A stretch of 64,000 nucleotides of DNA from positions 640,001 to 704,000 of the forward strand of contig CAVRCI010000013.1 in the NCBI GenBank assembly GCA_963719495.1, given 5' to 3'. Numbering within the stretch: position 1 is the stretch's first letter; each line of letters starts with the position of its first letter. Below the pieces are notes generated by a model. That model saw nothing but the letters and a program-made list of their open reading frames with translations, was not told the DNA's origin and ran no database searches. Origin of the DNA: an uncultured Verrucomicrobiae bacterium. GTDB lineage: Bacteria > Verrucomicrobiota > Verrucomicrobiia > Chthoniobacterales > JAATET01. Made by a program: the position numbers and the translations under genes. Positions 1 through 64,000 of the stretch are shown in pieces.

Positions 1-151
1 AATCCGCGCATCGTGACGGCTTCGAACCCGCCAAGGCTGATACCAAATCCCGTTAAAAAAAGACCCACGTAGGGATGGTCTCTGACCGTCGACGCCGTCG
101 GGCTCGTTGTGACCATCCTGGGTGAAAGTCAGCGGCGGTCACAGACCGCCG

Positions 152-1603
152 CTACGTTTCGGGACGGCGGGAGCCAGGACGGTTCTGCCAAACGTGCCAT
201 CCCAGCGCGATCCAGATCAGAAAGTAGAATTGCAGCGATTCGATCTGCATGGGGAAATCCACGAGCGAATGGAGCGCGGTCAGGACGATGGCCACGCAGC
301 CACCCAACGCGACGACGGGACTGGAAGCGTCGGGGATCGCGTTCCAAAAGAACCGAATGTGCTGCGTCCAGCTGTAAGCAAATTCCACGTCATTCCTCCG
401 AGCCCCAACTTTCCCCGCCCACCCGCTCCGAAACAAAGCGAAGACCGGGACCACCAAAAGCACGCCCCAAAAGAAGGTTCCCAGCCAACCCCACTCGACA
501 AGCGTCTGCAGGTAATCCTGATGAGCGACCCAGAAGGGGGCCTTCTGCATGATCGGATCGTCACCGACGTAGTCCCAATAAATCGTTTGGAACGTCCCCG
601 GCCCGAATCCGATCCAGCCCGCGTCAGGAACCATCCGGGCGAAATGACCGTAGGCGACGATGCGGGCCTCGGTGGACATATCCCCACCCGCGAAGCTTTC
701 CCAGCGGGCCGTCGGCAGCGCAAAAACGAGGGACACGCCGATGATCAGCGTCGGCAGGCCAACGGCCAGGACGACGGCGGGTGAAATTCGAATTCGACGG
801 GCGTGGCCGAGTCGAAGCCCCCGCAACCCGAGCAACCCCAGGAATCCCAGCGCTCCCACGGCACCAAGCACGTTCCCGGCCTTGGAATTGTTCAAAAACA
901 ACGCCGAGAACACGATCAACGTCGCGGTCAGCCAAACCGTCCAGCCCCGCGCGCGATCCCGCGAAATGGTGTGGACGGCGAGAGCGGCCAACAATGGCCA
1001 GCAGAGATTGAGATACGACGCCGCGTTGCCGTGGTATCGGAACGTGGCGAAAGACAATTTGATGCTGGGCTGCAACTCGCTGGAGAGCAGAAAGGATCCA
1101 CCGACCGTCCGCTGGAGTACGAAAAGCATCGTCATCCCAAGCGCGGTGGCCGCAATCGTGGCGAACATCGCCCGCGTCCAATGGGAATGATTGAAAAGGT
1201 CAAACGCCAGCAGCAGCGAGCCAAGCAGCACGGCTGTCCGGATCATCGCGGAGACGGCTAGGTTCAGATCGACCGCTCCGTAAATCAGCCAATCATCGAT
1301 CCAGGCCGGGTAATCGAGCCGCATCTCCGTCCGCCACGAGATCCAGGCGAACAAAGTCGAGATCCCTCCAACGAGCAAAACACCAACCACACCCACCTTG
1401 ATCGGAAGCGGAATGCCCGGTCGGTTCCGATCGAGGACCATCCCGATAAACCAAGCCACGATGGTCACCGCCATCCACGCGTTGAAGAAGCGGATCGAAG
1501 ATTCGCGAGTCAGCCCGTAATCGACCGCTGCGATCACGAGCCCCCCAAGGAACAAGCTCCGGGCGAAATTCGTCGAACAAGCTCCCAGCCACCGCACCAT
1601 CAT
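152..1603 (-). CDS. O-antigen ligase (Wzy_C) family membrane protein
   Basis: Multi-TM ORF with ATFRYHGNAA, GWIGFGPGTF, AHQDYLQTLVEWG and HSLVDFP motifs; start set at MMVRW. Confidence 0.8.
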   Translation of the reverse strand: MMVRWLGACSTNFARSLFLGGLVIAAVDYGLTRESSIRFFNAWMAVTIVAWFIGMVLDRNRPGIPLPIKVGVVGVLLVGGISTLFAWISWRTEMRLDYPAWIDDWLIYGAVDLNLAVSAMIRTAVLLGSLLLAFDLFNHSHWTRAMFATIAATALGMTMLFVLQRTVGGSFLLSSELQPSIKLSFATFRYHGNAASYLNLCWPLLAALAVHTISRDRARGWTVWLTATLIVFSALFLNNSKAGNVLGAVGALGFLGLLGLRGLRLGHARRIRISPAVVLAVGLPTLIIGVSLVFALPTARWESFAGGDMSTEARIVAYGHFARMVPDAGWIGFGPGTFQTIYWDYVGDDPIMQKAPFWVAHQDYLQTLVEWGWLGTFFWGVLLVVPVFALFRSGWAGKVGARRNDVEFAYSWTQHIRFFWNAIPDASSPVVALGGCVAIVLTALHSLVDFPMQIESLQFYFLIWIALGWHVWQNRPGSRRPET

Positions 1604-2283
1604 ACGATGAAAAGCCGGATACCCGCACCGGCGACAAGCCCATACTGAATGGAAACGGACGAAAATCGACCGGCGGGCGGCGAAGCCGCGTCCTTTTGTC
1701 GGATAATCGGCCCGATTAGGCTGGGCGAAGCGAAGCATTGCCGGGTTCTTCCCCGATGTTCGTCCGGCTGTCGGTCCCGAATGGGGCCGCCAAACCCATC
1801 GTGCCTTCAGGCTGGGGGAACGAGTTTCGCCCCGGTTTGCGAGAATTGTCAGGGAGGAAACGCGCGCCGCGACGGTCCCGGCCCTCGACCCAACTAGTCG
1901 GGCTGGTCGCGCCGCGCCAGCCGACGTTCGACCTTCTCGCAATCGCACCCGAATGGACCCAGACCGACTCGAACGGTTTCCTTTCAGGATTGAACCGCTT
2001 TGCGACTGGGTCTTGCGCCACCTTCAATCCCGCTCTGACGTTTGCGGGTAACGACTCCCGCTGAGACTTCCTCGCCGCGAGCTGACGGCACGGCGTGCGC
2101 GACTCCGTCCTTCCGAATGCGCTTCGATCGATCCAATAGCGTGATCCCCGCCGACGCCATCCCCGGCTCCGATCGACTTGCCTTCCGAGCTTTCGAGCTT
2201 CCGAACGACACCGGAAAGCCTTGAGGAATTCCCAAATTAAGTAGATCTTCGACCACCTTGGCGGCAGCTCCGCCTCACCTCCC

Positions 2284-4320
2284 ATGAACGAAACCGCTTC
2301 TTCCAAGCTCACCAAGCGAAAACTCAACCTCTGGCAGCGCGGCATCGGTTTCGTGAAGCGGCTCAGTCTTTGGAACAAACTCGCGCTCGCGTTTCTGATC
2401 CTGGCCCTCCCACTCGGCTACGGCTCTCTGCTTCTACTGAAACCTTTTTACAAGGAATGGCGCGCCAATAACGCCCTGAAAATCGCGGAGACCTCCATCG
2501 CAGCCGAGGATTTCAACGCCGCCTCGTTGGCTTTTCGAACCGCAATCCGATCCCGACCCAAGGATCCGGAAATCTGGCGCCGGGTGGCGGCATTCCTGGA
2601 TCAGATCGGGTCGCCGGAAGCCCTTTCCGTCTGGTCGCGAGCGGTCAAGCTCGACCCCCGCGATATCGATTCGAAATATTCGCTCATCGCGAGCGCCGTT
2701 CAACAGAAGCGGCTGGAACAGGCGAGCGCCGTCCTCGCCGAGATTCCGACCGACGAGACGAAGACCATCGCTTACCATCGCGCCGCGGCGAATATCGCCA
2801 TTGCTGCGAATGATCCGTCCACCGCGGAGCGCGAACTGGTGGCCTGGCTGGAGCTGGAACCCAACGCACCCGTCGCCCAATGGGATCTTGCCCGGGTCCG
2901 CTTCATGAGCGGTGATCCGGCGGTCCGTGACACCGCCCGCGAGACGCTCCGCACCTACGCCGAAGGCGAGGGGACCTACGCACTACCCGCGCGCCGGCTG
3001 CTCGTCCGGGTCTTCCTCGCCGCCAGCGATTTTTACACCGCCAACCGGGAAGCCGAACGATTGATCACCGACCCGGAGGCGACCGCCGAAGACCAGATTC
3101 TCTTTCTGGACACGGAGTTCGCCGCTCAGAGCTTCACGCTGCCGGGTTCCATTTCCGGGATTTTCGAACACGCCCTAGCCAACCCGGAAGCGGCACCCCC
3201 GATCCTCAATTACCTGGCCGCCCGCGGTCTGAGTGATCGGATCGCCACTTGGTTCGACTCGCTTCCCCCTGATCTGGCCGACAACGAGTCGATCCAGATG
3301 GCCCGATTCGAATATGCGCGCAGGTCGGGCGATTGGAGCCAGGTATTCGCCATCCTTCGATCGGCCAGTTCCCCGTATGACCTTCCCGCGGAGCTGGTCG
3401 ACCTCACGGAGCAGGCACTGGCAGATTTCCGCCGGGGCGACTCCGGAGCGCTCCCGATCTGGCAGAAGGCGATCTTCCTCACCCAGAGCAACCCTGCCGC
3501 CGCTTTCGTCCTCGCCAATTTGTCGGAGGCCTCATCGTGGCGGGAAGCCTACTCGCTCGCCCTCTGGAGCCTCGCGAACTCCGTCGGCAACCGGAGCGAG
3601 ATCTGGCAGGAAGTCCTCAAGGTGGAACTCGCCGACGGCAACAGCACGGGCATCCTGCGGGCTTTGTCGGGAGCCGTTCGGGCCGACTCGGACAATCGTC
3701 GGTTGCGAAACGATTGGGTCCTCATGAACCTGCTGCTCGAGCAGGGGGAGCCCAGGCAATTGGTCGAGCTTGCCCGTGAGAATTACGAATACGAATCGGA
3801 CAACAGCTTCTACGCCACCACGTTCGCCCTCGGCCTGGCAGCGGCGGGCGAGACTGACGAGGCCGCCGCCGTCATTGATCGGATCCCGGAAGACGAGCAG
3901 CGCCAGCCCGCGAAGGCGCTCTACGTTGGGAGTGTCCTCGCCATGGACGGCCAGTTCGAACGCGCCAAGCTTTTCCTCGACCTCGCAACCAAAGCCCGTG
4001 ACTCGTTTCTTCCGGAGGAGCGGATGATGTTCGATCAATCCCTCGAAATCGCTTCGGGCGCTCGTTCGATCGAGGACCAGCTGGCGCGAATGACCGATCG
4101 CTCGGGCGTGACCGATGAGCAATCCGAGGAATTTCGCGAGACTCTCCGAGCCCAACTGCAGGATGCCAGGACCGACGCGGAGACCGAGAATGTCGCCGCC
4201 GCCCTCCGCGACACCGTTGCGGGCGAGCGAAGCTCACCGGATGACATTCAGGCCATTCTGCGGGACATCCAGTCCAAACAACCGGACGGAGCACTCGAAG
4301 CTCCGGAAACTTCGCCCTAA
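2284..4320 (+). CDS. TPR-repeat protein with N-terminal membrane anchor
   Basis: 678 aa, N-terminal hydrophobic helix, TPR-like helices; exosortase-locus context. Confidence 0.75.
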   Translation: MNETASSKLTKRKLNLWQRGIGFVKRLSLWNKLALAFLILALPLGYGSLLLLKPFYKEWRANNALKIAETSIAAEDFNAASLAFRTAIRSRPKDPEIWRRVAAFLDQIGSPEALSVWSRAVKLDPRDIDSKYSLIASAVQQKRLEQASAVLAEIPTDETKTIAYHRAAANIAIAANDPSTAERELVAWLELEPNAPVAQWDLARVRFMSGDPAVRDTARETLRTYAEGEGTYALPARRLLVRVFLAASDFYTANREAERLITDPEATAEDQILFLDTEFAAQSFTLPGSISGIFEHALANPEAAPPILNYLAARGLSDRIATWFDSLPPDLADNESIQMARFEYARRSGDWSQVFAILRSASSPYDLPAELVDLTEQALADFRRGDSGALPIWQKAIFLTQSNPAAAFVLANLSEASSWREAYSLALWSLANSVGNRSEIWQEVLKVELADGNSTGILRALSGAVRADSDNRRLRNDWVLMNLLLEQGEPRQLVELARENYEYESDNSFYATTFALGLAAAGETDEAAAVIDRIPEDEQRQPAKALYVGSVLAMDGQFERAKLFLDLATKARDSFLPEERMMFDQSLEIASGARSIEDQLARMTDRSGVTDEQSEEFRETLRAQLQDARTDAETENVAAALRDTVAGERSSPDDIQAILRDIQSKQPDGALEAPETSP

Positions 4321-4501
4321 TTCCTCCGCTCGCGCCAAGTGAAGTTCAATTTTTCTTGAACGAAATATTCGGTCTGGTCACCGTGTCCGAATCAAGGCGA
4401 CCGAGCCTTGGACAATCAAGCTCCCGACCGGTGTCGACCCCAGCCACCATGGGCGGCAGCGTCCCGAGGTATCATTCGCGAACGTGGCATTTCCGACCAC
4501 C

Positions 4502-5032
4502 ATGGACTCTGCGGAAAACGACGGCGGACGGACGGCCCTCGAGCCCGCCCAGGCCGAGCTTCTGGAGTTTCAACGCGAAAGCGTGGCCCTCTTCAGTCAC
4601 GCGGCCCGCGCCTTCGCGCTTCCAAAGTCGGTGGGGCAGATTTACGGGCTCCTCTACGGCAGTCGGCTGCCCCTTCCACTCGACGAAGTCATCCGTCGGC
4701 TCGAAATCAGCAAAGGCTCGGCAAGCCAGGGTTTGCGCTGGCTGCGCGACCTCGGAGCCGTCAGGACTGAGACCGTGGGCGGCGATCGCCGCGACCATTA
4801 CGTGGCGGAAATCGAGCTGCGCCGCCTTGCCACCGGCTTTCTTCGAGGCACCGCCGAGCCGCACCTCGATAACGGGGAGGGGCGCCTGGACCGACTCGAA
4901 CGCGCCAAGGACGACATCCCACGGGGCTCCGAACGAGATTTTGCCTCCACCCGCCTCGAGAAACTCCGCCGCTGGCACAAATTCCTCCGCCAAATCCTCC
5001 TCCTGGTCGTCAAAGTCGCGGGCCGCTTCTGA
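4502..5032 (+). CDS. GbsR/MarR family transcriptional regulator
   Basis: LPKSVGQIYGLLY...ISKGSASQGLRWL..LGAV winged-HTH pattern. Confidence 0.85.
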   Translation: MDSAENDGGRTALEPAQAELLEFQRESVALFSHAARAFALPKSVGQIYGLLYGSRLPLPLDEVIRRLEISKGSASQGLRWLRDLGAVRTETVGGDRRDHYVAEIELRRLATGFLRGTAEPHLDNGEGRLDRLERAKDDIPRGSERDFASTRLEKLRRWHKFLRQILLLVVKVAGRF

Positions 5033-5159
5033 TTCGGTCGGCTCGAAGTTTTTAAGAACGCCACGTTCGGGCTCGCTCCCAACTCACCCAGAGAATCGCG
5101 CTCAACCTTTCGAGCCCCCGCGCCTCTTTGTGGCCCAAAACGCCTTGCACTTCACCTCA

Positions 5160-5268
5160 CCGACCTTCGACCTTTAGGACCTTCAGACTTTCCGACTCTT
5201 AGACCTTCGACTTTCCGACTTTCCGACTTTCCGACTTTCCGACTTTTAGACTTTTAGACTTTTAGACC
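5160..5268 (+). repeat. Degenerate 8-mer tandem array (GACTTTCC/GACTTTTA) before gmd
   Basis: About 13 units read directly. Confidence 0.9.
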
Positions 5269-5272
5269 AAAA

Positions 5273-6325
5273 ATGAAAACAGCAATGATCACCGGCATCA
5301 CCGGTCAAGACGGTTCCTACCTCGCCGAACAGCTTCTCGCCAAAGGCTACGAGGTTCACGGCATGATCCGCCGTTCCAGCAGCTTCAACACCGAGCGCAT
5401 CGACCACCTTTATCGCGACCCGGAGGTCCTCGACAACAAGCTCTTCCTCCACCACGGCGACCTCACCGACTCGTCGAATCTCAACCGCCTGCTCGAAAAG
5501 ATCGGCCCCGACGAGATTTACAATCTCGGGGCCCAGAGCCACGTCAAGGTCTCCTTCGAAGTCCCGGAATACACCGCCGAAGTCGACGGCATCGGCACGC
5601 TCCGCTTCCTCGACGCCATCAAGGAAGTCGGCCTCAAAGACAAAGTCCGATTCTACCAAGCCTCGACCAGCGAACTCTTTGGCCTCGTTCAGGAGGTTCC
5701 GCAGACCGAAAAAACCCCATTCTACCCCCGTTCGCCCTACGGCGTCGCCAAGCTCTACGGCTACTGGATCATCGTGAACTACCGGGAATCCTACGGCATC
5801 CACGCCTCCAACGGCATCCTCTTCAACCACGAGTCGCCCCGGCGCGGCGAAACCTTCGTCACCCGCAAAATCACCCGTGCCGCCGGCCGCATCAAAGAGG
5901 GCCTCGAAGATTGCCTCCTCATGGGCAACATCGATTCCCAGCGCGACTGGGGCTACGCGCCCGAATACACCGACGCCATGTGGCGCATCCTCCAGCAAGA
6001 CGAGCCCGGCGACTACGTCGCGGCCACGAACGAAATGCACACGGTCCGCGAATTCATCGACGAGACGTTCCAAGCACTCGACATGGAACTCGAGTTCCGA
6101 GGGGAGGGGGTCGACGAAGTCGGAGTCGAAAAATCAACCGGGCGCACGTTGATGAAAATCGACCCCCGCTATTTCCGCCCCGCCGAGGTCGAACTCCTCA
6201 TCGGCGACTACACCAAGGCGAAAGAGACCTTCGGCTGGGAACCCACGACCAAGTTCCACGAGCTCGTCAAAATCATGGCCGACGCCGACTGGAAGCTCGC
6301 GCAGAAGGAGCGAAGGAATAAGTGA
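5273..6325 (+). CDS. gmd: GDP-mannose 4,6-dehydratase
   Basis: [52 protein letters not shown]. Confidence 0.97.
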
Positions 6326-6521
6326 GTCGGAAGGTCCAAAGTCGAAGAGTCAGGTCAGAATCGCTGGTGCGATTGAAGCTGGGGAGCACACGCGTCCCCG
6401 CGTGTGAGATGCGGCGTCCCGCCGCATCGCATCGAGCACTTTGGTAGGGCGGGCCGTCCCCACCCACCGCCATCCCTACGGCCCATCAAAAATAATCGCA
6501 CCAGCGATACAATCCCGACCA

Positions 6522-6598
6522 TCCGACCTTCCGACCTTCTGACGTTCCGACCTTCCGACCTTCCGACCTTCCGACCTTCTGACGTTCCGACCTTAGAC
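6522..6598 (+). repeat. 8-mer tandem array TCCGACCT (about 9 units) before exosortase
   Basis: Read directly. Confidence 0.9.
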
Positions 6599-6604
6599 CA
6601 TCCC

Positions 6605-7540
6605 ATGCACCCCCCTGACGCCGTGACCAATCCGACACCCGCCACAACCGGAGCGACTTCGAAAACGGTCGCCTTTCCGGAATGGGCCCCCTTTGCGATC
6701 ATCGCGTTGATCTGGCTCCCGGCGTTGATGCGGTTCAGCGTCGAGTGGTCGATCAACCCTCAATACTATTACGGTTGGTCAGTTCCGTTGCTTTCGGCGT
6801 ATTTAATTTATGATCGTTGGCTGGCCCGCCCGAACCCGGTCCCGCCCGCTCGGATCCTGGTGCCGGCGATCCTAATCATCCTGTGCGCCCTGCCGCAGTT
6901 ACCCTTGCGGTTAGTCGGCGAGGCCAATACCGATTGGCGGTTGGTGTCGTGGATCATGGGATTGAACGCCTTGGCGATCAGCTTTGCGATCCTCTACATC
7001 CAGGGCGGTTGGCGCTGGCTCGGCTTCTTCGTTCTCCCCATCCTTTTCTTACTGACGGCCGTCCCGTGGCCCTCCGGTGCCGAAAAGCTGCTCGTTCAGG
7101 GCCTGATGCGCGTGAACGCCGAAATCGCCGCCAACCTCGTTGGTTTCGTCGGCATCCCGGCGGAGGCCCGCGGCAACGTGATCGAGGTGCCGACGGGGGT
7201 GTTGGGCGTCAACGAAGCGTGCAGTGGGATTCGGTCCCTGCAGTCGACTCTCATGGCGGCGATCTTCCTCGGTATCCTCTACCGCCGCTCGGTTCCGGGA
7301 TTGATCGGACTCGTTGTCGTCGGCTCGCTCATCGCGTTCGTCTGCAACGTTATTCGGACGACGTTCCTGACGTATCAGGGTGCGGTCAACGGGATCACCG
7401 CCGTCGACGAGTGGCACGACACCGCTGGCTTCGTCATTCTTGGCGTCGTCCTCGTGTGTCTCTGGGGGATGAGTCAATGGCTCGAGCGCTCGGAAAGGAA
7501 AGGATCTGAACAAAAGAGTGCTGAGGAAGCAAAGGTCTGA
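6605..7540 (+). CDS. Exosortase family protein (no C-terminal EpsI-like domain)
   Basis: EACSGIRSL catalytic Cys, CNVIR Arg, WHDTAG His; multi-TM. Confidence 0.9.
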   Translation: MHPPDAVTNPTPATTGATSKTVAFPEWAPFAIIALIWLPALMRFSVEWSINPQYYYGWSVPLLSAYLIYDRWLARPNPVPPARILVPAILIILCALPQLPLRLVGEANTDWRLVSWIMGLNALAISFAILYIQGGWRWLGFFVLPILFLLTAVPWPSGAEKLLVQGLMRVNAEIAANLVGFVGIPAEARGNVIEVPTGVLGVNEACSGIRSLQSTLMAAIFLGILYRRSVPGLIGLVVVGSLIAFVCNVIRTTFLTYQGAVNGITAVDEWHDTAGFVILGVVLVCLWGMSQWLERSERKGSEQKSAEEAKV

Positions 7541-7653
7541 AGATGCATTGAAACCCGCCCGGTGTGGCTGGAGTCTGGCTCGACCTGAATAGGATTCGTG
7601 TCATCCGGCGGACCGAAAGGGGGTGGCTTTCAAACCAATCGAAGCTAAATTAC

Positions 7654-7983
7654 ATGACGATGCTGCAACAACGCGACGAGCAGCGAAGGCAAACGCGCCT
7701 CGAGCTTTTCGACGCGACCCGGCGAACACTTTTTGCCGAGCTTCGTGCCCGGCTCCCCCGCGGGACGGTGGTATGGATCTTTGGCTCGTTGGCTCGACGA
7801 GGAGTCTTCAACGCCGCTTCCGACGTCGACATCGCTCTGGAATGTGAGCCAGCGGGGTCGAGTTGTTTTCGCCTGAGTTCCGAGTTGGACGAAGCTTTTG
7901 GCCGCCCCGTCGATGTGGTGCTGCTGAATGAAAGTCGGCTGGCCGCTCAAATCCAAAGCGCCGGAGAAAAATGGACGCTATAG
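7654..7983 (+). CDS. Minimal nucleotidyltransferase (MNT) antitoxin
   Basis: FGSLAR...SDVDIA motif. Confidence 0.85.
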   Translation: MTMLQQRDEQRRQTRLELFDATRRTLFAELRARLPRGTVVWIFGSLARRGVFNAASDVDIALECEPAGSSCFRLSSELDEAFGRPVDVVLLNESRLAAQIQSAGEKWTL

Positions 7984-8453
7984 GCTTGGCCACGCTGCAT
8001 CGGGAAATGCAGGAGGATGTGCGCGTGATGCACGACGCGTTCGATCTTGCGACGGAGCGTTTTTCCCACGCTGGAGCGATGGGCTTGGAGTCGACGGCGC
8101 ATCATTTGTGCCGGTTCTACAACGCGTGCGAACAAATGGCTTTGCGAGTGGCGAAGGCATTCGAAAATCACATCGATGACGACCGAGGATGGCACACCGC
8201 TCTCCTCACGCGGATGAGCCTGGAGATCGGAGGAATTCGCCCGGCCCTGATCCCGGTGGATCTCAAACCCGATCTCCAAGAGTTGAAAGGGTTTCGACAC
8301 GCCTTCGTTCATGCTTACGAGTTGCGGTTGGACGAAGAAAAGCTGCGATTGCTGATCCAATACGCCGGCCGGGTGAATGCGCGGTTGGATGAAATGATCA
8401 GAGTCTTCGCGGATCGTGCTGTCGAAGACGCAGATCCGGATTCAACATCGTAG
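7971..8453 (+). CDS. HEPN (HepT-like) RNase toxin
   Basis: FRHAFVHAY (Rx4HxY); overlaps MNT. Confidence 0.85.
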   Translation: MDAIGLATLHREMQEDVRVMHDAFDLATERFSHAGAMGLESTAHHLCRFYNACEQMALRVAKAFENHIDDDRGWHTALLTRMSLEIGGIRPALIPVDLKPDLQELKGFRHAFVHAYELRLDEEKLRLLIQYAGRVNARLDEMIRVFADRAVEDADPDSTS

Positions 8454-8502
8454 AAGTCGAGTGAACGAGTAGCTAATAATAGTAACGAGCAACCAACAAC
8501 TC

Positions 8503-8646
8503 ACATCCGCGAAGCTCGCGAAGCTCCTCCCCGGCGCGGATGAAATCATGAATTCCGCGATGTTCCTTGGGACCAACCCGGGCTTGACGCGGGAGATGCT
8601 CGAATCCGAGATCGCGACGATTCGGAGCTTCGTGAGGAGCTTCTGA
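8503..8646 (+). pseudogene. 3' remnant of RfbH-like (DegT family) sugar-modifying gene
   Basis: Translates LLPGADEIMNSAMFLGTNPGLTREMLESEIATIRSFVRSF*, resembling the RfbH C-terminus. Confidence 0.5.
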
Positions 8647-8876
8647 TTCTCGCGCTGAGGCTGATACAAATGCGGATGAGGGGACCACAATTAGGTTAGC
8701 TAAAAATGCATTCCGAATAACGGAAACGAATGGAAAGAATCCTCTCTGCGTCTCAGCGCCTCTGCGGGAAAATCATTCGGAAATAAGCCCTCGCCGCTCG
8801 CCTCGGCCACCACAGCTGCGCTCCTTTCCACCTGATCGTCCATTGAAATGCGGCAAGACTCCGACTATCTTCATCC

Positions 8877-9071
8877 ATGACTTTTAAGGCAGTCATTCAC
8901 CCCTCTGAAGATGGCGGCTTTTGGGCGGAGGTTCCCGCTCTTCCAGGATGTGTTTCCCAAGGGGAATCCATGGAGGAACTTCGCTTTAACATCCAGGAAG
9001 CTGTCGAGCTATGGCTTGAAGCGGGATCACCCGAAGAGACGGAGGGTCAGATCCTGGAACTTGCGATTTGA
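8877..9071 (+). CDS. hicB: HicB family antitoxin
   Basis: DGGFWAEVPALPGCVSQGES. Confidence 0.9.
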   Translation: MTFKAVIHPSEDGGFWAEVPALPGCVSQGESMEELRFNIQEAVELWLEAGSPEETEGQILELAI

Positions 9072-9276
9072 AGCAGGTTACGGGCAGGCAGCTTGCCAGA
9101 TCTGTCGAGAAACGCGGATGGATCCTCTCGCGAGTCAAAAGCAGTCACCACGTTTTCATAAAAGCTGGACGACCGGAACGAATCGTTATCCCGATCCACG
9201 GCAATCGGCCCTTAAGCTTGGCCTTCTCAAATCCCTAATGAAGATCGCCGCTCTCCAAGAGAGCGGCATCAAATGA
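9068..9276 (+). pseudogene. hicA: HicA toxin, frameshifted near 9210
   Basis: MKQVTGRQL..GW..RVKSSHH..IPIHGN continues in another frame as LKLGLLKSLMK. Confidence 0.8.
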
Positions 9277-9293
9277 CCGTAACGAGCCGCTAG

Positions 9294-10890
9294 CAGCCTG
9301 TCGGACTTACAAGAGCGACAAAATCCAAGAAACCTGTCAGACAGGGAGGATGGCAGTGAGATACGTCAACGTGGATCATGAGACCCCGCTACTTTTACCG
9401 CCGGACCTACGGGACTGGGTTCCGGCAGGGCACATGGTTCATTTCGTGATGGACGCGGTAGGGGCGTTGAATCTTGGGGCGGCAAAGAGGAACGAAAGGG
9501 GGACGGGATCGGCGCAGTATCCGCCGTCGATGATGCTGGGGTTGCTGATTTACAGCTACGCGACGGGCACATTTGGGAGTCGGCGCATTGAAACGCTCAC
9601 GCACGAGAATGTGGCCGTGCGCTACCTGTGTGCCGGACACCATCCTGACCACGACTCGATCTGCAAATTCCGCCGAGAGAACGCGGAACTGCTCAGCAGT
9701 TGCTTTCATCAGGTTCTTGAACTGGCGGCAGGATCAGGAGTGTTGAAGGTGGGAGATTTGACCGTCTCGCTGGACGGCACCAAGCTTCTGGCCAACGCGA
9801 GTCGCCACAGCGCGATGAGTCACGGACGGATCGAAGAGCAGATGACGCTGGCCAGCGAGCAAATACAGGAGCTGTTGGCCAAGGCCGAGAATGCCGACAG
9901 CACCCCGCTGGCCGACGGGCTGGAGATCCCGCAGGAAATCAAACGTCGCGAGGATCGACTGGCCAAGCTTGTACAAGCCAAGGCCGCTCTGGAAGCTCGG
10001 GTCAAAGTCCGCTTCGAGCAGGAAAGCACGGCCCACGCCGAAAAGCTCGCCACCCGCGCACAAAGCGAGCAGAGCACCGGTCGCAAAGCACGTGGCAAGG
10101 CACCTGAACCGCCCACCGAAGGCCCCCGTCCCAAGGACCAATATAACTTCACCGATCCCGAGAGCCGGATTATGAAAGACAAAAGCAGCTTCGCGCAGTG
10201 CTACAACGCGCAGGCCGCCGTGGATGTCGACACCATGCTCATCGTCGGAGCCCATCTCACCGACGCGCCCAACGACAAGCAACAACTCCAACCCGGAGTG
10301 GAGTCCGTGAGTCCGGTCGTCGGCAGCGTCAGCCAAGTGCTCGTCGACAGTGGCTACTACAGCCAGGAAGCGGTTGCGACCGTGGAAGCCCGAGACGGGA
10401 ACCCGAAAGTTTACGCCGCGCAAAAGCGCCAGCCCCACGGGCGCACAATTGCTGATCTGGAACTCCGAGCCGACCCGCCCGCACCGCCACCCGATGCTCC
10501 GCCTACCGAAATCATGGCCCACCGACTCACCACCGCGACTGGGCGCGAACTTTACGCCCTGCGCAAACAAACCGTCGAACCCGCCTTCGGCATTATCAAA
10601 GAAGCCATGGGATTCCGACGCCTGCTCCTGCGTGGGAAGGAAAAAGCCGCCTTGGAATGGTCATTAGTCACCACCGCCTACAACCTCAAACGCCTTTTCG
10701 GACTCGGGATGCAGATCGCAAGGGCATAAGGAGCCCGCCATCTCGCTTTTCACACCCGCCGGCAGAGGCCGTCAACGACACCGACAGCTTCGTTCCCGTC
10801 ATTGGACTTTCCGGTCCGCTCGCCAACGGCCAACCCAAACCTACCCCAAAAATCCCACGTCAACCCGCTGGCTCCAAGTCCGACAGGCTG
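9294..10890 (+). mobile_element. IS1182 family insertion sequence
   Basis: 15-bp IRs CAGCCTGTCGGACTT/AAGTCCGACAGGCTG with CTAG on both sides. Confidence 0.9.
9350..10729 (+). CDS. IS1182 family transposase
   Basis: LLLPPDLRDWVP, DGTK, TDPESRIM, VDSGY, RKQTVEPAFG. Confidence 0.92.
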   Translation: MAVRYVNVDHETPLLLPPDLRDWVPAGHMVHFVMDAVGALNLGAAKRNERGTGSAQYPPSMMLGLLIYSYATGTFGSRRIETLTHENVAVRYLCAGHHPDHDSICKFRRENAELLSSCFHQVLELAAGSGVLKVGDLTVSLDGTKLLANASRHSAMSHGRIEEQMTLASEQIQELLAKAENADSTPLADGLEIPQEIKRREDRLAKLVQAKAALEARVKVRFEQESTAHAEKLATRAQSEQSTGRKARGKAPEPPTEGPRPKDQYNFTDPESRIMKDKSSFAQCYNAQAAVDVDTMLIVGAHLTDAPNDKQQLQPGVESVSPVVGSVSQVLVDSGYYSQEAVATVEARDGNPKVYAAQKRQPHGRTIADLELRADPPAPPPDAPPTEIMAHRLTTATGRELYALRKQTVEPAFGIIKEAMGFRRLLLRGKEKAALEWSLVTTAYNLKRLFGLGMQIARA

Positions 10891-11060
10891 CTAGCAACCC
10901 GCCACGAGCGACTCTCAACCATTTCCTCCGTGCCGGTAGCAGCACGGGAACTCGCGCAAGCCGAGCTTACGACACAGCCTACAAGGCAACGCGCAGAGGG
11001 TGAAGCTACACTGTTTTCCTTCCGCGTTGATTTTTCCGCGAAAACCTCGATCCTCAGGAG

Positions 11061-11360
11061 ATGAATGAGATGGGCAGTCTCCCTGCCGAGCGCCTGCAAA
11101 AGGCAACCGTCGATCCGCGGGTTCGGTTTGGTGTCAAAGGCCTCTCGGTCTTCGGCTCCCGGCGACGTGGTGGAGCGCAGGTGGCAAGCGATCTCGACCT
11201 GCTCGTCGAGTTTGATCGACCGATCGGTCTGCTTGCCTTCAATCAATTGGAATCCGAGTTGAGAGAACTCACGGGATGCCGGGTCGACCTGGTCATGCGC
11301 TCAGCCCTCAAACCCAGCCTCGGAGCCCGGATTCTCGCGGAGGCGATTCCGGTTCCGTGA
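11061..11360 (+). CDS. MNT antitoxin
   Basis: VFGS...SDLDLLVEF; paralog of 15567. Confidence 0.85.
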   Translation: MNEMGSLPAERLQKATVDPRVRFGVKGLSVFGSRRRGGAQVASDLDLLVEFDRPIGLLAFNQLESELRELTGCRVDLVMRSALKPSLGARILAEAIPVP

Positions 11361-11410
11361 CGGAGAGGGATCATCGAGACGACTTAGAAGATATTTTTGC
11401 GCACGCCTCG
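11357..11410 (+). pseudogene. Truncated DUF86/HEPN 5' stub
   Basis: VTERDHRDDLEDIFAHA matches the start of 15863; cut off by the convergent VapC. Confidence 0.65.
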
Positions 11411-11415
11411 AACCC

Positions 11416-11844
11416 TCAGTCGAGCGGATTGACCCAATTCAGCCCGGGGAATCGTCCAAAATCGGTGTCTGTCGAGTTCAGAGTGTATCCGGTCTCGATT
11501 GCCAGAGCAGCCAAGTGAGCATCGGTCGTGAGATTGCCCCCAAGCTCGATCGCGATGAGTAGCGAACTCAGAGTTCGGAAATGGTTGGTTGCCGGGTTGA
11601 GGACAAACACGTGAGGTTGGTCCAGCCACTCCTGAACACGTTCGGCTGCAGCGGTCGGAGAAAGTGGATTCGCGAAAATTCGGGGCTGGGTCGTGATTCG
11701 GACGAATCCCAGGATGACAACCCACGGCAGCGCGATTCCTTCGGTCCCATTCAGGCAGCCTTCCCACCATAACCGAGCCGGATCGTGGGATGGGGCGCTC
11801 ACGTTATGTGCGTAAACGAGAAGATTGATATCCGGCAGAATCAT
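11416..11844 (-). CDS. vapC: VapC PIN-domain toxin
   Basis: MILPDINLLVYA, TDAHLAALA, STDTDF. Confidence 0.9.
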   Translation of the reverse strand: MILPDINLLVYAHNVSAPSHDPARLWWEGCLNGTEGIALPWVVILGFVRITTQPRIFANPLSPTAAAERVQEWLDQPHVFVLNPATNHFRTLSSLLIAIELGGNLTTDAHLAALAIETGYTLNSTDTDFGRFPGLNWVNPLD

Positions 11845-12104
11845 TTCCCCAATGCCTTTACGGAATACTCAGCGGACTCGAGTTCATCGTTGAGTTGATT
11901 CAGACGATTCCAATCGAGTCCTGGACTGACACCAAAGTCATGCGGTCGGACAACCACCTTCCGCCTTGGCTCGCTTGAAAAGTCGGCGTTCAAACCCCGC
12001 CGAATCGCGGAGTTGACGATTTTCTTGAACGACGTCCCAGTGACTGCCGATTGTTTCTGCAGAATCACCGCCAAATCATCTTCCAACGTAAGGGTCGTTC
12101 GCAT
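11841..12104 (-). CDS. VapB-type antitoxin
   Basis: MRTTLTLEDD RHH-like start; 4-bp overlap with PIN gene. Confidence 0.85.
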   Translation of the reverse strand: MRTTLTLEDDLAVILQKQSAVTGTSFKKIVNSAIRRGLNADFSSEPRRKVVVRPHDFGVSPGLDWNRLNQLNDELESAEYSVKALGK

Positions 12105-12639
12105 GAAAGCATCATGGCATCATCCAAAGTGATGTCAATGCATCAAGTGATGTTTGAAGGGTTGAAGTGCTGAAAGATTGAGTGGTCAAGAGCGGAGGGT
12201 TTGCCTCCGGAGAAAATTCATTGTGACTGGTGACGGGTGACCAATAACCAATAACCAATAACTGTATCCCAGCCCTCCGCGCCTCAGCACCTCTGCGGGA
12301 TAAAAAGCATCAGCATTCAATACAGGAACTCGCGCAACCGAAGGCTCGGGAGAGCCGAAGATAGACGAAAAGCCCGAAGGGTGACCGAGCCGGGTTGCGA
12401 GGGAATCAAAGGCGCGGAGGCGCAAAGGTTGATACAAATGCGGATGAGAAAAAGCTGAAAGAAAAGAACAGGGGAAATCAAAGGAAGCTAAACTTTAAAA
12501 AGCGTCTCAGCGCGATCAAGCCCAGTCAGCTAAAATTTTCTCCCTACTAAGTAACTCCCACGGCCGCAACGGAACTCTTGGGACGATGGACGGCAAATCC
12601 CGGGCACGCTGAGTCACCTATTTCAATTTTCCACCAACC

Positions 12640-13158
12640 ATGCGTGACGAAACTGATCTCCGGAAGCTCGAGGCATTTCTCCGGGAGCTCGGGAATGCGG
12701 TGACGAGCCCGGGCCGGATCTATCTCACGGGTGGAGGAACCGCCGTGTTGCACGGTTGGCGAGGGATGACGATCGACGTTGCTTTGAAGGCCGACCCCGA
12801 GCCGAACGGACTCTTTGAGGCGATCGCGAGGCTGAAAGACAGTCTGAGTTTGAACGTCGAACTCGCTTCGCCGGAAGATTTCATTCCCCGGCTTCCGGGA
12901 TGGGAAGACCGAAGTCTTTTCATCGCGCGTCACAGGAAAATCGATTTGTTCCATTACGATCTGTATTCGCAAGCGCTGTCCAAGCTTGAGCGCTCCCACG
13001 CCCGGGACGAGCTGGACGTGAGGGCGATGGTTGATCGCGGCCTCGTTGACAAATCGCGTCTCTGGGAGTTGTTTGAAGTGATCGAGTCGGGTCTCCTGCG
13101 CTATCCTGCCGTTGACGGTGCCGGTTTCCGAACGCGCGTCGCTGATTTTTGCCGATGA
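12640..13158 (+). CDS. DUF6036-like nucleotidyltransferase
   Basis: IYLTGGGTAVLHGWR..TIDV, SQALSKLER. Confidence 0.7.
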   Translation: MRDETDLRKLEAFLRELGNAVTSPGRIYLTGGGTAVLHGWRGMTIDVALKADPEPNGLFEAIARLKDSLSLNVELASPEDFIPRLPGWEDRSLFIARHRKIDLFHYDLYSQALSKLERSHARDELDVRAMVDRGLVDKSRLWELFEVIESGLLRYPAVDGAGFRTRVADFCR

Positions 13159-13442
13159 TGATTCTGTCCGAAGATCTTGAGAGACTTCCTGGGTGGGATT
13201 TGATCCGCCCGGGCCTCGCCGACGCGAAGGCAGAGCGAGTCTCGCCGGAAGCCTGTCTGGTTTGGATCGCTGCTCCCCGGCTGCGCGCTGCCGGTTTATT
13301 GCCTGAGTCCAAGGTTCCGATCATCGATCCGGAGCGGACCCTTTATGGATTACTGCGCGCCCAAGGTGGGGATGCCTATCCGGCCTACCAAAGTCTGCTC
13401 CGTCGTCTATCGAAGTTCGTGCGCGCACTCGGGTCAGTGTGA
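13155..13442 (+). CDS. Small partner protein of the nucleotidyltransferase
   Basis: Coupled ORF (LPGWDLI..GL.D). Confidence 0.6.
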   Translation: MMILSEDLERLPGWDLIRPGLADAKAERVSPEACLVWIAAPRLRAAGLLPESKVPIIDPERTLYGLLRAQGGDAYPAYQSLLRRLSKFVRALGSV

Positions 13443-13938
13443 GTCTCGCGCGAGCCAAGCTCGCGAGACCGCCTGCAAGGCAACGTGCAAAGACGAGGAA
13501 AAAACCGCAGATCTAGGTTACTCTGGAAGGTTTTCCTCCCACCTAGCAGCAAACTACCCGACTATCTAACATCTTTTCCGCTCACCAGTCGCGGCCCGTA
13601 ACCCCAATTCGTCTCCTCCCATGAAAAAGACGGTCATCATTGCCTCCCGCTCGCCGCTCCCAAGTTCTCGTCTCTCGACTCACCAAAAGCATGAAATGTT
13701 CCCTCAGCGCCTCTGCGGGATAAAAAGCATCAGCATCAATACAGGAACTCGCGCAACCGAAGGCTCGGGAGAGCCGAAGATAGACGAAAAGCCCGAAGGG
13801 TGACCGAGCCGGGTTGCGAGGGAATCAAAGGCGCAGAGACGCAGAGAATGAAGATGCTGATGGGTTTCAAGCGGTACCAGCCCGAAGAGCTTCAGATCAG
13901 CTGTTTTCAACGCCGAGTGGCTGGTGGCTGGTGACGAG

Positions 13939-14028
13939 AGCATCGGCGCGGTGGGACCGCGCGAGACAGACTGCGTCGGCTCTGCGACGCAGCCCGCAGG
14001 GCGACATGAGCGGGAGCGAAGGAGTCAA
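13939..14028 (+). mobile_element. Structured mini-element (representative of about 14 copies)
   Basis: AGCA...GGGA-loop stem...GCTCTG-loop stem...GCCC-GNA-GGG...GAGTCAA; see findings. Confidence 0.7.
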
Positions 14029-14044
14029 TCGAGGGTCGAAGGCA

Positions 14045-14431
14045 ATGAATGAAATTCGATTTCGATTTGAGCGGCTGGACGCCTGGCAAATGGCCCGTCA
14101 GTTGAACCGTTCGATCTACCGACTGACCAAGACCTTTCCCAAAGACGAAATGTTTGCGCTCACATCTCAGCTGCGTCGGGCGTCCGTCTCGGTTAGTTCA
14201 AATATCGCGGAGGGATCAGGCCGCAACTCTGACAAAGACTTCGCGCACTTTCTCGAAATCGCTTACGGGTCGCTCATGGAAACGGTTTCCCAGTGTTTTC
14301 TCGCTCTCGATGAAGGATATTTAACGCAGAAAGACTTCGATTCGCTCGCGGGTGATGCAGACAAACTCGCGGGGAAGATCGTCGCGCTCTCCAAGTCACT
14401 CGGTCGTTCAGCCCGAATTCACCAGAAATAA
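14045..14431 (+). CDS. Four helix bundle protein (23S rRNA IVP-like)
   Basis: FERLDAWQ, FPKDEMFALTSQLRRASVSVSSNIAEGSGR. Confidence 0.92.
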   Translation: MNEIRFRFERLDAWQMARQLNRSIYRLTKTFPKDEMFALTSQLRRASVSVSSNIAEGSGRNSDKDFAHFLEIAYGSLMETVSQCFLALDEGYLTQKDFDSLAGDADKLAGKIVALSKSLGRSARIHQK

Positions 14432-14640
14432 GCCCTCGACTCTCGACGCTCGACTCCTCCGACCTCAGAAATAAGCCCTCGACTCTCGACGCTCGTCCCT
14501 CGACTCCTGCGACCTCAGAAATAAGCCCTCGACGCTCGACGCTCGTCCCTCGACTCCTCCGACCTCAGAAATAAGCCCTCGACTCTCGACGCTCGTCCCT
14601 CGACTCCTGCGACCTCAGAAATAAGCCCTCGATGCTCGTC
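14423..14640 (+). repeat. 50-bp tandem repeat (about 4.3 units) built from CTCGACN heptamers
   Basis: GACCTCAGAA recurs at 14461, 14511, 14561, 14611. Confidence 0.95.
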
Positions 14641-14691
14641 ATTTGCCCCCTGGCATTTCCATTCCCGGCCTCGCGTGCTAGATTCTCCCAG

Positions 14692-15009
14692 ATGAACCAT
14701 CTTCTCGAGAGCAAGCAGGTGGAGATCGTCGATGCGTGCGAGCAATTCGACGTTGAGAGACTTGCAGCATTCGGATCGGTCGTGAGGGACGATTTCCGAG
14801 CCGGTGCGAGTGATGTTGACTTTCTCGTTCGATTTCGAGCGCCCGGTGAACCGGGTTATTCAGACCGATATTTGGATTTTGCCGAGACGTTGGAGCGACA
14901 CTTGGGACATTCGGTCGATCTGTTGACCGAGAGATCCCTCCGGAACCCTTACCTCCGGCAAAGGATCACCGAGGAAGCCCAGGTCGTCTATGAATCGCAA
15001 AGTTCTTAA
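14692..15009 (+). CDS. MNT antitoxin
   Basis: FGSVVRDDF...SDVDFLV. Confidence 0.88.
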   Translation: MNHLLESKQVEIVDACEQFDVERLAAFGSVVRDDFRAGASDVDFLVRFRAPGEPGYSDRYLDFAETLERHLGHSVDLLTERSLRNPYLRQRITEEAQVVYESQSS

Positions 15010-15330
15010 GCGGCTGGAAGATGCCCGGGTGGCGTGCCTAAAAATCCAGAACTTCACCAATTGTCAGGATTTCGCAGCTTTCCAGAGCAGTGATTTAGTC
15101 CGGGCAGCCGTAGAGCGGCAACTAGAGATTATTGGGGAAGCGCTCGGCAAAGCCCTAGCTGACGCGCCCCAACTCGAGGAATCCATCCCAGAGATTCACC
15201 GGGCATCGGAATCCGTAATCGCCTGATTCACGGATACGACAGCGTAGATGATGAAATCGTCTGGGATGTGGTCAGGCTCAAACTAATCCCGTTTCTTGAC
15301 CGACTTGGACTCCTTCTGGATGGCAATTGA
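14990..15330 (+). pseudogene. DUF86/HepT toxin, frameshift near 15204
   Basis: AVERQLEIIGEA, then IGIRNRLIHGYD in another frame. Confidence 0.85.
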
Positions 15331-15566
15331 ACGAATGCCGACCGTTACCCGCTCGCCCGTAACTCATCGCCCTTCCCTCCGCGCCTCAGCGCCTCTGCGG
15401 GATAAAAGTATCAGTATCAATACAGGGACTCGCGCAGCTGCAACGGATGTGCAGCAACGGCCAGGCCAGCAACCCTAAAGCCGTAGAGGAAAGTTGGCTT
15501 CTAGTTTTCCCGGAGTTTCCCACCTTCCCCGTTGATCTTTCCAGAGAGAACCACGAAGTTTCGGTC

Positions 15567-15866
15567 ATGAGAGAAAACGGAGGGTTCCCTGTCGAGCGAC
15601 TGCGCTTGGCAGCCACCGGACTGCGGGATCAATATGGAATCAAGCAGCTTTCGGTATTTGGTTCCCGTCGACGTGGCGAAGGGCACGAGGAGAGCGATCT
15701 CGATCTGCTCGTGGAGTTCGACCGCCCGATCGGTCTGCTTGCCTTCAATCAGTTGGAATTCGAGCTGAGTGAACTCACGGGATGCCGGGTCGACCTGGTC
15801 ATGCGTTCGGCTCTCAAACCGAGCTTGGGAGCGAGGATTCTCGCGGACGCATTATCAATCTCGTGA
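15567..15866 (+). CDS. MNT antitoxin
   Basis: VFGSRRRGE...SDLDLLVEF. Confidence 0.88.
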   Translation: MRENGGFPVERLRLAATGLRDQYGIKQLSVFGSRRRGEGHEESDLDLLVEFDRPIGLLAFNQLEFELSELTGCRVDLVMRSALKPSLGARILADALSIS

Positions 15867-16210
15867 GGGGCAGGGTCCACCGAGACTCCTTGGAAGACAT
15901 TGTTGCGCACGCGAATCGAGCCGGAGACTTCATTGTCGGAATGGATTTCACCGCCTTCCGAGTTGACGAGAAAACCAACTTTGCGGTCGTTCGCTGCCTT
16001 GAAATCATCGGCGAAGCCTCGAAAAGAATCCCGGAGCAGATCCGGGCGCGCTATCCCGCTATCCCGTGGATAGCGATGGCCGGGATGCGCGATAAATCGA
16101 CTCACGATTATTTTGGTGTCGATTTGGAAGTCGTCTGGCACACGGTTGCCGTTGAGTTGCCTCCGTTGATCGTGGCAATGGAATCTGTCCTCGCCGACGA
16201 AATCTCCTGA
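15863..16210 (+). CDS. DUF86/HepT toxin
   Basis: LEIIGEA, GMRDKSTHDYFGVD. Confidence 0.88.
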   Translation: MRGRVHRDSLEDIVAHANRAGDFIVGMDFTAFRVDEKTNFAVVRCLEIIGEASKRIPEQIRARYPAIPWIAMAGMRDKSTHDYFGVDLEVVWHTVAVELPPLIVAMESVLADEIS

Positions 16211-16462
16211 CTCGTATTCAGTAACCCGTAACACACGGCTACTCCCTCAGCGGTTGCTGGCCTGGCCGTTGCTGCGCATCCGTTGCAGCTGCGGGATAAA
16301 AAGCATCGGTATCCATCCAGGAACTCGCGCGAGCCGAGCTTGCGAGACAGTCTGCAAGGCAACGCGCACAGGGTGCAGATGGTGATCGGTTTCCCTCGAG
16401 GCGAGCTGTTTCCACGGCTCGATACGCTCGACTTCCGAGGTGAATTGGCTTAGAAGTAACTT

Positions 16463-16783
16463 ATGCATCCGGCAATTCAGCAGATATTGCAGAAGCGATC
16501 GGGATCGGTTGCGAGCCTTTGTTCTAAGCTTTCGGTGGAAAGGCTGGGGCTCTTCGGATCGGCCTGCGGAGGGACATTCGACCCGAACGAAAGCGACTTG
16601 GATTTCCTGGTTGATTTTAAGAATGCCGATGGCCCGGGAATCGCGGACCGCTATCTCTCGCTGGTCGAAGGCCTGGAGAGCATTTTCGACCGAGAGGCGG
16701 ATGTGATCACGCGCCGATCAATCAGGAACCCCGTCTTTCGCCGGGTGACTGAGGAGACCGAGACGCTCCTGTATGAAGCGTGA
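16463..16783 (+). CDS. MNT antitoxin
   Basis: LFGSA...SDLDFLV. Confidence 0.88.
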   Translation: MHPAIQQILQKRSGSVASLCSKLSVERLGLFGSACGGTFDPNESDLDFLVDFKNADGPGIADRYLSLVEGLESIFDREADVITRRSIRNPVFRRVTEETETLLYEA

Positions 16784-17117
16784 AACTGAAAAGCTCTTGA
16801 TTGATATCCAGATCGCTCTGAGAGATTTGGAAGATTTCACGGCAGGAGTCGATTTAGCGGGATATCGAGCCGACGCCATGCGAAGAGCTGCCGTTGAGCG
16901 GAAATTCGAGATTGTCGGAGAGGCTTGCAATGGCTTGAAAGCCGAGGATTCTGGGACATTCGACAGGATTTCTTACGCGGTCCAGATCATTGGATTCCGC
17001 AACCGTTTGATCCACGGCTACGATTCGGTCGACGATGCGATCGTCTGGGACGTCATTCAAACCAGACTTCCTCTCCTCAAGGCGGAGGTCGGCGACTTGT
17101 TGGCGAGCGACGGGTGA
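16773..17117 (+). CDS. DUF86/HepT toxin
   Basis: AVERKFEIVGEA, FRNRLIHGYD. Confidence 0.9.
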   Translation: MKRETEKLLIDIQIALRDLEDFTAGVDLAGYRADAMRRAAVERKFEIVGEACNGLKAEDSGTFDRISYAVQIIGFRNRLIHGYDSVDDAIVWDVIQTRLPLLKAEVGDLLASDG

Positions 17118-17646
17118 GTAGCTAGTGGCTGGTGGCGCGTTGGATTTACCTCTCCAGCCGTAACCCACTACCCATAACTCACCGCCATTCCCTCAGCGCC
17201 TCCGCGGGATAAAAATATCGATACAGGGACTCGCGCAACCGAAGGCTCCGGAGAGCCGATGATAGACGAAAAGCCCGAAGGGTGACCGAGCCGGGTTGCG
17301 AGGGAATCAAAGACGCAGCGACGCAGAGAATGATACAAATGCGGATAAAGAAGCTGAATCTTAAAAAGAAACCCCTCCGCGTCTCTGCGGTTGCTGGCCT
17401 GGCCGTTGCTGCGCCTCCGCGCCTCTGCGGGAGAAATTCCGAATCATGCAACTGATAGGGTGAGGCTCGCGCCCAATCAGCACGGTCGCTTCCTCAATAA
17501 GAGCGAGTCGTTCGTCAACCAGAAGCGGCAACCGACGACCTCTGATTTACGATTTCCGAACCCCGACGAAGATCCCCAGGAAATCGATCCCGATCTCCGC
17601 TTACTTCGCGTTGCCAACAGGGAGCGTCCATCGTAGTTCTTTGAAT

Positions 17647-17946
17647 ATGCAGACCGTTGATTTTCAGGATCAATTCGCCGGTCCATGTCGGCGGCATCTG
17701 GTGAAACGATTGCAGCTCTTCGGATCAGTTTCGCGGGGACAGGGGACACCGGGGAGCGATTTGGACCTCCTGGTCCAGTTTCACGAAATGTCCGCCGCGG
17801 ATTACTCGAGTCATTATTTTGCTCTACTCCATGAGATCGAGGACAAATTGGACCGGCGCATTGACTTGCTGACACCCGCCGGGCTCAAGCGACGGTTGCT
17901 CAAGGATAATATCGAGAAAGAGGCGATTCTTTTGTATGAAGATTGA
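17647..17946 (+). CDS. MNT antitoxin
   Basis: LFGSVSRG...SDLDLLV. Confidence 0.85.
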   Translation: MQTVDFQDQFAGPCRRHLVKRLQLFGSVSRGQGTPGSDLDLLVQFHEMSAADYSSHYFALLHEIEDKLDRRIDLLTPAGLKRRLLKDNIEKEAILLYED

Positions 17947-18283
17947 AGTTCGCGAGGATCTCGAAGCGATCATCGAGCACGGGAGTCAAATCGAGGAGTT
18001 CGTCTCAGAACTGACCTTTGAGACGTAGGCGAATGATCCCAAGACTCGATTGGCGGTTGAACGAGCGTTTGAAATCATTGGGGAAGCCCTCAATCGAATT
18101 GCCAAATTGGAGCCTGAGGTTCTGGAACGCGTTACGGACCATCGGAAAATTATCTCATTTCGAAATATTCTCGCGCATTGCTATGACAGCATAGAAGACA
18201 AGATCGTCTGGGGAATCGTCGAGGACGCGCTGCCGCAGCTCATGGCCCAGGTCCGCTGCCTCCTTCCGAAAGGACCAGCCTGA
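17936..18283 (+). pseudogene. DUF86/HepT toxin with in-frame TAG at 18026
   Basis: MKIEVREDLE...T*ANDPKTRLAVERAFEIIGEA...FRNILAH. Confidence 0.85.
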
Positions 18284-18289
18284 CAGCCA

Positions 18290-18358
18290 CCGACATCCGA
18301 CATCTGACATCTGACATCTGACATCTGACATCTGACATCCAGCCACTGACCACCGACC
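18290..18358 (+). repeat. 7-mer array GACATCT
   Basis: About 7 near-perfect units plus a degenerate tail, ending at the next ATG. Confidence 0.92.
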
Positions 18359-18359
18359 A

Positions 18360-18752
18360 ATGAAAACCGCGATCGACCGATCATCTCGGATCCGGGAGAG
18401 AGTCCTCCGCGACCCGCGTTATCCGGTGAGTCGCATTGCGGATCGGTTGCTGCCCTATCTGCAGATTTTGGATGAGCGGTTTTCGCCCGTGCGAGTGGTT
18501 CTTTTTGGCTCCTATGCCTACGGCGAACCCGACGAACACAGCGACATCGATTTGCTCGTTGTTCTGGAAACGATCGTCGGGTCGATCGCTGTGAAAAAAA
18601 GCATTCTCCGCGCTTGGCGCGATTTGAGATGGAGCGGCCCGTCGCTTCCCATCGAACTCATCATCGTATCGAGGGATCGGCACGCGGAACGACTGCGCGA
18701 CAATGGAGCCTTCTATCGTACGATCAACGAGCGGGGACTCGCCATCCTGTGA
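18360..18752 (+). CDS. MNT nucleotidyltransferase
   Basis: VLFGSYAYG.P..SDIDLLV. Confidence 0.88.
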   Translation: MKTAIDRSSRIRERVLRDPRYPVSRIADRLLPYLQILDERFSPVRVVLFGSYAYGEPDEHSDIDLLVVLETIVGSIAVKKSILRAWRDLRWSGPSLPIELIIVSRDRHAERLRDNGAFYRTINERGLAIL

Positions 18753-19138
18753 AAACCGATGAATCCCGTTAGGAAGACTGGTCCTTTCTAGCCAGTGAGC
18801 GCCTGAAGGCCGCAGACGCACTCTGACAGTCCGTCGGGAAAAGCTTGAGCGGCGGCGAATTGCTCCAGGAATCGCTCGAGCGTTTTTTAAAGGGCTATCT
18901 GATCGCGCGGGGTTGGGAACTGCGCAAAATTCACAACCTTTCGACCCTACTCGATCACGCCGTCGAATTTGACCAGAGGTTTAAAGAATTCGCCGAACTT
19001 TGTGAGAGCTTAACGGCCCAGTTTTGGGCGCAGCACTATCCGGGAGATGACTTGGAAGAAGTTGGAGTCGACTACGACGAACTCCGTCAACTCGCCAGCG
19101 GGCTTATTGACCTGATCTCGGTATCGACAAAGTCTTGA
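18749..19138 (+). pseudogene. HEPN domain gene with stops at 18770 (TAG) and 18824 (TGA)
   Basis: LQESLERFLKGYL...KIHNL...YPG. Confidence 0.8.
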
Positions 19139-19493
19139 TCAACCGGCAAGCGTCTTTCGGATTCCAATCCACCGAACCACCCGCGACTCGTAAACGGAAA
19201 GTTGAAAGCAGAAAAAAATCGTGACGGCGCAGCCATGGACCAAAGAGATTTCGGCGGTCTGCACCACAGCCCGGCCCCGCCTTCGGTCCGCCGCGGCGCG
19301 CTACGAATCGAGATCGGATGCCTAACCTCATTCCCGGTGATTCGGCTCCACCTTCGACTGTTTCACTCCTTTGGCCCTCGACGCCGCAACGTGCCACGTC
19401 TGATGAACGCAGCCACGACCTCAAAACCAGCGAGCCGTTTCATTGATTGATTCCGTCCCAAATGTGGCGATATGAATCACCGACCCCTTTCCC

Positions 19494-19616
19494 GATGAAG
19501 GCTACCTAAACCAAGCTTAGTTTGACGCATTGACAATCAGCGCGGATAAGTTGGCAGGAAAGATCGCCGCGCTGTCGAAGTCTCTCGGCCGTTCAGCCCG
19601 AATTCACCAGAAATAA
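19494..19616 (+). pseudogene. 3' remnant of a four helix bundle gene
   Basis: DEGYL...ADKLAGKIAALSKSLGRSARIHQK*, paralog of 14045. Confidence 0.8.
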
Positions 19617-19901
19617 GCCCTCGACTCTCGACGCTCGTCACTCGTCATTGCCCTCGCCCCTCGCCCCTCGCCCCTCGACGCTCGACGCTCGTCACTCGAC
19701 TCGCCCGACCTCAGAAATAAGCCCTCGCCGTTGACTCCCGCTCGCCCGAGCGTGTCGCCCTACGGGCGGCGTAGCAGAGCCGACGCCGTCTACCCCGAGC
19801 CGCCCCCATCGGTCCGGTGTTCGTCCCTCGTCCCTCGACGCCCCCAACCTCAGAAATATGCCCTCGACGCTCGTCCCTCGCCCCTCGACTCCCCTATAAG
19901 C

Positions 19902-20438
19902 ATGAAAAAGTCACTTATCGTTCTTTTTTCCTTCGTCATCGCCTGGTTCGTCGTCTCCGAGGCGGCTACCGAGGCTTGGTATCGTTGGCACGAGATGCGG
20001 GCGGCGAAATCGCCCGAGTGGACTGTCACCTGGCCCGATGAACCCGAATCCGACTGGAAGGTGGAGGATTTCACGGAATTCCCGACCTCCGATCAGGTGC
20101 AGGAAGTTCTGCGCTACGACGAAATGCGCGGTGCCCGTTGGGTTGATCCCGCGTCCCGGGGCGCGTGGAGCGTCAACTTCATCGAATGGGAGCCGGATAA
20201 GAATCTCAACGGCATCAATGCCGTTCACAACCCCACGATCTGCCTGCCGGGCGCGGGAATGCAGTTGGTGAAGGCCCTGGGAGAACGGAATCAAAGCGCG
20301 ACTCAAACGGTGAGGTTCGGAGGCGAGTCCTTTCTCAACTTTCAACATTCCAAATTTCAACCTTTCGCCCCACACAAACCCCATTTCCCCGACACCGAGA
20401 ATTTGTTGCGAGAATTCCGTGTGCGCATTACGGTATGA
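19902..20438 (+). pseudogene. Exosortase-associated EpsI-like domain, copy 1 (homology ends near 20290)
   Basis: ATEAWYRWHE...HNPTICLPGAG; near-identical to 21581. Confidence 0.7.
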
Positions 20439-20689
20439 CCATGAGACTTGAGTTGGAACTCCCCGAATCGGCGGTTTCTGCCCTGCGGTGCCCGCCGACC
20501 GAGATGGGGGCGCGTCTCAGGCTTATGGCGGCAGCCAAACTCTACGAAATTGGTCATCTCAGTCAGGAGCGCGCCGCCGAGCTGGCAGGGCAGTCCAGGC
20601 AATCGTTTTTAGCCAATCTCACGCAGCTAAGAGTCAGCCCCTTCCAAGGTATCGAAGACGACCTTGTGCTAGTAAAAGATCTTCTGTGA
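20435..20689 (+). CDS. UPF0175 family antitoxin
   Basis: AAAKLYEIGHLSQERAAELAG.SR..FL. Confidence 0.85.
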   Translation: MTMRLELELPESAVSALRCPPTEMGARLRLMAAAKLYEIGHLSQERAAELAGQSRQSFLANLTQLRVSPFQGIEDDLVLVKDLL

Positions 20690-21174
20690 AGCTGGTTCTC
20701 GACGCCTCGCCCATTATCGTGCTGGCGAAATCGGGATTGATTGATCGATTGTTATCAATGGCAGAGGGGATCCTGATTCCGCGAGCCGTCGCCAACGAAA
20801 TTGCCGCTGCCGCCGATCCTCTCGATGCGGCGAGGCTCTGGATTGCGAGTTACGGAAGTCCCCACGGATCGCCGAAAAATGGCCCGATACCCGCCTTGAT
20901 TGCTGGCTGGGATTTGGGCGCTGGCGAGTCGGCCGTTCTACAGTCTGCCAATTCAAATCCAGGTTCCACGGCCGTGCTCGACGACTTGGCTGCGAGACGA
21001 TGCGCGGCGACCATCGGTCTGCCGGTTATCGGGACGATCGGCCTGATTCTGCTCTCAAAGAAGCGGGGAATCCTGGCCGACATCGAAGGAGCGCTGGCAG
21101 CCGTGGTTGACGCGGGGCTCTATATCGCTCCTCGCCATCTTGTCGATGTCATCGAGGCTGCCAAAGAATTCTAA
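20686..21174 (+). CDS. DUF3368 PIN-like protein
   Basis: LVLDASPII, WDLGAGES, LDDLAARRCA, GTIG. Confidence 0.85.
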   Translation: MKLVLDASPIIVLAKSGLIDRLLSMAEGILIPRAVANEIAAAADPLDAARLWIASYGSPHGSPKNGPIPALIAGWDLGAGESAVLQSANSNPGSTAVLDDLAARRCAATIGLPVIGTIGLILLSKKRGILADIEGALAAVVDAGLYIAPRHLVDVIEAAKEF

Positions 21175-21244
21175 TTTTCTCAAATACTCGCTACTTTTTC
21201 CCGTTTCCAGCCACGCGCGTAGCACTCATACCCGCAGAATAATT

Positions 21245-21418
21245 ATGGCGTTTGCCGAGCAGTTTGAGGATTTGAAGATCTGGCAAGAGGCCCGGGCTCC
21301 TTTGGCGGCGATTTATCGCTGTTTTGCCAGATGTAAGGATTATTCCTTTCGCAATCAGGTTCAACGCGCGGCGTTATCCGTCATGAACAACATCGCGCTC
21401 CGCCCCGTAGGTGTATGA
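21245..21418 (+). pseudogene. Truncated four helix bundle gene (5' half)
   Basis: FEDLKIWQEAR...KDYSFRNQVQRAALSVMNNIA, then homology lost. Confidence 0.8.
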
Positions 21419-21580
21419 CAAGAAGCAGAAATTTAGCTAGGGAGCTACGCGTCCCAGGCGTCTCGCCTTTTCGGCTACGTCGCAGAGCCGCCGTAGTCTG
21501 GCCTGCGGCATCCCTGCCGCCGGTGCTCTGATCTCCGACCGCTGACATCTGACCTCAGATCTCTTAACTCCCTCCCTCCC

Positions 21581-22266
21581 ATGAAAAAATCCCTCCTCAT
21601 CTTGCTAGCCGCCGTCCTCGGTTGGTTCGTCGTGTCCGAGGCGGCTACCGAGGCTTGGTATCGTTGGCACGAGATGCGGGCCGAGAAGTCGCCCGAATGG
21701 TCGGTCACCTGGCCGGACGAACCCGAGTCCGACTGGATGGTGGAGGATTTCACGGAGTTTCCGACCTCCGATCAGGTGCAGGAAGTTCTGCGCTACGACG
21801 AAATGCGCGGTGCGCGCTGGGTTGATCCCGCGTCCCGGGTCGCGTGGAACGTCAACTTCATTGAATGGGAGCCGGATAAGGATCTCAACGGCATCAATGC
21901 CGTTCACAATCCGACGATTTGTCTGCCGAGTGCTGGAATGCAGTTAGTGAAGACACTGGGAGAACGGACCATCGAGGTCGGCGGCCAGTCGATCTCCTTC
22001 CAATGCTTCATTTTCGAGACCCAGGGCCGCCAACTCTACGTCTTCTCCGCCGCCAATCAGGAGTTGAAATTGAAACCGCGGACATCGCCGACTGAATCGG
22101 GCGGCTCAATCGACTGGATACCGTGAATTCCGCCAACCGCCAGGGACCGCGTCAGGTGATGCACATTTACCTGATGGGCCGGCGCAGCTTTGACGCCGCG
22201 CTGGCTGAGTTGCAGCGCGGGTTCGAGAAAATAGTGGAAACGCAGCCCGCCGGGAAGAACGCGTAG
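21581..22266 (+). pseudogene. Exosortase-associated EpsI-like domain, copy 2 (frameshift/stop near 22050-22095)
   Basis: Continues in another frame as RLNRLDTV...RQVMHIYLMG...KNA*. Confidence 0.65.
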
Positions 22267-22557
22267 GGAACTGGCGAGAGCACGTCGGGGGCGGCAGGGA
22301 GCCGAAGATCGCGGGAATCGATCGAGATAGATTGGAGCAAAGTGACTGCCGCGAAGCGGTGACGGGTTGGGCAAGCCCGGAATCAACGGGAGGCGACAGA
22401 CGCAAAGAAAGCAAAGTTCGAATGCTCCAGTAGCGGCGACATCCTGCCGCCGAAGTCACCCCGAAAACATGGTAGGGCGGTCCGCTCCGCACCCGCCGAC
22501 TTTCCCGCGTCTCACTCCCAAATGTGTCAATATGAACGACCGACCCCTTTTCCCGGT

Positions 22558-23004
22558 AAGATCGAGCGCCTTGGACTCGTTTCGACATTGGCTCCTTCAT
22601 TCACGATTCCAGCGGCTGTCTCGTCTGAAATTTTAGCAGGCCCGGATGGTGATCCCGCTAAGGTTTGGCTGGAAAGCGAAGGCACCTCGATCCACGTAAC
22701 GGGACCGGTCCAGTCCCAATGGAAATCCTCGCTTGGGACCTCGCGTGCCGGTGAAAGCACCGTTCTCGCGCTCGGTCTGTCGACGAAACGATTCGACGTG
22801 CGTTCTTGATGATCTTGCCGCCCGCCTCTGTGCCGAGGTTTACCAAGTCTCCACCTTGGCACGCTCAGGATTCTCCTCAAAGCGAAACAGACGGGTCTCA
22901 TCCCTTACGTTCGACCGGAGATTGACCGCTTGCTCACCGTGGATCGCAATCTCGCCCCGGGGGTCGTCCACAAGGCACTCTCACTGTCCGGCGAGTCATC
23001 CTGA
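22558..23004 (+). pseudogene. Degraded, 5'-truncated DUF3368 PIN gene
   Basis: IPAAVSSEI, AGESTVL, LDDLAARLCA, LGTLRILLKAK across frames. Confidence 0.7.
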
Positions 23005-23064
23005 CCCCAGACGACCGAGAATCGCGTTCCCCTCGTCACCCGCCACCAACCGCAATGTGTCAAT

Positions 23065-23370
23065 ATGAATGACCGACCCCTTTCCGAAAAGATCGACCAA
23101 AGTCTCGATGGAGAAGACATCGATCTGGCTCTTCTTCCCGTCAACGAACGGAACGTCTTCCGAGATCGACAGTGCATTGTTGGGAACATGACTTTGCGCG
23201 AGGCATTTCAAATGGCGACGGATCTTGGAGTGAAGACGCTGGTGCCGACTCACTGGGACTTGTTTGCACCCAACGGCGTGGACCGACGTGAGATAGAGTT
23301 CCACTACGCGCTGAGTCCGCGAGCTTTTCATCTCGAGATCGTCGAGTGCGGCGATAAGTTACCACTCTGA
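23065..23370 (+). pseudogene. C-terminal fragment of an MBL-fold metallohydrolase
   Basis: DLALLPVN...GNMT..EA...VPTHWDLF; the ATG comes from the repeat motif. Confidence 0.75.
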
Positions 23371-24266
23371 TGCGACCGCGGCTCCAGTGTTCGATCATTA
23401 TCCGAACACTCAACGAGGCCCGCTATCTGGGCGACCTGCTCACCGGGATTTCGGAGCAGACCTATCCGGCGTCGTGCCGGGAAGTGATCATTGTCGATTC
23501 CGGTTCGACGGACGGAACACTGGAGATCGCTAGCAAAGCCGGTTGCCGAATTCTCACGATTCCACGCGAAGAGTTCTCTTTTGGACGCTCCCTGAATCTT
23601 GGCTGCGACGCCGCGGATGGCGAAATCCTCGTCTTCACCAGTGGACACTGCGTCCCCTGCGATCGGGACTGGCTTTGGGAATTGGTCCGCCCCCTGCAGG
23701 AGGATCGGGTCGCCGTCACCTATGGGCGCCAAATCGGCGGTCCCGAAAGCAAGTTTAGTGAGCACCTGCTTTTTGAAAAATATTTCCCCGCTTCCGGCGC
23801 AGGTGAACACCAGGCTCCCTATTTCTGTAACAATGCGAACTCAGCCTTCAAGCGCGCGGCCTGGGCGGAAAAGCGTTTCGACGAGGACCTGACCGGCCTG
23901 GAAGACATGCATCTGGCCAGGCAACTGGTGGAAACTGGCTGGGAAACCGTCTATGTGCCCACGGCGGCAGTGCTCCACTACCACCACGAGTCGTGGTCGC
24001 AGATCCGGCGGCGATACGCGCGCGAGGCCATCGCACTCCAGAAGATCATGCCGGAGGTGCACGTTTACTGGCACGACGCGTTGCGATACTTCCTTGCCGG
24101 GGTGATGGGCGATGCGGCCTCCGCGATTGCGAAGAAGCAGTTCCTCAGACAGTGGGCAGATATCCTCACGTTTCGCGCCAGCCAGTATTTCGGGGTCTGG
24201 CGGGGAAATCACCAACACCGTCAGCTCTCTCGACGGGAAAAAGAGCGGTATTTCTTTCCCAAGTAA
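23370..24266 (+). CDS. Glycosyltransferase family 2
   Basis: IIIRTLNE, VDSGSTDGT, GLED. Confidence 0.9.
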   Translation: MRPRLQCSIIIRTLNEARYLGDLLTGISEQTYPASCREVIIVDSGSTDGTLEIASKAGCRILTIPREEFSFGRSLNLGCDAADGEILVFTSGHCVPCDRDWLWELVRPLQEDRVAVTYGRQIGGPESKFSEHLLFEKYFPASGAGEHQAPYFCNNANSAFKRAAWAEKRFDEDLTGLEDMHLARQLVETGWETVYVPTAAVLHYHHESWSQIRRRYAREAIALQKIMPEVHVYWHDALRYFLAGVMGDAASAIAKKQFLRQWADILTFRASQYFGVWRGNHQHRQLSRREKERYFFPK

Positions 24267-24279
24267 GTCATCCATTTCC

Positions 24280-24993
24280 ATGAGCGAATATCGATCCATT
24301 GCCCTTCTTCCGATGAAGGCCCACAGCGCCCGCGTGTCGGGGAAAAATTTCCGCCCCTTCGCGGGAAAACCCCTCTTCCGTTGGATTCTCGACACGCTGC
24401 TCGACGTCGCGGAGATCGATGCGGTCGTCATCAATACCGATGCCCGGGACATCCTTGCGGACAATGGACTCGTCGAGACGGATCGCATCCGCATCCGCGA
24501 CCGCAAGCCCGAGATCTGTGGAGATTTCGTGAGTATGAATCTTGTCCTGGCTGACGACATCGAGAATGTCGCTGCCGAAACCTACCTGATGACGCACACG
24601 ACGAATCCGCTCCTGAGTGCGGCGACGATTCGCGCTGCGCTGGTGGCTTACGAAGAAGCGAAGACCTCGGGGAGTCACGACAGTCTCTTCCTCGTGAATA
24701 AATATCAGACGCGCTTCTACCGGGCCGACGCCAGGCCGATCAATCACGACCCGGACAATCTCATCCGCACCCAGGATCTCGAGCCGTGGTTCGAGGAAAA
24801 CTCGAATCTCTACATCTTCAATCGCGAGAGTTTCGCTGCGACTGGTGCCCGGATCGGCCGCCGCCCGATGCTTTTTGAAACACCCCGGTCCGAATCCGCC
24901 GATATCGACGATCAGGAGGGCTGGAATATTGCCGAGCGACTTGCGCTGACCAGTGGAACCGGGCTGCCTACAGCCAAGTCGGGCTCCCTTTAA
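24280..24993 (+). CDS. Acylneuraminate cytidylyltransferase family protein
   Basis: PMKAHSARVSGKNFRPFAGKPL, TNPLL, DIDD. Confidence 0.88.
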   Translation: MSEYRSIALLPMKAHSARVSGKNFRPFAGKPLFRWILDTLLDVAEIDAVVINTDARDILADNGLVETDRIRIRDRKPEICGDFVSMNLVLADDIENVAAETYLMTHTTNPLLSAATIRAALVAYEEAKTSGSHDSLFLVNKYQTRFYRADARPINHDPDNLIRTQDLEPWFEENSNLYIFNRESFAATGARIGRRPMLFETPRSESADIDDQEGWNIAERLALTSGTGLPTAKSGSL

Positions 24994-24996
24994 CTT

Positions 24997-25950
24997 ATGA
25001 AAGTTCTCATTACCTGCCCGCCCATGCTTCGGGCCTTCGATCGATTCCGATCACGCTTTGCTGAGCTCGGTCTGGAGCCGACGACCCCGGAGGTCACACA
25101 GATCGTGCCCGAGAGCGAATTGATCGAGCTCGTCCCCGAGTTCGATGGTTGGATCATTGGAGACGATCCCGCGACGGTAGCCGTCTTCGAGGCGGGAAAG
25201 GCAGGGCGGTTGAAGGCCGCTGTGAAGTGGGGTGTCGGCACGGACAATGTGGATTTTGCGGCTTGCCAACGGCTTAGTCTTCCCGTGAATAACACGCCGG
25301 GCATGTTCGGCCGCGAAGTGGCCGATGTCGCGATGGGCTACGTGATCGCGCTTGCTCGGGAGACCTTTGGGATCCACGCGGGGATCCGAAATGGGGAGTG
25401 GTCGAAACCCGCCGGCATTTCGTTGGCCGGTAAGACCGTCGCGCTGGTGGGTTTCGGCGATATCGGGCGCAATGTCGCCCGGCGGCTCCTCGCTTCGGAA
25501 ATGAACGTGATTGCCTACGATCCCTTCTTCGCACCTGCTCCCGGCCTGGAGACTGTGAATTCCGCAGCGTGGCCAGCCCGATTGGAAGAGGCCGATTTCG
25601 TTGTCCTGACGTGCGCGTTGACTCCGGAGAACCGCCATCTCCTGAATCCCGATGCGTTTGCTCGGACGAAGCCGGGTCTGCGAGTGGTGAACGTGGCGCG
25701 GGGTCCCTTGATCGACGAGGCGGCCCTCATCGAAGCGCTAGGGAGCGGCCAGGTGCACAGTGCGGCGCTCGATGTTTTCGAGAGTGAGCCTCTGCCGGGC
25801 GACTCTCCGCTTCGCGAGTTCGAGCGCTGCATCTTCGGATCGCACAATGGATCGAACACCATTGACGCGGTGGTCCGGACGAGCGAACGAGCGATGACGC
25901 TGATGGACGAGTTCCTTCGCGGCGATCTCACCAATTCGAGAAAATCATGA
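24997..25950 (+). CDS. D-2-hydroxyacid (phosphoglycerate-like) dehydrogenase
   Basis: GFGDIG, NVARGPLIDE, LDVFE.EP. Confidence 0.9.
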   Translation: MKVLITCPPMLRAFDRFRSRFAELGLEPTTPEVTQIVPESELIELVPEFDGWIIGDDPATVAVFEAGKAGRLKAAVKWGVGTDNVDFAACQRLSLPVNNTPGMFGREVADVAMGYVIALARETFGIHAGIRNGEWSKPAGISLAGKTVALVGFGDIGRNVARRLLASEMNVIAYDPFFAPAPGLETVNSAAWPARLEEADFVVLTCALTPENRHLLNPDAFARTKPGLRVVNVARGPLIDEAALIEALGSGQVHSAALDVFESEPLPGDSPLREFERCIFGSHNGSNTIDAVVRTSERAMTLMDEFLRGDLTNSRKS

Positions 25951-26681
25951 AGATTGCGTTGATCACCGGAGCCCTCGGAGGCATCGGCACCTCCCTCTGC
26001 GAGGAGTTTCGCCGGGCGGGCTATTTCGTCATCGGCACCGACAAGCGCGACAGCGACGGTGCCAGCGACGCCTTTCTGAATCTCGACATCCGCGACCTCT
26101 ACCTGCAGGAAGCCGCGCGCGTGGAGACGGTCGGCACGATCCGCGAGATTCTCGGGGATCATGGACTGACCGTGCTGGTGAACAACGCGGCCGCCCAAAA
26201 GCTCAACCGCACCGACGATATTTCCATCGCAGATTGGGACGAAACGCTCCAAACGAACCTAATTGCGCCGTTCCTGCTCGCGCAGCTCCTGCTCCCCGAT
26301 CTGGAAAAAGCCAAGGGCTCAGTAATCAATATTGCCAGCATCCACGCTCAGGCGACGAAACCTGGCTTTGTGTGCTACGCGACGAGCAAGGCCGCTCTCG
26401 TTGGAATGACGCGAGCGATGGCCGTCGATCTCGGGCCCCGCGTCCGGGTCAATGCCATCAGCCCTGCCGCGACCGCCACGCCGATGCTGCTGGCTGGTTT
26501 CGAGGGCAAGTCGGCGGAGTTCGACGAGCTTGCCAGGAAGCATCCGCTGGAGAGGATCGCGCAACCCTGGGAAGTATCAAAAACAGCTTTGTTCCTTGCG
26601 TCGCCGGACGCCGCGTTTATCACCGGGGCAGCAATCAGCATCGATGGCGGGATCGGTGGACGATTGCATGATCCTGTATAG
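25947..26681 (+). CDS. SDR oxidoreductase
   Basis: TGALGGIG, NNAA, YATSK. Confidence 0.9.
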   Translation: MKIALITGALGGIGTSLCEEFRRAGYFVIGTDKRDSDGASDAFLNLDIRDLYLQEAARVETVGTIREILGDHGLTVLVNNAAAQKLNRTDDISIADWDETLQTNLIAPFLLAQLLLPDLEKAKGSVINIASIHAQATKPGFVCYATSKAALVGMTRAMAVDLGPRVRVNAISPAATATPMLLAGFEGKSAEFDELARKHPLERIAQPWEVSKTALFLASPDAAFITGAAISIDGGIGGRLHDPV

Positions 26682-26745
26682 AAGTCGGGACCAAATTGGC
26701 CGACGGCTTCTGGCAATTCCCCAAGAAATAAAACTATTCCATGAT

Positions 26746-27516
26746 ATGAACGCTGGCATCAAACATACGCTCAAAAATATCGCATATGCGCTGCTGTTTC
26801 CGCTGTTCAGCGCGATTGACCGTAGGTTTGGATTCACGATCTTCGCGCCGACGTCTAAGGGCTGGGTGGCCCGCACCCGCGGCGTTTCTTTTCCTGTTAA
26901 GGAGCCAAGCGTGCCGGCCTTGGAATACTTCCGTCATTTTGCGCCGAAGCGAGGAGATGTAGTATTTGACGTTGGCGGAGAATTAGGGTTAGAGGCTCGT
27001 CAATTTTCTGAAATCGTCGGTCCTGAGGGAAGAGTCTTTACCTTCGAATGTTTTCCTCAACATATTTTAAGACTCAAAGAGATTGCATCTGTTCGCTCGA
27101 ACGTGACCGTGGTAGAACGAGCTTGTTGGAATCAAAAACAGGAATTGGAGTTTTTCACCGGCCATACGGATGGCAGCAATACTGCCGTTCCGACAGCCAA
27201 GGGGCACCGTGGGCAAGAACTCGCGGACACCACGAGGAGCCGAATCGTTGTCCAGACTGAGACACTCGATGCCATGTGGGCGCAGATCTGCGGAGAATCT
27301 CCCGTTGATTTCCTCAAGATGGATATCGAGGGAGCGGAGTATGAGGCCTTGGAAGGCGCGGAGCGAATGTTAATGCACACGAAAAAGGCGGTGATTGCGG
27401 CTTATCATATCCGGGACGGGATACCCACGGCATGGCGAGTCGCCGCGCAATTAGAGAAATGTGGATTCAAAGTTCGGGTGGACGACAACAATCACGTTTA
27501 CGCCCACCGGGGATAG
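26746..27516 (+). CDS. FkbM family methyltransferase
   Basis: FDVGG, LKMDIEGAE; start could be 26668. Confidence 0.85.
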   Translation: MNAGIKHTLKNIAYALLFPLFSAIDRRFGFTIFAPTSKGWVARTRGVSFPVKEPSVPALEYFRHFAPKRGDVVFDVGGELGLEARQFSEIVGPEGRVFTFECFPQHILRLKEIASVRSNVTVVERACWNQKQELEFFTGHTDGSNTAVPTAKGHRGQELADTTRSRIVVQTETLDAMWAQICGESPVDFLKMDIEGAEYEALEGAERMLMHTKKAVIAAYHIRDGIPTAWRVAAQLEKCGFKVRVDDNNHVYAHRG

Positions 27517-27703
27517 TTTGCGATTGCACCGTCAGTGTGTCGCAAACGTCCTGCGCGCCCGTATATTTTCCGCGGATTGAGTTCGCGCCGATCTGGCGGA
27601 AATTGCTGTGCACCTGTTCGTCGAAGAGCCTGAAAGAGTTCAATTGCCACTGCTGGGGAAGCGGACGTTCTAAGCCCTATTTTGTTTGTTTGATGCAGAA
27701 ATT

Positions 27704-28582
27704 ATGGTAATTCAAATCAAAAAGCTCGTGAAATCGCTGTTTTATCCTAGAGGGAACCGGCTATTGAAAATAGGCAATATCAATCTCAAGGTAAACATGG
27801 GGGACGAAGGAGGTCGAAAATATATGGGCAGGAGCTCCTTCGAAGAGCTGAACAGTCAGCTGTATCCGATGCTGGCCGCCAAGTTAAGTCCGAATCTCGT
27901 CGTTGATGTTGGTGCCAATTATGGGTTTACAGGACTTATCTTTAATAAGTATTTCCCCGGGGCAGAACTGGTATTGATTGAGCCTTCTCCCAATCTTTGC
28001 CCCTATATCAGGCAGAACCTGGTCGCCGCCGGCCGGAAAGACTTCGAGTTGATCGAGGCAATCTGTGGTGCCGAGAAGTCTGCCGAAGCATCTTTTTCAC
28101 TGAATCCAGACAGCAGTCAGGATAACAGAGTGGAAGGCTGCAAGGGGTGGCGCAGGGTTTCAGTGAAAAGTGTTACATTGGGTTCCGTGCTCGAAAAGAA
28201 AGCAAATATTGCAGACAGAATCTTTATCAAGATCGATACACAAGGATACGAAACACATGTGGTCAAAGGGGCGCTCGATTTTTTAATCAGGTCGAACAAC
28301 TGGTTTATCAAAATGGAATTTGCGCCAAACTGGATTGTCAGTCAAAATAATGATCCGGTGGAATTTCTTGCTATGCTTGTCGAGCGATTCGATGTCGTGG
28401 AATCCCCGGTAAGACTGAGATTCCAAAGGGACTCATTGGCGGATATTTTATCGAAACCTCTGAAGTTGTCGGAAGTAGAGGCATTTGTGAAACATGTGAC
28501 TTCGCTCAGTGATCGGGGCTTGGGCTGGGTCGATCTCTACGTCGCCCCCAGGGGAGGTGATTTGTTGCGCGAAGACATATGA
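27704..28582 (+). CDS. FkbM family methyltransferase
   Basis: DVGANYG, IEPS, IKIDTQGYE. Confidence 0.85.
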   Translation: MVIQIKKLVKSLFYPRGNRLLKIGNINLKVNMGDEGGRKYMGRSSFEELNSQLYPMLAAKLSPNLVVDVGANYGFTGLIFNKYFPGAELVLIEPSPNLCPYIRQNLVAAGRKDFELIEAICGAEKSAEASFSLNPDSSQDNRVEGCKGWRRVSVKSVTLGSVLEKKANIADRIFIKIDTQGYETHVVKGALDFLIRSNNWFIKMEFAPNWIVSQNNDPVEFLAMLVERFDVVESPVRLRFQRDSLADILSKPLKLSEVEAFVKHVTSLSDRGLGWVDLYVAPRGGDLLREDI

Positions 28583-28673
28583 ATTGCGACTGGTCGATGG
28601 AATCCTGCGGGCCACGTATTGTTAGCGTTACTCGTTTTTGCAGTTCGGCTAGTCGCCCACCTGCAATCGCCGA

Positions 28674-30146
28674 TTGAGGCTCTGGCCGAAGATGATCGAT
28701 GTCATCAGTCACGGACGGAGGATATGGAATTCACCCACGCTCACCAGCTGGATCAGCCTGGGCGCGCAGTCTCTCGGGCTCGTGCTAGTGACGCCCCTTG
28801 TCCTAGCGAGATTGACAGACAGGGAAATCACGATCTGGTACGTGCTTTCGAGTATTTTTGCGCTTCAGATCATATTTCGGTTCGGCTTCACCGCGACCTT
28901 CAATAGATATGTGGGGTATGCGAATGCTGGGAAACGGCTGACCGACACGACCGACGCCGACGTTTCCTCTTCCGCCGGATCCCCCGTTCCTGACGATGCC
29001 GCTTTTAAGCGGGACTTCGCATTGGGGGAAATATGCGCCGCCATGCGGTGGGTCTTTCTCAGATTGACGATTCTCACGGTCGTCGTATTGGGCGTTGCGG
29101 GGACCACCCTCCTCGTTCGCCCGATCGGGCATCTCGATCAAACATGCGCGGCATGGGTTGCGTGGTCCATAGTATATGCGAGCACGATTCTGCGCATTTA
29201 TGGCACGCTGTACGAATCCCTATTATACGGATTGGGTCACGTCGCTCTTGTCGCACGATGGCAGGCGATATTTAACATCTCCTCCATTCTGTCGCTTTTT
29301 CTTGTGCTGGTATTTCGGCCCACGCTGTTGACCATGGTTCTCGCCCAGCACGCATGGCTGGTCGTCGTTGTTATTAGAAATCGCTGGCTTTGCGGCCATA
29401 TCAGTCAGGGGCGCTTTAAGGTCTGGGTGCGAGGCCATCTGGACCGGGCCGTTCTCACGGAAGTCTGGCGGCCATCGTGGCGAAGCGGCCTGGGGCAGTT
29501 GATGGTCGAGGCGCCAAAACAAGGGATCGGCCTCGTTTACGCGCAGTTCGCCAGCCCTCCGGCGGCTGCATCCTTCCTTCTTGGATTAAAGCTTTTCCAG
29601 GCTTTGGACCAATTTTCCATGACGCCGTTCTACACGAAAATCCCCCTTCTCAACCGCCTCTATGCCCAGGACGACAAGGTGGCGCTGGTTCGCTTGGCGC
29701 AGCGCGGAATGGTGGTTTCCCTTTGGACCTTCGTGATTGGATTTTCGATACTGGCCATAATTGGTCCCTTTGGCCTGTCGTGGTTGGGTGCCAAGGTCAC
29801 CCTCCCCCCTCCGGAAATCGTTGCCGTGTTGGGTGCCGCCTATTTTATGCTGCGCTTTGGGGCCATGCACCTCCAATTGTATTCGACGACAAATCATATC
29901 GTCTGGCATATCGCAGGGTTTTTGCTCGCCGTGGGAAGCATCGTTCCGATTATTGCCTTCTCCGGTTGGGAAAGCGCGTGGGTTCTTTCAATAGGCCTCC
30001 TGGTGGGGTCCTTTTGCTATATGAGTTATACGACCTTCCTGTCGCACCGGGTCTATGAACTTGGAGGATTCTCGTTCGAAAAAACTGTGTCATTTCCGGC
30101 CTTGATCGCTTTCGTCGTATCCGCGGTATCAAGTCTTTTCATTTAA
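28674..30146 (+). CDS. Wzx-like polysaccharide flippase
   Basis: About 490 aa multi-TM protein in glycan cluster. Confidence 0.7.
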   Translation: MRLWPKMIDVISHGRRIWNSPTLTSWISLGAQSLGLVLVTPLVLARLTDREITIWYVLSSIFALQIIFRFGFTATFNRYVGYANAGKRLTDTTDADVSSSAGSPVPDDAAFKRDFALGEICAAMRWVFLRLTILTVVVLGVAGTTLLVRPIGHLDQTCAAWVAWSIVYASTILRIYGTLYESLLYGLGHVALVARWQAIFNISSILSLFLVLVFRPTLLTMVLAQHAWLVVVVIRNRWLCGHISQGRFKVWVRGHLDRAVLTEVWRPSWRSGLGQLMVEAPKQGIGLVYAQFASPPAAASFLLGLKLFQALDQFSMTPFYTKIPLLNRLYAQDDKVALVRLAQRGMVVSLWTFVIGFSILAIIGPFGLSWLGAKVTLPPPEIVAVLGAAYFMLRFGAMHLQLYSTTNHIVWHIAGFLLAVGSIVPIIAFSGWESAWVLSIGLLVGSFCYMSYTTFLSHRVYELGGFSFEKTVSFPALIAFVVSAVSSLFI

Positions 30147-30156
30147 CGGAAAACCA

Positions 30157-30891
30157 ATGAAAAAAAACATCAAGAAGCTGCTAGAATACGCGGGATTAAC
30201 GCTGCATCGAAGAAATCCTAATAGTTTTGTCGAAGGCTGGGGTGAAGAAAAGTTCGAGGGGCTTCCGACATTCCAAACAATAATAGACGTGGGAGTCGGG
30301 CCCTGCACTCCGGATCTATTGAGGCGATATCCCGGCGCGAGGCATTTGTTGTTCGAGCCCATTTCGGAATTTGGATCCCTGATTGCCAAAAATTACGCGA
30401 ATGTAACACATCGGCTCTTCCCCATGGGCTGCGGAAGCACGAGTAGACGTATTTCGATTAATTTCGACCCTACATCCCCGACAAAGACATCCCTTTCGAC
30501 AAGGTCGCCTCTGACGGATTCGGGGCGGCGGACTATCGCGCGAGAGATCGAAATTGTTCGGTTGGACTCCGCTCTGACTACCGAGTCGATTCAGGGGCCG
30601 ACGCTTTTGAAAATCGATACTGAAGGCTTTGAAAAGGAGGTGATCGCTGGAGCAAGCGGCATCTTGAAGAAGATCGATGTTGTGATTGCTGAACTTACGG
30701 TAGCTCCTAGATTCACCTCCCCGCCGGCCTTCGCAGAGACTGTAAATTTACTTGCCGAAGCGGAATTCGAAATGCACTCAATATTGGGGGTCACATTTTC
30801 CCGAAAGCATTCCGCCATCGTTCATTGCGATTGTGTTTTTGTTCGCAAGTCGATTCGACATACCTTGTTTGCTTCAACGGAGTGCCCCTAG
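30157..30891 (+). CDS. FkbM family methyltransferase
   Basis: IDVGVG, FEPI, LKIDTEGFE. Confidence 0.85.
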   Translation: MKKNIKKLLEYAGLTLHRRNPNSFVEGWGEEKFEGLPTFQTIIDVGVGPCTPDLLRRYPGARHLLFEPISEFGSLIAKNYANVTHRLFPMGCGSTSRRISINFDPTSPTKTSLSTRSPLTDSGRRTIAREIEIVRLDSALTTESIQGPTLLKIDTEGFEKEVIAGASGILKKIDVVIAELTVAPRFTSPPAFAETVNLLAEAEFEMHSILGVTFSRKHSAIVHCDCVFVRKSIRHTLFASTECP

Positions 30892-31005
30892 AATTTCGGA
30901 AGTAGGCGAATCTCCTCCGAAATAAATTGGACATAGAGTGTTTCACTAAGTGCGCCAGTCACCCTAGTCTTTGTAAAAAAATAGCATCTTTATGGAAGTA
31001 GTTAT

Positions 31006-31728
31006 ATGTTAGAAAACCAGCGCAAACACACGGTTGTTGTCCTTGGAAACGGTCCTTCGGTAGACGCGTTTGATCCGCGAATTCTCGATTTTTGCAGAGT
31101 GATCGGGACCAACTCCATTTTTAGAAAATTTGAAACGTGGAAAGCTGTTTGCCAAGACGCTGTAATTACCGACGCTTACCGACTGAAAGAGATTGCGGAT
31201 AGTTATGCGGCGTTTCCGAAGGTGTGTTTACATGTCGGTAACCACAGAGCCATTCTTCCATCGAAATCCGTGACTCGGGCCTTGGTAGGCAGAGATTTCG
31301 TGCCGATCCGGCAATATGCAAGAAGGACTTTTCGCGGGAAACTGTTCGAATTTATCCAATGGCCCGATCGCCTCAGACCTCTGATTTTCAATAAGTTGCT
31401 CTATCCACTGGATCCGGAACTCGGTTTCAATTTTGGCCAGAGCGTGGTGATGTCGGCGATTGCAATCGCAGCACAAGAGTCCCCCGGGAAGATTTTACTC
31501 AGCGGAGTGGACGCACGTTATGACGGCCCCCAAAACTATTTCGGCGGCGTTAAGGTCGAATATGTGAACACTGATTTCGTCAATGACCCGAGGACATTTA
31601 TGGAGCCTTTTATGGCCATGGCCCGCGTCAGTCTAGAAAAAAGAGGAATCGAACTCGTTGATTGCACGCCTGGCGGCGCGCTTACTTCCCTGCGTAAGAG
31701 TTCTTTTCGCGTTGAGTTGGGACTGTAA
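31006..31728 (+). CDS. DUF115/MAF-like glycosyltransferase-related protein
   Basis: VLGNGPS, GTN, LSGVD, DCTPGG.L. Confidence 0.6.
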   Translation: MLENQRKHTVVVLGNGPSVDAFDPRILDFCRVIGTNSIFRKFETWKAVCQDAVITDAYRLKEIADSYAAFPKVCLHVGNHRAILPSKSVTRALVGRDFVPIRQYARRTFRGKLFEFIQWPDRLRPLIFNKLLYPLDPELGFNFGQSVVMSAIAIAAQESPGKILLSGVDARYDGPQNYFGGVKVEYVNTDFVNDPRTFMEPFMAMARVSLEKRGIELVDCTPGGALTSLRKSSFRVELGL

Positions 31729-31731
31729 TAT

Positions 31732-33066
31732 ATGGACCCTTATGCAGTACTCTCGGTCGCAGCTACCATTCAGGCCTTGGCCGCAGCGATCATTTTCGGA
31801 AAGACAAAAACGATCTTGAACCCGCTTTTCGCAGTTCCAGGCGGTTTTGCCCTGATCACGACTTTGGTAACCTTGAATCCGCTGCTTCCCGACCCTGTGG
31901 GAGTAGTTCGACTTGGAACTGGCGCGTTCCTAGTATCCGAACAAACGGCGTTTTATCTTCTCATCTTCAGCGTGGCGGTATTTGTAATCTCGTTGACGAT
32001 TAAAAGTGGTAGGCTCGGGACCTTCAATTACCAAGTTGACCTGAAATTTGAATCGGTGGTCATTGTCGTGATCGTCCTTACTTGCCTCATCGAACTGATG
32101 GTTGGCGTCATTCGGGGAGGAGGAATCCCTTTGCTGGTCATGTCACGGTCAGGCGCTGGGGGTTATGGTGAATATCGAATTGGATTTCTAACGGTGGTAA
32201 CGCAAGGCTCTGCGAAATTCTTGTTTCTGTTTCTCGTCATGAAGTACCTGACGGCAAGGTTGTCTCTGCGAGGCTTTTTGCAAAAGCACAGGTTCCTGAT
32301 CTTGGCGGTTGCTGCCTGTCTCCTAATGAACGCTTTGGGTGGCCTCCGTAATCTTGTCCTAGTCCCGAGCGTTCTGGTGCTTTATGTGCTCATCGAACGG
32401 ATTAAGGTAACTTGGCTGAGTAAAGCACTTTTGGTCGGGGTATCTACGTCGGTCGGTTTGGTAATATTTGTTATAGTCGGAAATTTCAGGGATGCTTCTG
32501 GAAAATTTTTGGGGGATATTCTCAGGGCGTCATCGGGAATTCCGGCGATAGATTCCCTTCTTTCCTGGATCTATTTATACGCGGTGCCCAATGTGCTTAA
32601 CCTGAATAGCATCTTGGATCATACAAATATCACTCAGAATGGAGCCTACCTCCTCACGTTGGTTGTCCCTGATCAGTTCCTCTTACTGGCGGGCATAGAA
32701 CCCGGGAATTCAGCGATCTACTTCTTGAGGGGGCAACTGCTTCTACCCTACACGGCATCGACGTTTGTAACGGCCTTAGGTGATTTGTATGCTGATCTGG
32801 GATGGACGGGTTCACTTGTCGTCGGAGCGTTGTTTTTTCTCGTCCCGGTCGCATTTTACAATTTACGCCACTTCAGGCCTATATTTCTATTTCTTTTCTT
32901 GAATTCGTTTAAAGGCCTATATTTCTTTGCACTAAAGTTTTCGTTTCTGACGCCATACGAGTTCCTCCCAGTCGTATTGTTTCTGTTGTTGGTCAGAATA
33001 AGACGCCGCCCGCCGATCGCCCGCATGGCGGAGTCACGAAAGCCGTCTCGTGGAGCGCTTACTTGA
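31732..33066 (+). CDS. Wzy-like polysaccharide polymerase
   Basis: Multi-TM, T..GDLYADLG motif. Confidence 0.75.
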   Translation: MDPYAVLSVAATIQALAAAIIFGKTKTILNPLFAVPGGFALITTLVTLNPLLPDPVGVVRLGTGAFLVSEQTAFYLLIFSVAVFVISLTIKSGRLGTFNYQVDLKFESVVIVVIVLTCLIELMVGVIRGGGIPLLVMSRSGAGGYGEYRIGFLTVVTQGSAKFLFLFLVMKYLTARLSLRGFLQKHRFLILAVAACLLMNALGGLRNLVLVPSVLVLYVLIERIKVTWLSKALLVGVSTSVGLVIFVIVGNFRDASGKFLGDILRASSGIPAIDSLLSWIYLYAVPNVLNLNSILDHTNITQNGAYLLTLVVPDQFLLLAGIEPGNSAIYFLRGQLLLPYTASTFVTALGDLYADLGWTGSLVVGALFFLVPVAFYNLRHFRPIFLFLFLNSFKGLYFFALKFSFLTPYEFLPVVLFLLLVRIRRRPPIARMAESRKPSRGALT

Positions 33067-34232
33067 AAATTCTTGCAGTAAATTCTCTCACCGTTACAGC
33101 GGATGCAGAAGGTGGTGCGGAACGATCCGTCCAGTTAACGTGTGAAGCGTTGCGCAAGCGCGGAGTCCGCGCCTACATAATTGGCTTTTACAAGGAAAGG
33201 CGCGTCACGATTCGATGCGTAAATGGAGTCCCTGTGGTTCGGGTTCCCTTGGTAAATATATATTGGCCGTTTGGGAGTAAACAACGAGGTCAATTAAAGA
33301 GGACGATTTTCAACATTTTGGATTTGTGTAATCCGATCAGCATTGTCTTCGCTGCTCTTGCGATCAGACGAATCAAGCCGGACGTGATCTGGACGAACAT
33401 GATCAAAGGGTGGTCCCCAACGGTCTGGTTGCTGGCTCTTCTAATGAGAGTGCCGGTTGTGGCAACGGTTCGAGAATTTGGTCTCATTTATACCGGATCA
33501 TCGGTCCTCTCAAATCCGGAGGCTCCGAAAAAGCAGCCATTTGTCTGGCGTTTCAACCGATCAATGTCGGGACTGCCAGCGTCTGCGGTTGCTATCAGCG
33601 ATGCAATGGCGGAAATTTACAGGAGCCACGGTTACTTTCGACGACATATCTCCGTAGTCGGGAACCCTGTGGATGGCCCATTTGTGGGGACGGCCAAGAG
33701 CCGGAAGTCCGTCGACGTTGTTCATGTCGGTTGGCTGGGGAGATTTAGCGCGGAAAAGGGTTTGCAAGTTTTTTTGTCGGCCGTGCGTGAGGCGCAGACG
33801 GAGAAACGTTTGCAGTTTCACGTTGCGGGAGATGGAGACGATGGCTTGCTAAGTGCGGTGGAGGAAATGTCCGATTCCGGGGAGTTAAATTATGCGGGTT
33901 TCGTTGACAGTACGGAGTTTTTAAGGAGAATGGACGTGTTGGTCGTAAGCTCCCTCTGGCCGGAACCGTTTGGACGCGTAGTGGTTGAAGCATTCCGATG
34001 CGGGTGCTTTGTGGTTAGCAGCGACAGGGGCGCATTGCCGCAAATCAATGCCAATCCCAAGTGCGGCATGGTGTATGACGGATCTGTCGGAGGGTTGACA
34101 AAGAGCCTTGAAGCGTTGCTCCCGTGGGAGCCAAAAGACCCTCAGGATTTTGCAAATCAAATATCGGCTTATATTCCGGATGCGATTGCGGCCCAATATG
34201 AGGCAATCTTTAATGAAGTGCTATGCCGGTAA
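33063..34232 (+). CDS. Glycosyltransferase family 4
   Basis: GGAERS, GRFSAEKG, EPFGRVVVEA. Confidence 0.9.
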   Translation: MKILAVNSLTVTADAEGGAERSVQLTCEALRKRGVRAYIIGFYKERRVTIRCVNGVPVVRVPLVNIYWPFGSKQRGQLKRTIFNILDLCNPISIVFAALAIRRIKPDVIWTNMIKGWSPTVWLLALLMRVPVVATVREFGLIYTGSSVLSNPEAPKKQPFVWRFNRSMSGLPASAVAISDAMAEIYRSHGYFRRHISVVGNPVDGPFVGTAKSRKSVDVVHVGWLGRFSAEKGLQVFLSAVREAQTEKRLQFHVAGDGDDGLLSAVEEMSDSGELNYAGFVDSTEFLRRMDVLVVSSLWPEPFGRVVVEAFRCGCFVVSSDRGALPQINANPKCGMVYDGSVGGLTKSLEALLPWEPKDPQDFANQISAYIPDAIAAQYEAIFNEVLCR

Positions 34233-34399
34233 CGCCAGGCTCGATTGATTCTTTGGTGTCCGCGCTCACTTCTGTAACGGCAATGCCAAACCATAAAGAA
34301 ATCCAGCGTCGGGCATTTGATACGGCAACCAGTAAGTTCGGTCGAGAGCGCTTTATCTCCGAATTCAAGGATATCGTAGAGGGGCTTCTCAAAGCATGA
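34223..34399 (+). pseudogene. Internally deleted GT4 remnant (C-terminal helix only)
   Basis: MPVTPGSIDSLVSAL...FGRERFISEFKDIVEGLLKA*, coupled to both neighbours. Confidence 0.55.
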
Positions 34400-35571
34400 A
34401 GTTGATGACCATTTTGATAAGCGGGTTTGCTTATCCGTTTGTGGAGGGTTCGCAAATCCAGGCTGGAGAATGGATGAGAATACTGAACCGGGAAGGCTAC
34501 GAAATCAATTTCTGCTTTTTGCAAGCTCCGCGCGGCATTGTGGACGAAGCGAGGTTTAGAGGAGAGTTTCCATTTGTAAAGGAGTTCGTGAAGCTTGGTG
34601 AAGGGCAGTTTTACGGCTGGGATATCGTCCGTGTCATGATTGGGAGGAGAGCCTATTTGAGGAAAATTGAAGCATTGAGGCGTGATTCGGCTGATGGGGA
34701 GCTTGCAATTATGTTAATTGTTGGACTGCCTTGGGCGGGGCTTCTTTGGAATCTTCGCGGTGACTCTCGAATAACGTTCTCTCCAATCGATAGCTACGCA
34801 TTCAGGTTCAGCCGGCAAAGAGAGGCTGCTCAGGGAGTCCTGGCAGCAGTGAAAGCGACCTTATCAACTTGGTTTGCCAAGGTTATCGAAAAGAACTCTT
34901 ACAAATACGCGAGTCGGATTTTTGTGGTCGGAAAATTAGATGCGGTCTGCTTGGAGGGCCTTCTTGGCCGCGAGGTAAATACCGTTCCTCTCGTAAAGAG
35001 AAAGGCCTCGATTGGAACTCCCATTACAGGGGAGAGGGCGATCGACATTCTCTTACTGGGTAACCTTGCTTTTGAGCCTTTGTATCACGGAACCGAGGAG
35101 TTTCTTTCGTGCTGTGCGGATAAAATGCTAAAATTGAGAGAAGATACCCGGATTGTTGTTCAGTCTAGGGCCGATAGCTATTTAGAGAAGTTGGAGGGAA
35201 AATTTAAAGGGGTTGAGTTTGTAAGTTACGTGGATGACTTCGATCAGCTTCTGTCAAACGCTAAAATTGTAGTGCTTGCCGATCTTTCAGGGACCGGTTT
35301 AAAGAATCGAATTCTTGATGCTTTCAGGAACGGCTGTTGCGTAGTATCCACAAAATGGGGGACTGAAGGAATGGGGCTGGAGTCGGGGCGCGATGTAATC
35401 GAGGTGGGCCGTCCATCTGAGATGCTCTATCCATTGATGGATCTTCTTGGAAATGACCTTCGCCGTGCGGAATTGGTGGAGAATGCGGGGCGAACAATCG
35501 ACTCAGCATTTTCATTTGAGAGTGTCAGTCAAAAACTTTTGGAGGCGATGAACTTGCCCGGCAATAGTTAG
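34396..35571 (+). CDS. Glycosyltransferase (GT4-like)
   Basis: GTGLKNRILDAF..G..VVST..G.EG. Confidence 0.8.
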   Translation: MKLMTILISGFAYPFVEGSQIQAGEWMRILNREGYEINFCFLQAPRGIVDEARFRGEFPFVKEFVKLGEGQFYGWDIVRVMIGRRAYLRKIEALRRDSADGELAIMLIVGLPWAGLLWNLRGDSRITFSPIDSYAFRFSRQREAAQGVLAAVKATLSTWFAKVIEKNSYKYASRIFVVGKLDAVCLEGLLGREVNTVPLVKRKASIGTPITGERAIDILLLGNLAFEPLYHGTEEFLSCCADKMLKLREDTRIVVQSRADSYLEKLEGKFKGVEFVSYVDDFDQLLSNAKIVVLADLSGTGLKNRILDAFRNGCCVVSTKWGTEGMGLESGRDVIEVGRPSEMLYPLMDLLGNDLRRAELVENAGRTIDSAFSFESVSQKLLEAMNLPGNS

Positions 35572-35601
35572 CATCGTTCTGAAACTTGAGTAGTTTTTTA
35601 A

Positions 35602-35775
35602 ATGGATCAGAGTCGCATTCATAACAAACTGTTTAATTCAGCTGGGATGGAGCGTGGGGCGTCTAGTTTTTTGGAAATTTTATGGTATGGAATAAAGGTG
35701 ATGGTGTTTCTCTCGGTCGTCCCTCGGCCTAAGCTTGCTAAGCGTTAGATCCTGATCCGTTTCGGAGCCATGATT
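35602..35775 (+). pseudogene. WcaF-like acetyltransferase 5' fragment
   Basis: ERGAS.FLEILWY..K..VFLS..P.P...KR*ILIRFGA. Confidence 0.6.
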
Positions 35776-35804
35776 CTAAATAATAAAACTGAATCTAACC
35801 GATT

Positions 35805-36525
35805 ATGGAAAATCTTACATCCCTCCGACTCCGCAAGCTCGCTACAGCACTCGTGAATCCGGTGTGCTGGCGGCCGCTGGCCTGCGGGGTCGCGCCGACA
35901 GTGGATCATCTGCCCGTTCTCCGAAATCTGGATGTGGACCTGATCCTCGACGTCGGGGCGAATCGAGGTCAGTTTTCCCTCGCTAGTCGCATCGCTAAGC
36001 CGGGCTTGCCCATCGTTGCGTTCGAGCCGATTCCCGGCGAGGCAGCGTCTTTCGAAAGGTTCATGATGGGTGTCCATGCGTGCGGTTGAACGAGATCGCG
36101 CTCGGGTCGGAGGATGGCGACGGCAACGCTTCACGTGAGTCGTCGGGCGGACAGCTCGTCGCTCCTGCCGATCGGGCAAGGCACAGCGGGAGATTTTTTC
36201 AGGGACGGAGGAGGCGGGCACGATAGCGGTGCCAGTGCGGAGGCTGGATGGGTATTTGAGTGATCTCGGGGACTTTTCGAAAGGCCTGCTCAAGCTCGAC
36301 GTTCAGGGCTTCGAACTCAAGGTCTTGGAGGGCGCGACGGAGACGCTGACCCGCTGTGCCTACGTCTATGCGGAATGCTCGGCGCGGGAACTTTACGAGG
36401 GACAGGCTCTCTACGGTGAGGTCGCGGGATTTCTCGCCGAGCACGGTTTTCGTGAGATCTCGCGTCATAATGAAATGCTCATCGATGGGGATCTTGTCCA
36501 GGCGGATTTCCTTTTCGGGAGATAG
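35805..36525 (+). pseudogene. FkbM methyltransferase, frameshifted
   Basis: DVGANRGQF and LKLDVQGFE lie in different frames. Confidence 0.85.
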
Positions 36526-36527
36526 GT

Positions 36528-36660
36528 GTGATTTTGCCGCTGCTGGTGGAAGGACTGCAAATTTTCATTCCGACCCGGACAGCTTCGATGCTGGATGACG
36601 GTTGGGGTTGGCTCGGGGCGTTGATCGGGCTGGCAGTCGGACAGCTTTGCTGCCGTGGCT
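36528..36660 (+). pseudogene. VanZ-like 3' fragment
   Basis: VEGLQIFIPTRTAS..D..WG..GA. Confidence 0.65.
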
Positions 36661-36797
36661 GGTGGCGGATGACGAGAGCCAATGACAACAATACGAATAC
36701 GGTTTTGAACAGAAGGTAGCGAAGGTAGCGAAGGGATTCAGGGGGGAGTTTCTAATAACCAATAACCATGAACCAACAATCGTTTGTCGGGCGATAG

Positions 36798-36828
36798 GCG
36801 GAAGAGCTTTTGCTCTTCCGCTTTTTTT
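36798..36828 (+). terminator. Rho-independent terminator (variant copy at 60051-60081)
   Basis: GCGGAAGAGC-TTTT-GCTCTTCCGC followed by T7. Confidence 0.8.
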
Positions 36829-38931
36829 GTGTCTTGATCCGGGGGTGGGGAAGGGAAAATCAGTAGCGGTCGGAAAATGGTGGCTGCCGTTGTCCGTGGC
36901 GCTTGCGCTGACCGTCGGCTTCTTCGTTTCAATCTTCTTCCCGGTCCCGTTCGAGACTCACCCAAGAGCAGGCATCGGCTCGCGCGACGCGTCCCGCGCC
37001 GGAGCTCTCGACGCTCAACGCTCGACCCTCGACACCCCCCCCCTGACCTCCGGTTGGGGGGTCGATTCGATCCAATCAGCGGTCGTGCCGCTGGCTGAAC
37101 TGCGCAAGTTTATCGATCGGTTGGGCGATGGCCGCCTGCGCTATCTCCGCGAGCGGGGTCATCCAGCGGTCGATGATGCGGAGGCTTGGACTAAGGGAGT
37201 TTTTGCCTCGTATCGAAAGCTGCAGGCTGCCGGATACGACGTGGTCGGCTGGGCGGGCACACCGGGGCTGACGGCGAGTCATCCCTGGAACTCGCTGCCG
37301 GAGGATTTGCTGGCGGTCTACCGATCGGCGGAGGAATTGGGGCTGAGGACGGCAGATCTGGTGCGGGTCTGGGAGATGCCGAACGAACCGGATATCCTCT
37401 ACTGGGATCTGCCGGATCAACTCGTCGCCTATCAGAAGGCGCTTTATCTGGGTCTCAAGGATGGGGGGAGCGGTGCGGAGGGGCAGGATCAACGTGCAGA
37501 GATCGGAATTGAGCCGGGAGTGCTGATGGGGGCGCTGGGCTTATTTCCGGGGCCCTGGCTCGAGCGGGCGGCCGAGAATGGACTCTTCGACTACACGGAT
37601 GGCCTGAACCTTCATTTTTACGGTCATGCCCGGGACCTGCCGGGCGTCATCGAGTCCCAACGCGAGGTGGCGGCGAGGTGGGTCGACGACCGAAAACTGC
37701 CGGTGTGGCTGACCGAGGTCGGACTGAACGCCCAGCCGTACGGCGAAGTGGAGGACGCGCACGGTCGCGAGTTGCAGCGGGCCTTCACGCTGGAGACGGC
37801 GAAGACGGCGATCTCGGAGGGGGTGGCGGTGTTCATGCCCTTCGTTTTCGTGTAGCCGAACGACAGTTGGTGGGCGTTGGTGCGCGCGTACGGAGAGCCG
37901 TATCCAGCGTGGACGGAGTGACGCCAGGCTGACGCGCGAAGCGGAACTCCAGCGCCAACCGGCGCTGGCTCCTCCCGAGTCGGTGAGTCGGGTGGTTCTG
38001 CAGTGGCGGCCGGATTTCAAAACCTGCATTCCGCAGAAGGTGAGTGCCACCTACTGGTTTCGGGAAAATGGTGGGGTGGCTGAGGCGATGGAGGGGGATC
38101 TGGTGGTCTACAACCTGGCCGGGCACACCGTGGTGGGAGAGGTCGTGCAATGGCGGGGGACGGATTCCGGTGAGCGGTGGAGGCGAACGGTGGAAGTGCC
38201 GCCATTCTCTGCGGTGAGTTTGCCGGTCGAATTCGCTGGCGCGGATCAGGGGTATTCGCGGGAGAAGGTGCGATGGGGATTCGTGCCCCGGGGGGGGGAG
38301 CATCCCGAGTCGTGGTGCGTCATCGGGATCGAGACCCAGCCGAGCGCCGATCGATTGCCGAATGCGGTCGGCGTGCGCGGGACTCGTCCGGTCGGAGGAC
38401 TTCGAAGTGGGCACCAGCGGGGACTTCGAATGGATCTGGGCTCCGGAGCCGTTTGACGTCAGTTCCAGCGGAGGGCCATGGATTGGGATCAATGGTGTCC
38501 AAGTACGAACGAACTCAGAGGCGACAGCGGGGGATTTGGCGGCAGGGGCTGGATTCTCCGTTGACGAGGCGCAGACCAGTCCGACCCGGCCGACGATGGC
38601 GGTCACGAAAGTCGAGGGGCTGCCGACGGTGGAAAACGGATTCGTGCGATTGCGCTTTCCGCGCGGATTCCGGGGTTGGTTGCGGGTTGATCTCATCGAT
38701 GAGGTGGGACAACGCTTCACGGTGGCGCAGGGTCTTGGGCGCAATCCGCACCTGGAAAACGCCGACACCATCTGGCTCGGATACAAAGATTTCCACATCT
38801 ATTCCTTTGGACGGATCACGGGGGACCCGGTCTTCCGACCAGAGGCGATTCGCGAAATCCAACTCCGATTCTACGGGCAGCCCGGGGATGATCCCGTGCG
38901 GGTGAAGTTGGACGTGGTGAGTGACGAGTAG
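36827..38931 (+). pseudogene. Clan GH-A-like glycoside hydrolase, disrupted (TAG at 37853 plus frameshifts)
   Basis: WEMPNEPD, NLHFY, VWLTEVG; downstream pieces at 37983 and 38362. Confidence 0.6.
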
Positions 38932-39499
38932 TTGGTGGCTGGTGGCGAGCGGCGGGGTACCAGTTTCATATCGTCTTCTGTTACTAATCAGCTTCTTCGT
39001 TCCCTTCGTTCTCTTCTATAAAAATCGCATTGGTCTTGTCGCGGCTTCTTCGGATTTTGGCTGGTCTCCTGGCGGTCGGGGGTTTTCTCGCGTGCGGGGC
39101 ATTGCCGATGCTGATGGCTGAGTTTCGGTTCATCAGTAAATCCGTCGACGGGGTCGGTCATTCATATTGACACATTTGGAGCTATCGGCATCGGATGACT
39201 GGTGAATGATCATTGGTAGCGGGGTGCCGGTTTCGTCTCGTCTTTTGTGACTATTCAGCTTCTTCGTTTCCTTCGTTCTCTTCTGTAAAATTGCATTGGT
39301 CTTGTCGCGGGTGCTTCGGGTTTTGGTCGGCCTTCTGGCGGTCGGGGGTTTTCTCGCGTGCGGGGCATTGCCGATGCTGATGGCTGAGTTTCGGTTCATC
39401 AGTAAATCCGTAACGCCAAAGCTCTCGACGCTCGTCCCTCGTCACCACACCGAAGCAGCTCCGTCTTGACGAACAAGTAGGAAATCCTACTGTAGTGGT

Positions 39500-39612
39500 A
39501 TGAATGCCGTCCTTTCTGAAAAAGGTCAGATCACCATCCCCAAGAAACTCCGCGACGACCTCGGGTTGCTTCCCGGATCGGTCCTGGACTTTCGGGAAGA
39601 GGCTGGCTCCGT
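39500..39612 (+). pseudogene. AbrB/MazE antitoxin, 3'-truncated
   Basis: MNAVLSEKGQITIPKKLRDDLGLLPGSVLDFREE. Confidence 0.8.
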
Positions 39613-39942
39613 CGAGGGGTCGGTCATTCATATTGACACATTTTCAGCCTTCGGCATCGGATGACTGGTGAATGATCATTGGTGGTTGGGTAGAGTTCTG
39701 GACAGAAGGGAAAAAAGAATGCGGCGTTTTTGAGTTTTCGGTGCGCGGGCCTTCCCTGCCCTCCGAAATCGGAATTGCCGCCGCGATCCTCTCCGAAGTC
39801 CAGCGTCGTAATCTCGCTACCAGCCGCCTACCACCTCAAACGCCCGGCTTGGCTCATTGTTGGCTCAGCGCGTGCACGACAAGGCATCCGAAGGAAAGGT
39901 GTGCTTGAATTGCAGCAGAAAAAGCTTCTCAACCTACCTGAG

Positions 39943-40731
39943 ATGCGAGTACCCGTGATCTGTGGTTTGGGAGAAACGCCCCGGAGAAAATCCTTTCGAG
40001 GATCATCACAAGACTTACCGGAAGGCAAAAGAGCTGGTCAGCGGGATGTCAGAAGCAGATCTGGACACGGATTGGATCCAGAACAAGCGATCGAACGGTG
40101 GCTCGCGTTCGCCTCGCAAGCCAGCCACGTTCGTGTCACCGGGCAGCGGCAATTTGTTTCGGATCTAGAGTTGATCGAGACCATGGACGCCGAGGCGGCG
40201 AGCCTTTACGCGTTCGTTCGGAGTGACGATTCGACATTTGTTTGCGACGTCCGCGAAGTTGTTCGGCGTGACCTGCCGATTCGCGAGGGCAATGAGCATC
40301 GAGTGTATCGCGCCAACCTCCGAGGAGAAGCACGCGTGATTAAAATCACCCATCCTGGCAAATATGGTCGACGAGAACACACTCCGTTCCAGTATCTCCT
40401 TCGATGGAAGCTGCTCAACCGATTTGCACCGATCATCGATGCCCGGTTGGAGGATTGCTTCATGACCGAGGAGGGCGACTTGTCAATTATCACGAGCATG
40501 CTGTATTTTGCTGGAAAGCACCCGGACGCACTGGTTGCCGATCAATTTGTCAAATCCTTGGGATTTCAACCCCTTCGCGATCCCAGCTCGACTCTCGACT
40601 ACGTGGACTGGAATCGAGGGTTGATCATTCGGGATTGCCATGCTGGTAATTGGATCGTCGCTGGTGACGCGCTGATTCCGATTGATATCATTCCCGAGCA
40701 AATCGGCTCATTGGATGCGGAGGATCACTGA
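39943..40731 (+). CDS. Polyvalent-protein-type kinase domain protein (start uncertain)
   Basis: GNEHRVY, VIKIT, TPFQYLLRW.L.N, DCHAGN, PID. Confidence 0.6.
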   Translation: MRVPVICGLGETPRRKSFRGSSQDLPEGKRAGQRDVRSRSGHGLDPEQAIERWLAFASQASHVRVTGQRQFVSDLELIETMDAEAASLYAFVRSDDSTFVCDVREVVRRDLPIREGNEHRVYRANLRGEARVIKITHPGKYGRREHTPFQYLLRWKLLNRFAPIIDARLEDCFMTEEGDLSIITSMLYFAGKHPDALVADQFVKSLGFQPLRDPSSTLDYVDWNRGLIIRDCHAGNWIVAGDALIPIDIIPEQIGSLDAEDH

Positions 40732-40827
40732 AGCACCGCTGCAATGATAGTCTGAATTCGGACCAGGTGAAGAGCTGACGGTTTCCCACGACAATTCGGG
40801 GAAGCGGCTCGAGGACGCGATCCGCGA

Positions 40828-40945
40828 TTGGTGGCAGGACTGCAAACCTACATCCCGCCCCGGACGGCTTCGATGCTGGACGTCGGTTGGGGGATCCTGG
40901 GAGCCTTCGGAGGATTCGCGATTGGTTTTACCCTTCTTTCGGTGA
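40828..40945 (+). pseudogene. VanZ-like 3' fragment
   Basis: GLQTYIPPRTASMLDVGWGILGA. Confidence 0.6.
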
Positions 40946-41852
40946 GATTGACCGCGAATCGACGCGAATTGACGCTAAGGTCAGGAGGCAGCGGCGACAC
41001 GCTCGGTCAAGCGGGAGTCAATGGCGGGTGACGGGGAGTTTCCAATAACCAATAGCTATCAACCAATTATCACCTCCGCCAGAGCGCGTCGGGTCGGGGT
41101 CGGGCGGCATGAAAGGCCGGGTCGGGGTCGGTCATTCATATTGACACATTTGGAGCTGTCGGCATCGGAGGACCGGTGGATGGTCACTGGTGGCGGGGGC
41201 AGCGGAACTTCAGTAATTCGGTAGTTCAGAGTTCGGAGGTCAGTGGGTCTTGAGCACAGCGCCGGTGACAGGGCGGTCGCGGGAGCGACCGAGTCAACGA
41301 AGGAAACGAAGGGTGAGAGTTCGGTTTCTGAGAGATCCGGGAATGCGGCCTGATGCCTAATCGAGCGCAGGGGTGCCAGTTTCGTCTCGGTTTCTGTGAC
41401 GATTCAGCTTCTTCGCTTCCTTCGCTCCCTCCTGTTAAAGATCGCATTGATTTTGTTGCGGGTTTGCCAAGGCGTGATGGGTCTGGTCGCGCTCAGTTTT
41501 CTGAGTGCCAGTTTTAAATTTTTCCCTGGCTGCCGACTTGGCTCACCGCTTGGGCAGCTTCGGGACTGATGAAGTTGCCCGCGAAACACGCGAATCGACG
41601 CGGATGCGTGACTCGTGAAAACGCGATCAATAAAACCGATGGGGTCAAATACGTGCAGAAATCCGAAATCAGCAGCCGGGTTGAGACTCAGCGGACTGAG
41701 TCGGTCGGCCCGGCACTGGATTCGGTTGGTCGGTTGCCGGGAATGAGGATCGTTACGGGCGGCGCGAAGTTTGCTCAGATAAACTGCGTGAGTCTGGACG
41801 ACTCCCGATCCTAGTATGCGGCCCCGATCTCACGACCGGGGCCATTTTTATT

Positions 41853-42629
41853 TTGCGAAACAATCATTTGACCATTCTCGGGATCCGCTTCGACGTGGGC
41901 GGATCGGACCTCGTGGGATCGTTGCGCGCGGGAGGACTCGTCCAAGTGCCCTCGGGCCCTGGGCTGGCCGACGATTTATCGAACCTTTCCGCCTACCGGG
42001 ACGCGTTGCTGGGCGCGGACTTCGTGATCCCGGACAGCGGGTTGATGGTCCTCGCCTGGAATCGGTTCCTGCGTCGACCGGACCAGCCGAGACTGGAGCG
42101 TTACTCGGGGCTGAAACTCCTTCGCGATCTCCTGCCGGAGGCCGACGTGAAGCGGGCGGGGGCGTCGTTCTGGGTGATGCCGACGAAGGCGGAACAGGAG
42201 CACAATCTGGCTTGGCTGCGAGGACGGAGTCACGCGCTAACCGATGACGATTGCTACCTGGCTCCTTATTACCGCGACCGTCTGGGACCGGACGGCGGGG
42301 TGACGGATGCGGAGTTGCTGGCGATGATCGAGCGTCGGAGGCCGGCCTACGTCTTCGTGAATGTCGGGAGCGGGGTGCAGGAACAGCTGGGCTGGTATCT
42401 GCGGAAGCACCTGTCCTACAAGCCGGCGATCCTTTGCACGGGCGCGGCCATCGCGTTTCTCACCGGCGGTCAGGCCCCGATCCCGCCGTGGGCGGACCGG
42501 TTCTACCTCGGGTGGTTGCTGCGGGTGATGCGGAATCCGGCTCGCTTCGGGTCGCGGTATCTGAGCGCGTTCAAGCTAGTGCCGTTGATGCTGAAGTATC
42601 GGGAGCGGCTGCCGCCGCTGAGGGGCTGA
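41853..42629 (+). CDS. WecB/TagA/CpsF glycosyltransferase (only intact copy)
   Basis: IPDSG, NVGSGVQE, GAAIAF, WLLR..RNP.R...RY. Confidence 0.88.
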   Translation: MRNNHLTILGIRFDVGGSDLVGSLRAGGLVQVPSGPGLADDLSNLSAYRDALLGADFVIPDSGLMVLAWNRFLRRPDQPRLERYSGLKLLRDLLPEADVKRAGASFWVMPTKAEQEHNLAWLRGRSHALTDDDCYLAPYYRDRLGPDGGVTDAELLAMIERRRPAYVFVNVGSGVQEQLGWYLRKHLSYKPAILCTGAAIAFLTGGQAPIPPWADRFYLGWLLRVMRNPARFGSRYLSAFKLVPLMLKYRERLPPLRG

Positions 42630-42963
42630 GGGCCGGAAATACCAATGCGGGACTCGCGCAGAGGCGCAGAGGCGCGGAGAATGATGTAATTGCGGATGCG
42701 GAAGAACTGCGGGAATGTGAATACGGTTTTTGAACATACGATCGCAAAGTTCGCGAAGAGATGCAGCGGGATTGGCCGCAAAACGTCTTAAAAAGGGGTG
42801 ATGAGGAATACCAATACAGGGATTCGCGCGGAGGCGCAGAGACGCAGAGTTGCGAGTGGCGAGTGGCGAGTGGCGAGTGGCTGGGGTTGTTTCTGTCGAT
42901 TTGGCGGAGTCGAATAGTGGTTTGTGGCTGGTGGCGAGCAGACTGTCGTGAGAGAGTTTTGGA

Positions 42964-43320
42964 ATGAAGGTCGGAGAAGCTTCGCAATCGGGCATCGGTG
43001 ATGGTGGTGTCGATGAGTTCATCGCCGATACCGTATCCAGACTCCGGAAGGGTTTGACCCCGGACGCGATTTACTTGTTTGGATCCCATGCACGGGGCGA
43101 TACGACCCCGGACAGTGACGTGGATTTTCTGGTGGTGATTCGCAATTCTTCTCTTCCGCGGCATAGGCGTAGCCAGCTCGCGCGAGCCGTCGCGGCCAAC
43201 ACGTCGTTCTCCAAGGACATCGTGGTCCTCACTCGGGAGGAGTGGGAGCGGGGATTGAGGATTCCGGTTTCCCTGGCCAGCACGGTCCAGCGGGAGGGGC
43301 GACGATTGTATGAACGCTGA
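42964..43320 (+). CDS. MNT nucleotidyltransferase
   Basis: YLFGSHARG...DSDVDFLV. Confidence 0.88.
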   Translation: MKVGEASQSGIGDGGVDEFIADTVSRLRKGLTPDAIYLFGSHARGDTTPDSDVDFLVVIRNSSLPRHRRSQLARAVAANTSFSKDIVVLTREEWERGLRIPVSLASTVQREGRRLYER

Positions 43321-43714
43321 CAAGGCCAGCGAAGTTGCAGCTTGGTTGGCAAAATCCTAACGTGATCTCGAGGCGGCGCGACTGCTTGCGAGCGCCGAGT
43401 CACCAAAGCGGGACGTCGCTGTTTACCATTGTCAGCAAGCGGCCGAGAAAGCAGTGAAGGCGTGGCTGGTGGCCCGGGACATTCCCTTTGCGAAGACGCA
43501 TGATCTTGAGCGGCTTCTAAAGATGGATGGCGAGACTGACGGGTTGGACTCTCTGGCTGAAGCCGCCAGGCTACTGACACCCTATGCGACCGAATTTCGA
43601 TATCCCGGAGATGTCTTCGAACCGGAGCCATCCGAGTGTGATGAGGCTATTGCAATGGCAGCTGGAATTATCGAACAGATAGTCGAAATGGTCGATGGGT
43701 TGAGTGACGAGTGA
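43310..43714 (+). pseudogene. HEPN gene with TAA at 43358
   Basis: YHCQQAAEKAVKA, KTHDL, RYPG; the paralog has CAA at this codon. Confidence 0.85.
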
Positions 43715-43867
43715 CGGAGGTCGGGGGGCGGGGTGTGAAGAGGATAGAGGATAGAGGTAAGAGGGAGGATGGCCTCGCCGGCGCTTGGAATGAAGAGCCG
43801 GGTTGCGGTCCCGTAACCCTGGACACGTGAGTTGGCGGCGGTAGCCCGCGGCCAATTTTATTTGGAC

Positions 43868-43945
43868 ATGAGTGAATCAATAATTTTTGGAGGCGAAGGC
43901 TTCATTGGGAGACATGTCGCCGAGCAATTGCTCGGCGGTGGGACG
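43868..43945 (+). pseudogene. NAD-epimerase 5' stub
   Basis: MSESIIFGGEGFIGRHV, same as the 52895 start. Confidence 0.8.
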
Positions 43946-44976
43946 AGCGTCGAGAGTCGAGAGCATTAGTCCCGTGGTGGCGGGACGAGGCAGACTGCAC
44001 CGGCTCTGCAGAGCAGCCCGCAGGGCAAGACGAGCGGGAGCGAGCGAGTCATGCGGTCGAGGGGTCGGTCATTCATATCGGCACATTTTAAGCCTTCGGT
44101 ATCGGATGACTGGTGAATGATCATTGGCGGCGGGGATGCAGACTTCAGCTTCTTCGTTCCCTTCGTTTTCTTCTGTAAAAATCGCATTGATGTTGTCGCG
44201 GGTTCGCCAAGTTGTGATCGGTCTGGTGGCGCTCAGTTTTCTGAGCGCCATTTTAGATTTTTTTCTGGCTGCCGACTTGGCTCACCGCTTGGGCAGCTTC
44301 GGGACTGATGAGGTTGCCAGCGAAACACGCGAATCGACGCAAATGCGTGACTCGTGAAAACGCGATCAATAAAACCGATGGGGTCAAATACGTGCAGAAA
44401 TCCGAAATCAGCAGCCGGGTTGAGACTCAGCGGACTGAGTCGGTCGGCCCGGCACTGGATTCGGTTGGTCGGTTGCCGGGAATGAGGATCGTTACGGGCG
44501 GCGCGAAGTTTGCTCAGATAAATTGCGTGAGTCCGGACGACTCCCGATCCTAGTATGCGGCCCCGATCTCACGACCGGGGCCATTTTTATTTTGCGAAAC
44601 AATCATTTGACCATTCTCGGGATCCGCTTCGACGTGGGCGGATCGGACCTCGTGGGATTGCTGCGCGCGGGAGGACTCGTCCAAGTGCCCTCGGGCCCTG
44701 GGCTGGCCGACGATTTATCGAACCTTTCCGCTTACCGGGACGCGTTGCTGGGCGCGGACTTCGTGATCCCGGACAGCGGGCTGATGGTCCTCGTCTGGAA
44801 TCGGTTCCTGCGTCGACCGGACCAGCCGAGACTGGAGCGTTACTCGGGGCTGAAACTCCTTCGCGATCTCCTGCCGGAGGCCGACGTGAAGCGGGCGGGG
44901 GCGTCGTTCTGGGTGATGCCGACGAAGGCGGAACAGGACCACAATCTGGCTTGGCTGCGAGGGCGGAGTCACGCGC

Positions 44977-46463
44977 TGTCGGCGACTGTTCAAAAGCGGA
45001 ATTCTCGCCTGTTCAAAAGCGAACAGCGATTTTAGAGGCTGAAGTGGCCTAGAATGGGGGGCCAGACGGTTTTGGGAGGGTGTTCGACGACCCAGAAACG
45101 GCTTCCGGGATGGTGGACGATGGTGACGCTCTTGCGCTGGGTGTTGGAGATCTCGTAGTTGGAGCCATCGAAGTCGATGGTGTGGTCATTGTTCACCCGG
45201 CGGGAGCAGCGGATTGAGAGGTGTAAGTCTAGGAGCGCGGAAGGCGGGATGGGGCGCATGCGCCCGCTGTCGCCAAGCGACTGCGCTTCCCACAGATGGA
45301 GCGGGACCTTGCCGGTGGAGCGATTGACGGTACGGTTCTGCCTGGCAATCTCCATCTGAAGAATTTCGTCGGCCTGGGGCCAAGTTTTGGCGCTGGCATG
45401 GGCGAGTAGTGTGACGAGCCGTCTCTGGAAAGTCCCGAAACGGCGCTCGATCTTACCCTTAGCTTGTGGGGTCGGTGCCACTAAGTGAGCGACGCCGAGT
45501 CCGCGGAGGGCGCGTTGGAATTCACTCTTAGGATCGCAGTGATCGCCGCTGGAACTTGGCCCGAAGAGGCTGAGGCCATCAGTGTAAACGATCTGCGGCA
45601 GGCCCCAGGTCTCGAAGGATTCGCGGAAATGTCCGAAATGGTTCCAAGTGGTATCGGATTCCACGAAGCGACCTGCTAGATTCAGGCCCGAATGGTCGTC
45701 GACGGTGAGCAGTAAAGTCTGTTTAGCGGCGGCGGGCCACCATTGGTGGATCGAACTGTCGTGCTGCCAAAGTTCGCCGATGCGAGCGCGACGGAAGCGC
45801 CGATAAACGCGAGGCTTGCGGGTCGGCGAGGGCACCAGATGGGCGTAGCGCGCTTTGACGTGGGTCTCGACGACCGAGCGCGCCCGAACGAATCCGCAGA
45901 GTCGCTCAAGTTCGTCGGCGACTAACTGGTAATTGGGTGGGTTCTGAAGCGGCAGAAACTCTTGGAGAAAGCGTTCAACTTCGGGCGGCCAGTCGGCGCG
46001 ACGAGCGCCCCCGCTGGCAGCCGGGGCGTAGGAATTACGATTTGCGAGGTAGGCCGTGCGGAGTTCATAGAGCCTGGTTTTGCCGATGCCTAACTGGCTT
46101 GCGGCATTGCTGGCATCGAGAAGTCCTGCATTGAAATCTGCAAGTGTGCGACGGACTAAATCTGGCGGGAGACGGTGGGTAATCTGCTTCTTTTCAATCC
46201 GGGATAATCGACCAGGCGAGCGCGCAAGCCAGCGCGTTCCACAAACGCTTCACCCCAACGGCTGGTATCCTTGGGGCACTGGGGCCGGGGAGCAGGCGCG
46301 CACGCGGGAAGCGCCTCTCCGTCAGCCTCCGCTACGCTCCGGCCTCCTCCGAGGCGCTTCCCGCGTCTCCCAATACAACGCCCCAAAACCCCCAATCCAC
46401 TTTTGAACAGTCTCTCATTCCGCTTTTGAACAGTCTCCGTTCACTTTTGAACAGGCCCCGACA
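44977..46463 (-). mobile_element. IS1202-like (ISNCY) element, 1487 bp, 16-bp TSD
   Basis: TGT...ACA ends, repeated CTGTTCAAAAG subterminal boxes, TSD GGGCGGAGTCACGCGC. Confidence 0.85.
45032..46198 (-). CDS. DDE (rve-type) transposase, apparent ATT start
   Basis: WQHDSS, VDDHS, YTDG, PQAKGKIERRF; frame open to 46198. Confidence 0.75.
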   Translation of the reverse strand: MEKKQITHRLPPDLVRRTLADFNAGLLDASNAASQLGIGKTRLYELRTAYLANRNSYAPAASGGARRADWPPEVERFLQEFLPLQNPPNYQLVADELERLCGFVRARSVVETHVKARYAHLVPSPTRKPRVYRRFRRARIGELWQHDSSIHQWWPAAAKQTLLLTVDDHSGLNLAGRFVESDTTWNHFGHFRESFETWGLPQIVYTDGLSLFGPSSSGDHCDPKSEFQRALRGLGVAHLVAPTPQAKGKIERRFGTFQRRLVTLLAHASAKTWPQADEILQMEIARQNRTVNRSTGKVPLHLWEAQSLGDSGRMRPIPPSALLDLHLSIRCSRRVNNDHTIDFDGSNYEISNTQRKSVTIVHHPGSRFWVVEHPPKTVWPPILGHFSL

Positions 46464-47281
46464 GGGCGGAGTCACGCGCTAACCGACGACGATTGCTACT
46501 TGGCTCCTCATTACCGCGACCGTCTGGGACCGGACGGCGGGGTGACGGATGCGGAGTTGCTGGCGATGATCGAGCGTCGGAGGCCGGCCTACGTGTTCGT
46601 GAATGTCGGGAGCGGGGTGCAGGAACAGCTGGGCTGGTATCTGCGGAAGAACCTGTCTTACAAACCGGCCATTCTTTGCACGGGCGCGGCCATCGCGTTT
46701 CTCACCGGCGGTCAGGCCCCGATCCCGCCGTGGGCGGACCGGTTTTATCTCGGGTGGTTGCTGCGGGTGATGCGGAATCCGGCTCGCTTCGGGTCGCGGT
46801 ATCTGAGCGCGTTCAAGCTAGTGCCGTTGATGCTGAAGTATCGGGAGCGGCTGCCGCCGTTGAGGGGCGCAGCGGAGTTGCGGTGACGAGCTTCGGGAAT
46901 GCAAATACGGTTTTTGAACATAGCACCGGAGCCGCGGGACGGCTCGGGGCAGACTGCGCCGGTTCTGCGGTGCAGCCCGAAGGGTGAGACGAACAGGCGT
47001 GAGCGAATCAACGTCGCAAAGGTCACAAAGGGATACAGGGGTGGCTAGTGACGCGTGGCGCGTTGGATCTGACCCGTCACCGGCTATTCGTAACCCGCAA
47101 CTCATCGCCATTCCTCCGCGTCTCGGCGCGAGATGACTTCCTCTCAACTCTCAACTGGGGCGACCGGGTCCGAGAGCGGTATTTCCAATCACCAACAACT
47201 ACCAACCAATAACTTTGGGGAGGTCGGTGGACCGCTTTTCCTGAGTTTGACATCTGGATCTGGCTGTGGGAATTTCCCACG

Positions 47282-47524
47282 GTGGAAGCTGTGACCAAAT
47301 TAGATTCCAGGAGGCGGGGGGTGTTTCCGGCTCCGTTTCAGCCGGGTGATATTCTGGTGAGGGATGCGCAGGACGCTGAGCGGGTAACATTTCGGCTCAT
47401 CAAGCCGGGGGAAGTGGAGTGTGTGGAGGTGACGACACGCGGAGGAAGGACAATGCTGCCGCCGACGAGGGCCGCTGCGGAGACGATCGCTGCTGCGATT
47501 CGTGCGGAACGCGATGCGAGGTAG
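47282..47524 (+). CDS. Putative AbrB-like antitoxin
   Basis: Small ORF overlapping the PIN gene. Confidence 0.6.
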   Translation: MEAVTKLDSRRRGVFPAPFQPGDILVRDAQDAERVTFRLIKPGEVECVEVTTRGGRTMLPPTRAAAETIAAAIRAERDAR

Positions 47525-47918
47525 TCGACTCTATTGGGATGCCTCGGCGTTGGTGGAAGCCTTGCAGTCGGATGGAGTGAGGGATCGACTGGAGGCAGGT
47601 GGTGGTTGGACGAGGCCGCATTCGCTGGCGGAGGTGTTTTCGACTCTCACCGGTGGCCGACTGGGGTTTCGGTGCCAGCCGGACGATGCGTTCCGAATGA
47701 TTCGCGAATTAACGGTTTCCGTCGAACTGGTCGAACTGGACGGGGAGGACACTCTTGCTGCCTTGTCTCATTGTCAGGAATCGGGCGTGCGTGGTGGACT
47801 GGTGCACGATCTCCTTCACGCGGCTGCCGCAGAAAAAGCGAGCGCTGAACGGATCCTGACGCTGAACAAGCGGGATTTTCTGAGCTTCGGATGCCGACTT
47901 CCGCTTGAATGTCCCTGA
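47514..47918 (+). CDS. PIN domain toxin
   Basis: YWDASALV, HSLAEVF, VHDLLH, TLNKRDF. Confidence 0.85.
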   Translation: MRGSRLYWDASALVEALQSDGVRDRLEAGGGWTRPHSLAEVFSTLTGGRLGFRCQPDDAFRMIRELTVSVELVELDGEDTLAALSHCQESGVRGGLVHDLLHAAAAEKASAERILTLNKRDFLSFGCRLPLECP

Positions 47919-48002
47919 ACGAATGAGGACGAGGCGACGTTGTCGCGTTGGCGTGGAGGGGGTAGCGGGAGTCAATGACGAGTGCGGTGTCTCCTACAAC
48001 TA

Positions 48003-49216
48003 GTATCCTGTAACGACTAAAGCTGCGGATATAACCGTCTCAATTTGACCCGCGCGTCGGCGGTGGTGAAGCGCCACGAAGTGGTGCGGGCGGCTTCGTT
48101 CCGGGCGGCCTCCCAAGCCGCGACTTCCGAGCGCAGCGTTTCAATGTTAGGAATGCGACGATTCAGGCATTGGGACTGAAGGACACTGAACTCGATCTCA
48201 GCGACATTGAGCCAACTGCCATGTTTTGGGGTGTAGTGGATTTCAAGGCGTTCGGCCAATCGGCGAGCTTCTTGGGGAGGGAATGCCTCGTAGAGCGAAG
48301 CGATGTTGTGCGTGTTGGGGTTGTCCATGACCAAGCGCACCTTGGTCGCGTGGGGATAGCGTTCGTCGAGCATGCTGCGAATGAACTGGGCCCATTGGAT
48401 GCGGGTGCGGCGTTCGGTGATTTCCAGATGTCTGCGTCCGCCCAGCGGCTCGACTTCGAGGAAAATTTCGGCCACGCCGTTGCGGACGTATTCGTGGTCT
48501 TCGATCCGCGCCCTGCCGGGAGCGCTGGCGATGGGCGCGTGGACTTCGCCAACGAGTTGCTTGCTCGACTCATCCATACAGACGAGGGGGAAGCGCGCAT
48601 CGTAGGGTGCGTGATAGAGTTCGAGAACGTCCTCCATGCAAGCAACGAAAGCGGCGCTGCCGTCTGGAGGGATCTTCCAATATTTGCTCAGATGAGGGCG
48701 TAATTCGTTTTTTTTAGAGACCGCTGAATGGTCATCGTCGAAACGCTGGGGGCAATCTTGAGTTCCACGACTTTGTCGGCGAGAAGACGGACGGTCCACC
48801 GGGCGCGTCCATCGGGAGGATCGGAGCACGCCAAGGCGGTCACCCTCGCGTCAAAGGCTCCATCGAAGGTAATCCTCGGAGGACCGGTTCTCGGCTTGCG
48901 TCCAAGCGCTGCCTCCAACCCATCCTCCACGAAGCGCTCCTTGATGTGTTCGACGGTGCGAACGCCGATCCCCAGAGCACTGGCGACATCCGCCACCCTC
49001 CACACTGTTCTACCTGGCGCGTGCTCGCCAACGTCGCAAAGTAAAAGCGTTCGAGCATGCACACATCGCTTGGCGTCGGTTTTGGAAGTCCGGCCCAGCG
49101 CGCTCAAATACTCACGTTCGGACTCGGTTAAAGTGATGCGATATCGATTTGCCATCCACCCACATACCGCTCCGATGAGCGCGACTCAATACGCAATATA
49201 GCGCGTTACAGGATAC
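48003..49216 (-). mobile_element. IS630 family element
   Basis: IRs GTATCCTGTAACG, TA duplication, two ORFs joined by an A8 slippery site (48708-48715). Confidence 0.9.
48017..49155 (-). CDS. IS630 transposase (programmed -1 frameshift)
   Basis: HTH ORF 48688-49155 plus DDE ORF (CMDE, VMDN, HYTPKHGSWLN.AE). Confidence 0.85.
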
Positions 49217-49513
49217 TAGTAACCAGTAACAATCAACTGTATCTCAGCCCTCCGCGTCTCAGCGGTTGCTGGCCTGGCCGTTGCTGCGCATCCGTTGCAG
49301 CGGCGGGATAAAAGTATTAATACAGGGACTCGCGCAGAGACGCCGAGGCGCAGAGTGGCGAGTGGCGAGTGGCGAGGGTGTCTCCAAGAACCAACAACTA
49401 TCAACCAATAGCCAGTGGCTGGTGGCTGGTGGCTGGTGGCGTGGGTCTGAAGTCTGAAGTCTGATGTAAGAGGTTCGGAGGCAGTTCGCCCGTCATCCTC
49501 GGCGCGCCAGCCG

Positions 49514-49927
49514 TTACGCTGGGACAAAAATGGTCCGATCCGGCCAGTGCTTGACCAATCGCGCGTCTCGCGTTGCGAGTTTGCACCCGGCTTCCGTCGC
49601 GATTTGAACGAGGTAATTGTCCTGAATCTCTCGATGACGTCCGGCAGAAGTGATGAATTCCTCCTGGGGTGAATTTGACACAATCCACCTGGGTGCGGGT
49701 GCTGAGACGAATCTTTGAAGCATCGTCCACGCTTGAAGTGCGGTCAGTGGAGCCTGATTCATGACATCTGGGTTCATCGAAAGCCGCAGATAAGCGAGTC
49801 GGACTTCCAAACAGGTCGCCAGACCCGATCTCCGATGACCGACGATCCAATGCCGGAACGCGCGATGGTGCGGGTGGGCTTCCGTGATCGCGCCGAAGAC
49901 GATGTTGGCATCGAGCAGGAACTTCAC
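49514..49927 (-). CDS. VapC PIN toxin
   Basis: MKFLLDAN, IQDNYL, LATRD. Confidence 0.85.
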   Translation of the reverse strand: MKFLLDANIVFGAITEAHPHHRAFRHWIVGHRRSGLATCLEVRLAYLRLSMNPDVMNQAPLTALQAWTMLQRFVSAPAPRWIVSNSPQEEFITSAGRHREIQDNYLVQIATEAGCKLATRDARLVKHWPDRTIFVPA

Positions 49928-50178
49928 AAAATTTCGTCGAGTGCTTGATCGATGGAATTTTGGTCGATGAGTTCCTCCGGGCGGGTTCGCCGAACGGTTG
50001 GAAAGTCCGAATCGAGATCCAACGCTCGAGTGCTCGAATCAGATTTGCACCCGAATTTTGCTCGCACGGCTTCTGCGACAAGAAGCGAGAGGGGGGCCCT
50101 CCCGCGCCCGCCTCGACGAGCGGATTCGTGGCGCAAAGTGGCACTCACATCCTGAAGCAAATCCAGGGTCGTCCGCAT
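49924..50178 (-). CDS. VapB-type antitoxin
   Basis: MRTTLDL RHH-like; overlaps PIN gene. Confidence 0.75.
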   Translation of the reverse strand: MRTTLDLLQDVSATLRHESARRGGRGRAPLSLLVAEAVRAKFGCKSDSSTRALDLDSDFPTVRRTRPEELIDQNSIDQALDEIL

Positions 50179-50230
50179 GGTTATGCGTTTATGGTATCGC
50201 GATGGCCATGTCAACGGAACGTTTCGCGGG

Positions 50231-51717
50231 TGTCGGCGACTGTTCAAAAGCGGAATTCTCGCCTGTTCAAAAGCGAACAGCGATTTTAGAGGCTGAAGTG
50301 GCCTAGAATGGGGGGCCAGACGGTTTTGGGAGGGTGTTCGACGACCCAGAAACGGCTTCCGGGATGGTGGACGATGGTGACGCTCTTGCGCTGGGTGTTG
50401 GAGATCTCGTAGTTGGAGCCATCGAAGTCGATGGTGTGGTCATTGTTCACCCGGCGGGAGCAGCGGATTGAGAGGTGTAAGTCTAGGAGCGCGGAAGGCG
50501 GGATGGGGCGCATGCGCCCGCTGTCGCCAAGCGACTGCGCTTCCCACAGATGGAGCGGGACCTTGCCGGTGGAGCGATTGACGGTACGGTTCTGCCTGGC
50601 AATCTCCATCTGAAGAATTTCGTCGGCCTGGGGCCAAGTTTTGGCGCTGGCATGGGCGAGTAGTGTGACGAGCCGTCTCTGGAAAGTCCCGAAACGGCGC
50701 TCGATCTTACCCTTAGCTTGTGGGGTCGGTGCCACTAAGTGAGCGACGCCGAGTCCGCGGAGGGCGCGTTGGAATTCACTCTTAGGATCGCAGTGATCGC
50801 CGCTGGAACTTGGCCCGAAGAGGCTGAGGCCATCAGTGTAAACGATCTGCGGCAGGCCCCAGGTCTCGAAGGATTCGCGGAAATGTCCGAAATGGTTCCA
50901 AGTGGTATCGGATTCCACGAAGCGACCTGCTAGATTCAGGCCCGAATGGTCGTCGACGGTGAGCAGTAAAGTCTGTTTAGCGGCGGCGGGCCACCATTAG
51001 TGGATCGAACTGTCGTGCTGCCAAAGTTCGCCGATGCGAGCGCGACGGAAGCGCCGATAAACGCGAGGCTTGCGGGTCGGCGAGGGCACCAGATGGGCGT
51101 AGCGCGCTTTGACGTGGGTCTCGACGACCGAGCGCGCCCGAACGAATCCGCAGAGTCGCTCAAGTTCGTCGGCGACTAACTGGTAATTGGGTGGGTTCTG
51201 AAGCGGCAGAAACTCTTGGAGAAAGCGTTCAACTTCGGGCGGCCAGTCGGCGCGACGAGCGCCCCCGCTGGCAGCCGGGGCGTAGGAATTACGATTTGCG
51301 AGGTAGGCCGTGCGGAGTTCATAGAGCCTGGTTTTGCCGATGCCTAACTGGCTTGCGGCATTGCTGGCATCGAGAAGTCCTGCATTGAAATCTGCAAGTG
51401 TGCGACGGACTAAATCTGGCGGGAGACGGTGGGTAATCTGCTTCTTTTCAATCCGGGATAATCGACCAGGCGAGCGCGCAAGCCAGCGCGTTCCACAAAC
51501 GCTTCACCCCAACGGCTGGTATCCTTGGGGCACTGGGGCCGGGGAGCAGGCGCGCACGCGGGAAGCGCCTCTCCGTCAGCCTCCGCTACGCTCCGGCCTC
51601 CTCCGAGGCGCTTCCCGCGTCTCCCAATACAACGCCCCAAAACCCCCAATCCACTTTTGAACAGTCTCTCATTCCGCTTTTGAACAGTCTCCGTTCACTT
51701 TTGAACAGGCCCCGACA
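50231..51717 (-). mobile_element. Second IS1202-like copy; transposase (50286-51452) has CAA>TAA at 50997
   Basis: 1487 bp, near-identical to 44977; TSD CGGAACGTTTCGCGGG. Confidence 0.85.
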
Positions 51718-51841
51718 CGGAACGTTTCGCGGGTGGCGGGCTGCGGTGATCCGAGTCATTTGGTTGACCAAGAATGGGGAGTTCGATGGTAATTGCTGAA
51801 TTCAATGAGGGAATCGCGCGGAGGCGCAGAGGGGGGGGGCG

Positions 51842-51925
51842 GAGGTCTGAGGTCTGAGGTCTGAGGTCTGAGGTCTGAGCGACGGCGTTACCAAAAACCA
51901 AAAACCAAAAACCAGGAACCAAGGA
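51842..51925 (+). repeat. 7-mer arrays GAGGTCT x5 and ACCAAAA x3
   Basis: Read directly. Confidence 0.9.
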
Positions 51926-51989
51926 CTGCTATTGGGTAACGAGTGGTTTGTGGCTGGTGGCGAGCAGACTGTGGGAAGAGAGTTTTGGA

Positions 51990-52346
51990 ATGAAGGTCGG
52001 AGAAGCTTCGCAATCGGGCATCGGTGATGGTGGTGTCGATGAGTTCACCGCCGATACCGTATCCAGACTCCGGAAGGGTTTGACCCCTGGCGCGATTTAT
52101 TTGTTTGGATCCCATGCACGGGGCGATACGACCCCGGACTGTGACGCGGATTTTCTGGTGGTGATTCGCAACTCTTCTCTTCCGCGGCATCGGCGTAGCC
52201 AGCTCGCGCGAGCCGTCGCGGCCAACACGTCGTTCTCCAAGGACATCGTGGTCCTCACTCGGGAGGAGTGGGAGCGGGGATTGAGGATTCCGGTTTCCCT
52301 GGCCAGCACGGTCCAGCGGGAGGGGCGACGATTTTATGAACGCTGA
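51990..52346 (+). CDS. MNT, duplicate of 42964
   Basis: Near-identical; DSDVD changed to DCDAD. Confidence 0.8.
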   Translation: MKVGEASQSGIGDGGVDEFTADTVSRLRKGLTPGAIYLFGSHARGDTTPDCDADFLVVIRNSSLPRHRRSQLARAVAANTSFSKDIVVLTREEWERGLRIPVSLASTVQREGRRFYER

Positions 52347-52820
52347 CAAGGCCGGCGAAGTTGCAGCTTGGTTGGCAAAATCCCAACGTGATCTCGAGGC
52401 GGCGCGACTGCTGGCGAGCGCCGAGTCACCAAAGCGGGACGTCGCTGTTTACCATTGTCAGCAATCGGCCGAGCATCGGCGGCAGGGATGGCGCGGGGCA
52501 GACTGCGCCGGCTCTGCGGTGCAGCCCGCAGGGCGACATGAGCGGGAGCGAAGGAGTCAAAAACGGAGCTTGGGATCGCCCGGGACATTCCCTTTGTGAA
52601 GACGCATGATCTTGAGCGGCTTTTGAAGATGGATGGCGAGACTGACGGGTTGGACTTTCTGGCTGAAGCCGCCAGGCTACTGACACCCTGTGCGACCGAA
52701 TTTCGATACCCCGGAGATGCCTTCGAACCGGAGTCATCCGAGTGTGATGAGGCTATTGCAACGGCAGCTGGAATTATCGAACAGGTAGTCGAGATGGTCG
52801 ATGGGTTGAGTGGCAAGTGA
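52336..52820 (+). pseudogene. HEPN duplicate disrupted by a mini-element (52472-52560)
   Basis: Comparison with 43310. Confidence 0.85.
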
Positions 52821-52894
52821 CGGAGGTCGGAAGGCGACGTTGCGACCGGTAGTATCTGCGCAAATCCGCGCTATCTGTGGTGGGTCTGTAGTCA

Positions 52895-53913
52895 ATGAGT
52901 GAATCAATAATTTTTGGCGGCGAAGGCTTCATTGGGAGGCATCTGGCCGAGCGGTTGCTCGGGGAGGTCAAAAGTCCAAGGTCGAAGGTCGATAATGAAT
53001 CGCCGGGGCGATTGGAAGTAGGTTCGGTCGTGTCGGTGGATTTGGCGGAGTCGGATCGGCCGCAGGGCGCGGCTCGTCAATTTGTTCAGCATGACGTCCG
53101 GGAACCCCTTTCGACCCTCGACGCTCGACTCCCACCGCTATCTATAACTTCGCTGCCGTTCATCGGACGCCGGGGCATCCGGAGCGGGAGTATTTCGAGA
53201 CGAACCTGCTTGGCGCGGAGAATGTGTGTGCGTTTGCCCGGCAGAACGAGGTGCGGACGATTGTCTTCACGAGTTCGATTGCGCCCTACGGGGCCTCGGA
53301 GGTGATCAAGACGGAGGACACGCTACCTTCCCCGAACACGGCGTATGGAATCTCGAAGCTGGTGGCGGAGCACATTCACCGGACTTGGCAGGCGGAGCGC
53401 TCGGACGAACGTCGGCTCGTGATCGTACGGCCGGGGGTGGTCTTTGGTGCGGGCGAGGGCGGAAACGTGACGCGACTCGCAGGGGCGATGGCGCGGAAGC
53501 GATTTGTGTATCCGGGACGTAAGGACACGATCAAGGCCTGCATCTACGTGAAGGACCTGGCGCGGCTGCTGATCGAAATGGCAGCCCGACCCGAGCCGGG
53601 CGTGTTTCTCTATAACCTCACGTATGAGCCCGCCCCGACGATCGAGGAGATTTGCGGCGCGATCTCGCGGGTGACCGGTGCGCCGGAACCGAGCCTGGTC
53701 GTGCCGGGCGCGGCTCTGCGAGCGGTCGCCGCGGCTTTGACCCCGCTCCAAGGTCTCTGTGGCGGGTTTCACCCGGATCGCGTGAAGAAGCTGATGATCT
53801 CCAACAATATCTCCGGCAAGCGACTGTTGGAGGATGGGTATGAGCTGCAATTCCGGCTTGAAGAAGCCCTGCGCGATTGGTGGATGGACTGTGGGGAGAA
53901 GGGGCTCGTTTAG
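52895..53913 (+). pseudogene. NAD-dependent epimerase/dehydratase, frameshift near 53110-53140
   Basis: GGEGFIG and FTSS..Y...YGISK are in different frames. Confidence 0.85.
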
Positions 53914-54274
53914 CGGCAATAAGGCGCAAGAAGCTGAATAGGGAATTCGTAATACCAATGCGGAACTCGCGCGGAGGCGCAGAGACGCAGAGGATGATAT
54001 AAATGCGGATGAGGAAGAGCTGAAAACAAAGAACGGATGAAATCCAAGGAAGCTGAATCTTTAAAAAATTCCCTCCGCGTCTCAGCGGTTGCTGGCCTGG
54101 CCGTTGCTGCGCATCCGTTGCAGCTGCGGGATAAAAGTATCAATGCAGGAACTCGCGCAGAGGCGCCGAGTGGGGGGCGGGAGTCGGAAAGCGGAGGCCA
54201 GTGGTTCAGAGGCCAGTGGGTCGGTAGGTGGTTCGGTGGTTCGGTAAACACGGTGGGGTTGCGTCGATCGTGAA

Positions 54275-54940
54275 ATGATGGATACTCCAGAGGATGAACG
54301 AACCCGCGCGCGAGATCGAGGAATTGCTCCAGAGACGGCCGCCGCCGAACTCCGAGCAATTCTGGAGGCAGGTGGAGAAGGCTCGGGAATACTCGCCCAA
54401 TCCCGGGGACTCGTCCGATGGGCGGGTTCGCGAGGAACCCTCCTCGGAGCTGGCTTCGACGTAGGCGAATTTCGCGATGGCGGTCTGGTGCATCGGATCG
54501 CGTTTGATGAGAGCGCGGGCATTGTTTACAAACTGACGTATGGTGCGGGGTTCGGCCGGACGTGCCGTGATCCGCGGCGAGGTTTGGCTCCGGCGACGCC
54601 TCTGGAGTATCTCGACCGCTGGTCGATTCACAATCGGTTGTTTGGGCGAATCACGTGGATCGTCGGAGTGCTGAATCCTGAGGGAGACGATTTTCCGCGA
54701 GTGGTGGTGGGGCAGACTGCCATTCGGGGCGAGTTGCCAAGCGTCGAGCGCGTCGCGGCATTCATGGTGCACGCTGGTTTTACCCCGCTCGGCTGGGGTC
54801 AATACTCCTGGATTGCTAGCAAACAGAGAATAGCGATCTTCGATGCCCGTCCGGCGAACTTCGTCGGGGTCGAGGAGCTGGCAGTTCCTTTCGATCTTAT
54901 TCCGGTTCGATCTTGGGATTCGTGGGCGGAGGTTCGGTAG
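54275..54940 (+). CDS. Polyvalent-protein-type kinase domain protein
   Basis: GLVHRI, VYKLT, ATPLEYLDRW..HN.LFG, DARPAN, PFD. Confidence 0.65.
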   Translation: MMDTPEDERTRARDRGIAPETAAAELRAILEAGGEGSGILAQSRGLVRWAGSRGTLLGAGFDVGEFRDGGLVHRIAFDESAGIVYKLTYGAGFGRTCRDPRRGLAPATPLEYLDRWSIHNRLFGRITWIVGVLNPEGDDFPRVVVGQTAIRGELPSVERVAAFMVHAGFTPLGWGQYSWIASKQRIAIFDARPANFVGVEELAVPFDLIPVRSWDSWAEVR

Positions 54941-55035
54941 ATCAGTAGATCAGTAGATCTTCTGCGTGCGTTCCGCCTCGTTGCGGTTGAAGATGCGAAT
55001 CCCCGGTGCCTGCGCCCGGGGATATTTTTTTGATT

Positions 55036-55829
55036 TTGGATAACGAACACTTAACGATTCTGGGCCTCCGGTTTTAAACGGGAGGGAGTGCGATCGAAGA
55101 GCGCCTGGCCGATGGCGGGTTGGTGCTCGTGCCCTCCGGGCCGGGTCTGTCGGCTGATCTGCCGAATAAGGCCGTCTACCGCGATGCGGTGCTCCAGGCG
55201 GACATCATCATTCCCGACAGCGGGCTGATGGTTCTGCTCTGGAATCTGCTGAATCTGAACCGGAGCCACGTGAGGATCGCGCGGTATTCCGGCCTTAGGC
55301 TGCTGCGCGATCTGCTGCCACAACCGGAAGTGCGGACTGAGGGGGCTTCGTATTGGATCATGCCCGATCAGGTGGAGATCGACCGTACGGTGGCTTGGCT
55401 GCGGAGAGCGGGGTATGCGGATCTGTCGGAGGAGGATTGCTACCTGGCACCGTTTTACCGGGATCAATTGAACGCGGATGGCGGCGTGGAGGATGCCGTG
55501 CTGCTGGCGAAACTCGAGGAGCGACGGCCAGCCTACATCTTCGTCAATGTCGGGAGTGGGTCTAGGAACAGCTCGGCTGGTATCTGCGGAAGCACCTGTC
55601 TTACAAGCCGGCGATCCTTTGCACGGGCGCGGCCATCGCGTTTCTCACCGGCGGTCAGGCACCGATCCCGCCGTGGGCGGATCGGTTCTACCTCGGGTGG
55701 TTGCTGCGAATTCTTCGGAACCCGCGGCGATTCGGGCGACGTTATCTGAATGCGTTCAAGCTCGTGCCGCTGCTGGTTAAATATCGCGAGCGGCTGCCGC
55801 CGTTGAGGGGCGCAGCGGAGTTGCGGTGA
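55036..55829 (+). pseudogene. Divergent WecB/TagA allele (TAA at 55075, frameshift near 55560)
   Basis: Homologous to 41853. Confidence 0.85.
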
Positions 55830-56063
55830 CGAGCTTCGGGAATGCGAATACGGTTTTTGAACAGAAGATAGCAAAGGTCACAAAGGGATACAGGGGTGGC
55901 TAGTGACGCGTGGCGAGTGGCTGGTGGCTGGTGACGGGCAGCTCCGCTGCAGTGGCTGGTGGCTGGTGGCGCGTTGGATTTGCCCCGCTACCCGTGACTC
56001 GGAACTGACGGCGCCGGAGGCGGGGTTTCCAATAACTCGGGGTCGAGGGCTTTGGCCTGCTGG

Positions 56064-56495
56064 TTACCAGGTCAGCAGCGAGAGGCCGTCGACGCGGTCA
56101 AAGTGGCTGTCGCGTTGGGCCAGCGGCATGGAGCATTCGAGGGCGACGGCTGCGATCCAGATGTCGTTTTCGGGGATGGGCGTTCCGCGGGACTCGAGCG
56201 TGGCGGCGATCTGAGCATCGGCGTGCTGGGAGCGCGCGAGGCAGCCTTGAGCGTAGCGAAAGCCCGGAGGGCGACACGAGCGGGAGCGAGGGAGGCAACG
56301 TCGGTCTGTAGAAATTTCGAGCTGCGCTTTGGTCTTCTCGGGAACGCTGGATTTGAGGACGCCTTTGTAGAGCTCGCCCAAGGCGGTGAGCGGCAGGAAG
56401 AGCGGCTCGGCCGGAGGAGCTTTCTCGGCGAGGTTAATCCGGCCGCGTAGGTGCTCGATGACGACGCTGGTGTCGAGCAGGATGCCCTGGAGCAT
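56064..56495 (-). pseudogene. VapC PIN toxin disrupted by a mini-element (56214-56298)
   Basis: ILLDTSVV...GTPIPENDIWIAA...RDSHF. Confidence 0.85.
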
Positions 56496-56731
56496 TACGA
56501 TTCGAGGCGGCGGCCACCGAGCATCGCGGCCTCGAAGGAGTGTCCGTCTTGTTCGGTGAGGACTCCGTGAGTCTGACGAAGAAGCGCCTGACGGTTTTTC
56601 TGGTCGGCCTCGCTGAGGCCGTGGACGTAGCGGGCCACCTCGACGAGTTTGGGCGTCGGCAGACTTTGGAGGTCTTTCAGGATGGATTCGATCACGTTCA
56701 CAGAAATTAATTGTAGCATTGGAAGCAGCAA
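56495..56731 (-). CDS. Putative antitoxin (start uncertain)
   Basis: Coupled upstream of VapC. Confidence 0.6.
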   Translation of the reverse strand: MLLPMLQLISVNVIESILKDLQSLPTPKLVEVARYVHGLSEADQKNRQALLRQTHGVLTEQDGHSFEAAMLGGRRLES

Positions 56732-56742
56732 AGGCGAGTGGC

Positions 56743-56805
56743 GAGTTGCAGTTCACGCTTTAAGAGGCCCTGCGCGATTGGTGGACCGATTGCGGGGAGA
56801 AGGGG
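56743..56805 (+). pseudogene. Epimerase 3' remnant
   Basis: ELQFTL*EALRDWWTDCGEKG matches the end of 52895-53913. Confidence 0.75.
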
Positions 56806-57140
56806 TGTTGGCGTGAATGGTGAATGGTCAATTGTGAATGGTGGGGTAAGCACCGGAGCCGTGGGACGGCTCGGGGCAGACTGGAGCAAAGCGACGGCCC
56901 GCAGGGCGACATAATGGAGCCGGAGGGTGTCGAGCGACATAGCCTGCCGCGAGGCAGCCCGAAGGGCCGAACTGCGGGAGCAGCGCGGGCAACCGGGAGC
57001 GAAGGAGTCAATCGAGTGTTTACAATAACCATCAACTATCAACCAATAACCAGTGGCTGGTAGCGCCCGGAGATCCCCAGTGGGTCGCAAGCGTAATTTT
57101 CCAGGTTGATCAGTTCTTTCAATGGATCTATAGAAATCTA

Positions 57141-57395
57141 ATGAAAGCTACGTATTCCGTTTCCCAGGCGCAGGCGGCACTTCCGCGCATCTTGAAGGAA
57201 GCAGAAGATGGTCTCATCGCGGTCAGCCGTCGCGATGTGACGGTGGCTTTCGTCGTTTCCCGCGATCGGATGGAGGCGATATTGGAAACAATGGAAATCC
57301 TGGCCAATCCGACGGCCATGAAACAGATTGAAGATTTCGAAGCAGGAAAGTTGAGTTTTCGCGATTTTTCCGCTCTCGATGACTTGGACGAATGA
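57141..57395 (+). CDS. Phd/YefM antitoxin
   Basis: YSVSQAQAALP, ETMEILANP. Confidence 0.85.
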   Translation: MKATYSVSQAQAALPRILKEAEDGLIAVSRRDVTVAFVVSRDRMEAILETMEILANPTAMKQIEDFEAGKLSFRDFSALDDLDE

Positions 57396-57667
57396 TTCGT
57401 CTTTCACGTCAGGTCGAAGATTTCGTTCGATGTCTCGCGCCAGTTCCGCGCCGCAAACTGAGATTGGCGATTCGCGATCTTGGTGAGAAATCCGCGGACG
57501 TGAAAAGCCTCGAGGACCGTCTCTCTGGTTTTCAGCGACTGCGGTGTGGCAGCTATCGGGTGATCTTTGCAACGCGAGTCGTCGACGGTATCCCGGTCCA
57601 TCATTGCCTCTTTGCAGAACATCGTTCGATTGTTTACGAGGCATTTGAACGAATGATGGGAGAGTGA
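57392..57667 (+). CDS. RelE/ParE toxin
   Basis: DVKSLE..LSGF.RLRCGSYRVIF. Confidence 0.85.
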   Translation: MIRLSRQVEDFVRCLAPVPRRKLRLAIRDLGEKSADVKSLEDRLSGFQRLRCGSYRVIFATRVVDGIPVHHCLFAEHRSIVYEAFERMMGE

Positions 57668-58042
57668 GGTTTGGGGAAAGCAGCTCTGCTACGGAGGCTG
57701 GTGGCGCGTTGGATTTGCCCCGCTACCCGCTACCCATGACTCGTAACCCGCTACCCGCATCTTATCGCCATTCCCTCTGCGTCCCTGCGACTCTGCGGGA
57801 TAAAAGCATCAATACAGGAACTCGCGCGGAGGCGCAGAGACGCAGAGGATGATATAAATGCGGATGAGGAAGAACTGCGGGAATATGAATACGGTTTTTG
57901 AACATAAGATCGCAAAGTTCGCGAAGAGATGCAGAGGGGGATTTCTGAGGTTGCAAGCCTTCCTTCCCGCAACGGCAACAGGACCGAACCGGGATCATCG
58001 GTTTGACTGTCAGCCGCGACTGTTCCAGATTATCCAAAAACG

Positions 58043-58294
58043 ATGAAGACGAAATTCACTTTTTGGCAAGAGGCTGACGGAAAATATTTGGGATACTTGA
58101 ATGACTATCCAGATCACTGGACTCAGGGCGACGACATGCAGGATCTAAGAGAACAGCTCGTTGATCTCTTTTCGACTTTCTCTTCCGAGAGCTTGCCCGG
58201 GATTCGAAGCTCGAGATCGCTTGAAACGCCGGGATTTGATCACAAACATCGAAGCGGCTGGCTGCCTTCTTTTACGGCACGGTTCCCGCCATGA
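58043..58294 (+). CDS. hicB: HicB-like antitoxin, C-terminus probably frameshifted
   Basis: LGYLNDYPDHWTQG..L; reads through into hicA. Confidence 0.65.
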   Translation: MKTKFTFWQEADGKYLGYLNDYPDHWTQGDDMQDLREQLVDLFSTFSSESLPGIRSSRSLETPGFDHKHRSGWLPSFTARFPP

Positions 58295-58403
58295 TATTTA
58301 TCACAACCCAGCGACAGGGGTATCTCAGCCGGTTCCACGTCACCGAGAAATCAATGAGATCCTTGCAAAGAAGATCATCAGAGATCTGACGAAATTTGAG
58401 TAG
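58221..58403 (+). CDS. hicA: HicA toxin
   Basis: MKRRDLI...RHGSRHDIY...VPRHREI. Confidence 0.85.
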   Translation: MKRRDLITNIEAAGCLLLRHGSRHDIYHNPATGVSQPVPRHREINEILAKKIIRDLTKFE

Positions 58404-59001
58404 TGAATCCAATCGAACCGTTGCTTCCTTAAAAAAATTCCCTCCGCGTCTCAGCGCCTTTGCATCGAGGGGTCGGTCATTCATATTGAAACATTTGGAG
58501 CTATCGGCATCGGATGACTGGTGAATGATCATTGAGTGGCGGGGATGCAGACTTCAGCTTCTTTGCTTCCTTCGCTGTCTTCTGTTAAAGATCGCATTGA
58601 TTTTGTCGCGGGTTTGCCAAGTTGTGATCGGTTTGGTCGTGCTCAGTTTTCCGAGCGTCATTTTTAATTTTTGCCTGGCTGCCGACTTGGCTCACCGCGT
58701 GGGCAGCTTCGGGACTGGTGAGGTTGCCAGCGAAACACGCGAATCGACGCGGATGCGTGACTCGTGAAAACGCGATCGATTGAACCGATGGGGTCAAATA
58801 CGTGCAGAAATCCGAAATCAGCAGCCGGGTTGAGACTCAGCGGACTGAGTCGGTCGGCCCGGCACTGGATTCGGTTGGTCGGTTGCCGGGAATGAGAATC
58901 GTTACGGGCGGCGCGAAGTTTGATCAGATAAACTGCGTGAGTCCGGACGACTCCCGATCCTTGTATGCGGCCCCGATCTCACGACCGGGGCCATTTTTAT
59001 T

Positions 59002-59793
59002 TTGCGAAACAATCATTTGACCATTCTCGGGATCCGCTTCGACGTGGGCGGATCGGACCTCGTGGGATCGCTGCGCGCGGGAGGACTCGTCCAAGTGCCC
59101 TCGGGCCCTGGGCTGGCCGACGATTTATCGAACCTTTCCGCTTGCCGGGATGCGTTGCTGGGCGCGGACTTCGTGATCCCGGACAGCGGGTTGATGGTCC
59201 TCGCCTGGAATCGGTTCCTGCGTCGACCGGACCAGCCGAGACTGGAGCGTTACTCGGGGCTGAAACTCCTTCGCGATCTCCTGCCGGAGGCCGACGTGAA
59301 GCGGGCGGGGGCGTCGTTCTGGGTGATGCCGACGAACGCGGAACAGGAGCACAATCTGGCTTGGCTGCGAGGACGGAGTCACGCGCTAACCGAGGAGGAC
59401 TGTTACCTGGCGCCCCTTGTATCGTGACCGATTGAAGCCGACGGTGGGGTGGAAGATGCGGAGTTGCTTGCGGTGATCGAGCGTCGGAGGCCGGTCTGCA
59501 TCTTCGTGAATGTCGGGAGCGGGGTGCAGGAACAGCTGGGCTGGTATCTGCGGAAGAACCTGTCTTACAAACCGGCGATCCTTTGCACGGGTGCGGCGAT
59601 CGCGTTTCTCACCGGTGGGCAGGCCCCGATCCCGCCGTGGGCGGATCGGTACTATCTCGGGTGGTTGCTGCGAATTCCGAGGGACCCGAAGCGCTTCGGG
59701 CGACGGTATCTGAATGCGTTCAAGCTCGTGCCGCTGCTGGTTAAGTATCGAGAGCGGCTGCCGCCGCTGAGGGGCGCAGCGGAGTTGCGGTGA
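59002..59793 (+). pseudogene. WecB/TagA copy, frameshifted near 59415-59450
   Basis: 5' half like 41853, 3' half like 55036. Confidence 0.85.
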
Positions 59794-60405
59794 CGAGCTT
59801 CGGGAATGCGAATACGGTTTTTGAACAGAAGGTAGCAAAGGTCACAAAGGGATCCAGGGGTGGCTAGTGACGCGTGGCGCGTTGGATCTGACCCGTCACC
59901 GGCTACTCGTAACCCGCAACTCATCGCCATTCCTCCGCGTCTCGGCGCGAGATGACTTCCTCTCAACTCTCAACTGGGGCGACCGGGTCCGAGAGCGGTA
60001 TTTCCAATAACCAATAAATACCAACTATGAACTGGGACCGAAGATCGCAAAGGCGGGAGAGTTTGCTCTTCCGCCTTTTTTGTGCCGGGATGGCGGTTGG
60101 TGGGGCTGGGACGGCGTTGGGTTGGTTGATGGATGGATAGGCGGCGCGTCGGGAGGAGGCGACGGCGGGTTTGGCAAAACCGCCCTACCAATTGGGAAGA
60201 TGGGACCGTTTGCCAAACGGTCCGTGGCTGGGGTCAGCTCCGCTTCCCTCTTTCCTCTTCCCTCGAATTCCAGTCGACCAATAACCATCAACCGCGTGCG
60301 CAGCGCGCAGATCCTGTCCGGTCGGTAATTGTTGCGAAAGATAGTAGTCGAAAGGTCCGGGAGGAGGCGCTACCGTCCTCTCGTTGAAACTGATACGGTT
60401 GTGCG

Positions 60406-60804
60406 ATGGAATCCGTTTGGGGAACTGACTCCGATTTACGAAGAGGCGAGGAAGCAATCGCAGGCCGGGACGGAGGCGGAGATCGATGCGGATTGGATTT
60501 CGAACAAGCGATCCGAGAATGGCTCGACTACGCGGCGCGGACCGGACACCTACGTATTACCGGCAAGCGGAAATTTGCTTCGGATCTAGAACTCATCGAA
60601 ACAATGGAGGCGGAGGCCGAAAGCCTCTTCCAATTCGCCCGGGCAATCGGTCTCGATTTGTCCGAATCACTCGATGAAATCATTCACCGAACTCTCCCGA
60701 TCCGTACTGGGAATGAACACCGGGTCTACCGCGCGACGGTGGCGGGAAGGCGGCGCTTCATTAAGATCACCCATGCGGGCAAGTATACCGGATCAACAGG
60801 ATGA
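60406..60804 (+). pseudogene. Truncated kinase paralog of 39943
   Basis: SDLELIETM.AEA, GNEHRVYRA, IKITHAGKY, then ends. Confidence 0.7.
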
Positions 60805-61074
60805 CTCGGAGGGTCTTACGAGGCTTCACTCGGTTACCCGGCGAGTGAATTGGGTTTCCGTTCGGAGGTTCTAGAATTCAATCCTCTCAATCCTCTCGAT
60901 CTTGTCAATTGCCTTTCAGGCTGTCTCCGCTGCGCTCCGGCTCTGTCCACCCCGGATTTAGGATAACGAACAATCATCAACCACGAACCAGAATCATTAT
61001 CTCGGTTTCCGAGATAGCGAGACCGACGGGTTCAGATCCAATATCCGAGGTTCTCGGCCTTGCACGCCTGATTT

Positions 61075-61540
61075 ATGCGTATCTACATCGAGACAACGAT
61101 TCCGAGCTACTTGACCGCCAACAGGGCCCGCGAAGTCGTCCAAATTGCTCTCCAACAGACAACGAAGGACTGGTGGTAGACCGAACGAGAGAAACACGGT
61201 TTGGATACTTCCTTGATCACTCTTCAGGAAGCGGGCGGTGGGGATTCTGAGGCTGCTCAACGCAGACTTGGTAGTTCTCAAGGGGATTCCGCTATTGGAG
61301 ATCACGCCTGAGGTCGAAGGAATGACATCTTCAATTGTGGATTCAAGGATATTGCCGCCCACAGCCGAGCGTGACGCTGCCGACGTCGCTGTTGCTACCT
61401 ACCATGAACTGGATATTATCCTGACTTGGGACTGTCGTCACATTGCCAACGCAACCATCCGTAAGCCTCTACAGAAGTTGATCGAATCGCTCGGCTACGA
61501 GCTTCCAATTATTTGCACGCCAGAGGAACTAATCTCATGA
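61075..61540 (+). pseudogene. PIN domain gene (TAG at 61177, frameshift near 61270)
   Basis: IYIETTIPSYL...LTWDCRHIAN...ICTPEEL. Confidence 0.8.
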
Positions 61541-61779
61541 TCACCCAGGACTTCCCGTCAATTGCAGACGAGACAATGAAAGAAGTGTGGGAAATTAAGG
61601 ATTCTCTTTCACGAAGGTATAATCATGACGTTGGTTTACTTTTCAAGGGTCTGTACACAGAGCAGGCCTCCGACAGTGAGAACACGGTCAATTTGAAACG
61701 GAAAAATGCGGCCCAACGAAGTGCTGCATCTCGCGCAGAGGCGCAGGCGCGGAGGGGGTGGCTGGTGACGGGTAGCTGA
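61537..61779 (+). CDS. Small partner protein of PIN gene
   Basis: DETMKEVWEIKD.LS..Y.HD; 4-bp overlap. Confidence 0.6.
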   Translation: MITQDFPSIADETMKEVWEIKDSLSRRYNHDVGLLFKGLYTEQASDSENTVNLKRKNAAQRSAASRAEAQARRGWLVTGS

Positions 61780-61840
61780 TAACCCGTGACTCTTGGCTCG
61801 TGACTCGCCTTCGCCACCGCAGCGGAGTTGCCTCGCGCTC

Positions 61841-62122
61841 TCACTCCTGGAGGCGCGATTGAAACACTTCGTAGACCCACCTCCGACTTTCGAGGAAGAC
61901 ACAGGTGATGGTGCGCGTTCCTTCAATGAAATCATACTGAAAGATCACCCGATAGCTGCCGACTCGACGGCGAAAGTAACCGTCGAGTTCGTCAACTAGC
62001 GGTCTGATGTCTCCTCGTTCTTCGCTCAGGCCTTTGATCGCCAATCGGATGGCGTGCCTTGGTTTGGGTGGGAGGCGACGGAGAGTCTCGAGCACGTCCT
62101 GCTGAACTCGGATCCTGATCAT
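61841..62122 (-). CDS. RelE/ParE toxin
   Basis: GDIRPL..LDGYFRRRVGSYRVIF; paralog of 57392. Confidence 0.85.
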   Translation of the reverse strand: MIRIRVQQDVLETLRRLPPKPRHAIRLAIKGLSEERGDIRPLVDELDGYFRRRVGSYRVIFQYDFIEGTRTITCVFLESRRWVYEVFQSRLQE

Positions 62123-62367
62123 ATGTCATCGAGGGCGGAGACGTCGTGGTAAATGGCCTGACCGGCTTCGTGAGCGCGAATCGCGGTCATGGCTGCGGGA
62201 CTACTCAGGATTTCCATTGTCTCAGAAATGGCCTCCATTCGGTCGATCGAGATCAGAACCGCGACCGCTTTTCCTTGGTTGGTGATGGTGACCGGGTGAT
62301 CCAACGACTCTTTGACGACGGCGGAAAAACGCTGTTGGGCAGTTTTGATGGTGTAGGAATCGGCCAT
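62119..62367 (-). CDS. Phd/YefM antitoxin
   Basis: YTIKTAQQRFS, VTITNQGK, ETMEILSSP. Confidence 0.85.
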   Translation of the reverse strand: MADSYTIKTAQQRFSAVVKESLDHPVTITNQGKAVAVLISIDRMEAISETMEILSSPAAMTAIRAHEAGQAIYHDVSALDDI

Positions 62368-62612
62368 GACACAAAATTACACCCTTTTCTCTGGAAAAGG
62401 GTGATGAAATTCTCGATTCAACTTTTAGAGTTTCCGAGTTTTTAGGTTCTGAGCATCGAGCCGCGGGAGCGGCTGAGGCAGACTGCGTCGTCGAAGGGTC
62501 GTCGAAGACTCGGTCATTCGTATTGACGCATTTTGAGCTTTCGACGTCGGATGATCGTTGGTGGCGGGAATGCGAAATCCGGGTTCTTCGCTCCCTTCTG
62601 TCGAAGATCGCA

Positions 62613-63020
62613 TTGATTTTGTCGCGGGTTTGCCAAGTTGTGACCGGTCCGGTGGCGCTCAGTTTTCTGAGCGCCATTTTTTATTTTTCCCTGCGGGCTG
62701 CGCCGCATCTTGGGGAGATTGCCTGGCTGCCGGTTTAGCTCACCGCGTGGGCGGTTTCTCGCTCGGGTGAAGATTTACGGACGGCAGTGCCGTTTCTGCT
62801 GCTCGATGAGACGACGGGGCTGTTGTCGCGGTCCGGGCGGCGCGTGATCGTTTCAGCGGTGGTGCTCGTTGCCTTGGTGGTCCTGATCGAAGGCGCGCAG
62901 TATTTTGTTCCCGGTCGCACGGCGTCGAACCACGACGTAGGATGGGGGTCGCTTGGCGGATCGTCTGATTGTCTCTTGGGTGTTTGCTGCGGAAACTTGG
63001 CGGGCGCGTTTATCCGTTGA
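62613..63020 (+). pseudogene. Full-length VanZ family gene with TAG at 62736 (5' fragments at about 41447, 44187, 58597)
   Basis: LRTAVPF...IEGAQYFVPGRTAS..DVGWG. Confidence 0.7.
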
Positions 63021-63132
63021 GGACGAGCGAAGTTTAGCCGCAAGCACCGGAGTCGTGGGACGGCTCGGGGCAGACTGCATTGGCTCTGCAATGCAGCCCG
63101 CAGGGCGAGACGAGCGGGAGCGAGCGAGTCAA

Positions 63133-63888
63133 CACCGGACGCCGGGGCACCCTGAGCACGAGCATTCCGAGACAAACCTGCGCGGAGCGGAGAATGCGTG
63201 TGCCTTCGCCCGGGAGCACGATGTGCGGACGATTGTGTTCAGGAGTTCGATCGCGCCTTACGGGGCCTCGGAGCCGCTCAAAACCGAGGACACTTTGCCG
63301 CTGCCGAATACGGCTGACGGGATTTCGAAGCTGGTGGCGGAGCACATTCACCGGACGTGGCAGGCGGGGCGACCGGACGAGCGTCGGCTCGTGATCGTGC
63401 GGCCGGGGGTGGTCTTTGGTGCTGGCGAGGGCGGGAACGTCACGAGATTGGCGGGGTCGATGGCGCGGAAGCGATTTGTGTATCTGGTGCGCAAGGACAC
63501 GATCAAGGCGTGCATCTACGTGAAGGACGTGGCGCGCCTGTTGGCTGAAATGGCCGCGAGGACCGAGCCGGGCGTGTTTTTGTATAATCTGACTTACGAG
63601 CCCGCTCCGACGATCGAGGGGATTTGCGGGGCAATCTCGCGAGTGACGGGTGCGCCGCTGCCGAAGCTGGTTGTGCCCGGCTCGATGTTGCGAGCGGTCG
63701 CAGCGGTCCTTAAGCCGCTGCAGGGTCTTCTCGGAGAGGGCTTTCATCCTGACCGGGTGAAGAAGCTCATGGTCTCGAACAACATGGCGGGCCGGAAGCT
63801 CCTGGATGACGGCTATCGACTGGAGTTCAGCCTCGAGGAAGCACTCCGCGACTGGCAGCAGGACTGCGTGGGTGGTGATCTAGTTTAG
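63133..63888 (+). pseudogene. 5'-truncated NAD-epimerase paralog, fused behind a mini-element
   Basis: HRTPGHPE...; catalytic YGISK changed to DGISK. Confidence 0.8.
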
Positions 63889-64000
63889 CGGGCAAAGGGG
63901 AGCGGGGCCGTCCCGTCCCCGAGCTGGAATTGAATTCGCGAGGACGGATGCCCTTACTCCCGGCGCGAAAGATGCGGACGGTATACGGTCGGTTTCGTTC

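Follow-up and report, generated by a model that had tools for sequence, protein, structure and literature searches.

The window is a 64,000-nucleotide stretch of contig C13 from an uncultured Verrucomicrobiae bacterium (GCA_963719495.1, here G000). It encodes a repeat-free glycan biosynthesis core with an array of small genes on either side (array 1 to the left, array 2 to the right; Table 1). The comparison rests on only five genomes, all uncultured; G001-G004, L026 and G094 denote other genomes drawn on below.

Toxin-antitoxin pairs around a glycan core

A Pfam profile search identified 20 toxin-antitoxin (TA)-type pairs on both sides of the core, in line with a preliminary description of about 20 TA-type modules in a glycan operon, mostly co-oriented with it (17/21 pairs are on the + strand). 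The set includes nine MNT-HEPN pairs (eight distinct and one duplicate; eight had been described), one DUF6036 pair, six PIN-type pairs with one further fragment and an orphan AbrB/MazE gene, two HicBA pairs and two Phd pairs. The latter had been called Phd-RelE; Phd holds, but the RelE-like partners are weakly supported (one matches ParE at E = 0.054, the other no family). The three kinases described are two whole Kinase-PolyVal genes and a truncated third. One four-helix-bundle gene is intact and others are fragments. Previously unreported features are four IS transposase copies, many broken array genes and host genes in multiple copies.

Table 1. Coordinates of genes, repeats and mobile elements in the window.
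Position	Strand	Feature	Basis or remark
5273..7540	+	Left host flank: GDP-mannose dehydratase (5273-6325), exosortase ORF (6404-7540)	Pfam
within 5273..7540		CCGACCTT-type 8-mer arrays between left-flank genes	TRF
7660..8453	+	MNT-HEPN pair a, both genes intact	Pfam, comparison; 98% identity to G003
8877..9276	+	HicB intact, HicA frameshifted	
9290..10895	+	Insertion sequence, presumably IS1182-type	DUF772 + DDE_Tnp_1_6; target CTAG
11070..12104	+ (MNT)	MNT b, HEPN reduced to 24 aa	
11416-12104	-	Intact PIN pair	Overruns MNT b unit
12273..12340	+	Hairpin joint: right arm, linker, start of left arm	Linker hexamer doubled
12640..13442	+	DUF6036 nucleotidyltransferase and partner	97% identity to G004 and L026
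13702..13760	+	Hairpin joint	
14045-14431 (within 14045..14640)	+	Four-helix-bundle gene, intact	PF05635/TIGR02436
up to 14640	+	Four 50-bp copies of CTCGAC-type arm	3' of four-helix-bundle gene
14692..19138	+	Five MNT-HEPN pairs: c 14692, d 15567, e 16463, f 17626, g 18360	HEPN broken in c, f, g
15419, 16314, 17220		Joints among pairs c-g	
within 19902..23005	+	Two EpsI-like (DUF3485) copies	Mutually 88% alike
20441-21174	+	UPF0175-DUF3368 pair	
within 19902..23005	+	Four-helix-bundle and DUF3368 fragments	
23370..36525	+	Glycan biosynthesis core, repeat-free	Pfam
36827..38931	+	Broken large ORF	No family match
from 39500	+	AbrB/MazE	Truncated by Y1-element end
40048-40731	+	Kinase-PolyVal gene	
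41853..42629	+	WecG/TagA glycosyltransferase	Sole whole copy of four
44523-46886, 55040-55830, 59002-59793		Other WecG/TagA copies	First IS-split
42638..42880	+	Two right-only half joints, empty unit, GAGTGGC 7-mer arm	3' of WecG stop
42964..43714	+	MNT-HEPN pair h	HEPN with stop
51990-52820		Second copy of pair h	HEPN interrupted by 92-bp MITE
44977..46463	-	ISNCY/IS1202-like element	16-bp target duplication
50231-51717		Second copy of this element	
47282..47918	+	Antitoxin-like gene and PIN, intact	94% identity to G004
47996..49218	-	Insertion sequence, presumably IS630-type	DDE_3 + HTH_32; inserted into 7-mer arm
49255..49470	+	Hairpin joint (49319) with nested 7-mer arms	
49514..50181	-	RHH-like gene and PIN, intact	95-98% in all four genomes
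52895..53913	+	NAD-dependent epimerase	Disrupted by repeat insertion
43868-43935, 63133-63888		Further epimerase copies	Fragment; 5'-truncated, 80% alike
53951..54170	+	Half joint, empty unit, full joint (54142)	3' of epimerase stop
54278..54940	+	Kinase-PolyVal gene	
60406-60804		Third Kinase-PolyVal copy	Truncated
56064..56701	-	Antitoxin-like gene and PIN	MITE-split
57141-57667	+	Phd and RelE-like pair	
57775..57850	+	Hairpin joint (57811)	Best preserved of all
58043-58403	+	HicB-HicA	Deletion spanning their junction
61075-61779	+	Broken PIN and partner	
61841-62367	-	Phd and RelE-like pair, intact	

The paired genes belong to Pfam toxin and antitoxin families and have overlapping stop and start codons, as in two-gene TA operons (type II/VII), and five HepT-type HEPNs carry the Rx4-6H motif. 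Gene decay is heavy across the arrays, and MITEs split one HEPN and one PIN pair gene in array 2. Of the 20 pairs, nine are broken in the toxin alone, none in the antitoxin alone and two in both, and nine are intact (sign test, p = 0.004). Toxicity and its neutralisation by the partner gene are predicted; the excess of toxin-only breakage bears on them only indirectly. MNT matches are concentrated at this locus (10/12 in the genome); PIN genes are not (2/24). None of 12 TA-like matches elsewhere in the genome has a 7/8-mer array within 300 bp. Scanning array 1 for sigma-70 promoters and for terminators gave no excess over shuffles.

The glycan core is largely non-homologous between relatives, and its AT-richer part is confined to about 27-36 kb, a narrower span than the 23.4-36.5 kb first given. 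The contig's cumulative GC-skew minimum lies inside it, at about 25,088; DnaA-box counts failed to place oriC. The broken large ORF behind the core corresponds in G003 and G004 to a single ORF of about 680-700 codons located after array 2.

Periodic repeats and the hairpin joint

Tandem 7-9-mer units are abundant in the arrays and at chance in the core, as had been described. Array 1 carries 10 runs of period 7 and 8 of period 8, where 30 second-order Markov simulations predict 1.1 and 1.3. Array 2 has 21, 11 and 11 runs of periods 7, 8 and 9 (expected 1.6, 2.3 and 2.5), and the core 0, 1 and 1 (expected 0.8, 0.8 and 1.0). To say that nearly every spacer is built from repeats was somewhat strong: 25/40 spacers hold a perfect run of period 7-9, compared with 16% of 2000 length-matched random stretches, 32/40 contain either a run or a word of the described repeat vocabulary (a count without a control), and 8/40 have no repeat. 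Arrays of 7-mers (314) and 8-mers (107) occur genome-wide, but the two highest-ranking of 234 genome bins for them lie in the window. The window's spacer library had no matches in four loci of other Verrucomicrobiae.

The scaffold unit is larger than the 7-mers. It is an oriented hairpin joint, composed of (CTCYGCG)n, a linker of about 27 nt and (CGCRGAG)n, and all 71 matches in the congeneric G000, G001, G003 and G004 lie at this locus in one orientation. The linker has a fixed length in 46/64 full joints, its hexamer is doubled in 11/64 (with unlike copies in six of those 11), and right-only half joints retain a degenerate hexamer. Empty units measure 145-180 bp. The joint at 57775..57850 folds as ssDNA (-26.5 kcal/mol, z = -5.85); not all arms form hairpins, since the 7-mer module at 57685-57770 folds no better than shuffles. 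Joints are most numerous (40) and regularly spaced in G003. A search with the joint pattern found nine stretches in genome contigs, of which L026 was analysed, and none in metagenome contigs.

At the sequence level, the joint's 8-mer arms are the inverted ends of mini-elements carrying a GxxExxY nuclease gene, the nested 7-mer arms are the ends of four-helix-bundle mini-elements, and both elements insert directly 3' of stop codons in operons. The GxxExxY gene (TIGR04256) is itself absent from the window; in array 1 of G003 and G004 it lies directly between inverted period-8/9 arms. Among 30 GxxExxY relatives, window-type arm words occur on both sides in six, all of them among the ten closest, and degenerate arms occur in the element orientation in 25 and in the opposite one in three. 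No target duplication was seen by eye around these 30. One upstream stop codon is followed by either a four-helix-bundle or a GxxExxY element. In a structure model, GxxExxY adopts the fold of a restriction endonuclease (best Z 8.6; Cas4 Z 7.6) with E27, D67 and K79 invariant, and no solved structure was matched by sequence. There is no Rfam match in the window, so the arms and the four-helix-bundle element do not lie in rRNA.

The fixed linker, the doubled hexamer and half joints ending at the hexamer hint at a defined join, unexpected under plain homology. They would suit a dedicated system, which we consider rather unlikely, in which the GxxExxY PD-(D/E)XK nuclease, in cis or in trans, reads the periodic inverted arms, cuts them or the linker hexamer and captures, excises and re-orders TA and glycan cargo. 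Units would move as cassettes, in the form of circles or hairpin intermediates, and host repair would join the ends. Such a system would diversify the cell surface beside the replication origin without a tyrosine, serine or DDE recombinase. The tie of the arms to the nuclease family, the gene as payload in G003 and G004, its modelled fold and invariant residues, the alternation at one stop codon, the regular joint spacing and the reversals of cassette order (below) agree with it. However, a predicted fold is no sign of activity, the relatives lack target duplications, and at E<=1e-30 no member of this GxxExxY subfamily was found in G000, whose own four GxxExxY genes all have other, 9-mer arms. 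The linkage data and the confinement of cassettes to one array also speak against it.

Exchange among relatives

Cassette content differs among relatives, and order differs in part. For thirteen of 14 cassettes a relative carries a counterpart of 89-98% identity; the outer flanking genes are 66-72% identical and gmd 86-88%. Single cassettes are swapped between species with changing neighbours. The four other genomes support the gain, loss and exchange of cassettes that had been proposed, but not the 7-9-mer repeat itself as exchange unit: the unit is a 60-300 bp module of mini-element ends. Across 3003 pairs of sites, only the left flank is shared in 240, only the right in 214 and both in 26, and left and right flank classes are independent across the joint (p = 0.145). 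We sought a step-like linkage break at the linker and found none, single positions being weakly signalled on both sides. By eye, block ends are scattered over differing positions in arms, the linker and 7-mer runs. Order is reversed in 15/34 pairs of cassettes overall and in 0/8 among G001, G003 and G004.

Block ends lie near repeats in 60/94 cases (33 in both genomes). With all array DNA as background this exceeds chance, but with non-genic DNA (0.45-0.68 per genome) it does not, so that breakpoints inside repeats are only partly borne out. The latter comparison suits a passive hotspot, to our minds improbable, where TA modules, arm elements, MITEs and IS accumulate independently behind stop codons in a locus that tolerates them and is frequently replaced, and whole blocks move with the glycan locus, the repeats being bystanders. 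The genome-wide 7/8-mer arrays, the repeat-free spacers and the heavy decay fit as well, as do G002, which has a DUF6036 pair in this locus without arms or joints, and G094, where arm modules lie between TA pairs and not around them. A linker found at this locus only, in a single orientation, with flanks reassorted across it and single cassettes exchanged among varying neighbours, argues otherwise.

The additional copies of WecG, epimerase and EpsI resemble each other at 80-88%, a between-species distance, save one 97% pair. It is very improbable that the stacked copies of array 2 (four WecG, three epimerase) are an artefact joining strain haplotypes, even in a metagenome-type assembly and with 14 of the 15 reversals involving G000. 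The same architecture occurs in G001, G003, G004 and L026, and G001 shares multi-gene junctions and a premature stop with the window. Moreover, each IS keeps its own target duplication, 8/20 gene alignments to relatives are indel-free, and the additional copies show the breakage expected of redundant genes within a single genome.

Crossovers could not be narrowed to any one base, none of the shared cassettes has changed arrays, though both carry the same joint, and exchange tracts enter host genes (the exosortase is 96% identical with G004). For these three reasons we regard homologous recombination through the repeats as, on balance, the probable mechanism. The arrays would be chains of units (left arm, payload, right arm) set head-to-tail via one conserved linker, with payloads of nothing, a GxxExxY gene, a glycan gene or a TA pair together with the region upstream of it. 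Given that the joints are near-identical, co-oriented modules of 60-300 bp, RecA-type recombination on them and on shared host genes could write in congener DNA and loop out or stack units, and no dedicated integrase would be required. Units with active toxins would be addictive and thereby protect the repeat-rich glycan locus from deletion, by analogy with TA cassettes of integrons (available text of PMC13108822); half of the toxins in this genome have since been lost through mutation. Homologous recombination leaves the initial placement of TA pairs between arms unexplained. Also against it, block ends show no excess near repeats over non-genic chance, and no ComEC match was found in G003, the genome richest in joints.

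The window has no IntI and, as described, no clear attC (one chance match lies inside a gene), but an IntI is encoded elsewhere in the genome, on contig C2 (425.6 bits, cut-off 265). A superintegron of ~200 attC, also on another contig, shares no cassette with the arrays, only IS copies; there is no traffic between an integron-like array and a true superintegron in one genome. We find it scarcely credible that the arrays are a CALIN whose joints serve as atypical attC sites for this IntI in trans. Joints do fold into hairpins, and the four array-bearing genomes carry a second IntI-like gene that scores below the cut-off (235-249 bits). Yet G003, with its 40 joints, has no IntI above the cut-off, none of 215 true attC copies lies on C13, and in a home-made pairing check R boxes (AAC...GTT) enclose 1/76 joints versus 117/215 true attC copies. 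A canonical intI/attC system therefore does not explain the array, as the preliminary description held. Its term integron-like fits the layout, in which units of variable content, each bounded by sites, are arrayed in one orientation. It does not extend to a single fixed crossover with the whole site travelling with the upstream cassette: flanks reassort, ends are scattered, order is conserved among G001, G003 and G004 (0/8 pairs reversed) and no moves of shared cassettes between arrays were found.

Comparison with known systems

We found no published description of this array layout. Chains of TA units joined by a hairpin of mini-element ends and swapped without an integron point to a different array-building route. 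The element ends of two large orphan families, GxxExxY and four-helix-bundle, with their 7-9-mer repeats, which have long lacked an explanation, would have multiplied into an oriented scaffold for TA and glycan exchange, a possible reason for small TA genes crowding polysaccharide loci. The joint offers a short, defined substrate for a direct assay of recA versus nuclease dependence.

REPIN-RAYT systems have repeats dispersed genome-wide that flank a Y1 HUH transposase gene. REP/REPIN (BIME) elements share inverted arms, gene-less tandem copies and a small nuclease gene with the same repeats. Here, by contrast, the arms are periodic 7-9-mers, the partner is PD-(D/E)XK or four-helix-bundle rather than HUH Y1, and TA pairs are cargo. 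We rejected a REPIN-RAYT assignment: the joint is confined to this locus, its arms flank GxxExxY, and the Y1 gene at C13:310 kb, whose ends also occur in the window, has a different 30-bp motif on its flanks. In 23S rRNA intervening sequences that bear an ORF (PF05635) and are excised by RNase III, a long inverted repeat encloses a four-helix-bundle gene in its loop. The elements here lie instead in mRNA operons, are multiplied into arrays and are shared with GxxExxY and TA payloads. The pdif (XerC/D) modules of Acinetobacter plasmids are integrase-less, often carry TA pairs and are reshuffled by an enzyme encoded elsewhere, acting on repeated sites whose XerC and XerD binding arms surround a 6-bp centre; xrs are treated in the available text of 10.1101/2022.12.17.520857. 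No dif-like site was found in the window at up to five mismatches to a dif consensus, which may not be the host's; the window's own sites are direct, periodic and far longer.

Sedentary chromosomal integrons and CALINs (available text of PMC13108822 and PMC12614218) resemble the arrays in their co-oriented small units, one repeated hairpin site, empty units, TA cassettes and exchange between related bacteria. The arrays differ in having no IntI or attI, no R-box structure and no fixed crossover found, in a joint made of two element ends, in payloads that include host glycan genes and in lying inside an operon. Bacterial heptameric simple sequence repeats lie between genes as period-7 arrays, a short way 3' of the upstream ORF, and regions bearing them were found to be more stable than controls; four-helix-bundle genes have no occurrences in the available text (PMC4692102). 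Unlike those repeats, the ones described here are element ends in a variable array.

Gene content and decay of the glycan locus

The window, positions 640,001-704,000 of contig C13, covers an exosortase-linked polysaccharide cluster in a 4.54-Mb genome of 16 contigs (G000), and this cluster holds an ordered, real cassette array that is apparently unpublished. The toxin-antitoxin (TA) complement listed in the preliminary description was recovered: the window encodes nine MNT-HEPN pairs, a DUF6036 pair, six PIN-type pairs, two HicBA and two Phd pairs, together with Kinase-PolyVal and four-helix-bundle genes. The locus accounts for 10 of the 12 PF01909 matches in the genome and for only 2 of the 24 PIN matches. 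Overlooked earlier were four IS copies and host genes present in several broken copies.

Coordinates of features in the window, elsewhere in the genome and in another member of Verrucomicrobiae
Feature	Coordinates	Details
Locus gene order		O-antigen ligase-like gene, TPR protein, GDP-mannose dehydratase, exosortase, EpsI-like gene, glycan core, then WecG/epimerase/VanZ pieces
Glycan core	window 23.4-36.5 kb	
ISNCY-type copies	window 44977-46463 and 50231-51717	1,487 bp, TGT ends, 16-bp target duplications
IS1182-type element	window 9290	at CTAG within degenerate 7-mer arms
IS630-type element	window 47996	at CTAG within degenerate 7-mer arms
MITE-like element	window 13935-14030	92 bp
Extra MNT-HEPN pair	window coordinates 64089-64605 (L020)	- strand; directly past window end
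Four-helix-bundle element	G000:C13:633,300-634,120 (L023)	long CCGACCTT array; just upstream of window
Superintegron	G000:C2:27,000-177,400	about 150 kb; IntI at 176.4 kb (IntI end, L021)
Second IntI-like recombinase	G000:C1:371,878-372,858	235-249 bits
Analogous TA array in glycan locus, genome G094	L063:6200-11345	7/8-mer words unlike those of the window; long CCGATA 6-mer runs

The ISNCY-type element has more copies in the superintegron, and its duplication length fits the ISTde1 subgroup of IS1202 (10.1101/2022.12.17.520857). The MITE-like element interrupts two toxin genes in the window and recurs at about 70 places genome-wide, with a strong strand bias per contig. An origin-type GC-skew switch of contig C13 lies at about 25,088 of the window, inside the glycan core; a count of DnaA boxes gave no position for oriC. 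The same switch falls within this locus in the congeners G001, G003 and G004 (at about 15, 11 and 10 kb of the locus) and outside it in G002 and G005. 16S is on the G-rich strand, and dnaA lies about 120-240 kb from the switch.

Breakage in the 20 pairs is biased toward the toxin. With roles assigned by family convention, nine pairs have only the toxin-family gene broken, none only the antitoxin and two both genes (p = 0.004; p = 0.007 allowing for length). One premature stop is common to G000 and G001 and absent in G004; the lesions are therefore biological. In Vibrio cholerae integrons, addiction by TA cassettes is described as guarding the array from deletion (PMC13108822). By analogy, TA addiction may guard this array against deletion.

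The joint and its periodic arms

In both arrays, runs of period 7, 8 and 9 are several times more numerous than in Markov simulations, and the glycan core shows no such excess. The earlier view that nearly every spacer is periodic was somewhat too broad, a perfect run occurring in 25 of 40 spacers against 16% of random stretches. The repeats are also found genome-wide (314 + 107 7/8-mer arrays), yet the window supplies the top two of 234 bins. Period-7 arrays track GC skew across the genome: in most contigs their GT-rich form lies on the G-rich strand. A 30-bp spacer motif was identified as the terminus of a Y1-transposase element located elsewhere.

Self-comparison of the window revealed shared modules of 60-300 bp. 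One recurrent module, the joint, is a hairpin composed of (CTCYGCG)n, the linker GGATAAAAGTATC-AATACAGGRACTCG and (CGCRGAG)n. A whole-genome pattern search of G000, G001, G003 and G004 placed all 71 matches at this locus in a single orientation (8, 3, 40 and 20, respectively), and the same search found no joint in G002. The joints of G003 are spaced 145-245 bp apart with no gene between them, 476 bp around a GxxExxY gene and about 0.7-1.6 kb around a TA pair or glycan gene.

The joint arms are the termini of elements. A left arm lies just ahead of the GxxExxY gene (TIGR04256), and a right arm follows closely behind its end. Among 30 relatives in other Verrucomicrobiota, the arm words of the window flank the gene on both sides in six, all within the 10 closest; degenerate arms have the element orientation in 25 of the 30 and the opposite one in three. 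By eye, the four GxxExxY and eight four-helix-bundle genes of G000 have inverted 9-mer and 7/8-mer arrays on both sides. Behind the stop codon that precedes the four-helix-bundle element upstream of the window, G001, G003 and G004 instead carry a GxxExxY element with 9-mer arms. Both families are presumably tied to periodic repeats. Our search (mainly open-access literature) found no paper linking either family to such repeats and no description of arm-bounded elements of these families or of such arrays.

Exchange and turnover of cassettes

Cassettes were exchanged between species recently. For 13 of 14 tested window cassettes a relative carries DNA that is 89-98% identical (75% for the remaining one), compared with 66-72% identity for the outer flanking genes and 86-88% for gmd. 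Three of the five congeners (G001, G003 and G004) carry arrays at the two positions occupied in G000; G002 and G005 do not. A fifth array-type genome (L026) carries three window cassettes at 91-97% in a different order and gene context. Among 34 same-array pairs, 15 show a reversed cassette order; 14 of these 15 involve G000, and none of the eight pairs among G001, G003 and G004 is reversed. Across 78 joints (one match doubtful), 454 flank pairs match on a single side and 26 on both sides, and left and right flank classes are independent.

A misassembly of array 2 (39-64 kb) is improbable. The locus has junctions in common with G001, the IS target duplications are intact and the extra host-gene copies are broken, all of which argue from sequence for real DNA.

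The breakpoints were expected to lie in the repeats. In a count that includes paralogous blocks, the 47 homology blocks have 94 ends, of which seven are inside genes and 60 lie close to a repeat in one or both genomes. This proportion beats chance over the whole arrays (0.21-0.39) but not over non-genic positions (0.45-0.68).

We infer that the arrays turn over by homologous recombination, which would cover turnover and not the first entry of TA pairs. It is favoured because block ends are scattered (those of 22 blocks, by eye, over arms, linker and 7-mer runs), because tracts extend into host genes (the exosortase gene is 96% identical with that of G004), because shared cassettes keep to their array, none being found in the opposite array of the compared genomes, and because stacked host-gene alleles are 80-88% alike. 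ComEC was found in four of five genomes, with no match in G003.

The linker bears on a rival reading, an enzyme-driven cassette system of a new class. Linker length is constant across 46 of 64 full joints; the linker hexamer is doubled in 11 joints, with unlike copies in six (two random linkers differ in 48%), and right-only half joints retain a degenerate hexamer. The exact linker is lineage-specific. Fixed length, doubled hexamers and retained hexamers would suit a defined cut and speak against homologous recombination, but the GxxExxY subfamily of the arms was not found in G000 (E ≤ 1e-30), and we consider such a system unlikely. In its predicted model (pLDDT 91), the GxxExxY protein folds like a restriction endonuclease (best Z 8.6), and its middling structural matches include Cas4, Hjc and XisH; a predicted fold is no demonstration of activity.

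Relation to integrons and other arrays

G000 encodes a true IntI on contig C2, beside roughly 200 homogeneous attC sites of ~125 bp. Smaller attC clusters occur on C2 (10) and C7 (5), with a single copy on C4, and none of the 215 copies is on C13. Joints were rejected as attC sites, as 1 of 76 passed the box test versus 117 of 215 attC copies. The superintegron and the arrays have only IS copies in common. G003, though richest in joints, has no IntI above cut-off, and no dif-like site was found in the window. The second IntI-like recombinase scores below the TIGR02249 cut-off, occurs in the four array-bearing genomes and has no array beside it in G000.

Ten other Verrucomicrobiae genomes were sampled at HEPN genes, and two (G094 and G085) have dense 7/8-mer arrays in glycan loci. 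In G094, two glycosyltransferase genes enclose three MNT-HEPN pairs and YefM-YoeB, and genes of the four-helix-bundle and GxxExxY families occur close by.

The preliminary description called the arrays integron-like, which is borne out for layout and exchange only. While the evidence from attC (absent from C13, its box structure found in 1 of 76 joints) and cassette sharing indicates that the locus is not an integron, it resembles an integron array in how its cassettes are laid out and exchanged.

Follow-up and report, generated by a model that had tools for sequence, protein, structure and literature searches.

The short repeats dispersed over the genome analysed here are very probably copies of a mobile, free-standing core of the tRNA-linked repeats (TLRs) of E. 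coli. This 87-base element encodes no protein and on balance likely moves as folded single-stranded DNA, with a nicking and strand-transfer enzyme acting in trans. About 80 copies are present in the whole genome (80 nhmmer matches at E<0.01, with a single match, at E=2, in the reversed-genome decoy), and R1, a covariance model built from copies of this genome, recovered 79 genome-wide. Lengths range from 72 to 95 bases, with 87 bases as the typical full length. The covariance-model scan that the preliminary description had named as a check was run without filters on the window, by which we mean the whole stretch of 64,000 nucleotides that was analysed, and found nine elements at E<=1e-6, seven of these nine strong matches being members of the R1 training set. 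Across the host order the element occurs in 58 of 141 genomes and the family extends across phyla, while phage and plasmid collections gave no blastn match and viral contigs no pattern match. Copies occupy 7- and 9-mer repeats, genes and other copies of the element, and neighbouring copies in this genome are arranged head-to-tail or nested. Since identical copies sit in unrelated flanks and in different repeat classes, 17 of 20 orthologous congener sites are empty in this genome, and copies are nested and disrupt genes, we agree with the initial proposal of a non-autonomous mobile element.

The fold consists of a 5' hairpin, P1, followed by a junction of four helices, in which P0 is a 2-bp closing helix, P3 an invariant CCC-GNA-GGG hairpin and P4 carries tandem GA pairs, with P2 as the fourth helix. 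The four-way junction of type A copies has no unpaired base at the branch. The layout first proposed left out a third stem and the closing helix, and thereby the four-way junction. Its covariation was upheld, with compensatory, double-sided changes in 22 of 28 pairs, 92.9% of cells paired, and a covariation score of 0.383 compared to 0.132 in shuffled and at most 0.057 in slid controls. Among 127 parsed copies the P0 pair reads A–T in 105 and C–G in 18, and the closing pair of P4 reads C–G in 67 and T–A in 53; z-scores from the folding of single sequences are weak, at -2.7 to +1.2. The loops are of DNA type, with GNA triloops in 42 of 83 P2 loops and UNCG loops in 0 of 165. On the GNA strand, G–T pairs number 29 versus 8 A–C pairs, and this asymmetry, together with the lack of UNCG loops, disfavours the view that the real motif is a UNCG loop carried by the opposite strand. 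Mini-hairpins of the GNA kind are described in a section of PMC13037366 as far more stable as DNA than as RNA and as excluding SSB. Maintenance of the copies by the host as a structured RNA, be it non-coding (an option offered initially) or cis-regulatory, would account for the strong covariation, and some E. coli TLR-class RNAs, members located in rRNA operons, undergo processing and are bound by Hfq and CsrA, as stated in a passage of PMC8144298. We nonetheless regard a host RNA as most improbable, since the loops are DNA-type, the orientation to neighbouring genes is mixed (of 58 clusters, 41 share the strand of the upstream gene and 37 that of the downstream gene), copies disrupt genes and show turnover among congeners, and no known Rfam family matched in the window at gathering or E-value thresholds.

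The TLR set includes the 178-bp repeats of tyrT, known as RtT RNA (Rfam RF00391), with which the element has in common a stem, the CCC-GNA-GGG hairpin, a Y-GA...GA-R stem and the same covarying closing pair. R1 recovers each of the four repeats in the E. coli tyrT operon at E values of 4e-4 to 3e-3 (in 2.2 kb), the next match lying at E 3.9. In K-12 the core motif occurs at 10 sites, all of them in tRNA operons, with 0 in the control, and 7 of the 10 lie under Rfam RtT gathering matches. RF00391 itself gave no match in the window and none in the genome at E<=10, and relatives from the pattern scan reach 25–38 bits on this model, below its threshold of 45. The element is a free-standing form of the TLR core and hence only partly "undescribed", as it was first labelled, though the window copies do not reach Rfam RtT. 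According to the part of PMC8144298 that defines them, TLRs are found downstream of the gene in operons for tRNA or rRNA, whereas the nearest tRNA gene here is 2,099 bp from any of the 58 clusters and none is within 2 kb. A TLR closes with 18–19 bp identical to the 3' terminus of the tRNA that precedes it, as is seen in E. coli and gammaproteobacterial relatives, while 0 of 60 full-length 3' flanks in this genome correspond to a tRNA end. In further contrast to TLRs, the element has a longer P1 and a fully paired P0, and its copies are scattered over short-period repeats, genes and one another. The relatives in gammaproteobacteria are found at the sequence GTTCGA^ATCC, within fragments of tRNA T-loops. 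According to PMC8144298, TLRs have no known function and their E. coli copies are transcribed as RNA; the word "mobile" is absent from its main text. Our literature search, outside of which lay Rudd 1999, Elhai 2008 and the supplements, returned no paper that treats the TLR core as mobile or that describes this fold.

All 14 places named in the preliminary description hold the element or a remnant of it, but its single family divides into two subfamilies, type A, and type B with a short P2 and the same junction core. The copies noted at 12334, 13753 and 17235 (R1 E 0.002–0.003) form the separate type B, without AGCA and without the GCTCTG stem. They lie on the plus strand at 12337..12408, at the head of a 9-mer array, 13756..13827 and 17238..17309, placed by R1 and empty sites; the start 3 bases later than first noted follows from empty sites at 57773 and in L005. 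Full-length type A copies are present in heptamer arrays at 13940..14027 (plus strand), ending 17 bp before a four-helix-bundle gene at 14045–14431, and at 19732..19820 (minus strand, a variant with an A start), both supported by R1 and junctions; a further full-length type A copy lies at 43963..44051 (plus strand, R1). The type A copy at 46923..47010 (plus strand, R1 and junctions) heads a 9-mer array, and to its empty paralogous site already noted at 55860 a second one at 59760 can be added. Not all extents stood as first given: the type A copy at 21453..21526 (minus strand, nhmmer and R1), after a truncated four-helix-bundle gene, has lost its 3' end, 41254..41296 (plus strand) is an internally deleted remnant of 43 bases with both ends kept and a weak R1 match (E=0.27), and 62453..62490 (plus strand, R1 E 0.006) is the 5' half of a type A element with the 3' part deleted. 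The list was also incomplete, lacking a 3' remnant with P4 and the end at 40994..41020 (plus strand, weak at R1 E=0.4) and a second four-way-junction module at 56937–56992 inside the nested composite 56850..57010, whose outer element is type A on the plus strand (R1).

Three copies interrupt or join genes, and here the replacement of host bases and the gene joint first described were borne out. A type A copy at 52473..52559 (plus strand) splits a HEPN gene (52336–52836), as seen by comparison with the paralog at 43454; this insertion is also present in the congener G001, and the deletion joint following the element holds a 5' stub, 16 bases long (52560–52575), from a second copy. A type A variant at 56215..56297 (plus strand) lies in a VapC-like gene on the minus strand (56064–56495), where the intact ortholog of G003 reveals that 43 host bases were lost on the 3' side of the element only, with the reading frame kept. 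At 63044..63131 (plus strand) a type A copy joins a vanZ fragment to the interior of an epimerase gene; the 8 bases that follow the element at this joint, 63132–63139, agree with the sequence at its own start as well as with the epimerase of the host.

Neither a terminal inverted repeat nor a target duplication was found in 60 full-length junctions, consistent with the first description. The 5' joint is precise and lies after A in 60/60 and after GA in 55/60 of these junctions. At the 3' joint, A-C/A-T has replaced host bases in register, or host bases are missing; the joint often contains a stub from a second copy, and the +1 base is never G in 67 distinct 3' flanks. The first 9-mer reads AG in 65 of 75 empty-site heads and AC in 1, compared to AC in all four independent filled sites (p=3e-6); the same overwrite comparison at the second 9-mer gives 5/5 filled versus 2/25 empty sites. 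This "overwrite" could instead represent a choice of rare target variants. As to a circle junction, which may or may not be the source of the tandem arrays, tandem joints read A where host joints read G. A fixed TCAA right end was ruled out, host T being kept in 4 sites, and the last A of TCAA is derived from the host in at least 4 heptamer sites. The G-rich strand carries 53 of 58 clusters, and the 4 array-embedded copies inspected are all oriented along the G-rich strand of their array, as noted before. This strong replication-strand bias vanishes against target-specific backgrounds, and a lagging-strand bias was dropped as evidence after this control: the bias is explained by the targets and therefore gives no support for lagging-strand transposition.

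Passive spread, by gene conversion among the 7- and 9-mer repeats and by riding in larger repeats or insertion sequences, with the fold as a relic or in a host role, would be in line with a strand bias equal to that of the host arrays, with the element-plus-flank tandem units that occur, and with the high-copy genomes G043 and G063, in both of which the element is a passenger inside a larger repeat or IS. It would also be in line with the association of subtype and flank class, similar copies sharing a flank class above chance (15 of 26 pairs, permutation p ~0.016), which points to some flank-guided copying. However, identical copies in different repeat classes do not fit passive spread, the insertions in VapC, HEPN, vanZ, the element's own loop and tRNA loops have GA(G/A) microhomology alone in common, and compensatory changes are ongoing within one genome, which conversion alone would not select. 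We therefore consider a purely passive origin improbable.

With respect to a mobilising gene, no reverse transcriptase (PF00078) match was obtained in the genome, which is 98.6% complete, and a match is present in only 8 of 22 high-copy genomes and lacking in 14, which speaks against the mobilisation by reverse transcriptase suggested initially. An RNA copy reverse transcribed at a nicked target, its 3' joint being resolved as a flap, would suit the combination of a precise, primed joint with a flap-resolved one, as in target-primed synthesis, and E. coli relatives are transcribed (passage in PMC8144298). Besides the missing enzyme, such a template would be the strand with the less conserved fold, and the loops are those of DNA, rendering this route very improbable. 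Y1 matches number 12 in the genome, of which the best 8 all lie at least 14.7 kb from any copy; the Y1 proteins include a 169-aa type, at C13:356865, and a type of 315–356 aa. Y1 matches are absent in 5 of 22 high-copy genomes, and 3 of 22 have neither an RT nor a Y1 match. IS91-type Y2 was found in 0 of 5 genomes, with the control likewise giving no signal, and none of the five IS110 copies of the genome lies within 18 kb of an element. No recurring mobile-type neighbour was observed among 1,077 ORFs near copies, and no autonomous partner by Pfam among 93 of 108 listed neighbour ORFs. The four-helix-bundle gene was rejected as the "complete" form, as a copy is found within 200 bp of only two of the nine genes, the other seven being at least 17 kb away; such genes are absent from the high-copy genomes G001, G043 and G063. 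Of the HUH (Y1), RT, four-helix-bundle, GxxExxY and GIY-YIG genes none tracks the element across the compared genomes, although these tests are no proof of absence, since kin are non-independent and passengers inflate counts. By analogy, HUH-type (Y1) may be the most likely enzyme class, an assignment we hold tentatively, as no candidate passed a test.

Alternatively, there may be no dedicated transposase, the folded strand mimicking a Holliday junction or a priming site on which a resolvase, a tyrosine recombinase, a primase or polymerase template switching acts. The type A junction with its fully paired branch, the resemblance of 3' overwriting and deletions to repair, and a family that is found across phyla yet tracks 0 of 5 candidate gene families would all agree with this, as would the role of mini-hairpins in marking ssDNA priming sites, described in part of PMC13037366. 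Against it stands the patchy distribution, with the element in 4 of 141 genomes of the phylum sample and in 0 of 16 of one family, though the phylum shares its core enzymes; copy-number comparisons are confounded by hitchhiking and incomplete assemblies. Overall, we consider such use of host enzymes unlikely. That an 87-base single strand mimicking a Holliday junction spreads across phyla without a transposase, be it by hijacking core host enzymes or as catalytic DNA, appears equally doubtful.

Among known systems, SDR1-8 of Nostocaceae, attributed to Elhai et al. 2008, are reportedly tiny, structured, free of terminal inverted repeats and target duplications, and located within heptamer repeats and within copies of themselves. 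The present element shares these two kinds of insertion site, but has 72–95 bases and a four-way junction, while SDRs are said to comprise 21–27 bases. An RNA route has reportedly been proposed for cyanobacterial SDRs, which we count in favour of reverse transcription of an RNA copy. SDR5 and HIP1 of Nostocaceae are the subject of a passage in PMC5861425. Like REP/REPIN (RAYT) and IS200/IS605, the element is non-autonomous, multi-copy, mostly intergenic and hairpin-based, without target duplication, and it resembles IS200/IS605 also in the lack of terminal inverted repeats. REPs are defined, in a section of PMC6006769, by a short hairpin whose 5' foot carries the tetranucleotide GTAG or GTGG; this tetranucleotide is absent here from the consensus and from 41 distinct 87-mers, and the element has no fixed guide of the GTAG type. 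Also unlike REP/REPIN, no Y1 gene among the best 8 of 12 matches is flanked by copies and inverted doublets are lacking in this genome, inverted pairs being present in G043. The 3' end with the next base usually reads TCAA, like the right cleavage site of IS608 (PMC3201880, in part), and a covarying GA/TC partner is found at the foot of the stems. With regard to a guide tetranucleotide that pairs with the terminal tetranucleotide, two positions covary in 193 parsed copies (GA with TC, GC with GC), and the fourth does not. In contrast to IS200/IS605, the target conserves a GA dinucleotide only, not a fixed tetra- or pentanucleotide, and DNA is lost at insertion, whereas known HUH transposons insert without DNA loss, according to a passage of PMC3201880.

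We propose a model of movement as a folded single strand, which builds on the many independent insertions, the nesting and the head-to-tail arrays. The functional form would be single-stranded DNA of the GNA strand, whose four-way junction would be recognised by an enzyme that cuts the donor at its 5' end. The cut 5' end would then be joined to the 3' end of the target after GA, while the 3' end of the donor would be freed together with a short stretch of flanking sequence. The 3' side may be sealed by the flap or microhomology repair of the host, which would account for overwriting, for stubs and for deletions on one side only. If the element were duplicated along with its flank, this would give rise to the tandem units here and to tRNA-linked repeats elsewhere.

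E. coli TLRs have been without function or origin since 1978, as related in part of PMC8144298. In this genome the TLR core is seen as a free insertion element that is active: its young copies number in the dozens, its ends are defined and its junctions obey an asymmetric rule. This makes it possible to test by which enzyme the four-way junction is recognised and whether the moving form is DNA. As the element breaks toxin–antitoxin and polysaccharide genes and leaves one-sided deletions, it helps to reshape surface-polysaccharide loci. A mover that joins short single-stranded DNA to a GA site would be of interest as a minimal insertion tool. If the reading without a transposase were true, the element would rank with the smallest DNA elements that propagate themselves, and this would explain the TLRs known since 1978.

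In 41 distinct 87-mers of the host genome, the strongest mutual-information pairs are complementary, and the element is read as a 5' hairpin (P1, element positions 1–27), one A, and then a four-helix junction of P0 (G29:C86, A30:T85), P2 (31–38 paired with 45–52), P3 (an invariant CCC-GNA-GGG) and P4 (C62:G84, a tandem GA, more pairs and a GGGA loop). In a 33-sequence alignment, 92.9% of cells are paired and double-sided changes occur in 22 of the 28 pairs, while the covariation score of 0.383 compares with 0.132 after shuffling (0/500 as high) and at most 0.057 with slid partners, a lenient control because the structure was derived from the very sequences tested. The compensatory changes claimed for the stems in a preliminary description are thereby confirmed. 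Of the 155 motif matches across all loci, 127 were parsed; their inner P0 pair is mostly A-T (105 copies) or C-G (18) and their closing P4 pair mostly C-G (67) or T-A (53), under a search pattern that permitted all base combinations at both. Eight of the 41 copies carry Watson-Crick pairs in place of one tandem GA pair of P4. When 72 distinct matches from across phyla are aligned by fitting them to the model, 94.8% of cells are paired. The non-Watson-Crick cells on the strand bearing CCC-GNA-GGG (GNA strand) comprise 29 G-T and 8 A-C, and it is therefore the GNA strand that bears the fold. Single-sequence folding energies were weak and did not separate DNA from RNA. For 86 copies among the cross-phylum matches listed, 42 of 83 P2 loops are GNA triloops, and UNCG was found in none of 165 P2 and P4 loops. 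PMC13037366 describes GCGNAGC and GCGNNAGC mini-hairpins as far stabler in DNA than in RNA, poorly bound by SSB and found at ssDNA priming sites.

Searched with a profile made from its own copies, the host genome (4.54 Mb) yields 80 matches below E 0.01, and its reversed sequence, used as decoy, a single one (E=2). The covariance model R1, trained on 7 window copies and 26 from fetched loci (33 in total), detects 79. In the window, nine R1 matches reach E<=1e-6; three copies of the short-P2 subfamily (type B; 12337, 13756 and 17238), with P0, P3 and P4 kept and P2 minimal, score E 0.002–0.003, a half copy at 62453 scores E 0.006 and a remnant at 41253 E 0.27. An element or remnant is present at 14/14 of the places originally proposed.

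From 39 congener loci, 21 clusters could be placed in the host genome by both of their flanks; they represent 20 distinct sites, of which 3 are filled and 17 lack the element; this comparison shows presence or absence alone, the spacers being too diverged for joint reading. Copies lie inside heptamer arrays, two kinds of 9-mer array, the element's own P1 loop, head-to-tail arrays and genes. The earlier claim of a mobile element is upheld by these empty sites and by three identical 87-mers, which lie on three contigs in two differing 9-mer classes. The identical copies also argue against passive copying, which we consider improbable even though similar copies share their flank class somewhat above chance, therefore leaving room for flank-guided copying, and the element travels as a passenger in larger repeats of two other genomes, G043 and G063.

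The base preceding the element is A in 60/60 and GA in 55/60 full-length copies, and no target duplication was found at full-length junctions, as had been proposed. Of 67 distinct 3' flanks, 40 start with AC, 18 with AT, 4 with TT and none with G. Heads of 9-mers are AG in 65/75 and AC in 1/75 empty sites but AC in 4/4 independent filled sites (p=3e-6 vs empty); the second 9-mer starts with A in 5/5 filled vs 2/25 empty sites (p=1.5e-4). Where the host array continues in register, it is altered at the 3' joint of the element, a change that selection of rare target variants may also explain. In heptamer arrays the host T is retained at 4 sites, and base losses lie on the element's 3' side. Host-base replacement in VapC (56064–56495, minus strand) is substantiated by an intact ortholog: 43 bases present there have given way to the element and four further bases, and the 5' flank differs by one synonymous base only. 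The disrupted gene retains a 144-codon open frame, which a deletion of 2 bases, 13 bases further downstream, brings back into register. The insertion proposed at the HEPN gene likewise stands: a 16-base stub of a second copy lies between the element and the point where host sequence resumes. At the 63044 copy, the next eight bases match the element start and the epimerase at the joint alike, and stub-like starts are enriched in non-tandem AC flanks (10/36, p=0.011).

We are inclined to favour a model in which the element moves as folded single-stranded DNA via an enzyme in trans, with its 3' end repaired. This same enzyme would cut the folded strand at the 5' end and attach it to the target after GA, the donor 3' end carrying a short tail of donor flank; flap or microhomology repair would then seal the 3' end, yielding overwritten bases, stubs and one-sided deletions, while added flank duplication would give repeats like the tRNA-linked repeats (TLRs) of E. 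coli. That host core enzymes alone move the element appears rather unlikely. No reverse transcriptase (RT) match was found in the host genome, which speaks against the RT-mobilised option of the preliminary description and renders an RNA/RT route very doubtful. Of the 22 genomes with at least 10 R1 matches, 8 have RT, 17 have an HUH-type Y1 transposase and 3 have neither, counts that are weak evidence because larger repeats carry the element along in G043 and G063. In G063 (L218–L242), this holds for 25/25 loci fetched of 74 matches; the carrier is a single young repeat, probably an insertion sequence, whose fixed end is followed by TA. In G043 (L142, L193, L194), two different subtypes face each other 32 bp apart as convergent inverted doublets, which lie in a larger dispersed repeat. 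The host genome contains 12 Y1, 9 four-helix-bundle, 4 GxxExxY and 5 IS110 matches, none tied to copies except two four-helix-bundle genes nearby, whose heptamer arms are insertion targets. Four-helix-bundle, GxxExxY and GIY-YIG genes were also set aside as mover, being common in genomes with or without the element, on counts weakened by the same passengers. As at the right end of IS608 (PMC3201880), the element usually ends in TCAA with a covarying partner at the stem foot; however, just two guide positions covary in the element, and its insertion loses DNA, whereas that of IS608 loses none. A 169-aa IS200-like Y1 gene of the host (L129, contig position 356865) has its own repeated hairpin ends, which share the CCC-GNA-GGG motif with the element and differ in the remainder.

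In 53/58 host clusters and 28/30 congener loci, the GNA strand coincides with the G-rich strand. Compared with their target-array backgrounds, the proportions are 24/25 vs 0.96, 10/10 vs 0.83, 4/6 vs 0.76 and 4/4 vs 0.68; the arrays are equally biased, and the bias is therefore no independent sign of lagging-strand transposition and was discarded as such. Genome-wide, 207/216 TGGTGA-class heptamer arrays (in the window, for instance, 13915–13938, 21528–21560 and 56812–56840) lie on the G-rich, leading-sense strand, which may reflect base composition in part and array origin in part. The cumulative GC-skew minimum of the contig, at about 24000 in the window (contig position 664000), marks a candidate replication origin.

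Toxin-antitoxin modules and four-helix-bundle genes abound in the window, a polysaccharide and exosortase locus. At 7564–22126 and 42964–62367, MNT-HEPN, VapBC, HicA and Phd modules and four-helix-bundle genes are densely packed, each of them framed by inverted 7- or 9-mer repeat arms; they resemble a cassette array, and no integrase was seen there. A second, GGGGTCGGTCAT-type repeat family (39145, 41123, 44063, 58465 and 62502) often adjoins elements or deletion joints, and similar inverted motifs flank long Y1 transposase genes. A 1,490-bp repeat (44977–46466 and 50231–51720, 99.9% identity), whose ORFs gave no Pfam match, is probably an insertion sequence.

The subfamily is present in 58/141 genomes of the host order and 4/141 of a phylum sample. 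At least 98 stretches in species genomes match the element pattern, mostly in Gammaproteobacteria and Verrucomicrobiota, some probably by chance; among the matches listed, the same subfamily occurs in records titled Chthoniobacterales, Terrimicrobiaceae and Spartobacteria, and in Gammaproteobacteria the core sits at GTTCGA^ATCC within duplicated tRNA T-loop fragments or at TTCGA^AATC in the tRNA-Ser anticodon loop. In Woeseiaceae-type genomes (L031, L036, L038, L085, L098), it lies inside the anticodon loop of a duplicated tRNA-Ser(CGA) fragment, and the insertion motif TTCGA^AATC of these copies equals the T-loop motif. Sub-threshold matches to RtT (RF00391) overlap the element in 4/20 gammaproteobacterial loci scanned and lie near it in a fifth. 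In the tyrT operon of E. coli (2.2 kb searched), R1, trained on the host order alone, recovers 4/4 repeat cores, all on the strand of the tRNA, at E-values between 4e-4 and 3e-3; its next-best match has E 3.9. The core motif occurs at 10 places in E. coli K-12 (reversed motif: 0), all ten in tRNA operons and each running into a tRNA 3' end, seven under RtT gathering hits; these ten sites are TLRs. TLRs are given in PMC8144298 as 22 copies without known function, and bioRxiv 2024.07.17.603846 gives the mode of action of rttR as unknown.

The window copies are the TLR core minus the tRNA. No tRNA gene lies within 2 kb of any of the 58 host clusters, and copies without a tRNA fall outside the TLR definition; RF00391 does not match the window copies. 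A host RNA has little to commend it. The label "undescribed" holds in part, the core being that of the TLRs. In the literature covered, no treatment of the TLR core as a mobile element was found. These repeats belong to a known, unexplained kind of repeat, to which the host genome adds a big free-standing population, the four-way-junction reading, a junction rule backed by a true empty ortholog, and negative tests of candidate movers.
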